A stretch of 52,752 nucleotides of DNA from Octopus sinensis (lineage: Eukaryota): positions 1 through 52,752 of the forward strand of contig NW_021833980.1 of NCBI RefSeq assembly GCF_006345805.1. Direction: 5' to 3'. The notes beneath the pieces were generated by a model. It searched no databases and was not told the DNA's origin. It worked only from the letters and a program-made list of their open reading frames with translations. How positions within the stretch are numbered: position 1 is the first letter of the stretch; each line of letters opens with the position of its first letter. Of this stretch, positions 1 to 52,752 are shown piece by piece. Position numbers and translations under genes: made by a program.

Positions 1-949
1 CATTTAAATTGATGTAATTTTGTATTGTTCAATTAAATTTAGCCGATTGAAACTGCATAACTACTTGATATCCTGTAGATTATTATATATATAATTCTTA
101 TATATATTTTTTTCTATATATTCTTAAAAAACAATAAATAAAATAGAAATAGAGGTGTGTGCATATGTGAATATATATATTTTATATTTTTTCGAGCAAT
201 ATAACTGGTCGGGATATGACTATCAGAATGCTGTCTGTTTCGCGCGGCCTCTATGTTGAATTTCGTCAATATATTGATCACTCTTTAGACATACTGACGG
301 AAGCGCAAAACCTAATGTCCTAGAAATGGGTAGATGTTTATTGATTTGGCGATGGTAAAATGAAATGAATGGAAACGAAGCGAAAATATATCCTTTTCGG
401 CATGGGATATGATTGTTCCTCTCTTATATCTCTTAGACATTGTTTAAAGCGTATAAGCTGTGTGTGTGTATCTATCGTTTCTTATTCAAAAATTAATATG
501 ATCACTTCAAACAAAATGAAATTCCGCCGAGGAAAAATATTTGCAGCATTGAATAATTTTCCTGAGTGAATTAAAGAAAGTACTGGAATGTGTTGAATTA
601 TTCTGCCCAGTAGAGTCTGCATCTTCTACTTCTATACAAAATTAGAAGAAAACATTTTTGCCCTCGGTTAATTGGTATAATTAAAAAGAAACTGAGCAAA
701 GACAAACAGTTCCGTAGGGACAAGAAACGGAAAAGCGCAAAATAAAATGCTTTTTTTTTAAATTATCCAAGCTTTGAGAAAATGTAAATAAATAGTTGTG
801 TGTGAGAGAGAGAGAGAGAGGGAGAGAGTCTGTGTGCTTGGTATCATCTACTGTGGTTGATGATGACGACAACGACGAAGAGGTTGGTGATTGATGAAGC
901 TAATTATGACGGTAATGATGATTAAATTAATAAGAAACACGATACTTAC

Positions 950-1103
950 TTTCATCAATGAATTTCATGTGGCTTTTCTTAACTCCTAAGTTAAGCAATT
1001 CCTGGGAATTGTTCAAAACTGGGAGATATTGCGCCGCAGTTGACTTTCAGTCATTTCGCTAAATACTGTACAGTAAATAGCAAATATTTTATTTCTGTTT
1101 GAG
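950..1103 (-). CDS. SEA-like domain exon 3 ([27 protein letters not shown][x][23 protein letters not shown]); 154 nt, 1 nt short
   Basis: Strong ttttttatttcag acceptor and GTAAGT donor; two open segments joined by a -1 shift at ATCTCCCAGTTTTG. Confidence 0.75.
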
Positions 1104-1206
1104 CTGAAATAAAAAATAAATACATACATGTATGTCGGTATGTATGTATGTATGTAGCTAGCTAGCTAGCTAGAAATATAATACATACTATATAGATATA
1201 TATATA

Positions 1207-1253
<47 letters not shown>

Positions 1254-1254
1254 A

Positions 1255-1310
<56 letters not shown>

Positions 1311-2398
1311 ATTCGAGACAAAACCACTATTTTAAAACCAAACAAGGAAAGACTTAATCAATACATAAAATTTTAATATAAATTAAATAAACCGCCACTA
1401 CAAATGTTTCATGTCTGCTCCGACAATCTTCAGGTGGATTTTCGATCTAAAAATAGCAATATTTTAAAATATAATTTAAAATAATTTAAATTAATAAAAC
1501 AATAAAATTATCAATGAAAGAATGTAAAAAAATAAAAATATAATCTATATATAATCTATATATAATCTATATATAATCAATATATAATCTAAAATAATCT
1601 AAAATAAACCCTATAAACAATTGAATATAAAAACCTATTATAAAAGTTCTCATATTTAAAAATGTACAAAAACCAAAACCACAGACATGAAACATTTGTA
1701 GTGGCGGTTTATTTAATTTATATTAAAATTTTATGTATTGATTAAGTCTTTCCTTGTTTGGTTTTAAAATAGTGGTTTTGTCTCGAATTATATTATATAA
1801 TATTTTACTATAAATTGGATTTAACCCTAAATCTGATTTTTCCCTATTTTGGATTCATTCCCTAATATTATTATATATATATATATATAATATACATTCG
1901 TTTAAAAGCTGCCCTGTTAATCTTGGGGTCCAACAATGACACCATGCATTGAGTACATATTAAGTTTCATGAAACATGAATATTTCTCAAGCAATGAACA
2001 ATTTTCATCAAAGCAATGATATAATTTGTCGACTCGGAACTTATTGCAAAGCTTCATGATAAACAACAGTACCACCACCATCGCCACCATATCTGCCATA
2101 CACACGCCATCCAGACTTCTGACGCCATCACCATCAATACTTTTCATCACTTCCCCCTCCACAACCATCACCACTGTCTTTCACATCGCTTTCTATCACT
2201 ATATTCAAATATAGCTCAGGATTGGATTATCATAGCTAAAATAACCGCATTCAATATGGTTGAGAACAGAATTAGTTAAGAAGGCTCGAACTACAAGCGG
2301 GTGACTAAAAGTTGTCTTAAGAATATATTCGTCCACTAAGAAATCCACATGAAGGCCTTCACTCCCTGCATAAATCTTTAAATACACTTTATATATAT

Positions 2399-2459
<61 letters not shown>

Positions 2460-3231
2460 ATTACCTGGTTGGTTTTAAATTGCGTGTTAGCCACCTTCAA
2501 TATTTTATAATCTTCACATTGCCATTTTGTGAAATCAGTCCCTAATTCCTATGGCATTCTCAATGATACTGAGAGGCGTGAGTTAGCCTCCACCAGCCGT
2601 AATGGAGTGAGCATTGCTGATGAGTATTAACTTCCTATAAGAGATTACCATGCTAATCTAATCCATCTGGCTTACCGTGGGGAATGTTCTCCCCACTGTC
2701 AATGCAAACAGACCATATGTCTTTTTGTGGCTAAGGAGTCTATGACTAATATTTTCTAATAATGCTGGTGCTCACTGCACTCTTTTCACACTTAGTGACT
2801 GTGAATTATTCCTTGTTGGTTTCAAATTGCCGGTAGCCACCACAATTTATATATATACACACCCATATATATGTGTGTATATATATGTGTGTATATATAT
2901 TGTGTGATGTTATGTATGTATATATATATACATATATATATATACAGCAATTTAATAAATAAAACATATGCATACATACATACATATATGTACATACCTA
3001 CATCTATACGTATATATACATATATATATGAGTACAGGACACTACAAAAAAGCGTAGAACACAACGAAAAACATGAAATCAAACAAGGAAACGGACTCTT
3101 TTCAACAACGAAAAAACAGAGTACAAGACAAACAATACAAGGAACATTCCCCTTCTTCAGCTGCTCCTGTTTCGACTCAATGCGTATATGTATATATATG
3201 TATATATATATATATAAATATATATATATAT

Positions 3232-3292
<61 letters not shown>

Positions 3293-3316
3293 GTATGTAT
3301 GTATATGTATATATGC

Positions 3317-3391
<75 letters not shown>

Positions 3392-6126
3392 CAGTCTCTG
3401 TATCTTTATATGGGTTTGTTTGTCCTTTGTATAATAAAACATTGATAAAACACTTAAACATTTCATTGAATGTATGAATTAGTATATTGTGGGTCACAAG
3501 TACAACACTGTTGATTATTGTGACGTATAATACATGCGATGATGCCGCTCTGGTAACACACACAGAAGAAGCCCTCCAAAGGCTCATTAACTGTTTTGAG
3601 CAAGCATGTAACGACTTTGGCTTAGCTATCAGCCTTAAGAAGACCAACATCATGGGTCAGGCTACATCGGACAAGAGGTGGAGAAGTTTACCTTCTGGGC
3701 TCTACCGTCACCTACAACCTATCCCTTGACGCTGAGCTCAATATACGCATTGGCATTGCAAGGCAGCTGCGCGATGGCCCAACTCTCCAACGGACTTGGG
3801 ACAACAATAAGCTGACCAAGACCACAAAATAAGATCTACCAGGCATGTGTACTCAGCACTCTACTGTATGGAAGCGAGACCTGCGCTATACACACGCCAA
3901 GAGCGTCGCCTAAACATCTTTCACCTGCGCTGCCTCCGAAAAATCCTCCACATCAAATGGCAGAATCATATCCCCAACAAAGATGTCCTCAGGCAAGCAG
4001 GAATACACAAGCATGTTTGCACTCCTCACACAAAACGTATGAGATGGCTTGGGCTGTTAGCCGTATGAAAGATGGCAGAATCCCCAAGGACATACTCTAA
4101 CGGAGAGCTTGCTAGCGGTACCAGGTCTGTGGGTAGCCGATCTTACGTTACAAGGATGTTTGCAAAAGGGACATGAAGGCCTGCAACATCAACATTAGCG
4201 GTTGGGATGCAGTCGCCGGCAACCGTGGAGAATGGCGTCGTACAGTAAAGAGTATACAGAGGAGTGACAGAAGAGAGAGGAGAAATGGAAAGAAAGGAAG
4301 AGACATGAACAAGAGACCATGGCACTACAACCAGCCAGGAACAGTCTTCGCTACATTTGCAGTACCTGCCAGAGGGAGTGTTTGTCCAGATAGGACTACA
4401 CAGCCACAGCAAGAAATGTAACAGGAAATAAAATATAACAGCCGGACTAGACCTAGAAAAAAAAAAAAAAATGCGCAACTCCATTGTCTCCCGAGACAGA
4501 AAGGATGCCAAACAATACATGCGATAAAATCGAATGTTTGGAACAAAAGCAAATAAATTTGAATAAATGTGCTAGAAGCATTTGCTTACCCACAGTCTTC
4601 AACTCTAAATGTTCCCGTCACGGTTGAAAGGTCATGCTCCATCTGCAAAAGCCGGATGTATATATATATAAATATATTATATATAATATATATATATATA
4701 TATTATATATATAATATATATATATATATATAATATACATACATTAATGAAAGAAACTGAGTTTGATTTAAAAGTCGTTGAGATGTATTGAAAAATAGAT
4801 AAAGAATATTTTATTCTGAAACGCAGGATAATGCTAATGATATAACGTGAACCGGATGAAATATCCATAATTTGCAGAAAAATCTGTCGGCGGCCAGCTA
4901 TGTGACTACACCTCACACCCCTGTGATTACGCTTTAAGTGCTTTACCATTAAGCTAAACTGCGCGAACGACAAATACTTCTGCAAAGTTAGGCTATATAC
5001 ATCTAGCTTTATAAGACGCGTAATCTGGCCGCCGACAGAGTTTTCGGCAACAGGTGAATACTTTATCCTGTTCATGCTATACTATTAGCATCATCCTGCG
5101 TTTGAGAATATAATTATATATAAATATATTAGCTTGACACTCGGTAAAGTGGGGGAAATGAGAGGGTTTTTAATGTTCCGAGCATATCTCTTTTTCAGAA
5201 AGGAAAACGAAAATGTTGAGAAGAAAAATATTACCAAAAGGAAGTGTGTGTGTGTGTAAACATAAGATTAGTGATATTTTTGAGTAGGATTTTATTTACT
5301 GTCAGAATCGGAAATTATATCACGGAATATATTAAGACAAAATAGTGGATAGAACAGTCTTTTTATTGACCAGAAAAAATTCAGTAAGTTAAAAAAGAAA
5401 GTTTTATGTAATAGTTTACTATCAGTAAATGGAGTTGAATGTCTGAATTTCATGAAACCTCACTATTTATTTGACGTTTCACATTTCTTCTATAAAATAT
5501 GCATGTGTGTGTGTGTATGTGTGCGTGAGAGTGTGTATGTGTATGCATGTGTGCGCATGTTCAGTGCATATGTGTGCGCGCATGTGCGTCTGTGTACGGA
5601 GAAAGAGAGAGAGAGGGCAGATATCTACTCACGGCTCTTGATATGTTCTCAGCGGGGATTTTATATTCGTTGAACTTTTTAAAATCAAACGAAATACGAG
5701 GGATTTGGTCCAGCCTATGGATTGATATAGAAAATAATCTCTGCTTTTATAAATGAGACACACGTCATAGATGCACATAAAACCCACATACGTAGATAAA
5801 AATATACATTTATAATCACATATACACTTAAAATACTATATATATATATATATTATTCTTATTCTACCTATTATATACGTTTTTATTATTATTATTATTA
5901 TTTGCAATTTACTTAAGCATTGACATTTAATTATTATTTATTTTTTATATTTCTATTATATGTAATTTTCTAGATGGTGTAATTTAATTGTTCATTTTGA
6001 ATTGATAAAAAGTGTTTTTTTTTATTTTATTTTTTATATACAATCTTATAATGTGTGAAATTTGATTTAGTATTTCTAATTTAATTTTTCCCTTGTAAGT
6101 TTGGATTTTATTCACTCAAATAATAT

Positions 6127-6204
<78 letters not shown>

Positions 6205-9200
6205 TTATCATTCTTCCCTTCTTCCTGTCGCTCTCTTCGTGTATCGGCTATCAATGCCTGCACGTGGATGATTGGTTCCATACATCGTTAGGACCTTTCT
6301 TGACTTCCTGTCCAACTCCTTTAGCTTCTCCTCCGTCCACTTCAGTTTTCCAGCATCATTCCGAACTACTGCTACTGACTGCGTGCGAGTTTATCGCCGA
6401 AATTATGTTCCAGGCATTCAGCTTTCTAACCAATTTTTGCTCACTCGCCAAAAGTGCTCTCTTTTACTCTTTTCCTTCATGTCGTGGTGTTTATTTCCAT
6501 CTGTGAGTGTGTGTGTGTGTTAGAGAGAGAGAGGGGGGGAGAGGGAGAGAGGGAGAGAGAGCATTGCAAACAGTATATATATACACACACACGTATACAC
6601 ATCAAAATATTTTCCCGTATATTAATTACTATAAATATTCTTATTAACTATCAATTTGTAATAAACTTGTTAGTGTTTATTTAGACAATAAATAACACTT
6701 ACCAATGAAATCATTCTGTTACACAAGTGTCCGACGCAACAACCAGTACAAGACGTGCCATTCGTCCGTTTATTGCATGTAAGGGTATTGTTTCTCATAG
6801 CTTCAACACATTTTCTGTATGTGCTGCAGGACCTTTCAGTCTTCAGTTTAGCACCGTTCATTGATATTGCGAATCGGCATACAGGCTGTAATAATAGATA
6901 TGAAAATTATACACTACAACAACAATATTTATTAGGACGATTACTGCTAATTACAGCAACAACAACAGAAACAACACCACTGGGGATGTTTACCATGCAA
7001 GTAAGTTTAATCATTGCTTTAAAATACCCAAAAGCAATAAATGAAACCGTAAAAGAGTTGCCGAATTGTTGAAAGTTAACAGCATAAGTAAAATTCCGTA
7101 AAAGTTATTGCTATTTAGTATTCAAAAATCATGTTTTAAATGCTTACAGTGTCCAAACCTCTCGGATCACAAGGAGATATGGCCATCGGATCACGGTCTG
7201 TATCAAAACCGCATCGCACTGTCACCCATTGCCCAACTTAAAATAGGTTAAATTATCCTAATAAAGATGTATCAATTCTCTAAAATTTCTTCTTACTGGA
7301 GGAATGCTCAAGAGGAATTTTTCATATAAAATTTACGGAAAATCATGCGTACAAAACTCACCAACAAGAGAAACTAATATGCCTTTACCCAAAGATGAAA
7401 ATGAAATATAATTGTCAGATTGAACTCCTCAGTCCAAGCAAATAAAACAGAAAATACATAAAACGAACACAAGAGAAACTTCGTTTTATTTTGCAAGTAT
7501 ATTTTATATGAAAATACGGTATATTAGTATAAAATTTGGAGAGAAAACAACCAAGGTCTTGTTAACTTAATAAGGGACATTCTGAAAACGAAAAATATCA
7601 GAAATGGAGAAGAATATTTAAGAAAAGAATCCATCACGAAAACGCAATTAATAATCGCAAACACCTAACAATAATAAAAGCAATGAAAATGTAGACATTG
7701 AAGTTAGAAATAAGATTTGCATTGCCTTAGTTTGAAATTGAAACTTGTTTCTTCCAATGTTGGAAAAGTTTTAGAAAGAAAATTGGATCTCCCAAACTGA
7801 GTGAGGATGTCATGAAAAAATAACCAATGATAGTGTCCGAAGGCTGGCGTCTTCAAAAGAGCCAATGGAGTCGGTGATTGCAAATGAATGAATCATTACA
7901 TAAGCTAACTCAGCTTCAAGAAAACAGAAAGGTCTGAGATCAGAACAGACAATGAAACAGGCAACAGATTGCAGCCATGCTCTTATGTCACGCTCTATTC
8001 TCCTATATTCTCGTAATGTGAAGCATTGATCTGTGACATTACCGGTGTCTTTTATTGTTTCTCTTGTGTTTCTTTCACCAATGTACAACTGTGTATTCAG
8101 AGATATGCCTGACAATTTTAATTTGTGTTTTAGCTGCGTTTTAAAGTTATAGGTTTTACCTTTCTGTGAAACAATATGACCCCCACCTATTATGTTCTGG
8201 AGAGCTTATTGTACTACTTGATGTGAGGGAAGATTTAATCTGTTTCGAATATTTCATAACCTCGTATATCAAACAACCTCTTTTGCTATGGCCAGCAGAT
8301 GAAGGAAAAGTCTCATTTGCTTCTTAACTTATTCAATCCGCTCCCTGTAATGTTTGCGAACTGGTAGGGCCAGGTTCGACTTCCAGTTACCCCTCTAAGG
8401 TTGGTGACCCGAGGTCATTCGACAAGGAACCTTGATTCCAAGTTGACTTATAGCCACATACATTCATGCATCCTACTCTAAGGACAGCCATGTTTGTCGG
8501 AGAAAGGTCACTCTAAGTTCGTGTGTTCGTTTCTTGAATAGGTATTCCTGGACAGGGTAGAACGTTGCGTCCTTGAACAAGGCACTTCATTTCACTTTGT
8601 CCCAGTCTAATCAAGTGAAATGTGTCCCAACCTAGTGATGTTCATCTATTTCTCTCTTCAATCGTCACATCCTTCTCGTCCCATTGAGTCATGAATAAGA
8701 AGATCGACAGGGTGTGTGTATGTCTACGCAGGCGCATAAAAAAAACTAGCGAAAGCATAGTACAATCTATGTGGACTTAATGGCTTTCGAGTGACGGTTG
8801 TGGATATATTTTAACGAAAAGGAAGAAAGTAATATTCCAGTTTACCTCTGTTCCTGGACAGCTTGTCACTTCCGATTTATTGCATTTAATTCCTGAACAT
8901 GTTTGACACTGTAAATTCCGTTGAAATAACGAGTAATCTACAGAATACAAGTAAATATCTGTATTTATGAACCAAATAATGCAATGCATAGCAATAACAA
9001 GAAATATTTTCTTTCAGATGTAAAAACAAATGTATGCGTGTTAGTATTGAAATCAATACATGTTAGACATATAAAGCAAATTATTAACAAAGACTATAAA
9101 CCTATTTTCATGTTCATTCGGAAACGTTTCAATAATGTCACAAATTCAACTGAGAGAAGCATGAAAGCCACTTGTTGTCCTTTTAGTATTCTGATGTAAC

Positions 9201-9507
9201 AAACACGTGAAAATCGTTGAACAAGTCAAATAAAGGGATTAAATTTGTAAGTTGCAACCATTGATGCAGTGGGAACTCCCTAATGAAACCTGAGAATCTC
9301 ATTTAAGTTATGCTGCAATGTCATATAGTATGTGAAGAAGGCCATAATATGTGAAGTGAGCAAAACAATATTTGGATAAACAATAAAAATTATGATCACT
9401 AATATTGTGCTTTTTCCAATATACACACATTTATGTATGTATGTATGTATGTATGTATGTATGTATGTATGTATGTATGTATGTATGTATGTATGTATGT
9501 ATGTATG

Positions 9508-9539
<32 letters not shown>

Positions 9540-12500
9540 GGTTTTAGTTGCCAATCCTGTAAAATACATTGTAGATATTTAGCTGGGCTAAAAAGTCACA
9601 TTCGATCACAGCACCAGTAACAGTTAAGCTTCGTCCAATGGCCATACTCGGTAACAAGGGGGCAGCCATAATAATACATGTATGTATTATGTATGTATGT
9701 ATGTCATTATTCACTGTTATTTCAAGATTTCTTGGCAATAGAGAAGGAGAGAGTTTCTATCCTACACCTACGGCTCCTTCATTGGAATTTCAACAACATC
9801 AATATTGCCATCATCTCGGAACTTTCTACCAACATATCCATGCATAGTCTCCTGTTTATAGATACTCATCTGTTCATCTAATGATACGTTGCGGTAGAGT
9901 CGTGCGACATCTTTGAGCATGTATTCTGTTATCAGATAAGGAATGTTGCTCAAGGAGCTGCCTTCCAAGTCATATGAATTATGCAAACTTGGTCAAAGGA
10001 TGCACTTTGACATTTGTGGTTATAAGATGTTACCGAAAGGATATGATACGACATTCAAAGACATTTTGCATCGATGTTAAGCCCCTGCCGCCTTGTTTTC
10101 GTTTTAAGGAGAGGGGGTCTACTTTACCGTTTATGTGGAAATTATGTGTACTTGTCAGTATTTTCCGGGTTTTCACATAAACAGCTCGGATCTCATCAAG
10201 TGACCAATAAAACAGCCCAAATGTCAGTATGAGTACTTGCACAGCAAACACGTTTGTGGGCAATGTTTTATTGAATGCATAGATTTCTGAGGTCGAAATT
10301 TTATTTATTCAGCTGTAATGTTCTTTGTTTATACTTTAATGACACCTGTAAGTTAATGGTACCTGTAAAAAAGCACTTGTTTTGTTACAGGTGCTGTTAT
10401 GAGATATATTTTCAACCACCCCTAGATATCTGTAACATTCCTCTTCAGATATAGGGGAAACTGTCAGGTCATTGATGGCGATGTTGCTAGTCTGGTTTAC
10501 ATTTTTCGCCCTTTTCACAACCATATAACATTTATCCTGAACAAACGCCAACCCAACATTTTTTGAGAATGTTGTAACTTGGTCAAGGCTCTTTTTCATC
10601 TCATCCATATTCTTTGCATAAAGTTTTTAAGTCATTCACAAAGAAACAGCGTTCAATTTTGTAATTTCTGTTTCCTTTTGAACCAATGAGATATCCTTAA
10701 CATGAATGACATGAGGTTTACAGAAAGTATAAACAACATCATAACGAGGTTGTCCCCTTGGAATATGCCTTTGCGATATTGTATTCTGTCAGTGATAATA
10801 GTCACTCTTTGTGTTTAATTTCATGATGGTGGCTCACAATGGAATCAGGTCAGCTATGGCTTTGATTATGCCTCACTGGAAATTTACCAAGCTGAAGGAC
10901 TTCTAGCATCCATGAGTGTGTATGTATGTACGTATGTACGTATGTATGTATGTATGTATGTATGTATGTATGTATGTATGTATGTATGTATGTATGTATG
11001 TACGTATGTATGTGTATGTACGTATGTATGTATGTATATCTGTATGTATGTATGTATGTATATGTATGTATGTATGTATGTATGTCCGTATGTGAAAATG
11101 TATGTATGTATGTGTGTGCGTATGTACATACATATACATACTGACTCATATATTTTCTCGAGTGATGTGCTTCATCGGACTCCATTTTAAGTCTGTCATT
11201 TGGAACCTTCGCTGTTTATGCCGGATTCTTCTCTGTTGTAAACAATCAAGGCTGGTCTTTGGTTTCAGGATATCTTCCTACTTTCCCCCAACCAATCACA
11301 GCAGCCTTCTGAATGATCATGAGCATTGACTGTCTTCCTGGCTAAGCGCTAAATATACTTTACCTCTCTACTTTACTCTCTCTACTTTTTCTTCTCTCTC
11401 TCTCTCCTCCGCAGCATCACTCTTACCAACCCACATCCTCACATTATTTGTCCCTCCGCCCACATTTACACTTTATACACACTTCACACGCTAGACCACA
11501 GTTTCTACCTACACATCTCACTTCGGTAGCACAGTTACTCTCTGCACACTTTATTACACACAAAGACAAACACACACACACACACACATACACACACTTG
11601 TCCCATTGGATATTCTACATTTGACACACACATACAAATGCATACACACTCGTACATAGACTCATACATATTCCCTCACGCCACTCACTCTTCAAACACA
11701 TACACACCTCACACACACATACCCATACTCACAAGTGCTGCCCTCACACATTCACTTTTGCACCCAACGTTTTGCTTTGTATCTCTAAACCACTCACTTC
11801 TCTCTCTCTCCCTCCTCCTCCTCCTCCTTTTTCCTCCCACTACTGCTTGGCTCCTACTAACAGTTTACCTCCCCTATACGCACACATACCGCACCCTTCT
11901 TCTCTCCCTTTCCATTCGTGTTCACTCTTCTTCGAATAAAACCACTTTTGCTCTTCTCTCCTTCTTTCGTCAGCCATTTTCTGTCTCTCACTTAACCCAT
12001 GTGTACCAACCCTTTGCTTGTACAGTTTACATTATTTGACCTTCATGAAGTGTGCCATCTTTTTCAGACAATTTACATTACTGAATGTTTTGCCTGCATT
12101 TTGCCCTTTCTTGTCTTGGTATTTGATCTTCTGAAGCAACTTTTCTCTCTTATTCGATTTTTATCCTATAGATTCTACTGCAACTGTCCATGTCACGTTT
12201 GCTGACTTTACAGTGTTCCCAGAGCATTGAACAGCAGTGATGGTGTCTGAATTGTGGTAACCGTCATGAATTATCATGAATACAGGTTTCTCTCTTCCAA
12301 TATTTAGATGGCTTTCAAGGCGGCAAGCTGGCAGAAACGTTAACACACCGGGCGCAAAGCTTAGCAGTATTTCGTCTGTTTTTTCACGTTCTGTGTTCAA
12401 ATTCCACAGAGGTCGACTTTGCTTTTATCCTTTCGGGGTAGCAGTTGCGTACTGGGGTCGATCCAATCGACTGGCCCTCTCCCCCCAAATTTCATGCCTT

Positions 12501-15093
12501 GTGCCTAGAGTAGCAAAGAATATTAGATGGCTTCCAGTCCGCCATATCAGCTTTTTTCTCAGCTACAACTTTATGCTCTCTAACGCCTTTGCTTACCAAT
12601 ACACTACGTTTTCCTTAATATAATGGGACATAAAATCGTTATATTTAATACCGACACTCTGTATATCCATCCATCTACCATCTTCAACGCTCATTATTCC
12701 TGGGAGGGTCATGAGGACATCTGGTGCCTCAGGTACCTCCTGCATAGGGTACTATCAGAGGCAACTGCCAATACGCATACTGATTGCATTCTCAAGCATG
12801 ACCAAATGAGGCTATGGATATTTTCTAGCTATCACTTTTTGGTGGTCTAACTCTACATTCCCTGCTGTTTTTCATCATTTTAAAGAATCGATCTTGCGAT
12901 TTTGTCATGTGACATCCTAATCGCATGTCCGCATTACCGGAAATGTAGTGGCACAATACGGAAAAGTACCGACCTGATCTGGAGAGACTCCCTCATCTCC
13001 AAGGTACACACTGTGTCGAGTAAGCTACTCCAGTTTTTTCGGAGGAATCCCATTTCGTCGGCCGCTTCTCTGTTTGAGATCAGACTCTTTCAGTCGTTAG
13101 CCAATATTCATGACAACAGATGAGAATGGGCACGAAACCCAAACTGAAGATAGTGTGTTTGGCTTTGTTACCAAGTTGTCCTCTTCTGGGGATCGAATAC
13201 TGGAACATTTTTTTGTATCTCGGGAGGGTCATTAAGCCAATAAAAAACACACGTACTGGTTCTATTTCACTCATTCATTATTCGTCACTTTGTTAACAAT
13301 TTGTTAACGAATTAACTAAATGAATGTTTGATTAACCGTTTGGTTAACCTATCAACCAGTTATGGTTGTTAGCGACATTTTGTTGTGTGTGTGTGTGTGT
13401 GTGTGCTGTTGATGGTTGTGTGATACAGTTGAATCTATAAGTTCGTTGGAGAGAAGATGTGAATGTAAAGCGTGCGAATGGTAAAACGTTTATTCCTCAT
13501 ATCTTTATCTATAGTTTCCCTTTCATAAGACATTATATTGCAAGCTTCAGAGAATAACCCGGATTTTCTTAGTATTAATAATAAAAGAAAAGAAGAAACG
13601 AGAATTTTACTTACTTTGACATTGCGAATAATCCAGTATAGGTATTCGTTTCCCTGAGCCTTCCTGACACGTGCCAGAGACAGCAACAGTTCTGTTATAG
13701 ACTTTTTTAATATACTTAACGAAGGCTGGCAAGTGACATCCACACTTCATAAGGTTATTGTTTTCGAGGTAACTGTAATAATAAAGAGAACTCTGAATGC
13801 GTTTCAGATCAACAGAGAAATTCCTATGTGATTTGACAAGAAACAAAGATTATAAAATTTGAGCAGGTTTATAAACGCTATGGCATTCATTTTTTTAAGT
13901 GTTGTTAATAACATCAATATTGCGAAATGGTTTCTAGTAGAAAGTGGAAGCACTAAGGTTCTTTTCTCTTTTAGCTTAGATATTGAATAATAAAGTACCT
14001 TTAAATAAGATTACTAGCCACTTGAAACGATTCTATTTTATTGTAGTTTAGGGACATTTTAGTGTCGGGAATTTGGTGGTAGGGATCTTGCGCCGCTCTG
14101 TCTGAGAAAACTCGTTTAGATGGGCGGTTTTGGCGCTAAGAAGGTCGTGTTTATTCTATGTAGCAACTGGTTTTAAAACTAGAGACGTACCAGCGCAGAA
14201 ACTGAGAGATTACAGTGTTGTACATTTTATAGCTTCAGCGGTACAGACATGTATAGTAATACTCCTAATTAAGAAGGGGAAAATTAATATTCAATTTTGA
14301 TATATCAATTTGAATATTTTCAGTCAATAATAAATCTCTGATCGAGATGTAAACAGTAACCGCTCGACAACGTAAAGTATAATAGCCATCTCAATATGGC
14401 TAACCACTAAGGGTGGGTGTTACTATAGCTTTTAACCCCAGGAGATCATCGTCAACGCAGGGTATTCACCGGATTCCGATCGTAAACCGGTGATTACCGT
14501 GCGTTGACAAGAGGCAAATACCTCGAAACTGCGGTCCGTGCGTATCACTTAGGCTTATGAGAGAGGGATGACCTCCCTTTGCAAATACCATAAGGGCACA
14601 GATAGTGTGCCTAAAGCCAGCTGGAGACGATGATCTCCTGGGGTTACAAGCTACAGTAACACCCACCGTTAGTGGTTAGCCATATTGAGATGGATATTAT
14701 ACAATATTTTCAGTGTTTTTAAAAAAGAGCAACAGCAAGAACAACAGCAACAACATCAACAAAAATACAACAAAAACAACAACAACAACAAAAACAACAA
14801 AACAATAATAATAATAATTACACAACCATGACTATTTGAAGTGAGAAATAGAAGGTTGTTGACAATGAAGAGAGTAGAGGTGATACCAGTAGTAATTGGT
14901 ACATTTGGAAGTATTAGCACTCAACTCCCAGCATGACTGAAAACAATTGGTACAAGTGTGAAGGTAGAACACCTAAAAGAAATCAGTATTGCTTGGAACG
15001 CAAGAATTCTTCGTAGGGTTCTTGAAGTATAAACAGTAAACAAGTACACTTTCCATCAAACCCAGAAAAGTAAGCTGTGAGTTTTCATATGAT

Positions 15094-15126
<33 letters not shown>

Positions 15127-16141
15127 ATATGATGGTGATGATTATGATGGTGATGGTGATGATAATGATGATGATGATGATTATGATGGTGATGATTATG
15201 ATGATGATGGAGGTGATGATGATGATGATGATGTTGATGATGATGAGGAGGAGGAATACATTCTTTAAATGAGAATGCATGGACAGTTTGAAAAGAATAA
15301 ACAGGATGTTAAGGATAATACAGCATCGTGGGCATGGCTTGAGCGAAGTGATTTGAAGCGTACCACTGAAAGCCTGATCATTGTTGCATAAGACCAGGCT
15401 CTCGCTGCCTCATTGGTCTGTCTCATTCGCTGTGTATTGACCAAAACCAAATAATCCATTGATGAGGAGGTCATCCGATAATCCCTAAAGCCAAAAACCT
15501 CTCAGTTCAATTGTCTTATGTCTGAGTAGAAATTAGAGGGAAAATGAATAAAAGAAGGTTTAACCTTCTCATTTGACCATTCACATGCAATCATAGACAT
15601 CTTCATACACATTCAAGCATGAATATGGTAGTAGAAAGTAAAGTTAGAGTTACAGAGAGAGAGAGAGAGAGAGAGGGGGTATGAATGTAATCCATTCACA
15701 CCACTCTGTACTACAAACTGCAGTAGATTTATTAGAGAGGAGAAATGAGAAAATGATAATTGAAAATACAGATACCAAATAAAATTAGGTAGGATGTGGT
15801 TAGAGAATATATAAATGGCATACTAGATTTAGAGGATATTCTAGATATAGATGATATGCTATTGAATTATTGAATATGATTTTCAGAAGAGAATATTCTG
15901 AACCTTTTAGGAATTTTGCTACATCGTAATGCAATTCTATAATGTTCTGATAAATACAATTTTGAAATAGTCTGCTTGTATACCTCCCAACCTCTAATAC
16001 TGCGCAAACGTTGTTAGTTTTTTACTATTTGTCTCCCTTAAAAGGTTCTCCATTCCAAGCAGTGTGGTTAAGCTTTAATAGGGATAGGATCGTGTTAAAT
16101 TTCCCTCTCTTTCTTTACCTCTCCACACACACGTGTATATA

Positions 16142-16182
<41 letters not shown>

Positions 16183-17525
16183 TAACACAGAAGAATGGAG
16201 ATATCATACACATTGAATCAGATTGGCAAATCACAAAATCTTGCGATACAGTAATACTGCGTATTAATCGGCCCTTTAGTTACAGGGTGTTCTCTTTTCA
16301 TGTTCTGAGTTCAAAATTTGGAGGACGATTTTGCCTTTCATCTTTTTGGGGTCGATGAATTAAGTACCAGCCGAGCACTAGGGTGGATGTAATCGACAAG
16401 CCCCCAGCCACAAAATTGCAGGCCTTGTGCTTATCGTAGAAAGAATATTTTAGCCCCTTGATTACCAAATTACCAAATGGCTTCGTGGTAGAAAAACAGA
16501 GGCAAATACAGCAATCATCAGAAATATTTGAATGGAATTTTTGTGGTTCTTATTCCTTCTGATAACTCCGTTGTCATAAGGATATAATAAGTAATAACAA
16601 TATATATATATGTGTGTGTGTGTGTATGCTTATATATGCACATACGCATACACACACAGGAAAATTTATATATGTGTGCATGAAGGTTTGTATGTAGGCC
16701 ACTCTCTCGACTCCAGTTAATTATGAGTATTTATAAACATGGGGTAAACTAGATCAAACCAACCTTCTGATATTTGAACATAATCTTTTCGATAATAAAA
16801 CACAGTGCTCGGAAATCATGTTGATCCACTGAAATTTAAATCAACTCATTGTTGTTTATTACCAACAACATTTAACGAGGAATTGAGAATTTTATGACCT
16901 CATTTTTATTTTTTTCATTTTCCTATAACCCAAAAAACTGTTTTGCTTACATTTTAACTATGCTGGGAAGAATAAGAAGCGCCATCTTCATATTTTTCTA
17001 TTGGGTTGCTGTTCAAATATCTGAAAAAGAGACAAATATTACACACTTTAAAATAAGTAAAATTAAATAAATCTGTTTACTCTTGTTCATTTCTAAATTG
17101 CTTTTTAGTCAACACTAACAGGGTAAATGCTGATATTACACACTACAATTGTTTATTCCTCTTTATATTTCTATGGGAAGTGTTGTTTGAACAAGAATAG
17201 GTTCCTTCAATCTAACTTAATTATCCTAACAGAAAACCTGATAACAAAACAGCAAAAGATGGAAGGGAATAAAATACAAAAATAAAAAAAAATAACAAGG
17301 AGACTTTCTTATGTGCACAATATGGGTTTTAGTCAACATTCTCATCTATGGTAGAAATATCTTCCTCCATACAGGCAAGGTTCTGTGGCAGGAAAATTAC
17401 ATCTCACATCCATGGATTCTTTAGTCCAACTGTGTGGCACCTTGGACAAATAACATTAACTATAACCTTGGGTCAACTAAGCGTTGTGAGTAAATTTGCT
17501 GCAGGAAACTGTGTGGATTCCCTTC

Positions 17526-17592
<67 letters not shown>

Positions 17593-19794
17593 ATATATTA
17601 TATATATATATGCGAGTGCTTGATAACCAATATTGGTTTGTTTACGTCCCCCGTAACTTAGTGATTCCTCAAAAGGTATCCGACTGATTAAGTGCCAGAT
17701 TTTAAAAATTCAGTACTAAGGATGATTTGTTCGAGTAAACGCTTGAAGGTAGTACTCCAGCATGGCCGCAATCTGATAACTGAAACAAGGAATAGTAAAA
17801 GTACATACTCCAGTAGCAGTGTAATGATAAAAAAGGTTTTCAAAACAATAAAATAATAATTATTGCAATAACATTGACCATCTTCAGACCAGTGCATAAC
17901 TATCAGAATCCTATTCAAAGTTCATAAAACAATGGTCACCTTTTGGTAGAAGATAAATACTGGGTACCTATAAATTGACTTTACAATTTGAACACTTCAG
18001 AAGACAATGAAGAACAAGGATAACTCATCAAACTTTATTGGAAATCTTTGGCAAACAAATATCAGAAGCATTAGAACACTTCGACGTGGATTTAATTGTT
18101 ACCAATTCTACGTCGCTAAAAGCCACACTTCTTTTTTGTCGGTTGAATTTTATAACGGGATTTTTACTAAAAGAGTCTTCCCCATGAAGACGTTCTTTTA
18201 AATTTGATTAATCTACACATTTCCTTTGGAAATAACTGAGATATTTTGATTCAAAGTCACTTTTTTGCCTTACGCTGCCATTTTTTACCTCGAAAACTTT
18301 GAAATAAATATTTTAAAGAATCAATTTCCAATTATTTTAGCTCGAAATGTAGCTTACATCTCGATCATCATTGCCAAAACGATGCAATTAATTAGGTTGA
18401 GAGCTGAATTACTAATTAAATCATGTAATAGGAGTGGAAGAGCTGCACTCTGTTGTTCACAGTCTCTAAGTGAAGTTCAGTAACAAGGACGGGGAGTCAA
18501 ATGTTGGGGTGCCAGGTGGGATAATCTATAGTCACCTTGATACTTTGGTGGATGGAGTTGGCTACTTGCTGGATGCTCTCCATTATGTTCCTCTCAGTTT
18601 CTACATTACCGTTACTAGAGCTGGTCTTAACTGTGATATTAATGCCATCTATATACCTACAGTAAATTAGAAGAGTTGTGGACTGTTTTGCCAAGGATTG
18701 CTTAGGTTTTCTGATCCACCAGGTCATGAAGAGGCCGGCAATATCTCCAGATACACCGACACAAATGGCCGCACCTTGAACTTACATGTATAGTTTCAAG
18801 CATTTGTCTTATGAAGGAAGGCCGAAGACGCACGACCTTTGTTCTCTCGAAAAACGACGACGCCGTGGTGATCTCATTCTTGGTCCCTACATCATAAGCG
18901 GAAAGTGTATCCTCTCGAAAGAGCTGTTCTTCACTCCTGCTCCAGAGCGTCGGCTGCAGGGTCACTCCGAAAAGCTCTATCTACGACGATTTCATCTCAA
19001 TCGAAGGAGAGGGGCTATCTCCGTCCGGGTTGCGGATCCGTGGAATAAGCTGCCGGACGAGATAGTGAAGATGCCGACGACCGCTCGGTTCAAAGTCTCT
19101 CTTGACCAGAAATAGCCTGAACTCTTTGTATGACCACCCTCCCTGTACATAACGCCCTGTCCCCCTACATGGCCTTGCTTTTGCTTTTTGAGACAAAAAA
19201 TTAAACTAAACTAAACTAGTGATACTTTAGTCTGTGGTTCTTCAAGGTGGTTCTTACGCTAGCTCCTACTGCCTGTGCAATCATTCCTTTCTCCTAATTG
19301 TTGTTCTCAGGGAGTTGGGTGGGTAGGGTCAAGCCACACCAGCGCTCAGTGGTGCATTTATTTACTGCTGAAGTGATGGTGGGTGGTCTAAGAATCTGTG
19401 ATCTGGCGGGGTAGAATATATAGTCTAAGAACGAGACACGGATCACGCGTGTTGACATCACAGAACTACACTTCACATTTCACAGACAATCTCATTACAT
19501 TATACTCCAGCAAAATCGATGTCAATAGATGGGTAGAGGGAAGCAAGTCCTTAGTGTCCACTACACAACATGTGAAGAACTTGGAGTGACCAAAAATACT
19601 CATTTTATTGAGGATGTCCTCAGTGCTAACAGAAGAAGAAGAAGAAGAAGAAGAAGAAGAAGAAAAAGAAGAAGAAGAAGAAGAAGAAGAAGAAAAAGAA
19701 GAAGAAGAAGAAGGAGAAGAAGAAGAAGAAGGAGAAGAAGAAGAAGAAGAAGAAAAAGAAGAAGGAGAATAAGGAGGAGAAGAAGAAGGAGAAG

Positions 19795-19826
<32 letters not shown>

Positions 19827-20561
19827 GAAGAAGAAGGAGAATAAGGAGAAGAAGAAGAAGAAGAAGAAGAAGAAGAAGAAGAAGAAGAAGGAGAAGAAGG
19901 AGAAGAAAAAGAAGAAGAAAGAAGAAGAAGAAGAAGAAGAAGAAGAAGAAGGAGAAGAAGAAGAAGAAGAAAAAGAAGAAGAAGAAGAAGAAGAAGAAGA
20001 AAAAGAAGAAGTAGAAAAAGAAGAAGGAGAAGAAGAAGAAGGAGAAGAAGAAGGAGAAGAAGAAGAATAACGGCAATGCGGATAAATAACTGCCAGTCGT
20101 TGTCATGTCCAAACACATTCAAATAGATATATCATGAATAGAGTCCAGTAGTTGATTCGTCGATATATTAAGGAAATGCGAAAAAATGTCATCGTTCAGA
20201 AGATATATGAAGCAGGAAGAAACGTTGCTTAGTTTGAATAATGTTCATTATGTGAAGAAAGAATTTATATGGAAATATAACGAATAAGGGAAGAAGAAGA
20301 ACAAGAAGAAGAAGAAGAAGAAGAATAGAAGAAGAAGAAGAAGAAGAAGAAGAAGGAGGAGGAGGAGGAGACGAAGAATAAGAAGAAGAAGAAGAAGAAG
20401 AAGGAGAAAAGAAGAAGAATGAGGAGAAGGAGAAAAAGGAGGAGGAGAAGGAGAAAAAGAAGAAGAAGAAGAAGAAAAACAAGAAGAAGAAGAGGGGGAT
20501 TTAGGAAGAAGAAGAAGAAGAAGGAGAAGAAGAAGGAGAGGGATAATAATAATAATAATAA

Positions 20562-20592
<31 letters not shown>

Positions 20593-23500
20593 AAGAAGAA
20601 GAAGAAGAAGAAGAAGAAGAAGAAGAAGAAGAAGAAGAAGAAGAAGAACAAAAACTTCAACAACAATAACAAAAACATTATCTCGGTGGAATTGTGGATA
20701 AATAACCACACGGCACCACAGAATCAACAGAACAATGTGAAATAAAATAGTAGCTAAAACTTATATTAATAGTGCAGATACAGACATACATATGAACATA
20801 CACATATATTTTCAGGAATAACATTTTTATGCAGACAATTATCAACTGACAGTCATTGACATGTTCAGACTCAATCAAATAAATATAACACGAATATGAG
20901 AACTGAATATGATTTACAGTAATAGAGAGTGAGAAAACATGGAAATAAGGGGATATTAAATTTAAAGACATAGTATATTCCTCATGTATAAACGACAACA
21001 TTGAAAGAACTTACAATTCCTCTAAGCTGTGAAGGCCTTGAAACATCTCCTTTTCAATCCTTGAAATTTTATTGTTGCCAAGGTTTCTGAAGCAGGAAAC
21101 AATATTGGTTAGATTGACATAGTGTGAATTGCGATAACATATTCAATATTGTTCTTTATGAAAAGGGAAAAAATATAGGAAAATAACACAAGAAGAAGAG
21201 GAACAGGAAAGAGATTGAGAAGAAGAAGAAGCCAAAGAAGAAGGGGAGGTGGGGAAGGGGAAACGGAGAAGACAAGGAGGAAGTGGAGGGGGAGAAGAAG
21301 TAGAAGAAGGAGGAGTTGGAGGAGGAGGAACGAAGGAGAGGAAAATGGCTGAGGACGGAGTAGGACAAGGAGATGAAGGAGGGGTGGGGGAAATAGGAGG
21401 AGGAGCAGAGGGTAGAGTAGAAGAAAAAGATGTAAATTATTAAAAAGAGGAGGAGGGTGAGGAGACGAAGAAGAATAGGCAAAAGAGAAGAAAAAGAAGA
21501 AGAAGAGGAAAAAGAAGAAGAAGAAGAAAGCGATGAAGAAGGAGGAGGAAGAGGAGAAGGAGGGAGAGAATTACAAAAAAGAAGATGAGAAAAAAAAGAA
21601 GAAGGAGGAGAAGGAGGAGAAGTAGAAGAAAGTAGAAGTAGGAGTGGAAGAAAAAGAGGAAGAAGAAAGAGGATAAGGAGGGGGAGGGGAAAGTAAGAAT
21701 TACAAGAAGGAGGAGGAGGAGGAGAAGAAGAAGAAGAAGAAGAAGAAGAAGAAGCAGAAGAAGAAAAAGGAGGAGGAGTAGAGGTAGAAGAAGAGGAAGA
21801 AGAACAGGAAGCTGTAGAAGAAAGAGAAGACGGAAGAAGAGGCAAGAGGTGGAGGAGGAGGATGAAGGGGAAGAAGAAGTTAGAGAAAAGAAAAAAAGAA
21901 GAAGAAGGAGGAGGAGAATAACAAAATGAAACTATGAAGAAGAAAGAGCCGAAAGAGGAGAAGTAGATGAAGAAATAGAAAGTAGAATAAGAAGAAGTAG
22001 AAGAAAAAGAAAAATAAGGAGGAAGATGAGGAGGAGAAGTACAAGAAGAAGAAGAAGAAGAAGAAGAAGAAGAAGAAGAAGGAGAAGAAGAAGAAGAAGG
22101 AGAAGAAGAAGGAGGAGGAGGAGGAGGAGGAGGAGGAGGAGAAGAAGTAGAAGTAGAAGTAGAAAGAAAGAAAAAGAAGAAGAAAAGAAGACGAAGAAGA
22201 AGAAGAAGGAAAAGGAGGAGGATGAAGGGGAAGAAGAAGAGAAAGGAGGAGGATGAGAAGAATATGAAGAAGTAGAAAGTGTAGAAGAGGTAGAAGACGA
22301 AGAAAAAAAGAAGTGGTAGAAAGAGAAGAAGAAAAGGAAAATGATGGAGGAAGACGGGGAACAGAAGTAGAAGAAGAAGACGAAGAAGGAGAAGAAGAAG
22401 GAGAATAAGAATAAGAATTAGAAGAAGAAGAAGAAAAAGGAGCAAGAGAGGAGAGGGGTGGAGATGGACGAGAATTACAAGAAGAAAAAGGAGGGGTGGG
22501 GTGGTGAGAGGAGGAAGTGAATTACAAGAAGTAAATGTAGATGAAGAAGAAGAGAATAAAATTAGAAGAAGAAAAGAAAGAGGAGGAGGTGGAGGAGGAG
22601 AAGAAGAAGAATAGTTTAAAAGAAGGAGAAGAAGAAGAAATTGAAGAAGAGAAGAAAAAGAAGGAGGAGGATGATGAGCAGGAGGTGAGGCGGAGGAAGG
22701 AGAAGACGAAGAAGAAGAAGAAGAAGAAGAAGAAGAAGAAGAATAGTTTAAAAGAAGAAGGAGAAGAAGAAGAAAATGAAGAAGAAGAGAAGAAAGTAAG
22801 GATAGGAGGAGGCATGAGGTTGGCTAAGGAATAAGAAGAAGGAAGACTAAGACTAAGAATATAAGAAGAAGACGACGACGACGAAGAATAAGAATAATAA
22901 GAAGAAGAGTATAAGGAAGAATAAAGAATAGAAAAGAAGAAAAGAAGAAAAAGACGAAGACGAAGAAGAAGAAAGGAAGAAGAAGAAGGGGAGTAGAAGA
23001 AAAGAAGAAGAAGAAGAAGAAAGAAGTTATATTGAAAATCATGGTGTTGAAGACGAAACTGAAATTGTTCTTAAAATATCAGGAAATAATTCAAGGATAG
23101 ATCGATAAATTTTGGGCGAGAAGACATGGCTGAAAAATCATGGAATATACGGAATCAGAAATCAACATATTCAAATGCACTCATACGCATTCTTATATTC
23201 ATAGTATCAACGACGGAATGCGGTATGCACACTCACATCACACATATTCCCACTCACCCTTGTGGAAATATGGTGAGAGAGATTATTTCATATCGCTTCA
23301 TTGTCAGAAGAATATTAGAAAACACACGCTTACAAGAAATATATCAGCAGTTTAATTGTATCAGGCCAAATATTCCAGCTTACATGTACAGTAAGTATTT
23401 CAGGTTTACAGATAGAATGTATGTGACTATATTATTCGAATATATATTTTTCGCTTCCAATTTAGTTGCTCTATTACATAAATAACGTGAAGTGAATGAC

Positions 23501-26500
23501 AAAATTCGAAGTTGAATGATAATATCGAAACATGAAGGAGAATATTGAAATAGGAAATGGAGGAGGATGTAAAATATAAAATAAAGGAATAATATATTCA
23601 CATTTCACACAGAACTACACTTATATATGAACATACACAAATACTTCAGCTAAAAATATTTGATGCAAACATGTAAACTCACAAACGTTACCATTTCTAA
23701 TACAAATTCATATCAAAATCATTGAAATTGGGGAACAAAATGAGTTATTTAGATGCGAATTGAAACGAAGCAAGTACAAGAAAGGAACATTATATTTTTC
23801 CTATTATTTCACATTTTCTCTCAAATTCTCTCTCTTTCTTTCACATTGTCTCGCTCTCTCATATTCTTCTTTGTATATTCCTAAATCGTGTTGATTCTAC
23901 AAATTCGAATTGATTTTGTTTGGTGGAGTCTGAAATTTTATACATTTGTGAGCTTATATATCAGCATCAATTATTACATTCGGAAAATAATATCAAGAAA
24001 CTGAAGAACTTACAATTCTGTTAAATTGCAAAGCCCCGTGAATACACCTTCTTTGATGGTTGCAATGTTGTTGGAACCAATATTTCTATAGCAGTAAAGA
24101 AAGAGTAAAATAGATTATATGGAAAATATTTGTGATACGACATCAAACACTGTGACTTCAGAATGAAAGGAAGAAAAAGAAGAAATATAACGAAGAAGAA
24201 AAAGAAGAAGAAGGAGAAGAAGAAGAAAAGAAGAAGAAGAAAAGAGAAGGTAGATGAAGAGAAGAAGAAGAATAAAAAGAAGAATAAGGAGGAGGAAGAG
24301 GAGAAGAAGAAGAAGAAGAAGAAGTAGAAGAAAACGTAGAAGAAGAAAGGAGAAGATAAAGGAGTAGAAGACCTAGAAGAAGAAAAAGAAGAAGAGGAGG
24401 CGGAGGAGGCGGAGGAGGCGGAGGAGGCGGAGGAGGCGGAGGAGGAGGAGAGGTGGGGATGTTAGGAGGAGGACAAAGGAATGGATGACTGAGGAGGGGC
24501 AGCTGGGGATAGCAGCAGAAGGAGCAGGAAGAGCAGGAGGATGAGAATAAGAGGAAGAATTGGCAGAGAATGGAAAAGAGGGAGACCATTGAAGAAGCAG
24601 AAAGTACAGAGAAGAAAAAGAAGAAGAAGAAAAGAAGGCAAAGAAGAAGACAAAGAAGAAGTAGAACAGGAAGAAAAGTAACAAGAAGAAGAAGAAGATG
24701 AAGTAGAAGAAGAATAAGAGGAAGAAGAAGAAGAAGAAGACGACGAAGAAGAAGAGGAACATGCAGGAGATGAAGAAGGAAAGAAGAAGACGAAGAAGAT
24801 GAAGAAGAAAAATAGAAGAAGAGAAAGAAGAAATTAAAGAAAAAGGAGGATGAGTAGGACGAAGAGGGGAGGTTGAGGAGAAGAATTGCAATAAGAAGAA
24901 GAAGAAGAAAAAGGAGAAGGAGGTGGAGGAGGAGGGGGAATAGGAGAATTACAAGAAGAAGAACAAAACAACAACAATAACAAAAAAATTATCTCGGTGG
25001 AAGTGTGGATAAATAACCACACGGCACCACAGAATCAACAGAACAATGTGAAATAAAATAGTAGCTAAAACTTATATTAATAGTGCAGATACATACATAC
25101 ATATGAACATACACATATATATTTTCAGGAATAACATTTTTATGCAGACAATTATCAACTGACAGTCATTGACATGTTCAGACTCAATCAAATAAATATA
25201 AGACGAATATGAGAACTGAATATGATTTACAGTAATAGAGAGTGAGAAAACATGGAAATAAGGGGATATTAAATTTAAAGACATAGTATATTCCTCATGT
25301 ATAAACGACAACATTGAATGAACTTACAATATCTCTAAGTTGTGAAGGCCTTGAAACATCTCTTTTTCAATCCTTGAAATTTTATTGAAGGAAAGAGATC
25401 TGAAGCAGGAAACAATATTGGTTAGATTGACATAGTGTGAGTTGCGATAACATATTCAATATTGTTCTTTATGAAGAGGGACAAAATTATAGGAAAATAA
25501 TACAAGAAGAAGGGGAACAGGAAAGAGATTGAGGAGAAGAAGAAGACAAAGACGAAGGGGAGGAGCGGAAGGGGAAACGGAGAAGACGAGGAGGAAAAGG
25601 AGGGGGGGAGAAGAAATAGAAGTAGGAGTTCGAGGAGGAGGTGGGGAGGAGAAGAAAAAGCTTGAGGTCGGAAGAGGACAAGGAGATGCAGGAGGGGTGG
25701 GGGAAATAGGAGGAGGAGCAGAGGGTAGAGTAGAAGAAAAAGATGTAAATTATTAAAAAGAGGAGGAGGAGGATGAGGAGACGAAGAAGAATAGGTAAAA
25801 GAAAAAGAAGAAGAAGAGGAAAAAGAAAAAGAAGTAGAAGAAGGCGATGAAGAAGGAAGAGGAAGAGGAGAAGGAGGGAGAGAATTACAAAAAAGAAGAT
25901 GAGGATAAAAAGAACGAGAAGGAGAAGGAGGAGAAGTAGAAGAAAGTAGAAGTGGGTTAGGAAGAAAAACAAGAAGAAGAAGGAGAAGTAGAAGAAGAAT
26001 AAATGAAGTAGAAGAAAGAGAAGTTGAAGAAAAAGAAAAATAAATAGGAAGATGAGGAGGAGAAGTAGAAGAAGAACAACAACAACAATAACAAAAAATT
26101 TATCCTGGTGGAAGTGTGGATAAATAACCACACGGCACCACAGAATCAAGAGAACAATGTGTAAGAAAATAGTAGCTAAAACTTGTATTAATAGTGCAGA
26201 TACATACATACATATGAACATACACATATATATTTTCAGGAATAACATTTTGATGCAGACAATTATCAACTGACAGTCATTGACATGTTCAGACTCAATC
26301 AAATAAATATAAGACGAATATGAGAACTGAATATGATTTACAGTAATAGAGAGTGAGAAAACATGGAAATAAGGGGATATTAAATTTAAAGACATAGTAT
26401 ATTCCTCATGTATAAACGACAACATTGAAAGAACAATTTCTCTAAGTTGTGAAGGCCTTGAAACATCTCTTTTTCAATCCTTGAAATCTTATTGTTGCGA

Positions 26501-29500
26501 AGACCTCTGAAGCAGGAAACAATATTGGTTAGACTGACATAGTGTGAATTGCGATAACATATTCAATATTGTTCTTTATGAAAAAGAACAAAATTATAGG
26601 AAAATAATATGAGAGGAAGAGGAACAGGAAAGAGATTGAGGAGAAGAAGAAGCCAAAGAAGAAGGGGAGGAGGGGAAGGGGAAACGGGGAAGACAAGGAG
26701 GAAGTGGAGGGGGAAAAGAAGTAGAAGAAGGAGGAGTTGGAGGAGAAGGAACGAAGGGGAGGAAAAAGGCTGAGGACGGAGTAGAACAAGGAGATGCAGG
26801 AGGGGTGAGGGAAATAGGAGGAGGAGCAGAGGGTAGAGTAGAAGAAAAATATGTAAATTATTAAAAAGAGGAGGAGGGTGAGGAGACGAAGAAGAATAGG
26901 TAAAAGAGAAGAAAAAGGAAAAGAAGAGGAAAAAGAAGAAGCAGAAGAAGGCGATGAAGAAGGAGGAGGAAGAGGAGAAGGAGGGGGAGAATTACAAAAA
27001 AGAAGATGAGAAGAAGAAGAAAGAGGATGAGAAGGAGAAGTAGAAGAAAGTAGAAGAAAGAGGATAAGGAGGGGGAGGGGAAAGGAAGAATTACAAGATG
27101 AGGAGAAGAAGAAGAAGAAGCAGAAGAAGAAAAGGAGGAGTAGAGGTAGAAGAAGAAGAAGAAGAACAGGAAGCAGTAGAAGAAAGAGAAGAAGAAGGAA
27201 GAGGGGGCAAGAGGTGGAGGAGGAGGATGAAGGGGAAGAAGAAGTTAGAGAAAAAGAAAAAAAGAAGAAGGAGGAGGAGAATAACAAAATGAAAATATGA
27301 AGAAGAAAGAGCCGAAAGAGGAGAAGTAGACGAAGAAATAGAAAGTAGAATAAGAAGTAGAAGAAAATGAAATAGAAGAAAGAGAAGTTGAAGAAAAAGA
27401 AAAATAAGGAGGAAGATGAGGAGAAGTACAAGAAGAAGAAGAAGAAGAAGAAGAAGGAGGAGGAGGAGGAAGAGACGTAGAAGCAGAAGTAGAAAAAGAA
27501 GAAAAAGAAGAAGAAAAAAGAAGACGAATAAGAAGAAGGAAGAGGAGGAGGATGAAGGCGAAGAAGAAGAGAAAGGAGGAGGAGGAGAAGAATATGAAGA
27601 AGTATAAAGTGTAGAAGAAGTAGAAGACGAAAAAAAAAGAAGTGGTAGAAAGAGAAGAAGAAAAGGAAAAAGATGGAGGAAGACGGGGAACAGAAGTAGA
27701 AGAAGAAGACGAAGAAGGAGAAGAACAAGGAGAATAAGAATAAGAATTAGAAGAAGAAGAAGAAAAAGGAGCAAGAGAGGAGAGGGGTGGAGGTGGACGA
27801 GAATTACAAGAAGAAAAAGGAGGGGTGGGGTGGTGAGAGGAGGAAGTGAATTACAAGAAGTAAATGTAGATGAAGAAGAAGAGAATAAAATTAGAAGAAG
27901 AAAAGAAAGAGGAGGAGGTGGAGGAGGAGAAGAAGAAGAATAGTTTAAAAGAAGGAGAAGAAGAAGAAATTGAAGAAGAGAAGAAAAAGAAGGAGGAGGA
28001 TGATGAGCAGGAGGTGAGGCGGAGGAAGGAGAAGAAGACGAAGAAGAAGAAGAAGAAGAAAGAAGAAGAAGAAGAAGACGACGACGACGAAGAAGAAGTA
28101 AAAGAAGAAGGAAGATAAAAGAAAAGAAGAAAAGAAGAAGAAGAAGAAGAAGAAAGAAGAAGAAGAAGAAGAAGAAGATACATTAAAAATCATTGTCTTC
28201 AAGACGACCCTTAAAATGTTTTCATAATATCATGAAATAATTCAAGGATAGAATGAAAAATTTTGGGCGAGAAGACATGGCTGAAAAATCATGGAATATA
28301 CGGAATCAGAAATCAACATATTCAAATGCACTCATACGCATTCTTATATTCACAGTATCAACGACGGAATGCGCTCTGCACACTCACATCACACATATTC
28401 CCACTCACCCTTGCGGAAATATGGTGAGAGAGATTATTTATTTAATATCGCTTCATTGTCACAAGAATATTAGAAAACACACGCTTACAAGAAATATATC
28501 AGCAGTTTAATTGTATCAAGCCAAGTATTCCAGCTTATAAGTACAGTAAGTATTTCAGGTTTACAGATAGATGTATGTGACTATATTATTCGAATATATA
28601 TTTTCCGCTTCCAATTCAGTTGCTCTATTACATAAATAACGTGAAGTGAATGACAAAATTCGAAGTTGAATGATAATATCGAAACACGAAGGAGAATATT
28701 GAAATAAGAAATGGAGGAGGATGTAAAATATAAAATAAAGGAATAATATAGTCACATTTCACACAGAACTACACTTATATATGAACATACACATATACTT
28801 CAGCTAAAAATGTAACCTCACAAACGTTACCATTTCTAATACAAATTCATATCAAAACCTTTGAAATTTGGGGAACAAAAAAGAGTTAATGAGATGCGAA
28901 TTGAAACAAAGCAACTACAAGAAAGGAACATTATATTTTTCCTATTATTTCACTTTCTCTCTCAAATTCTCTCTCTTTCTTTCACATTGTCTCGCTCTCT
29001 CATATTCTCTTTGTATCTTCCTAAATCGTGTTCATTCTTCAAATTCGAATTGATTTTGTTTGGTGCAGTCTGAAATATTATATATTTGTGAGCTTATATA
29101 TCAGCATCATTACTTTCGGAAAATAATATCAAGAAATTGAACAAACTTACAATGTCTTTAAATTCGAAAGGCCCGTGAATAAACCTTCTTTGATGGTTGA
29201 AATGTTGTTCCATCTCAGATCTCTATAGCAGTAAAGAAAGAGTAAAATAGATTATATGGAAAATATATGTGATACGACACCAAACACTGTGATTTCAGAA
29301 TGAAAGGAAGAAAAAGAAGAAAGATAACGAAGAAAAAGAAGAAGTAGACGGAGGAGGAGGAGAAGAAGTAGAAGAAGAAGATGAGTAGAAGAAGAAAGTA
29401 GAAGAAGGAGAATTGGGCAGGAGGTGGAGGGGGCGGAAGAGAAGGTGTAGTGGGGAGGTTAGGAGGAGGACCAAGGAATGGATGACTGAGGAGCGGCAGC

Positions 29501-31280
29501 TGGGGGTAGAAGCAGAAGGAGCAGGAAGAGCATGAGAATGAGAATAAGAGGAAGAATTGGCAGAGAATGGAAAAGAGGGAGACAAGTGACGGAGCAGAAA
29601 GTACAGAGAAGAAAAAGAAGAAGAAAAAAAGAAGAAGAAGAAGAAGAAGAAGAAGAAGAAGAAAAATAGAAGAAGAATACAAATAAGTAGAAAAATAAGA
29701 AGAAAAAAGAAGGCAAAGAAGAAGACAAAAAAGAAGTAGAACACGAAGAAAAGTAACAAGAAGAAGAAGTAGATGAAGTAGAAGAAGAAGAAGACGACGA
29801 AGAAGAAGAGGAACATGTAGGAGATGAAGAGGGAAAGAAGAAGACGAAGAAGATGAAAAAAAAGAAAAATAGAAGAAGAGAAAGAAGAAATTGAAGAAAG
29901 AGTAGGATGAGTAGGACGAAGAGGGGAGGTTGAGGAGGAGAATTGCAATAAGAAGAAGAAAAAGGAGGAGAAGGAGGTGGAGCAGGAGGGAGAATAGGAG
30001 AATTACAAGAAGAAGAACAAAACAACAACAACAACAATAAAAAAAATTTATTTCGGTGGAAGTGTGGATAAATAACCACACGGCACCACAGAATCAAGAG
30101 AACAATGTGTAAGAAAATAGTAGCTAAAACTTATATTAATAGTGCAGATACATACATACATATGAACATACACATATATATTTGCAGGAATTACATTTTT
30201 ATGCAGACAATTATCAACTGACAGTCATTGACATGTTCAGACTCAATCAAATAAATATAAGACGAATATGAGAACTGAATATGATTTACAGTAATAGAGA
30301 GTGAGAAAACATGGAAATAAGGGGATATTAAATTTAAAGACATAGTATATTCCTCATGTATAAACGACAACATTGAATGAACTTACAATTTCTCTAAGTT
30401 GTGAAGGCCTTGAAACATCTCCTTTTCAATCCTTGAAATTTTATTGCTGTCAAGAGATCTGAAGCAGGAAACAATATTGCTTAGATTGACATAGTGTGAA
30501 TTGCGATAACATATTCAATATTGTTCTTTATGAAAAGGGACAAAATTATAGGAAAATAATACAAGAGGAACAGGAAAGAGATTGAGGAGAAGAAGAAGAC
30601 GAAGAAGGGGATGAGGGGAAGCGGAAAAGAAGAAGACTAGGAGGAAAAGGAGGGGGAGTAGAAGTAGAAGAAGGAAGAGTTGGAGGAGGAGGAGGGGAGA
30701 AGAAGAAGAAGGAGGAGGACTGAAGAGGACAAGGAGATGAAGGAGAGAAAGGAACATAGGAGGAGGATGGGCAGAGGAAAAGAAGACAAAGAAGAAGAGG
30801 AGGAGGGGAAGGGGAAAATAAGAAGACAAGGAGGAAGAGGAGTTGGGAGAAGAAGTAGAAGGAGGAGGAGGAGAAGGATGAGTAGGAGGAGTAGGCGGAG
30901 ATGAGGAGAAGTAGGTTGAGGACGGGGGAGGACAATGAGATGCAGGAGGGGGAATAGGAGGAGGAGGAGGAATGGGAGGAGTAGAAGAAGAAGATGTAGA
31001 AGATTAAAAAGAGGAGGAAGAAAAAGAAGATATAGAAGAATGAAGGGGATGGAGAGGAGAAGAATAATAAGAAGAAGAAGCAGGAAAAAGAAGAGGAAGA
31101 AGAAGTAGAAGAAGAAGAAGAAGAAGAAGAAAAAGAAGAAGGAGAAGGAAATGGAGGAAAAGAGATGGATGACGAGGAAGGGGAAGGAGAAGAAGGAGAA
31201 GAAGAAGAAGAACAACAACAACAACAAGAATAAGAAGAAGAAGTAGGAGGAAGAGGAGGAGAATAACAAAATGAAGAAGA

Positions 31281-31311
<31 letters not shown>

Positions 31312-34300
31312 GAGGAGGAGGAGGAAAAGTAGAAGAAGAAAAGAACAAAAAGAAGAAGAAGGAGAAGAAGAAGACGACGACGACGAAGAAGAAGTAGAAG
31401 AAGAAGAAGGAGAAGAAGAAGAAGAAGAAGTAAAAGAAGAAGAAGAAGAAGAAGAAGAAGAAGAAGAAGATACGTTGAAAATCATGGTGTTCAAGACGAA
31501 ACTGAAAATGTTGTCATAATATCAGGAAATAATTCAAGGATAGAGCGGTAAATTTTGGGCGAGAAGACATGGCTGAAAAATCAGGGAATATACGGAATCA
31601 GAAATCAACATATTCAAACGCACTCATTCGCATTCTTATAGTCATAGTATCAACGACGGAATGCGCTATGCACACTTACATCACTCATAATCCCACTCAC
31701 ACTTGTGGAAATATGGTGAGAGAGATTATTTATTTCATATCGCTTCATTGTCAGAAGAATATTAGAAAACACACGCTTACAAGAAATATATCAGCAGTTT
31801 AATTGTATCAGGCCAAATATTCCAGCTTACAAGTACAGAAAGTATTTCAGGTTTACAGATAGAATGTATGTGACTATATTATTCGAATATATATTTTCCG
31901 CTTCCACTTCAGTTACATAAATAACGTGAAGTGAATGACAAAATTCGAAGTTGAATGATAATATCGAAACACGAAGGAGAATATTGAAATAAGAAATGGA
32001 GGAGGATGTAAAATATAAAATAAAGGAATAATATAGTCACATTTCACACAGAACTACACTTATATATGAACATACACATATACTTCAGCTAAAAGTATTT
32101 GATGCAAACATGTAAACTCACAAACGTTACCATTTCTAATACAAATTCATATCAAAACCTTTGAAATTTGGGGAACAAAAATGAGTTATTGAGATGCAAA
32201 TTGAAACAAAGCAACTACAATAAAGGAACATTGTATTTTTCCTATTATTTCACTTTCTCTCTCAAATTCTCTCTCTTTCTTTCACATTGTCTCGCTCTCT
32301 CATATTCTTTTTGTATCTTCCTAAATCGTATTCATTCTACAAATTCGAATTGATTTTGTTTGGTGCAGTCTGAAAGTTTATACATTTGTGAGCTTATATG
32401 TCAGCATCAATTATAACTTTCGGAAAATAGTATCAAGAAATTAAACGAACTTACAATTCTTTTAAATTTGAAAGCCCCGTGAATGTACCTTCTTTGATGG
32501 TTGAAATGTTGTTCTCGTACAGATCTCTATAGCAGTAAAGAAAGAGTAAAATAGATTATATGGAAAATATTTGTGATTCGATATCAAACACTGTGACTTC
32601 AGAATGAAAGGAAGAAAAAGAAGAAAGATAACGAAGAAGAAGAAGAAGAAGAAGAAGATTAAGACAGGAAAAGAAGAAGAAGAAGAAAGGAAAAGAAGAA
32701 GAAAAAGAAAGAAAAAGGAGAAGAAGAAGCAGTAGTAGAAGAAAAAGAAAAGTAGAAGAAGGGGAATTAGGGACGAGGTGGAGGATGTGGGGGTGGAGCA
32801 GAGGTGGGGAGGTTAGGAGGAGGACAAAGGAAGGGATGCCTGTTCAGGGGGCCGCTGAGGGTAGCAGCTGAAGGAGCAGGAAGAGCTGGAGACTGAGAAT
32901 AAGAGGGAGAATTGGCAGAGAATGGAAAAGAGGGAGACCAGTGACGGAGCATAAAGTACAGAGAAGAAAAAGAAGAAGAAGACAAAGAAGAAGAAGAAGA
33001 ACAAAATTAGAAGAGGAAGAAGGAGGAGGAGAAGAAGTAGAAGAAGAAGCAGAAGAAGAAGAAAACAAAGAAAATTAAGAAGAAGAAGAAAAAAGAAGGC
33101 AAAGAAGAAGTAGAACACGAAGAAAAGTAACAAGAAGAAGAATAAGTAGAAGAAGAAGAAGAGGAAGAAGAAGAAGACAAAGAAAAGGAAGAAGAAGAAG
33201 AAGAGGAAGAAGAAGAAGACGACGAAGAAAAGGAACATGAAGGAGATGGAGAAGGAAAGAAGAAGACGAAGAAGATGAAGAAGAAGAAAAATAGAAGAAG
33301 AGGAAAAAGAAATTGAAGAAAAAGGAGGATGAGTAGGACGAAGAGGGCATGTTGAGGAGGAGAATTGCAATAAGAAGAAGAAAATGAGGAGAAGGAGGTG
33401 GAGGAGGAGGGGGAATAGGAGAATTACAAGAAGAAGAACAAAACAACAACAACAACAACAAAAATATTATCTCGGTGGAAGTGTGGATAAATAACCACAC
33501 GGCACCACAGAATCAAGAGAACAATGTGTAAGAAAATAGTAGCTAAAACTTATATTAATAGTGCAGATACAGACATACATATGAACATACACATATATAT
33601 TTTCAGGAATAACATTTTTATGCAGACAATTATCAACTGACAGTCATTGACATGTTCAGACTCAATCAAATAAATATAAGACGAATATGAGAACTGAATA
33701 TGATTTACAGTAATAGAGAGTGAGAAAACATGGAAATAAGGGGATATTAAATTTAAAGACATAGTATATTCCTCATGTATAAACGACAACATTGAAAGAA
33801 CTTACAATCTCTCTAAGTTGTGAAGGCCTTGAAACATTTCTTTTTCAATCCTTGAAATATAATTGTAGGAAAGAGATCTGAAACAGGAAACAATATTGGT
33901 TAGATTAACATAGTGTGAATTGCGATAACATATTCAATATTGTTCTTTATGAAAAGGGACAAAATTATAGGAAAATAATACGAGAGGAAGGGGAACAGGA
34001 AAGAGATTGAGGAGAAGAAGAAGAAGAAGGAGAGTAGGGGAAGGGGAAAGAAGAAGTCAAGGAGGAAGAGAAGGGGGGAGAAGAAGTAGAAGAAGGAGGA
34101 GTTGGAGGAGGAGGAGGGGAGGTGAATAAGGATGAGGACAGGGAAGGATAAGGAGATGCAGGAGGGGGAGGAAAATAGGAGGAGGTGCAGAGGGTAGAGT
34201 ATAAGAAGATATAGAAGATTAAAAAGTGGAGGAAGAAAAAGAACAAGTAGAAGGAAGAGGAGGGTGAAAAGAAGAAAAAGAAGAAGAAGAAAAAGAAGAA

Positions 34301-37300
34301 GTAAAACGAGAAGAAGAAGCGGAAAATGAAGAAGAAGTAGAAGCAGGAAAAAAGGAGAAGAAGGAAGAAGAGAAAAATAGGTGGAGGCGGAGGTGGAAGA
34401 GGAAGGGGAAGAAGAAGAAGACAGATGAGAAGGAGGAGGAGGAGGAGGAGGAGGAAGGGGAAGTAGAAGAAAAAGAAGGAGGAGAAGGAGGAGGAGGAAG
34501 AGTAGTAGAAGAAGAAGAATAAGATGAAGAAGAAGAAGATGACACTTTGAATATCATGGTATTCAAGATGAATCTGGAAATGTTCTCAAGATATCAGGAA
34601 ATAATTCAAGGATAGATCGAGAAATTTTGGGCGAGAAGACATGGCTGAAAACTCAGGGAATATACGAAATCAGAAATCAACATATTCAAATGCACTCATA
34701 CGCATTTTTATTTTCATAGTATCAACAACGGAATGCGGTATGCACACTCACATCACACATAATCCCACTCACACTTGTGGAAATATGGTGAGAGAGATTA
34801 TTTATTTCATATCGCTTCATTGTCACAAGAATATTAGAAAACACACGCTTACAAGAAATATATCAGCAGTTTAATTGTATCAGGCCAAATATTCCAGCTT
34901 ACAAGTACAGAAAGTATTTCAGGTTTACAGATAGAATGTATGTGACTATATTATTCGAATATATATTTTCCGCTTCCACTTCAGTTACATAAATAACGTG
35001 AAGTGAATGACAAAATTCGAAGTTGAATGATAATATCGAAACACGAAGGAGAATATTGAAATAAGAAATGGAGGAGGATGTAAAATATAAAATAAAGGAA
35101 TAATATAGTCACATTTCACACAGAACTACACTTATATATGAACATACACATATACTTCAGCTAAATGTATTTGATGCAAACATGTAAACTCACAAACGTT
35201 ACCATTTCTAATACAAATTCATATCAAAATCATTGGAATTTGGGGGAAAAATGAGTTATTGAGATGCGAATTGAAACAAAGCAACTACAATAAAGGAACA
35301 TTATATTTTTCCTATTATTTCACTTTCTCCCCCAAATTCTCTCTCTTTCTTTCACATTGTCTCGCTTTCTCCTATTCTCTTTGTATCTTCTTAAATCTTG
35401 TTCATTCTACAAATTTGAATTGATTTTGTTTAGTTCAGTCTGAAATTTTATACATTTGTGAGCTTATATATCAGCATCAATTAATACTTTCGGATAATAG
35501 TATCAAGAAATTAAACGAACTTACACTGTTTTTAAATTGGAAAGCCCCGTGAATACACCTTCTTTGATGGTTGAAATGTTGTTCCCGAAAAGATATCTAT
35601 AGCAGTAAAGAAAGAGTAAAATAGATTATATGGAAAATATTTGTGATACGACATCAAACACTGTGACATCTGAATGAAAGGAAGAAAAAGAAGAAAGATA
35701 ACGAAGAAGAAAAGGAAGAAGAAGGAGGAGGAGGAGGCGAAGAGGAAGAAAAGTAGAAGAAGAAGAATTAGTAGAAGAAGAAAGGAGAAGAGGTAGTAGA
35801 AGAAAAAGAAGCGAAAGAAGGAATACCTGGAAAAAGGAGGAGGAGGATGATAAAAGGGAAGAAGAAGTAGAAGAAAAAGTAAAAGAAGAAGAAGAAGGGG
35901 ATGGGAGGAAAAGAATAACAAGAAGAAGAAGATAAATATAAGAAAGACGAGGAGGAGGAGGAGGAGAAGTAGGTGAAGAAGTAGAAATAAGAAGAAGAAG
36001 AAGGAGAAGAAGAACAACAACAAGTCGAAATAGAAGGAGGATGAGGAGGGGGAGGGGAAGAAGAAATATTGCAAGAAGAAGGAAGGAAAGAACAGGAAGA
36101 AGAAGATGTAGAAGTAGTAGAAGCAAGAAAAAGAAGAAAGATAACGAAGAAGAAAAGGAAGAAGAAGGAGGAGGAGGAGGCGAAGAGGAAGAAAAGTAGA
36201 AGAAGAAGAATTAGTAGAAGAAGAAAGGAGAAGAGGTAGTAGAAGAAAAAGAAGCGAAAGAAGGAATACCTGGAAAAAGGAGGAGGAGGATGATAAAAGG
36301 GAAGAAGTAGAAGAAAAAGTAAAAGAAGAAGAAGGGGATGGGAGGAAAAGAATAACAAGAAGAAGAAGATAAATATAAGAAAGACGAGGAGGAGGAGGAG
36401 GAGAAGTAGATGAAGAAGTAGAAATAAGAAGAAGAAGAAGGAGAAGAAGAACAACAACAAGTCGAAATAGAAGGAGGATGAGGAGGGGGAGGGGAAGAAG
36501 AAATATTGCAAGAAGAAGAAGGAAGGAAAGAACAGGAAGAAGAAGATGTAGAAGTAGTAGAAGCAAGAAAAAGAAGAAGATGAAGGAGGTGGAGGAGAAG
36601 GAGATAGAGAATAACAAAAACAGAAGTGAAGAAGAAGAAGGAGGAGGAGGAGGAGTAGAAGAAGAAGTAGAAAGAAGAAGAGGAAGAAAAAAAGAAAAAG
36701 ACAAAGAAGAAGAAGAAGGAAGGGGAGGAAAAAGGAGGAGGAGGAGTGTGAAGGAGGAGAATAAGTAGGAGAACATGAAAAAGAAGAAGAAGATGAAGGA
36801 GGAGGAGGTTGAGAATAACAAAAAGAAGAATATAAGAAGAAGAAAGAGGAGTAGGAGGAGAAGTAGATGAAGAAGTAGAAAGTAGTGGTAGAAGAAGACA
36901 TAGAAGAAGAAGAAAAAAGAAGTAGAAGAATGAGAAGAAGAAATGAAAAAGAAGAAGGAAGGAACAGAAGAAGAAGAATTAGAAGAAGAAGCAGAAGAAG
37001 AAGAAAATGAAGCAGGAGAGGAGGGGAGGAGGAGAATAACAAGAAGAAAAAGGAGGAGGCGCGGAGAGGATTGGGTAGAAAAAAAGAAGAGGAAAAAAAG
37101 AAGTAGAAGAAGGAAGGGGAAAAAGGAGGAGGAAGAAGATGAAAGGGAAAAAGTAGGGGTAGAAGAAAAAGAAGAAGAAGAAGAACAAGGAGGAGGAGGA
37201 GGAGGAGGAGTAGATGAAGAAGTTGAAAGTAGAAGAGGAAGAAGTGGAAGAAGAAGAAAAAAGGAGAAGCGAGAGAAGAAGAAGAAGAAAAAGAAGAAGA

Positions 37301-37580
37301 AGAAGGAGGAGAAGAAGGTGCAGCAGGAGGAGAGGAACAGAAGGAAGAAGAAGAAAAAGAAGAAGAAGAAGAAGAAGAAGAAGAAGAAAAAAGGAGAAGC
37401 GAGAGAAGAAGAAGCAGGAGGAGGAGGAAGAGAAGGAAGAAGAAGAAAAAGAAGAAGAAGAAGAAGGAAAATAAGAAGAAGAAGAAGGAAAAGAAGAAGA
37501 AGAAGGCAGAATACGAAATGACAAAAAGATGAAGAAGAAGGCGGAGAAGGAGAATAGAATAAGAAAAAGAACAAAAAGAA

Positions 37581-37612
<32 letters not shown>

Positions 37613-40600
37613 AAAATATAAAGCGGGAGAAGAAGAAGAAGAAGAAGAACAACAACAACAACAAAAAGAAGAAAAAGAGGAAGAAGAAGAAGAAGAAGTG
37701 GAAAAAGAAAAAGATAAAGAGGGAGAAGAAGAAGAACAACAACAAAAAGAAGAAGAAGAAGAAGAAGAAGAAGAAGAAAAGATAAAGAGGGAGAAGAAGA
37801 AGAAGAAGAAAAAGAAGAAGAAGAAGAAGAAGAAGAAGAAGAAGAAGAAGATGACAATTTAAAAATGATGGTGTTCATGATGAAACTGAAAATGTTCTCA
37901 TAATATCAGGAAATAATTCAAGGATAGAGCGATAAATTTTGGGCGAGAAGACATGGCTGAAAAATCAGGGAATATACGGAATCAGAAATCAACATATTCA
38001 AATGCACTCATACGCAATCTTATATTCATAGTATCAACGACGGAATGCGGTATGCACACTTACATCACACATATTCCCACTCACCTTTGTGGAAACATGG
38101 TGAGAGAGATTATTTATTTCATATCGCTTCATTGTCACAAGAATATTAGAAAACACACGCTTACAAGAAATATATCAGCAGTTTAATTTATCAGGCCAAA
38201 TATTCCAGCTTACAAGTACAGTAAGTATTTCAGGTTTACAGATAGAATGTATGTGACTATATTATTCGAATATATATTTTCCGCTTCCACTTCAGTTACA
38301 TAAATAACGTGAAGTGAATGACAAAATTCGAAGTTGAATGATAATATCGAAACACGAAGGAGAATATTGAAATAAGAAATGGAGGAGGATGTAAAATATA
38401 AAATAAAGGAATAATATAGTCACATTTCACACAGAACTACACTTATATATGAACATACACATATACTTCAGGTAAAAATATTTGATGCAAACATGTAAAC
38501 TCACAAACGTTACCATTTCTAATACAAATTCATATCAAAATCATTGAAATTTGGGAACAAAAATGAGTTATTGAGATGCGAATTGAAACAAAGCAACTAC
38601 AATAAAGGAACATTATATTTTTCCTATTATTTCACTTTCTCTCTTAAATTCTCTCTCTTTTTTCACATTGTCTCGCTCTCTCCTATTCTCTTTGTATCTT
38701 CCTAAATCGTATTCATTTTACAAATTTGAATTGATTTTGTTCGGTGTAGTCTGAAATATTATACATTTGTGAGCTTATATATCAGCATCAATTATTACGT
38801 TCGGAAAATAATATCAAGAAACTGAACGAACTTACAATTCTTTTAAATGTGAAAGCCCCGTGAATGCTCCTTCTTTGATGGTTGCAATGTTGTTGTTCCA
38901 CAGTTCTCTATAGCAGTAAAGAAAGAGTAAATTAGATTATATGGAAAATATATGTGATACGACATCAAACACAGTGACATCTGAATGAAAGGAAGAAAAA
39001 GAAGAAAGATAACGAAGAAGAAGAAGAAGAAGAAGAAGAAGGGGAAGAAGAAGAAGAAGAAGGAGAAGAACAAGAAGAAGAAGAAGAAGAAGAAGAAGAG
39101 GAAGTAAAAGAAGACGAAGACAAAGAAAAGGAAGAAGAAGAAGAAGAAGAGGAAATAGAAGAAGACGACAAAGAAGACGGAACATGAAGGAGATGAAGAA
39201 GGAAAGAAGAAGAGGAAGTATAAAAAGAAGAAAAAGAAGAAGAGAAAGAAGAAATTGAAGAAAAAGGAGGATGAGTAGGACGAAGAGGGGAGGTTGAGGA
39301 GGAGAATTGCAATAAGAAGAAGAAAATTAGGAGAAGGAGGTGGACGAGGAGGGGGAATAGGAGAATTACAAGAAGAAGAACAAAAACAACAACAACAACA
39401 ACAAAAATATTATCTCGGTGGAAGTGTGGATAAATAACCACACGGAACCTCAGAATCAACAGAACAATGTGTAAGAAAATAGTAGCTAAAACTTATATTA
39501 ATAGTGCAGATACAGACATACATATGAACATACACATATATATTTTCAGGAATAACATTTTTATGCAGACAATTATCAACTGACAGTCATTGACATTTCA
39601 GACTCAATCAAATAAATATAAGACGAATATGAGAACTGAATATGATTTACAGTAATAGAGAGTGAGAAAACATGGAAATAAGGGGATATTAAATTTAAAG
39701 ACATAGTATATTCCTCATGTATAAACGACAACATTGAAAGAACTTACAATTTCTCTAAGCTGTGAAGGCCTTGAAACATCTCTTTTTCAATCCTTGAAAT
39801 TTTATTGTAGCCAAGATCTCTGAAGCAGGAAACAATATTGGTTAGATTAACATAGTGTGAATTGCGATAACATATTCAATATTGTTCTTTATGGAAGGAG
39901 ACAAAATTATAGGAAAATATACAGAAGAAGAGGAACGAAAGAGATTAAGGAGAAGAAGAAGAAGAAGAAGAAGAAGAAGAAGAAGAAGAAGAAAGAGAGG
40001 AGGGGAGGGAAAAGAAGAAGTCAAGGAGGAAGAGAAGGGGGGAGAAGAAGTAGAAGAAGGAGGAGTTGGAGGAGGAGGGGAGGTGAAGAAGGATGAGGAC
40101 AGGGAAGGAAAGGAGATGCAGGAGGGGGAGGAAGGGAGGAAAATAGGAGGAGGTGCAGAGGATAGAGTATAAGAAGATATAGAAGATTAAAAAGTGGAGG
40201 AAGAATAAGATGAAGTAGAAGGGAGAAGAAAGGGGAGGAGGAGAAGAAGAGAAGAGGAAGAAGAGAGGAGAAGAAGAAGAAGGAGAGAAGAGAAAGAAGA
40301 AGTAAAAGGAGAAGAAGAGCGGAAGAAAATGAAGAAGAAGAAGAAGCATGAAAAAAGAAGAGAGAAAAAGAAAAAGAAGGAGAAGAAGGAAGAAGAGGAA
40401 AATAGGTGGAGGCGGAGGAGTAGGAGGAAGCGGAAGGAGAAGAAGAGGACAAAGGAGAAGGAGGAGGAAGAGAAGTAGGAGAAGAAGAAGAAGAAGAAGA
40501 AGAAGAAGAAGAAGAAGAAGAAGAAGAAGAAGAAGAAAAGAAGAAGAAAAGAAGATGACACTTTGAATATCATGGTGTTGAAGACGAAACTGAAATTGTT

Positions 40601-43600
40601 CTTAAAATATCAGGAAATAATTCAAGGATAGATCGATAAATTTTGGGCGAGAAGACATGGCTGAAAAATCAGGGAATATACGGAATCAGAAATCAACATA
40701 TTCAAATGCACTCATACGCATTCTGATATTCATAGTATCAACGACGGAATGCGGTATGAACACTCACATCACACATATTCCCAATCACACTTGTGGAAAT
40801 ATGGTGAGAGAGATTATTTATTTCATATCGCTTCATTGTCACAAAAATATTAGAAAACACACGCTTACAAGAAATATATCAGCAGTTTAATTGTATCAGG
40901 CCAAATATTCCAGCTTACATGTACAGTAAGTATTTCAGGTTTACAGATAGAATGTATGTGACTATATTATTCGAATATATATTTCCCGCTTCCAATTCAG
41001 TTGCTCTATTACATAAATAACATGAAGTGAATGATAAAATTCGAAGTTGAATGATAATATCGAAACACGAAGGAGAATATTGAAATAAGAAATGGAGGAG
41101 GATGCAAAATATAAATAAAGGAATAATATAGTCACATTTCACACAGAACTACACTTATATATGAACATACACATATACTTCAGGTAAAAATATTTGATGC
41201 AAACATGTAAACTCACAAACGTTACCATTTCTAATACAAATTCATATCAAAATCATTGAAATTTGGGTAACAAAACTGAGTTATTGAGATGCGAATTGAA
41301 ACAAAGCAACTACAATAAAGGAACATTATATTTTTCCTATTATTTCACTTTCTCCCCCAAATTCTCTCTCTTTCTTTCACATTGTCTCGCTCTCTCCTAT
41401 TCTCTTTGTATCTTCCTAAATCTTGTTCATTCTACAAATTTGAATTGATTTTGTTTGGTTCAGTCTGAAATTTTATACATTTGTGGGCTTATATATCAGC
41501 ATCAATTAATACTTTTGGATAATAGTATCAAGAAATTAAACGAACTTACACTTTTTTTTAAATTGGAAAGCCCCGTGAATACACCTTCTTTGATGGTTGA
41601 AATGTTGTTCTCGGAAAGATATCTATAGCAGTAAAGAAAGAGTAAAATAGATTATATGGAAAATATTTGTGATACGACATCAAACACTGTGACTTAAGAA
41701 TGAAGGAAGAAAGAAAAAGAGAAAGAAGATAACGAAGAAGAAGAAGAAGAAGAAGAGACATGGAAAATGAGGTGTTCAAGATGAAAACCGAAAAAGGATT
41801 GAAGAGAGAAGAAGAAGTAGAAGAAGAAGAAGGAGAAGAAGAAGAAGAAGAAGAAGGAGAAGAAGAAGAGAAGAAGAAGAAGAGAAGAGAAAAGAAACAG
41901 AAGAAGAAAAAAAATAAAAAGGCGTAAAGATGAAGATTACAAGAAAAGAAGAAAAAAGAAGAATACGAAGAAGAAAAAGAAGAAGAAGAAGAGAGACGAA
42001 GAATAATAATAAGAAGAATAAGAAGACCAAGAGGAGAAGAAGAAGAAGAAGAAGAAGAATAGAAGAAGAAGAAAAGAGGAGGAGGAGAGAAGAAGAAGAA
42101 GAAGAAGAAGGAAGAAGAAGAAGAAGAAGAAGACGGAGAAGAAGAGAGAGAAGAAGAAGAGAAGACGAAGAAGAAGAAGAAGAACAAGAGGAAGAAGGCA
42201 GAAGATGCAGGAGGAGAAGAATATCTTAATGTGGCAGCAGTTTCATGTTTATTTCTTACTTGACTTGCACAACCTCGAGTATCCGCTTCGCCTCTCTATG
42301 TACCAACACACACATCCACACACATACACGCACATATACGCACATACACACATATATGCTCAGAAATATACACACATATGTATATCTACCTCTGGGTGCG
42401 AGTATGTGTGCGAACCTCGTCCCGGTAGTGGTGTTCTTTTTACCTGTCGATATAGTTTATTATCGAATCTAAAGGTGTTGTCTTCTAGTTCCCGGCGTGT
42501 GTCTTTGGAAATGTGTTTTGAAGCGTTCGTCCATCCGTCCGCTATGTTTTTCTACCCAGTGTTTGATTGCTTCCAGGCCCAAAGTGTGATGTATTTGTAC
42601 AAAGATTAGTCAAATCTTTTAAGTATAGTACGTTCTGGGACAGTGGGTGGAATGTGTTTGATGAAATCCATATCGTCTCGGGTATAGCTGGGCATTAATG
42701 GGCACAACGGTTTGAGGAGTATATCCAAAAGATGGCTCAGTTGTTGTGTTGGGGCTCAGGGTCCAGCAACTGTTGGTCTCAATTTGATGTCAGTAGGTCT
42801 TAGTATTTTTATATGCTGATCCTTGCATTTTGGAGCATTCGCAGATCTTGGGTGATCCATAGAAATTACTCTCTTTCATTACAGAGCTGCATAAATAATC
42901 TTTCTCATTATCTGTGAACGAACGTTGGTATTCATTTATCTGACTTTTGGGTGTATTCATTATTACTTTTTCCGGGTGTCTTGGTTCTTCCTTGTAGCAG
43001 GATTGGTCTGTTTCCAATATTTTATCTTTATAGTAGTCTTGGTCCGTGACTGCTTTCACCCTTCCCTAATCGGTTTCTTTTAGGATGATTGAATTGTCAT
43101 TCTTCAGTTTGTAAGGCTTTCTTTTCTTCTTCAGGAAGGTTCTGTTCGCTTTACGGATATTTTATTATATATGATATAAAACGGATTTAAGTCACCACGT
43201 AAAGTATGAATGAAAAACACATATGCATGTAAAATATGAGAAAAGAATGGATGTTCAAAATATTTGTGATTTGAATTAGATTTACAAAGCCTTCGTTGCA
43301 ACATCAGTTTTCAGTGGAAGATATTTTTATCATCTCAGAAGTCAGCTTTATTTATAAATATCTTGTTTCTGTCCAATGAGCATTCCATTTGTTATTACAC
43401 TTTGCTGTCAAAAGTAATTTACCTTTGCAAAAGTAAACTCCTTTCCTTTGCTTAGTTGATGCATAAAAGTTCTTCATAAAAATAAATAAACCCCCAAAAC
43501 TTCAAGACTGAAATAATAGACTAGGAAGGAAAGCATAACAGAAATGGAAAGGGATTTATTAATAGAATTGGTGATGGTAGAGTGGGGAAACCCTTATTTA

Positions 43601-45709
43601 ATTTTGAGTCATGTGCTACAAGGGAGAACAACCTTACATGGTGATTTAACTGGCTAAGGGTGTTATTTAAAAAAGGGATGAGACAACATACATTGCCTTA
43701 GTTTTTTAGTCTTTGTTTAGCCCTTTGCTCCTTACTCTTGCTGTATTAAACCTCAGTTTGTTCCCATTATTAACCACCTATACTAAATCCTTCATCCCCT
43801 AAATAGCATCCCTGTTCATCATTCCTGTAAAGGTTGACCTGCAACAGCTCAAACGGAATATTAATGATATCTGTCTCACAAGTATTGGAGATCTTGCAGG
43901 AGTTAAAAAACTTGTATGATCCTTTCTCCAAAATCGGTAAAATAAAAAGTGTGGGATTTTAACTCAGATCACAAACAACTGGACAATATACTGCAAGGTG
44001 TCATATTCGACGTCCTCATAGTTGCATTTGTTCATTGAACTGTTATGGTTCTTTATTGATCTCGGAAATGAATGACCCAAGGTTGACCTTGGCGGGACTT
44101 GAAGTCAGATTGCCGAGTGTCAGAACGTGATGTATTCTGCTAGACGGTCAAATGATTTGTGCCAAACCTCGCTCAAGTTATGAACGATGAAAATATCTAA
44201 CTTATTAAACAGAACTTCAACTTTACTATTCAACATCTTGAGTTATACGAGATTTAGGAATTCTATTATTGAAACTTTTCTCTTTATTTTACATTAGGAT
44301 TTCTCATTTTGTCAAAACGTTCCAAATGTTTTGAGAAATAGATCTGATCGAATGAATTGATCCACTTTAGTATTAGGATATTTGATTAAAACTGAAAGTT
44401 TAAGGTGATTAATGCAATGATGCAAGCCAATTAACTGGAAGTAATCACCTGGAAGAGCAATGTGTTGCAACAGAGTATTTGTTATGATTTATGTATCAAA
44501 TAATTACTCTTTTTTATTCTATTCCATTTCTTGAGACGTTAAATTTTAATAATTTACTTAAAAATTGCGTAAGATTTCAGGTGAACGGGGATACATCAAT
44601 CAGCCGAAACTTCAAATAACCTTCCATAATTTTGTAATAAGGTTTATTGTGTTCATGATAGGGTAAATTTTTCTGATGACATTCTATCAAAAATAAATTC
44701 CTCATAATTTGTTAAAATAACACTATTTTGATTTCTTCACTTAGGTATTTTAAGAATTTGGTAATTTAAGCGGATCTCGTCATTATCTGCTGTTTAATCC
44801 ATCTGTTTCATTTTTAATTATAAAAATAATAATTTCTTCCATAGGAACAAACCTGAAATTTTGGGAAAGGGACAAGTCCTTTACATTGATCTCAGAGATT
44901 AATTGCTATTTATTTTACTGACTCCAAAAGAATGAAAAACAAAGTCAACCTCGACAGAATTTAAAATCGAAACGTAAAGACGAACGAAATACCGCTCAAC
45001 ATTTTGTCTGGCGTGCACAACGATTCTGATAGCTCGCTGCATATTCTATTATAAAATTAACACAAACAATAATTAACAATTATTCTGTGACACGATCAAC
45101 TGATATTATATCATATTACTGTAATAATAAGCAACAATTCAACTAATTAATGATATAATATAACTATGTGGAATACACGTTTTCTTAGCACTAAAGTTTT
45201 TATACTGTCCGTTCATTGAATATACCGTAAGATTTGATAAGTTCAGACAAATGACATCAAAGTCAGATACTAGTCAGATCCAATCACTGTGTATGAGATG
45301 TTATATATTATAAATTCAATATGGTAAGAAACAGTTTATTTGACTTCACAACAGGTAACATATCGATTTGTTTTACTCTAACATAAGATTGTGCTTAAGG
45401 CTGTGAGATAAACAGCATAAGCGATTAGCTGAGAACATAATCAATGAGAATTTAAAATATTGGATGTGGAAAATACGTAGAAAGTGTCAAATACTTACAA
45501 ATATTCAACATTCGTCGGAATTGGTTGTGGAATTGATAGTAAATTGCGACGTGCACAATTTATTCTCGTTGTAAGTGAATTGCAAGTACATATCTTGCAT
45601 ATATCTGAATCAGCTTGAGTCTCCAAAAACAATATCGTACACAGTATCAACACAAGAGACCGTCTATATGATACTACGTGGTGAAACATATTGCCAGGCG
45701 TAGATTTAT
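950..45709 (-). CDS. Multi-exon gene for a secreted or cell-surface LRR receptor: signal peptide, LRRNT, 13 LRRs, LRRCT, LU/three-finger domain, SEA-like domain. 3' end not traced; five exons carry small indels
   Basis: 20 exons bounded by AG/GT. Intron phases chain consistently (2, 2 after each of 13 LRR exons, then 1, 0, 1, 0, 2, 1) once five 1-2 nt indels are corrected. The domains translate in a sensible order. Confidence 0.85.
1125..1305. repeat. (TATG)n/(TAGC)n/(TA)n microsatellite
   Basis: Seen directly. Confidence 0.95.
1300..1799. mobile_element. Penelope-type inverted pseudo-LTR remnant: ~118 bp perfect inverted repeat (1300-1417 / 1682-1799) around an AT-rich spacer with (TAATCTATATA)n
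   Basis: Arms are exact reverse complements by eye; the left arm continues into a hammerhead motif; flanked by (TA)n. Confidence 0.7.
1395..1437 (-). ncRNA. Minimal type I hammerhead ribozyme motif
   Basis: CCAC-CUGAAGA-u-UGUC ggagca GACA-u-GAAA-CA uu UG-UA-GUGG: intact core, stem I CCAC/GUGG, stem II UGUC/GACA, very short stem III. Confidence 0.65.
2847..3392. repeat. (TA)n/(TG)n microsatellite cluster, interrupted by a ~150 bp repeat-derived insert at 3031-3185
   Basis: Seen directly. Confidence 0.9.
3536..4516 (+). mobile_element. 5'-truncated RTE-clade LINE (RT C-terminus to 3' end), frameshifted
   Basis: [73 protein letters not shown], a terminal C2H2-like finger and a 3' stem-loop. 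Confidence 0.9.
4590..4642 (-). CDS. SEA-like domain exon 2 ([18 protein letters not shown])
   Basis: tttgcag/GTAAGC; 53 nt, phase 0 to phase 2, matching the next exon. Confidence 0.75.
4808..5114. mobile_element. MITE-like element with ~90 bp degenerate inverted arms (4808-4897 / 5025-5114)
   Basis: aaacgcaggataatgctaat...tctgtcggcggccag mirrored by ctggccgccgacaga...attagcatcatcctgcgttt. Confidence 0.55.
5633..5714 (-). CDS. SEA-like domain exon 1 ([11 protein letters not shown][F][16 protein letters not shown]); 82 nt, 1 nt short in a T/A run
   Basis: ccatag/GTGAGT; 83 nt are needed to join the phase-0 exon at 4642. Confidence 0.7.
6203..6500 (-). mobile_element. R4/Dong-type non-LTR retrotransposon fragment
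   Basis: [16 protein letters not shown]...[30 protein letters not shown] on the minus strand. Confidence 0.75.
6703..6885 (-). CDS. LU/three-finger domain, C-terminal half ([56 protein letters not shown]); probable -1 indel near the 3' end
   Basis: Ends in the diagnostic CC-x4-CN; acag/GTAAGT. The next exon is open only in phase 1, implying ...CNxNDFIG. Confidence 0.85.
7810..8115 (-). mobile_element. Possible highly decayed hAT (ZBED1/Ac-like) transposase fragment
   Basis: [14 protein letters not shown] resembles the FIxxDLRPFxxVE hAT motif; single motif only. Confidence 0.3.
8500..8640 (+). mobile_element. SINE fragment (Deu/Nin-type core)
   Basis: B-box-like gttcg followed by gttgcgtccttgaacaaggcactt. 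Confidence 0.45.
8846..8937 (-). CDS. LU/three-finger domain, N-terminal half ([31 protein letters not shown])
   Basis: LxCxxC-x4-C-x7-C start typical of Ly6/uPAR domains; gtag/GTAAAC; 92 nt, phase 1 to phase 0. Confidence 0.85.
9433..9536. repeat. (TATG)n microsatellite
   Basis: Seen directly. Confidence 0.95.
9537..9675 (+). mobile_element. RTE-like LINE 3' end
   Basis: [23 protein letters not shown]2H2 finger, then a short 3' UTR ending in (TAA)n, inside (TATG)n. Confidence 0.6.
9730..10850 (-). mobile_element. R4/Dong-type non-LTR retrotransposon RT fragment, degenerate
   Basis: [57 protein letters not shown]. Confidence 0.85.
10915..11140. repeat. (TATG)n microsatellite
   Basis: Seen directly. 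Confidence 0.95.
12319..12524 (+). mobile_element. tRNA-derived SINE with probable target-site duplication (tagatggctt)
   Basis: ggcggcaagctggcagaaacgtt A box, gttcaaattcc B box, cctttcgggg...ggggtcgat body; related copies elsewhere in the window. Confidence 0.8.
13615..13772 (-). CDS. LRRCT exon ([52 protein letters not shown])
   Basis: N..CxC.L..F...C...C motif; tacag/GTAAGT; 158 nt, phase 2 to phase 1. Confidence 0.9.
14377..14702. mobile_element. Non-autonomous element with 77 bp inverted arms (14377-14453 / 14626-14702) enclosing hairpins and a hammerhead motif
   Basis: gtataatagccatctcaatatggctaacc...gatcatcgtc versus its reverse complement, with a few mismatches. Confidence 0.7.
14498..14542 (+). 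ncRNA. Minimal type I hammerhead ribozyme motif, U3-A8 core variant
   Basis: CGUGCG-UUGACAA-GAGG caaaua CCUC-GAAA-CUGCGG-UC-CGUGCG; GUC cleavage triplet; stem I has two G-U pairs. Confidence 0.6.
14830..15032 (+). mobile_element. R4/Dong-type REL-endonuclease C-terminal fragment
   Basis: [15 protein letters not shown]...SVLLG...RILRRVLEV*. Confidence 0.7.
15090..15255. repeat. (GAT)n microsatellite
   Basis: Seen directly. Confidence 0.95.
15265..15405 (+). mobile_element. R4/Dong-type fragment
   Basis: [25 protein letters not shown] matches WL...LK.ETE..I.AAQDQAL. Confidence 0.6.
16220..16450 (+). mobile_element. tRNA-derived SINE (same family as 12319)
   Basis: gttctgagttcaaa...gcctttcatc...ggggtcgat...aagtaccag...gatgtaatcgac...gccttgtgc...aaagaatatt. 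Confidence 0.75.
16951..17020 (-). CDS. Last, unique LRR exon ([14 protein letters not shown][F]LILPSIVKI); 70 nt, 2 nt short
   Basis: ctttttcag acceptor and GTAAGC donor; both ends read as LRR in the phase 2-2 frame, with a -2 shift after GGC GCT. Confidence 0.8.
17527..17611. repeat. (TA)n microsatellite
   Basis: Seen directly. Confidence 0.95.
17620..17800 (+). mobile_element. SINE 3' fragment (second family)
   Basis: gtttacgtccccgtaacttag...tttgttcgagtaaa...aaggtagtactccagcatggccgca...actgaaacaag. Confidence 0.55.
18465..18725 (-). mobile_element. Penelope-like RT fragment
   Basis: RYIDGINI (YxDD-like) ... [24 protein letters not shown]. Confidence 0.55.
18777..19218 (+). mobile_element. 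CR1-clade LINE 3' end
   Basis: [12 protein letters not shown]...LQGHSEKL...[16 protein letters not shown]...FKVSLD, followed by an (ACTAA)n tail. Confidence 0.85.
20116..20280 (-). pseudogene. Degenerate LRR pseudo-exon (YLLNDDI..., acceptor CAG changed to CAT at 20207)
   Basis: Flank tgaagcaggaa...ttgcttagtttga...ttatatggaaatat is homologous to the intact cassette acceptor flanks; no donor at 72 nt. Confidence 0.5.
21015..21086 (-). CDS. LRR cassette exon, type A ([24 protein letters not shown])
   Basis: 72 nt, cag/GTAAGT, phase 2-2. Confidence 0.9.
24014..24085 (-). CDS. LRR cassette exon, type B ([24 protein letters not shown])
   Basis: 72 nt, tag/GTAAGT, phase 2-2. Confidence 0.9.
25328..25399 (-). 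CDS. LRR cassette exon, type A ([24 protein letters not shown])
   Basis: 72 nt, cag/GTAAGT, phase 2-2. Confidence 0.9.
26435..26506 (-). CDS. LRR cassette exon, type A ([24 protein letters not shown]) with weakened donor GTTCTT
   Basis: 72 nt, open, cag acceptor; a 4-nt deletion converts GTAAGTTCTT to GTTCTT. Confidence 0.7.
29151..29222 (-). CDS. LRR cassette exon, type B ([24 protein letters not shown])
   Basis: 72 nt, tag/GTAAGT, phase 2-2. Confidence 0.9.
30387..30458 (-). CDS. LRR cassette exon, type A ([24 protein letters not shown])
   Basis: 72 nt, cag/GTAAGT, phase 2-2. Confidence 0.9.
32455..32526 (-). CDS. LRR cassette exon, type B ([24 protein letters not shown])
   Basis: 72 nt, tag/GTAAGT, phase 2-2. 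Confidence 0.9.
33806..33877 (-). CDS. LRR cassette exon, type A ([24 protein letters not shown])
   Basis: 72 nt, cag/GTAAGT, phase 2-2. Confidence 0.9.
35525..35596 (-). CDS. LRR cassette exon, type B ([24 protein letters not shown])
   Basis: 72 nt, tag/GTAAGT, phase 2-2. Confidence 0.9.
35691..36578. repeat. ~443 bp direct tandem duplication inside a purine tract
   Basis: aagaaagataacgaagaagaaaagg... recurs at 35691 and 36134 with the same internal non-purine landmarks (ggaatacctgg, caagtcgaaatag). Confidence 0.85.
38836..38907 (-). CDS. LRR cassette exon, type B ([24 protein letters not shown])
   Basis: 72 nt, tag/GTAAGT, phase 2-2, LRR consensus. Confidence 0.9.
39748..39819 (-). CDS. 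LRR cassette exon, type A ([24 protein letters not shown])
   Basis: 72 nt, cag/GTAAGT, phase 2-2, LRR consensus. Confidence 0.9.
41550..41622 (-). CDS. LRR cassette exon, type B ([23 protein letters not shown]); 73 nt, one extra base in an A8 run
   Basis: tag acceptor and GTAAGT donor; aligns with the other B exons but is 1 nt longer. Confidence 0.8.
42395..43140 (-). mobile_element. Penelope-like element RT fragment, degenerate
   Basis: [60 protein letters not shown]. Confidence 0.8.
44050..44175 (-). mobile_element. Degenerate SINE fragment
   Basis: aaggttgaccttggcgggacttgaagtcaga is the reverse complement of the SINE B-box region. Confidence 0.45.
44830..45040 (-). mobile_element. tRNA-derived SINE (same family as 12319), reverse orientation
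   Basis: aaagtcaacctcgacagaatttaaa...gacgaacgaaataccgct...aacgattctgatagctcgctgc. Confidence 0.7.
45499..45709 (-). CDS. First coding exon: signal peptide + LRRNT (ATG at 45689; [64 protein letters not shown])
   Basis: Hydrophobic N-terminus and CxxCxC...C...L..IP..IP LRRNT motif. Acceptor ttttacag at 45710-45711 implies a further upstream exon. Donor GTAAGT at 45498-45493, phase 2. Confidence 0.9.
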
Positions 45710-46239
45710 CTGTAAAAGAAGAAAATAGGAAATGTCAGAGATTTCAATGTTATTAACTTCAAATTGCAGATTCTCCGAAGCAACTAAAATTCACCCCTGT
45801 TCCACATGACAAATATATTTTTGTTTTCGTGATTGGATATTTAAAGCTAAAAAATTAAATTTCGATAAATTAGTGTGAAGAAATTTATAAAAATATTATA
45901 GCTTTAACGCGTAATAATATCAAAGAAAACACCAAACACACACACACAAACACAAACGCACTCCTACACACATCTGTAACCATCTTCGGGGGTGGGGTCT
46001 AATATATTTACAAAACTAGTGAACCATGAGTTTCGTAGACCCTAAATACGCAGTGGTTGTAAACCCGGTTGGGTCGTTAAATCCGATGGGACCCCACAAG
46101 CAACTGTATGGTAACAAAGGATTTTTCCTGTACCCCAGTTTTAGAAGCGTTCATACAAAGTTTTCCTTAAATGAACTATCATGATTTCATTTTACTTACT
46201 TTTTTTTTACTGAAAACAAGAATAAAGCATGAACGTAAA

Positions 46240-46780
46240 TCTATATATATAAAACTCAACTTGTGTGTCTGTCTGTGTATCTGTGTGTGTGTCTGTGTCT
46301 TTTACTTCCCGGCACATCTCCTCCTAGCCAACAAATCGTAGAACCACCAAACATGGGTCACTTAAAGTTTAGGCGAATGAAAATTGAACTGCGCTATTTC
46401 TGTTCCGAAATTCATCTCGCAAGTGCAAAAATCGATAATGTGTTTGTTTAGGCCTTCTCCCATGCATTGAATAGTGAACTTTACTCAGTCAGCTGTTTGA
46501 CGTGAACTGTGTTCACCACGCATGCAAGCATGCGTAAATTGCATGAAAAATAAACAAATCACGATATAAAAACGAATCGCCGTAAACATTGTAGAAATTC
46601 GGCAAAGAAATGAATTTTCGGGGTGTAGCCTGGAGGGTTTTTTCGTATTAATCGTTGGAACTTTGTGAACTCATACCAATTGTTTTCATAACATTTTTAA
46701 CGCTTTGAATTAAATATGACCATTTTGCGTTGAGTCTGCAGTTTGAATCACTAACCAAATTTTAGCAGGCAGGATTTTTG
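46240..46780 (+). mobile_element. Possible non-autonomous Helitron 5' portion
   Basis: A|TCTATATATATAAAA start followed by (TGTC/TG)n; 3' CTAG end not confidently located. Confidence 0.4.
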
Positions 46781-46861
46781 ATCATCACAATATATCGCCA
46801 GCGACTCCCTGAAACTCTCCTCTGATATCCTCGTTGAGAAATACTGTTCTAAAAGAATAAT

Positions 46862-47048
46862 TCAACAATGCAATTTTCTGTATGTTATATGTGTTTGTAA
46901 GTCCTGGTGTTTTTGTTATGTATTTGTCTGAATATTTTTTTATCATGCCTAATGCACCTACTATGATAGGAATTGTTTCTGTTTTTAGATTACACATTAT
47001 GGTTACCTCTATTTCTAGGTCTTTGTATTTTGAAAGTTTTTCCGTTTC
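46862..47048 (-). mobile_element. R4/Dong-type REL-endonuclease C-terminal fragment
   Basis: KLSKYKDLEIEV...LKTETIPIIVGALGMIKK...IQKIALL. Confidence 0.8.
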
Positions 47049-47479
47049 TTTATTGTTATTATTATTCTTATCTGTGTCCGGTTTTGGAGACTAGTTGTTC
47101 GGAGCTCTAAGTTTTCTTTAGAATTTGTTGTTACAATGTCGTTTTCAAAATTTTATTGACCACAGAACCCACCTCGCTGTAAGCGGGGCTAGCTGCAGTG
47201 GCCAGAATTCGCCCCTTAAAGGCGAATTTTGAGTTTTAAAAACTACAATTTAATATTTTAAAAAGAAAAAGTTCAGTCTGGCTTCCCAAATCGAGGCAAT
47301 AAAGGTTCTTACATCATCCGTTTTGACGTTTTGTCACCTCCGCTTGTTAATATTTTTGAGAAACATAGCAAAGACAGCAGCAGCAGCAGCAGCAGCAGTA
47401 GTAGCAACAACAACAACAGCATCACAACCATCAGCACCAACAAAAACATAACAGAAAAATGAAGAGGAGGCAAGGAATC

Positions 47480-48190
47480 AATCCACTTTGACCCTAAAAA
47501 AGAAGACACACCACCAGAAATAGACAGCTGATTCTTGGTGGTAGATGTCCTCTTGGACATATAGGTCAAAACGAGCATCTTACAGATGCGGAAACTTTAC
47601 AAACAAAACTATTCGGGTCAAGGCCTAAAATTGTGGGTGAAAATGGACAGCCAAAGTCTGGACACAATTCCAGATATCATAAATTCACACGTTGGCACCA
47701 ACCTCCACGTGGCCTTTGAAAGCTGATGGTTTCGGTATCATCTGTGTGGGAACACAAATCATCTAAAATTCTTCTATTGCCCACAACAAATTAGAGAAAG
47801 GAGCCTCTCAATTTTGCCAACATCATCAACACCACCACCACAGCAACAATAACAACAATAGCAACAGCACCAACAGAGGCAGGTGACCATCGTGGCTACA
47901 AAATCAAGAATAACAGTAGCAGCAACACTAATCGCAGCAGCACGGGCAGCAGCAAAAACAACAGCATCAACCCCGGTCCCCACCACCAAAAACGCAACAA
48001 CGTTATGAATAGGACAACGCCAAAAAGCTCTACAAGATTTGCCCCTCCCCTGTTCGGAGCACTCAGACATACCTTGCGCGGATAGGGACGACGAAAGACC
48101 AAAATGGCAAGAGGTCGCCTGAACACACAAAAGAAAAAGAAACAGAACCAAAAACACACAGACAATTCAGACATAGACTTGCCCAAATGC
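47480..48190 (+). mobile_element. Possible L1/Tx1 ORF1 remnant
   Basis: Decayed zinc knuckle HLCGNTNHLKFFYCP near 47738 and a low-complexity basic tail; lies upstream of an APE fragment, across the mariner insertion. Confidence 0.3.
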
Positions 48191-48240
48191 ATCAATAAAT
48201 TAACATTGATATTTTTTCACCGTTGTTGCAATCATCTGAA

Positions 48241-49332
48241 ATGCAACTGTCAAAGCGCGATATTCGAGCAATTTTGCTATTCAACATCAAAAAAGGATGT
48301 AAAGCAGCTGAAACTTCTCACGATGTCAACGAAACGTTTGGTGAGGAAATGACCAGTGAGTGGTCAGTTTGAAAATGGCTTAAACGATTTAGCAGTGGAA
48401 ACCTGAAAATCTTGAGCGTAGTGGACGCCCGTCTGTCATCGATGACGGTCAACTGAAGATCGTCATTGAGAAAGACCCACGTAAAACCACTCGAGAACTA
48501 GCAAAAGAACTTCAAGTCAGCCAGAAAATGCCTGAAACCATTTGCATGCGATCGGAAAATCAGAAAAGCTCGACAAATGAATACCACACGATTTGAATGA
48601 AAATCAGAAAATGTGAACTTATGAAATGTGCTCGTCACTTCTTCGCCGAAACCAGACCGATCCAATTCTTGACCGTATTTGCGATGAAAAGTAGATTCTG
48701 TATAATAATAGAAAATGTTTTTCGCAGTGGATGGACCCAAATGAAGCACCGAAAAGCTTCCCTAAACCCGATCTCTTCAAAAAAGAGATTATGGTGATTG
48801 TTTAGTGATGTGCCGTTGGACTCATCCACTATAACTTATTAAAACCCAGAAAATCCATTACTGCAGAAACATATTACCAAGAAATTGCCAATGTGAACGA
48901 AAAACTGCTACTCCTCTGTCTCAGACTGGTCAACAGAAGAGGGCCAATCATTCTTCATGACAATACTCGACCACACGTTTCACTAATGACGCTCCAGAAG
49001 TTTAGGGAATCTGGCTACGAAGTTCTTCCTTACTCAGCCTACTCCCCAGACCTTTCTCCCAACGTCTATCACTTTTTCAAGTATCTTTATGGTTTCCTTC
49101 GAGAGAAGGAGTTCAAAAATCAAACCGATGCTGAAAGCGCGTTCAAAGAGTCCATCAGCTCCAGAACTCCAGATTTTTATGTTAACGGAATAAACAAACT
49201 TTGTAACTCATTGGCAAAAATGTGTTTATAGTAATGGTACAGACTTTGATGAATAAAATTTCCCCATTGCTGGAATACATTGTGATGAATTTCACGTTTC
49301 AAAACGTTGCTTACTTTTTACTCAGCCTGATA
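48241..49332 (+). mobile_element. Mariner (Mos1/SETMAR-like) transposon, defective; 3' TIR present, 5' TIR not found
   Basis: MQLSKRDIRAILL...KAAET, RSGRP, IPHDL, DEK.ILYNN, HDNTRPH, YSPDLSP..YHFF; multiple stops and frameshifts; ends in tactttttactcagcctgaTA. Confidence 0.9.
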
Positions 49333-49570
49333 TTTATTTCCATGTCAAACGGGAATGAGGGGCGGGGTGGAATGGCAGTGTTGTCCCAGAGACGCCTGGA
49401 TCTCAACACAAAGATTATCTTCCTGGACTCAGAAGGTAAGTTGGTGGTCCTGGACGTCGTGAACAGTAGTAACGGAGGTGTCCTCAGTCTGGTGGCTGTT
49501 TATGCCTCGACACGTTCAGGATAGCTGAACATCTTCAGACGTCTGGAGGTTTTCCTTGGAGTGTCTAGAC
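49333..49570 (+). mobile_element. L1/Tx1-type apurinic endonuclease (ORF2 N-terminus) fragment
   Basis: GGMAVL...DSEGKLVVLDV...LVAVYAST...IFRRLEVFL. Confidence 0.65.
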
Positions 49571-52500
49571 CAGGTGTCTGTAACCTGTGGCACGCGTGTC
49601 ATGTGTAGCACGCGGAACAATTCACAATGGCATGCACACCACTTGGCAAAAAATAAAAGTAAAATTTTATTTATAACTAACTCTGAGGAAGCGACATCAT
49701 AATAATTAAATTACATATCTTTTTTACGATCCATCTATTCTAGCCTAAACTATCTGAAGTTAGTTGTATTTGGTAGTATTACATTTCCTTAAAAATATAG
49801 TACTACTGAACACAATTTTGATACGAAATTATGAATGTTAGCACAATTAATTTGTTTGTAAGCTGGTGCTGAAAGCATTTCTATGGACTTTATTACTGAA
49901 GCCGGGAGCTAGAGGTGCGAACGCTTATTGTTTCGAACTCGGCTGTATATTTGGTTGACCACTTTACAGCAGCCAGTCTAAATAAAGACACTCTTTAAAA
50001 TCGGCTGCTACATTGCGGGTCGTCTATAAGTAGACGCTTTTAAAATTATTCTCACATTTTGGGAAGAAAAAGCGGTAACGAGTAGGGTTTTCAAAAGGAA
50101 TTAAACATGAAAAGTCAAAAATTATAGTTATTTTCTTAGGTTTCAATTTCTCCTTCGGAAGTTAAGTTGTCTGATCTTTTGGGTATATATTTTTTTGTTT
50201 ATACATATCATTTATTTTAATCTAATTATTTTATTATTACAAAAATTAATTCATTAAATTAATTTCATTCTTTTTTACTATTTATTTTATTCTAATTATT
50301 TTATTTAGTTATTTTTATTTGTAGAACCTAATTTAAGGGTTTATACACCTGACATATCAATTATCAATATATAGTGCAGCAAATTGCATAACAAAGGACC
50401 AAAATTTGACGTTCGTTCATTTCAAGATTTCTGGAGCACTGAGTATGGATTTGTACAACAAAATCATCGAGTTGTGTGTGCGTTCTGCTGTGAATTTGTC
50501 GTATGTCGTACATCAAGTGTTCAAATACACTATCAAACTAGACACCAGACTATGTCTAAAAACGCTGATGATAAAAGGCAAATCATAAAAAGGGCTATTT
50601 CTAGTTACAAATGAAGGACTTCTGTTTTTGTTCAAATGCTTGGAACCAACAATGAAGCCAAATAATGTAGTTAGACAATTGCTCAATGTATAGTTGAGAA
50701 AGGTAAACCTTTAACAGTCGGAGAATTTATCAAAAAAGATTTTCTGAGAAGTGCAAAACTTTTGTTCAGTGATCAAGCAAACGCTGAATAAATACTGTCT
50801 CGAATTCAAGAAATACCAACTTCTGCATGATCAGTTGAGAGACGTGTAACTGATATAGCTGAAAACATAATTATAACACAGAAAGTTAGATTACAAAAAG
50901 CTGCTGCATTCAGTGACCCCTATCGATGAAAGTACTCAAGTGAATGACATGGCGCACCTAGCAATTGTTGCAAGATGCTGGGACAATGATCGTATTTACG
51001 AAGAATCATGTTGTTTGATTATTCCTCTTACCAATACATCTACAGGACAGGACATTCTGACTGCATTTCTAAATTATTTCGAAAATCAAGCCATTAATAC
51101 AAATAAAATATTTTGTATTACTACTGGTGGTGCACGTGCAGTGGGTGGAAAGGAAAAAAAGATTTATTAAGCGTCTTGAAAATCACATTTCACGCAGTTT
51201 AATGTGTTTTAATTGCATTGTACATCAGGAAAATTTAGTTGCAAAACTTTCGTCACAAAGCTTGAGTTCTGTCGTGGAAACTGTTGTTAAAATAGTTAAC
51301 TTCATGGTTTCTTGCTCTTCACTGACTCACAGACAATTTAAGTCTCTTCTGCAGGAACTGGACAGCGAATATGCAGACTTCCCACTTCACAGTAAAGTCC
51401 TGCAGCGTAGACTCGGTTAAAATTTCTCTCTCCCATTTATTATATATACGTGCATTCGAACGTAGAAGGGAACAGCTATCCGGTTGCCGCTATTTGGATC
51501 CCGTTCTGTCCACTACTCTGATTAGTTGGTATTGGCGCAATTTGTCGCGCCAAACTACCGCGTATCACCAGTCGGAGTCAGCCTGTTCTCTACCCCGTTT
51601 TGGCCTACTTCTCCTTATAAAAACTCAGCCTTTTCTCCTGTCGTCTTTTGGTTCCAGACCTTTTAAGGTATAGGCACTGACCACAAAGACACAGCCAGTT
51701 CCAGAGACTTACCAACTTTGTCCAACAGCATTCCAACAACCTCCGAATTCGTCGCCACCACCATGTCCTTAACGTCTTCAACATCATCTCTCTACGTACA
51801 CAGCTCTGCAAGCGATGCATCCAGGTTCCAACACTTCACTGTTCGTGAATTACTTCATCATGGGTCAACAACAAATATACAACCAGTATGAACTCCTGTA
51901 CAAGTTACCCAGGCAGCAGCATCACAGCCACGACATCACGTTCAACATATACCTGTAATTGTCTCCTACATCTATGAACCCATACGCATACATTCTGTTC
52001 TCATGACGGCATGTCTATCGTTCAGTATACATGATGCACACACAGACACATCCGTTAACATATCAATAAATCTTCTTTTAATCATTCTACGCGGTTGTCT
52101 CCTTTATCCATCTGGCAAATAGATGGTACTATCAATTTTCTCTTTATTGTAAGGGCTGTGTGATGTGGTACTAAAGAGCCATTCTTGTCAACTCGCATCG
52201 CACGGTCCTTACAGTCCGTTGGCTTTGTCGGGGTAATGTTTTGAACAGATTTGTATCATGCTTAGAAGAATATTTCTTGAAAGGAAACAGTTGCCAGAAT
52301 TGAACAACGAAGACGGTTTATTTAAACTGATGCTTCTAACTGACAGTCACTTGAATGATTAAAATTTGCATTTACAAGAGAGAGGTCAAACAGTACTTGA
52401 TGTTTTTGAATATTGGAAAGGATTTTGTTAAAATCAGATTTTTTTTGCGTGATAAACTTAGCAATACATAAAAATACTTTCCAAATGTAAAAGCTTATTC

Positions 52501-52752
52501 AAATCGATTTAATATTTAATAAAAACGAACTTCAAAAATATATTGCAACGTTGAAAGAAGAATTTTCCAAGTGAGATAAATATTTCAAAACAAATTCTCC
52601 TATATTTTCATTTCTCATCAAACCCGACTTTGAGGGATTTGAAAACGAACCCAATTCATCTATCACTTTTGGGCTCAACAACAAATATACAGGATAGCTT
52701 TGAAGTGGAAATGATTGAATTAACCACTTCAGAATTATGGGGGGAAAATTTA
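49571..52752 (+). mobile_element. hAT (Charlie/SPIN/GTF2IRD2-like) DNA transposon, defective, runs off the window end
   Basis: GTCTAGAC target site (49563-49570), then CAGGTGTCTGTAACCTGTGGCACGCGTG terminus; BED-finger C..C...H...H, DESTQ..D, ITT.GA, CIVHQENL, HRQFK, VRWL.RG.VL.RF. Confidence 0.9.
51401..52213 (+). mobile_element. Solo LTR (813 bp, TG...CA, 4-bp TSD GTCC) inserted in the hAT transposase
   Basis: GTCC at 51397-51400 and 52214-52217; removal restores S-K-V-R-W-L-C-R-G; TATAAAA near 51617 and AATAAA near 52065. Confidence 0.8.

Follow-up and report, generated by a model that had tools for sequence, protein, structure and literature searches.

A fast-evolving array of one-LRR exons in an octopus gene, probably diversified mainly in the germline

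An octopus gene in which each leucine-rich repeat (LRR) occupies an exon of its own, with the same phase at both ends, raises the question of how such an array might diversify the surface that it encodes. A first-pass annotation had proposed that the array offers a Dscam-like or VLR-like route to a receptor repertoire, either by splicing of different exon subsets or by shuffling of cassettes at the DNA level. The analysis below concerns a stretch of 52,752 nt of Octopus sinensis DNA (contig NW_021833980.1 of assembly GCF_006345805.1, hereafter the window) and its relatives in the genome G000 and in public annotations. The reading that we favour, with moderate confidence, is that the 13 phase-2 LRR exons of this gene, which vary chiefly at binding-face codons, encode part of a likely secreted recognition protein that arose from an adhesion-GPCR ectodomain; its diversity would come mainly from exon duplication, exon loss and positive selection in the germline, and skipping of exons probably contributes some isoforms.

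Most of one octopus gene lies on the minus strand of the window, running from an LRRNT exon through 13 one-LRR exons to an LRRCT exon (Table 1). Exons L1 to L12 belong to the 72-nt class and fall into two types (from L1 to L12: A B A A B A B A B B A B), with the terminal L13 after them. AG acceptors and GT donors accompany the LRR exons L1-L13, the donor of L9 being short by 4 nt as assembled. On the 3' side of LRRCT come a pair of Cys-rich exons and a ferredoxin-like domain spread over three exons, after which the contig ends. The Cys-rich exons are presumed to be Ly6/uPAR-like from a motif and from the NCBI name given to a relative, and we take the ferredoxin-like domain to be SEA-like; neither domain had a Pfam match, and both terms serve as labels only. 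The Cys-rich part of the structure model was of low confidence, and matches to the LRR part crowded the results of the fold search. Several other elements were seen along the window. A decayed type-B-like acceptor and exon remnant is found between L12 and L13 (20150-20330, minus strand), and the C25 and C29 copies hold an extra B-like match at the same place. The intron after L13 carries, near LRRCT, a 77-nt inverted repeat with 95% complementarity (14377-14702), which is probably a small transposon. Coding-looking stretches on either strand occur upstream of LRRNT (47500-48000) and in the first intron (42560-43140); they are Thr/Pro/Gln-rich or, by eye, GIY-YIG- or retroelement-like.

Table 1. 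Features of the octopus gene and its array introns in the window.
Feature	Position	Strand	Remark
Signal-peptide-like stretch and LRRNT exon	45499..45709	-	ATG at 45689; ends in phase 2 (last 2 nt)
LRR exon L1, type A	41550..41622	-	73 nt as assembled, one extra A in run; 72 nt and open in C8846, C4525
LRR exon L2, type B, 72 nt	39748..39819	-	
LRR exon L3, type A, 72 nt	38836..38907	-	
LRR exon L4, type A, 72 nt	35525..35596	-	Sister unit of L1
LRR exon L5, type B, 72 nt	33806..33877	-	Sister unit of L2; 9 substitutions vs both twin contigs
LRR exon L6, type A, 72 nt	32455..32526	-	
LRR exon L7, type B, 72 nt	30387..30458	-	
LRR exon L8, type A, 72 nt	29151..29222	-	
LRR exon L9, type B, 72 nt	26435..26506	-	Donor lacks 4 nt here; intact donor in C12785
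LRR exon L10, type B, 72 nt	25328..25399	-	
LRR exon L11, type A, 72 nt	24014..24085	-	
LRR exon L12, type B, 72 nt	21015..21086	-	
Terminal LRR exon L13 (type E)	16951..17020	-	70 nt here; paralogues and one public-run contig have 72 nt
LRRCT exon	13615..13772	-	Phase 2 in (first 1 nt), phase 1 out
Cys-rich domain exon 1 (Ly6/uPAR-like label)	8846..8937	-	No Pfam match
Cys-rich domain exon 2, CC...CN motif	6703..6885	-	1 nt short vs paralogues
Ferredoxin-like (SEA-like label) domain, first exon	5633..5714	-	1 nt short
SEA-like domain, second exon	4590..4642	-	
SEA-like domain, third exon	950..1103	-	1 nt short; full length in C9761; gene runs off contig end
Degenerate (GAA)n/(TTC)n tracts	19631..42221	.	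Confined to LRR-array introns; 37% of array vs 0-0.2% outside
17-bp inverted repeat, L1 copy	40956..41137	-	About 410-590 nt into the intron after a type-A exon; at all 6 type-A; probably passenger

All LRR boundaries are phase 2, and the codon that they split encodes LRR position 4. Joining the exons in every forward combination (105 joins) always yields L, V, F or I at the junction and never a stop. In an AlphaFold model of RefSeq model X1 (computed from a single sequence, with a mean pLDDT of 52 and values of 55-90 over the LRRs), eight of the nine strands start one residue before the junction residue, so that positions 2-3 of a strand derive from one exon and positions 5, 7, 8 and 10 from the next. 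These observations agree with the earlier proposals that the intron cuts the binding strand and that skipping would create new composite beta-strands; by computation, the number of distinct six-residue strand faces rises from 14 without skipping to 79 if forward skipping is allowed. The variable positions are distributed as had been described: in type B, 7 of 14 are in the first 13 nt of the exon and 2 of 14 in the last 5 nt; in type A, the corresponding counts are 10 of 23 and 3 of 23. The further claim that any subset of exons stays in frame is right as regards the phase-2 boundaries throughout, but only 11 of the 13 exons are 72 nt long as assembled, and subsets with L1 or L13 are out of frame because these exons measure 73 and 70 nt.

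The variability itself is concentrated on the predicted binding face. Among 77 intact exons (of 100 matches, from 12 loci; 40 type-A and 25 type-B exons being unique), amino-acid entropy peaks at LRR positions 5, 7, 8 and 3, and the LRR residues N9, F19, L22 and L1 are invariant. Between the type-B units of the window (6 units, 15 pairs), introns differ at 0.011 of sites, codons 5/7/8 at 0.496 of bases and the framework at 0.041; the corresponding values for the type-A units (5 units, 10 pairs; L1 excluded) are 0.068, 0.622 and 0.107, and the divergence of the binding face is thus about 9- to 45-fold above that of the neighbouring introns. The heads of exons are more divergent than introns in nearly all pairs of the young clade (575 of 595 and 169 of 171). 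A local mutation hotspot is disfavoured, since codon 6 remains constant between variable codons: it reads CTT in all 19 young type-B exons, silent base included, and codons 5 and 7 each occur in 7 forms. The divergence pattern at codons 5, 7 and 8 points to diversifying selection, although the variable codons have elevated synonymous divergence as well (0.17-0.39), which counts against this reading. Across 23 loci, 108 unique intact exons present 78 distinct 5/7/8 triplets, as counted with an approximate filter that missed some exons.

Whether this diversity is multiplied by splicing depends on how the annotated isoforms are interpreted. RefSeq holds 13 exon-skipping models for the window contig, each with 5-8 LRR exons in series; 7 isoform models were seen for the C25 paralogue, and O. 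vulgaris models differ by 1-3 LRRs, so that skipping models are present in two independent annotations. The O. vulgaris annotation pipeline used Iso-Seq and PASA, according to the accessible part of its description (PMC10700109). Taken at face value, such models would fit combinatorial exon skipping as the main generator of the repertoire, each cell or tissue using a large number of the possible exon subsets (up to 8192 for 13 exons), which would be Dscam-like in effect and not in mechanism. The in-frame forward joins, with their hydrophobic junction residues and the gain in strand faces, would suit such a process, as would the long CU-rich tracts in the array introns and splice sites so nearly identical among units that none is privileged.

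The models themselves, however, argue against so large a role for skipping. Five of the 13 RefSeq models are chimeras that leave L1 in mid-exon and resume at the corresponding position in L3 or L6; none of the 13 contains a complete L1 or L13, the frameshifted exons, whereas L8-L10 are present in all of them, and variation is restricted to L1-L7. When 11 skip junctions (10 from the window, 1 from C9761) were compared with the 216 ordinary adjacent junctions in the fetched loci, 10 differed from an adjacent junction in at least one copy by only 2-8 of 72 nt. This distance is about the spread between exon heads, and these 10 junctions may therefore be products of mis-mapping. For the L2-to-L6 junction, the L5-L6 junction of the twin contigs themselves is a match to within 2 nt, and among type-B exons the tails are separated by only 1-3 of 36 nt. 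All four models from loci whose exons are intact or more divergent (P0019, P0053, P0054 and P0082) contain every consecutive exon and bear no isoform suffix. Together with inverted repeats that display neither extra conservation nor two-sided compensatory change (see below), these features make it rather doubtful that skipping is the principal source of diversity.

The same features could be taken to the opposite extreme, in which splicing is effectively constitutive, the isoforms are artefacts (from assembly frameshifts, allelic differences between arrays and mis-mapped short reads) and diversity arises entirely in the germline. The chimeras, the avoidance of L1 and L13, the four full-exon models and the near-matching junctions are all accounted for in this way. 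What this explanation does not readily absorb is the LRR-to-LRRCT join past the terminal exon, which has no adjacent-exon source and recurs in O. vulgaris models, whose similar locus in G000 has a non-GT donor on that exon. In the window it takes the form of an L10-to-LRRCT join, which lies 18 of 72 nt from any of the 216 adjacent junctions and bypasses L13, and which may be the model's way round the L13 frameshift. Skipping of LRR exons is, moreover, documented in ROCO genes and in NLRP3 in the accessible text of two reports (PMC11378527, PMC6642158). We therefore regard wholly constitutive splicing as unlikely, while giving it some weight.

Broken exons, such as the first exon of C8700 and the terminal exon of C11856 with its faulty donor, are bypassed in frame by models of that or a similar locus, which fits true fault tolerance and annotation behaviour alike. 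The NT-to-B junction was considered as proof of skipping and lost force, since C8700, where the first LRR exon is broken, provides a match within 6 nt. In three protein searches the octopus matches were annotation models, and the few Logan matches were 40-47% identical. Of the proposed splicing repertoire, then, the symmetric modules, the composite strands, the hypervariability and the existence of annotated skips stand, but most of the skip junctions are indistinguishable from mis-mapping. On the sequence evidence, mix-and-match splicing is a plausible possibility.

Diversification in the germline is supported by the paralogue arrays. Complete paralogue arrays range from about 5 to 20 LRR exons in different A/B orders, and they hold exact and near-exact internal duplicates as well as broken exons. 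Within the window, L2 and L5 are sister units (support 99/96) and L1 and L4 are weakly so (98/36), and these two pairs fit the duplication of an A-B pair. The germline arm of the DNA-level shuffling proposed earlier is thereby supported, both by the differing exon number and order of the paralogue arrays and by the presence of sister units within a single array. One fetched paralogue array (C29:584k-609k; L059-L061, G000) consists entirely of type-A units, several consecutive ones being near-identical, and looks like a very recent tandem amplification. Exchange between loci was also considered on the basis of unit trees, in which the type-B units of the window reject monophyly (p-AU 1e-5) and for the type-A units monophyly is not rejected (p 0.11); it was set aside, as the aligned flank includes context-dependent sequence.

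Two kinds of intron repeat were evaluated in this context. GAA/TTC tracts cause breaks in yeast (PMC3681665, from the accessible text), and by analogy with that breakage they may promote unequal crossing-over in the array. The 17-bp inverted repeat is present in all six type-A introns, and, of 44 exact matches, those listed are all on contigs with this family. In principle it could pair across units and act as a docking-selector system. Its arms have a pi of 0.045 and 0.057 versus 0.068 in the surroundings, two-sided compensatory change occurs in 0 of 35 copies, and the A-B intron duplex falls within the shuffled range, so that this role is unsupported, the repeat being without extra conservation or two-sided compensatory change.

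The frameshifts in the window copy bear on whether it is a functional member of the family. Two twin contigs in G000, C12785 and C9761, are collinear with the window at about 99% identity and agree with it in the content and order of all 13 exons. In contigs C8846 and C4525, L1 is open and 72 nt long; a 72-nt L13 is found on C25 and in one contig of public run X1, which supplies the two letters missing from L13, although the run is guessed to be RNA and the contig may come from a paralogue. The contigs of four public runs were compared around L13 only, where the exon was covered and a dispersed repeat lies nearby. By these comparisons, the window frameshifts (L1, L13) and the damaged L9 donor are probably long-read assembly errors, because the indels lie in short base runs and several are absent from a twin, from C8846/C4525 or from C25. 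A decaying allele or pseudogene, which would be compatible with the favoured explanation of the family, is an unlikely but not negligible alternative for this copy. In its favour, five exons have indels of 1-2 nt and one has a damaged donor, and some indels are common to the twin contigs: the 70-nt L13 is common to all three twin contigs, the indel of the second Cys-rich exon is likewise in all three, and one further frameshift is in the two checked. Family-wide, 25 of 140 LRR exons are broken as assembled (an approximate count over 23 loci). The coding indels, on the other hand, including those of the three exons downstream of LRRCT that are each 1 nt short, lie in short base runs; indel columns exceed substitution columns among the twins (502 vs 199); and several breaks are not seen in one twin or in the C25 copy, which is about 98% identical. 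A separate difference concerns L5 and its upstream flank (33806-34020), which carry 9 exonic and 5 flanking substitutions relative to both twins, the other 12 exons having 0-1. As evidence for gene conversion or somatic change it is inseparable from consensus or polishing error, and it may be a conversion tract, an allele or a polishing artefact.

The family to which this gene belongs can be outlined from its conserved caps. LRRNT matches at 92% or more at no fewer than 31 places in G000 (31 of 40 matches, many of them on redundant contigs). The LRRCT exon matches 24 octopus proteins, several with GPS and 7tm_2 domains, and is 90% identical to P0018 and P0014, the former with a GPS (E 1e-10) and a 7tm_2 (E 7e-34) match. 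By sequence, the gene is a member of an octopus family related to LRR adhesion GPCRs, which, going by its published description, probably corresponds to the octopus-specific adhesion GPCR expansion termed group 3. In the accessible text of Ritschard et al. (2019; PMC6408891), LRRs are reported in 5 of 22 group-3 sequences, together with tandem clusters and branch-level positive selection; the string "splic" has 0 occurrences in it, and exon arrays or site-level variability are not described there. As in group 3, relatives of the window gene carry LRR, GPS and 7tm_2 domains, whereas the window copy, judged from its twin contig, ends without GPS or 7TM. Past the window, C9761 continues with two HRM-like exons, a second SEA-like block and a short terminal exon with a stop codon. 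No match to GPS or 7TM was obtained in the rest of C9761 or in the C25 region, whose copy has the same exon series and likewise closes with a short terminal exon. Above 75% identity, only one place in G000 matches the large last exon of the 7TM part, and two full-length relatives of the same type have no transmembrane-strength segment.

From the end of the twin contig without GPS or 7TM and from these relatives, the product is likely to be a secreted recognition protein and probably not a membrane receptor, which departs from the receptor that had been envisaged; splicing to a distant 7TM would be conceivable. Six family peptide motifs gave 0 matches in one mucus-proteome supplement (PMC10138644). 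Ritschard et al. report, in the accessible text, high expression of group-3 adhesion GPCRs in axial nerve cord, suckers, skin and gills, and a neural or adhesive role is accordingly possible. Individual members vary in composition and arrangement. Some paralogues (P0054, P0019 and P0012) carry 2-4 tandem copies of the Cys-rich domain with its two exons, so that exon modules are duplicated at a second level; in O. vulgaris, the model P0059, named MIB2-like, joins family LRR sequence to ankyrin repeats, by fusion or by an annotation join. Two family members lie in inverted, facing orientation at G000:C25:23282254-23381421 (L026-L035), and one of the two starts just after an assembly gap, without LRRNT and array, its 3' part being about 98% identical to the window.

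Among known systems, the octopus gene appears to work most like the ROCO arrays of brown algae, which offer a close precedent by analogy. Those arrays have 72-nt phase-2 LRR exons, positive selection on the concave face and splice variants, as reported in the accessible text of Zambounis et al. (2012; PMC3341825) and Teng et al. (2024; PMC11378527); somatic recombination was proposed but not demonstrated there. Shared features are one LRR per 72-nt phase-2 exon, an exon number that varies among paralogues, broken exons and concave-face selection. The ROCO proteins differ in their ROC-COR GTPase module, for which no Pfam match was obtained in 10 family proteins scanned, whereas the octopus gene is an animal gene with a signal-peptide-like start, LRRNT/LRRCT caps and modules of an adhesion-GPCR-type ectodomain. 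Frame-preserving LRR exons with a boundary inside the beta-sheet are also described for NLRs including human NLRP3 (Hoss et al. 2019; PMC6642158), and splice isoforms of different LRR length for crab VLR2 (Xu et al. 2023; PMC10045472), both in the accessible text. NLRP3, Slit and crab VLR2 have LRR-length isoforms with different binding or activity, but they are, in the same accessible sources, single genes with few isoforms, unlike the young octopus multigene family with its near-identical units and hypervariable heads. With arthropod Dscam1 the gene shares tandem exon duplicates able to diversify a recognition surface by splicing. The comparison breaks down at mutual exclusion, since the octopus models chain 5-8 LRR exons in series instead of choosing one per cluster, as a solenoid needs several. 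No conserved docking-selector pairing was found among the intron repeats examined.

With VLRs the gene shares a capped LRRNT-LRR-LRRCT solenoid and a variable concave face; the structure model aligns with hagfish VLR A29 over 114 residues (Z 14.5, rmsd 2.0), tied with other LRR proteins. It differs in being complete in the germline, with modules that are spliced exons, and in bearing no sign of somatic assembly. The VLR analogy consequently does not carry over: there is no incomplete germline gene with flanking cassettes, and no LRR cassettes were found over 22 kb of upstream sequence (C12785) or over 37 kb on the downstream side of LRRCT (C9761). An AID/APOBEC-type deaminase profile (PF08210) matched 0 of 8 candidates in G000, in a search that is weak in an intron-rich genome. 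Somatic rearrangement is unlikely, and a VLR-like process that assembles or edits the array in haemocytes is extremely improbable. What speaks for the latter is resemblance only, namely the VLR A29-like solenoid, the concave-face variability and the L5 twin difference; exon order is identical in all three twin contigs, and the twin differences are shared inconsistently, as consensus errors would be. A bolder scheme would be a recombinase-free, antibody-like repertoire of secreted LRR proteins, in which about 20 genes with hypervariable one-LRR exon arrays are spliced stochastically and cells secrete different solenoids with new composite strands; we hold this to be rather improbable.

Under the favoured reading of mainly germline diversification, each exon with its flanking introns would form a unit of 0.9-4 kb, and unequal crossing-over between near-identical units would copy or remove such units, a process to which the GAA/TTC tracts perhaps contribute. 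Symmetric phase would keep the frame through every gain, loss or skip, and a changing set of ligands, probably microbial or non-self, would select for the rewriting of positions 5, 7, 8 and 3, with some exon skipping on top of the germline diversity. No description of cephalopod exon arrays of this kind was found in the literature searched, which included few subscription journals. This is a real, fast-evolving modular LRR gene, and the octopus family to which it belongs looks undescribed.

No cephalopod counterpart is known of such diversified recognition families as the FREPs of snails, Dscam of insects or the VLRs of lampreys. A 2026 review (PMC13428168) names no such cephalopod family in its accessible text. 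Database isoform lists for arrays of this kind cannot count as proof of alternative splicing. The young family of likely secreted LRR proteins, seemingly derived from an adhesion GPCR ectodomain, is a concrete candidate for a diversified recognition family in cephalopods.

Follow-up and report, generated by a model that had tools for sequence, protein, structure and literature searches.

The twelve short exons described here, from a 52,752-nucleotide stretch of Octopus sinensis DNA (the window), are probably interchangeable 24-residue LRR modules of an octopus gene derived from an adhesion GPCR, whose product would be a secreted binder with a diversifying concave face. A motif search of the window placed all twelve, in phase 2 on the minus strand, at the positions claimed in the earlier note, and the coordinates, lengths (72 nt, one 73 nt) and motifs all agree. 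The gene spans from 45709 (minus strand) to beyond the window start and encodes, in order, a leader with LRRNT, the 12 cassettes, a cap LRR, an LRRCT, a Cys-rich LU-like domain and a SEA-like domain. All cassettes lie within it, between the first exon and the LRRCT exon:

45499..45709, minus strand: first exon; holds the start codon (45689), a hydrophobic leader and the LRRNT cap, and closes in phase 2
19631..42221, unstranded: duplicated intron blocks flanking each A/B exon, GAA-rich spacers between; the units of cassette copying
41550..41622, minus strand: LRR cassette B6 (YLSEN), 73 nt; splice-site check and sister contigs
39748..39819, minus strand: LRR cassette A6 (DLGYN); motif and splice sites
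38836..38907, minus strand: LRR cassette B5 (ELWNN); splice sites; donor is TT in sister contig C9761
35525..35596, minus strand: LRR cassette B4 (YLFGN); motif and splice sites
33806..33877, minus strand: LRR cassette A5 (SLSYN); comparison with sister contigs
32455..32526, minus strand: LRR cassette B3 (DLYEN); motif and splice sites
30387..30458, minus strand: LRR cassette A4 (SLDSN); motif and splice sites
29151..29222, minus strand: LRR cassette B2 (DLRWN); motif and splice sites
26435..26506, minus strand: LRR cassette A3 (GLRNN); weak donor in window and C9761, GTAAG in C12785
25328..25399, minus strand: LRR cassette A2 (SLSFN); motif and splice sites
24014..24085, minus strand: LRR cassette B1 (NIGSN); absent from all 13 RefSeq isoforms
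21015..21086, minus strand: LRR cassette A1 (NLGNN); absent from all 13 RefSeq isoforms
16951..17020, minus strand: cap LRR exon, 70 nt (72 nt in paralogs)
13615..13772, minus strand: exon for the last LRR strand and the LRRCT; entered in phase 2, left in phase 1
8846..8937, minus strand: LU-like Cys-rich domain, exon 1; exon comparison with sister contigs
6703..6885, minus strand: LU-like Cys-rich domain, exon 2 (LU2), CC..LCN end; 1 nt below paralog length
5633..5714, minus strand: SEA-like domain exon 1 (SEA1), 1 nt short; label inferred from position and pattern
4590..4642, minus strand: SEA-like domain exon 2; exon comparison
950..1103, minus strand: SEA-like domain exon 3, 1 nt short; the gene then runs off the contig

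Eleven cassettes measure 72 nt and the one ending at 41622 measures 73 nt. They form two types, six A and six B (gene order B A B B A B A B A A B A), whose xLxxN motifs, together with the E/I/K/K/R/K column of type A, were read identically on re-analysis. An AG acceptor is present at 12/12 cassettes, each exon begins one base ahead of its first full codon, and the donor is GTAAG in 11/12 (GTTCTT at the exon ending at 26506). All 134 cassette matches found are on the sense strand. The repeat finder revealed six-copy intron blocks amid abundant GAA runs.

In lampreys and hagfish a VLR arises from an incomplete germline gene by somatic, deaminase-dependent copying of flanking non-spliced cassettes, and its C-terminus consists of a stalk and a GPI anchor. 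The octopus gene shares with VLRs the 24-residue LRR solenoid, the LRRNT/LRRCT caps and the variable concave face; a secreted form is possible too (passages of PMC13428168). It differs in that its cassettes are germline exons and its C-terminus is adhesion-GPCR derived: in place of a VLR-type stalk/GPI end the octopus tail is hydrophilic, with no hydrophobic segment in the tail-ending proteins scanned. The cassettes might be imagined as a donor pool from which blood cells copy somatically into an expressed gene, in line with the variable 24-residue modules and the mosaic versions of the locus on five contigs. However, each cassette has its own acceptor, nearly all have the GTAAG donor, their position is intragenic, all matches are in sense orientation, and the mosaic contigs are explicable as alleles, recent duplicates or assembly products. 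Since splice sites are found on every cassette, inside the gene, the window gene is not a VLR and somatic donor copying is highly improbable. The term "VLR-like" thus fails as to mechanism: the cassettes are ordinary spliceable intragenic exons with no sign of somatic assembly.

Hypervariability is located mainly at the predicted ligand-binding face, as had been proposed. Six concave-face codons, fixed before testing, hold most of the amino-acid-different pairs in both types (A, 55/63, exact p 3.5e-4; B, 58/93, exact p 2.6e-3). Pairwise base divergence at codons 1, 3 and 4 amounts to 0.50 (A) and 0.59 (B) versus 0.006-0.042 (A) and 0.031-0.084 (B) in the flanking introns, i.e. 50-59% against 1-8%; framework pN is 0.013 (A) and 0.073 (B). 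The six A codons said to change their amino acid are indeed six (1, 3, 4, 6, 20, 23). Two of the three purely synonymous A sites listed beside them stand (codons 12 and 13), whereas the third is a synonymous change within codon 6. Codon 3 of type B carries six different residues among the six window copies, but its aromatic enrichment falls to 9/45 in the wider set; B codon 14, off the concave face, is variable too. Codon entropy is 1.4-3.3 bits at codons 1, 3, 4 and 23 and 0-0.3 at the Leu/Asn codons between them. AlphaFold gives a confident LRR solenoid with strands at codon 23, the junction Leu and codon 1.

Selection was tested with our own codon-model script. Dropped from the codon tests were the redundant contigs C9761, C12785, C8846, C6381 and C11691 (keeping the 72-nt B6 of C8846, which replaced the 73-nt window copy, and the variant A5 of C9761), all 14 cassettes of the C29 3.2-Mb array, 19 exons of other types, and cassettes with stops or lacking GT. 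Removal of long flank branches (2/25 A and 5/45 B) left wide sets of 23 A and 40 B. With a shared synonymous rate, omega for concave/other codons was 5.2/0.08 in window A (p 8.5e-4), 4.5/0.49 in window B (p 2.6e-4), 6.6/0.64 in the 23 A (p 2e-8) and 3.2/0.41 in the 40 B cassettes (p 8e-12). The p values in the same order were 0.066, 0.09, 0.004 and 0.033 when the concave codons were given their own synonymous rate, and 0.11, 0.14, 0.054 and 0.23 (omega>1) when multi-base changes were permitted; all 25 A cassettes gave 0.007 under the latter model, and the multi-base term was significant in the wide sets. The dN/dS check proposed in the earlier note therefore yields omega above 1 in standard models but mostly non-significant values with multi-base changes. 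Recombination can inflate omega tests of this kind. Replacement change is in excess at codons 1, 3, 4 and 23, and the concave face likely evolves under diversifying selection. Relative to framework codons, its codons show a barely raised synonymous rate (about 1.3 to 2.1x) against a replacement rate higher by 8 to 60x, which leaves the suggested "targeted diversification" unsupported.

A reading without adaptive diversification would be a decaying gene in which gene conversion keeps introns and framework alike and reshuffles short patches of old variation, the selection signal being false. The synonymous rates of the window exons, 3-6x the flank rate, fit this, as do the behaviour of omega under the multi-base term, 9-nt patches recurring across up to 5 loci, and shared frameshifts. 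Left unexplained, however, is change at codons 1, 3, 4 and 23 that spares the Leu/Asn codons in two exon types, and neither the cap nor the LU2 exon is out of frame in the C25 and C29 paralogs. This reading seems to us hardly probable.

Cassette turnover can be seen among near-identical copies of the locus. Five sister contigs hold mosaic versions of it; they could be alleles, recent duplicates or assembly products. One of them, C9761, is 99.3% and 98.9% identical over 46 kb, and 9 of its 53 substitutions over 24.5 kb sit in one 72-nt exon. Cassette A5 departs from its counterparts in two sister contigs by 9 substitutions that change 4 residues, with a replacement tract at about 33809-33986. 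A second substitution cluster against C9761 is located in intron 1, so conversion is not directed at cassettes. The first exon has 60 genomic matches, 6 of them at 100%; that of C25 is identical to the window's and is followed by a different cassette set, and the arrays of C25, C29 and C5 differ in repeat number and order behind first exons 94-100% identical. The search for paralogous arrays thus found a young octopus multigene family whose members have different cassette sets. A pure assembly artefact was rejected: the same cassettes occur on five contigs, and both chromosome-scale contigs and O. vulgaris proteins repeat the design. Because paralogs differ in cassette set and a cassette has been replaced between near-identical copies, recombination is a likely source of this diversity. 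In the germ line, cassettes would be gained, lost or overwritten through unequal crossing-over and gene conversion, with the near-identical intron blocks as substrates, and selection would retain new binding-face residues.

The window copy itself may not be intact. The extra A of B6 occurs in 3/5 sister contigs, the remaining 2 having 72 nt in frame. The cap exon is out of frame in the window contig and two sister contigs, LU2 and SEA1 are each 1 nt short in 3/3 sister contigs, and SEA-like exon 3 is 1 nt short in the window and C12785 and full length in C9761. The cap and LU2 exons are in frame in the paralogs on C25 and C29. As the one-base deletions in cap, LU2 and SEA1 are common to 3/3 contigs, the window copy may be truncated or a pseudogene; it may stop just past the LU-like domain or be decaying.

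The leader of the first exon, judged by eye, looks like a signal peptide, and LRRNT was matched in family protein P0005 (Pfam E 0.0048). The C-terminal half is less certain: AlphaFold pLDDT is under 50 from residue 171 (P0010) or 302 (P0041), and Atlas searches gave no usable match, so "LU-like" (Pfam UPAR_LY6_2, weak, E 0.14-0.56) and "SEA-like" remain weak labels. The LU exon has 31 protein matches, several with GPS and 7tm_2 and nearly all named from Octopus, which supports the cephalopod origin proposed in the earlier note; it is 70-98% identical to 7tm_2-bearing octopus proteins, and P0013 joins an LU domain 98% identical to the window's to a 7TM. Among solved structures P0027 is closest to ADGRG2/G6. 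Homology of the ectodomain to adhesion GPCRs is thus present in LU identity, in the tree and in HRM (Pfam E 2e-4 in P0074, below cut-off).

Downstream on C9761 follow HRM, a second SEA-like domain and a hydrophilic stop (tail) exon; tblastn over 18.5 kb of this contig gave no GAIN, GPS or 7TM match, and none for GAIN or GPS between HRM and the stop exon. C9761 itself ends 4.3 kb past the stop exon, and the window ends before HRM. The tail exon has 23 genomic matches and terminates 21/80 collected proteins. No 7TM match lies between LU and tail exon in 9/9 intervals compared, and 11 tail-ending proteins scanned have no hydrophobic segment beyond the N-terminus (3 controls have 8 each). In the tree, a 99/98 clade lying among the 7TM-bearing rows unites seven tail-ending rows with three partial ones; a single clade for eight tail-ending proteins is rejected (p-AU 7e-5). 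Judging from these sequences, the gene likely arose from an adhesion GPCR by losing the GAIN-7TM part, and its product is predicted to be secreted. The word "receptor" in the earlier note is unsupported, because sister contig C9761 has no membrane domain before the stop exon.

The array could instead belong to a membrane adhesion GPCR as its ectodomain, with the tail exon an alternative end and GAIN-7TM exons further downstream. In P0013 and P0012 an N-terminal part nearly identical to this one is indeed linked to GPS and membrane segments, one tail-ending model is placed among 7TM rows in the tree, and little of C9761 remains beyond the tail exon. However, the tail exon is similar to the last exon of 7TM relatives and would thus be expected after a 7TM, not before it; together with the nine intervals devoid of 7TM this makes a membrane form quite unlikely.

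The relatives of the window gene appear to be octopus adhesion-GPCR group 3, to judge from ADGRG6-like homologs with GPS and 7tm_2, LRRs and positive selection. Passages of Ritschard et al. 2019 (PMC6408891) describe this octopus-specific expansion with LRRs in 5/22 group 3 members, genes gathered by 7TM, and branch-level positive selection with no selected sites. The homologs found here are likewise octopus ADGRG6-like proteins; in contrast, those passages make no mention of cassette exons, splicing or membrane-less members. In mostly open-access texts we found nothing on the family's cassette exons, site-level selection or membrane-less members, and passages of PMC9795677 hold nothing on LRR or this octopus family.

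For the favoured secreted binder, the most likely ligands would be of microbial or parasite origin, met at exposed tissues; the immune, allorecognition or chemosensory role suggested in the earlier note is a putative one. A self or conspecific partner (nerve-cord/sucker cell identity, allorecognition, gamete or chemical signalling) for the same diversified protein is suggested by the tissues that express group 3 in O. bimaculoides, namely axial nerve cord, suckers and skin (passages of PMC6408891), and by the best fold matches, which are neural and Wnt LRR proteins (Nogo receptor, LGR4, NGL, LRRTM). These matches, at 23-35% identity, are however generic for 24-residue LRRs, C. minor shows high gill and skin expression (same passages), and fast concave-face replacement with repeat turnover is a candidate immune receptor pattern (passages of PMC3341825); we regard a self ligand as unlikely.

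The exon design has parallels outside animals. Passages on brown-algal ROCO LRR-GTPases, including Ectocarpus (PMC3341825, PMC11378527), report a 72-nt exon per 24-residue LRR, shuffling between recent duplicates, alternative splicing and, in Ectocarpus, selection on concave-face residues (PMC3341825). The octopus gene also has one equal-length, same-phase exon per LRR and arrays differing between duplicates. The algal ROC-COR GTPases, however, are intracellular and their genes hold inverted spare exons, whereas the octopus protein is extracellular and adhesion-GPCR-derived, with sense-strand cassettes of two alternating types and no Pfam match to ROC-COR in 6 family proteins. Tetrahymena LRR genes (passages of PMC6564038) have tandem equal 90-bp exons separated by phase-2 introns; exon and intron are duplicated together, and ectopic recombination scrambles the arrays. 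The octopus cassettes are likewise tandem, equal-length and in phase 2, but 72 bp in tens of genes in contrast to 90-bp exons, 30-residue repeats and thousands of genes. If our reading is true, the brown-algal/ciliate exon-array design evolved again in an animal, an adhesion GPCR was converted to a soluble binder, and octopus has a fast-changing germline-encoded recognition repertoire. Cephalopods are not known to have any diversified recognition molecule; where passages of a 2026 review (PMC13428168) turn to molluscs they name FREPs, and for cephalopods only the white body. The predicted secreted LRR family is a concrete candidate. A bolder version, which is speculative and on balance rather doubtful, would give octopuses an antibody-like secreted LRR repertoire built from an adhesion GPCR, with tens of genes, up to about 17 hypervariable cassettes each, cell-specific exon skipping and immune or self/non-self use.

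Public annotation names the family Slit, TLR or LGR; Pfam scans of 6 and 7 family proteins found no EGF-LamG, TIR or rhodopsin-type 7TM, and a glycoprotein-hormone/GRL101-type LGR was rejected, the relatives' 7TM being of secretin type. The array is not "hidden", as had been thought: its exons are present in the annotation models, where 13 RefSeq isoforms with different cassette subsets use 9/12 cassettes whole. As all cassettes share one phase, skipping one keeps the reading frame, and such skipping could supply extra cassette combinations per gene. Hybrid B exons in 5/13 isoforms are likely a mapping artefact.

The twelve cassette motifs of the earlier note were all located on the minus strand at the positions it gave. 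Every cassette exon is flanked by AG and GT, and both of its ends cut a Leu (or Val) codon after the second base, so that the reading frame survives the gain or skipping of any one of them. Eleven cassettes are 72 nt long and B6 is 73 nt; the donor of A3 is weak. Along transcription the two types follow each other in the order B A B B A B A B A A B A, spaced by 0.9–3.3 kb, and around each lies an intron block present in six copies, with GAA-rich spacers. All cassette matches (134/134) are on the sense strand. The GAA-rich spacers are strongly strand-biased and restricted to the array (window 19631–42221; GC skew up to 0.88, AT skew up to 0.79), and could promote unequal exchange. An older array (loci L046–L048, G000:C29:3204001-3234000) has 17 listed cassettes belonging to at least four exon types; blocks within it have been duplicated, and several of its copies are frameshifted.

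The cassettes are preceded by an exon that encodes LRRNT together with a hydrophobic leader and followed by a cap LRR, an LRRCT exon, a 12-Cys domain (two exons, ending CC..LCN) and a ~97-residue domain (three exons). The window is a complete unplaced contig of a 2.72 Gb genome. The second Cys-rich exon as query matched 31 proteins, 30 of them named from Octopus species; 13 isoforms, slit-like by name in O. sinensis, form one cluster among these. Several relatives contain GPS and 7tm_2, with ADGRG2/G6 closest in the PDB. We infer that the family belongs to the octopus-specific adhesion-GPCR group 3, whose traits it fits; in the accessible part of the source, LRRs occur in 5 of 22 members and selected sites were not found (PMC6408891). 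Judged with sister contig C9761, the gene lacks two defining adhesion-GPCR features, though it probably descends from that family. Slit, TLR, ROCO and VLR were rejected as its identity.

Some irregular relatives were also observed. In the O. vulgaris model P0060 the family leader and LRR cassettes are fused to ankyrin repeats, which may be a model artefact. The two-exon LU-like domain occurs in at least three tandem copies in paralogs at G000:C29:1825963-1844654 and on C6381 (P0001). At G000:C25:23292412-23341152 the 3' half of a paralog (second LU-like exon, SEA-like, HRM, tail) faces the 5' half on the opposite strand; an inversion, a second gene and a scaffolding error are the candidates. 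ORF fragments at window 3478–4421, 18497–19115, 48809–49231 and 50877–51420 resemble what we take to be retrotransposon and DNA-transposon remnants.

The locus is also present on four further contigs (C9761, C12785, C8846, C4525). C9761, ~99% identical to the window over 46 kb, extends 24 kb beyond it with HRM, a second SEA-like domain and a short hydrophilic stop exon (tail) similar to the final exon of 7TM relatives. Between HRM and this exon, GAIN-7TM domains were missing from C9761 with four GAIN-7TM queries. The stop exon has 23 matches in the genome, and a 7TM match (150 of 174 candidates scored) fell in none of the nine LU-to-tail intervals compared. The tail is C-terminal in 21 of 80 stored proteins from two species, and no membrane segment after the N-terminus was found in the 11 tail-ending proteins scanned. 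In a 22-row tree seven tail-ending and three partial rows form one clade (support 99/98) amid 7TM-bearing rows; an eighth tail-ending row is placed elsewhere, and a single clade of all eight is rejected. A membrane form of the protein is the rival reading here. We favour a product predicted to be secreted, with a leader that was assessed by eye and lies below the hydropathy cut-off applied. P0084 (O. bimaculoides, "toll-like receptor 5"), with many LRRs, LU-like, SEA-like, HRM and second SEA-like domains in a model without 7TM, sits in another branch, where the anchor was possibly lost separately.

By the LxxLxLxxNxL rule the concave-face positions are codons 1, 3, 4, 6, 22 and 23, and these were chosen before testing. 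They account for 55 of 63 amino-acid-different pairs in A (p 3.5e-4) and 58 of 93 in B (p 2.6e-3), which bears out the earlier claim that variability falls mainly on the predicted ligand-binding face. Among the window copies, base differences at codons 1, 3 and 4, a part of this face, reach 0.50 (A) and 0.59 (B), against 0.006–0.042 and 0.031–0.084 in the flanks, the exon–flank comparison suggested earlier; framework pN is 0.013 and 0.073. Entropy in the wide set (25 A and 45 B cassettes, 16 contigs or clusters) is maximal at codons 1, 3, 4 and 23, with Leu2 and Asn5 invariant or almost so. Judged from the sequences, the concentration of change on the predicted concave-face codons is firm. The AlphaFold model of isoform P0041 is a solenoid (pLDDT ~90–98) whose strands lie at codons 23 and 1 and at the junction Leu; codons 3 and 4 would follow along the same side from LRR geometry. 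Fold-search matches were generic LRR proteins with 24-residue repeats.

A codon model written for this analysis compared omega at concave-face codons with that elsewhere in the cassettes (0.08–0.64). Omega at the face is 5.2 (window A), 4.5 (window B), 6.6 (wide A) and 3.2 (wide B), all with p<0.001. Giving the face codons a synonymous rate of their own raises p to 0.004–0.09, and allowing multi-base changes raises it to 0.054–0.23 (0.007 for all 25 A). Formal omega>1 is thus model-dependent. Codons 6 and 22 were not significant; B codon 14 was. Neutral mosaicism is the alternative to be set beside these values; our preferred reading is that selection acts on the predicted binding face.

The window and C9761 differ by 53 substitutions over 24.5 kb of non-repetitive sequence, nine of them in exon A5, a cassette replacement that alters four residues; C12785 shares the A5 variant of C9761. 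Thirteen substitutions against C9761 (and C12785) cluster in intron 1 (43477–43782), outside any exon, which is likely a second conversion tract and suggests that conversion is general. The C25 paralog has a first exon identical to that of the window and unique flanks 95–97% identical, but its cassette set is different and not colinear. Nine-base patches spanning codons 2–4 are shared by up to five loci with differing neighbours. Somatic assembly of cassettes is a rival explanation; in our preferred reading the conserved intron blocks probably mediate germline duplication and conversion.

Between 5 and 8 cassettes are present in each of the 13 public isoforms, whose first cassette is one of six kinds, hybrids included; hybrid B exons occur in five isoforms, and B1, A1 and the cap exon in none of the 13. 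With near-identical exons prone to mis-mapping, cassette skipping, optional in the proposed scheme, is at most plausible from these models. One-base deletions in the cap (two), second LU-like and first SEA-like exons are common to all three contigs compared, and further ones are each common to a different pair. Assembly errors exist, as 0–4 gapped bases per 2.4–2.6 kb between sister contigs indicate; the recurrence of the same deletions in several contigs makes real lesions somewhat the better reading of the sequences. The product would then stop a few residues past the LU-like domain, like the public models, or this copy is decaying. In the C25 and C29 paralogs the cap and second LU-like exons are in frame.

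In the accessible literature we found no description in octopus of cassette exons, site-level selection or membrane-less members of this family. The ligand may be microbial or come from a parasite, with a self or neural ligand as the rival. The array, called VLR-like in the earlier note, is not a VLR and resembles one in fold and variable face only. In its workings it is akin to the exon arrays of Ectocarpus ROCO and of Tetrahymena. According to the accessible parts of the sources, Ectocarpus ROCO arrays combine 72-nt exons, shuffling and concave-face selection (PMC3341825), alternative splicing is reported for brown-algal ROCO (PMC11378527), and Tetrahymena LRR arrays consist of phase-2 exons (PMC6564038).
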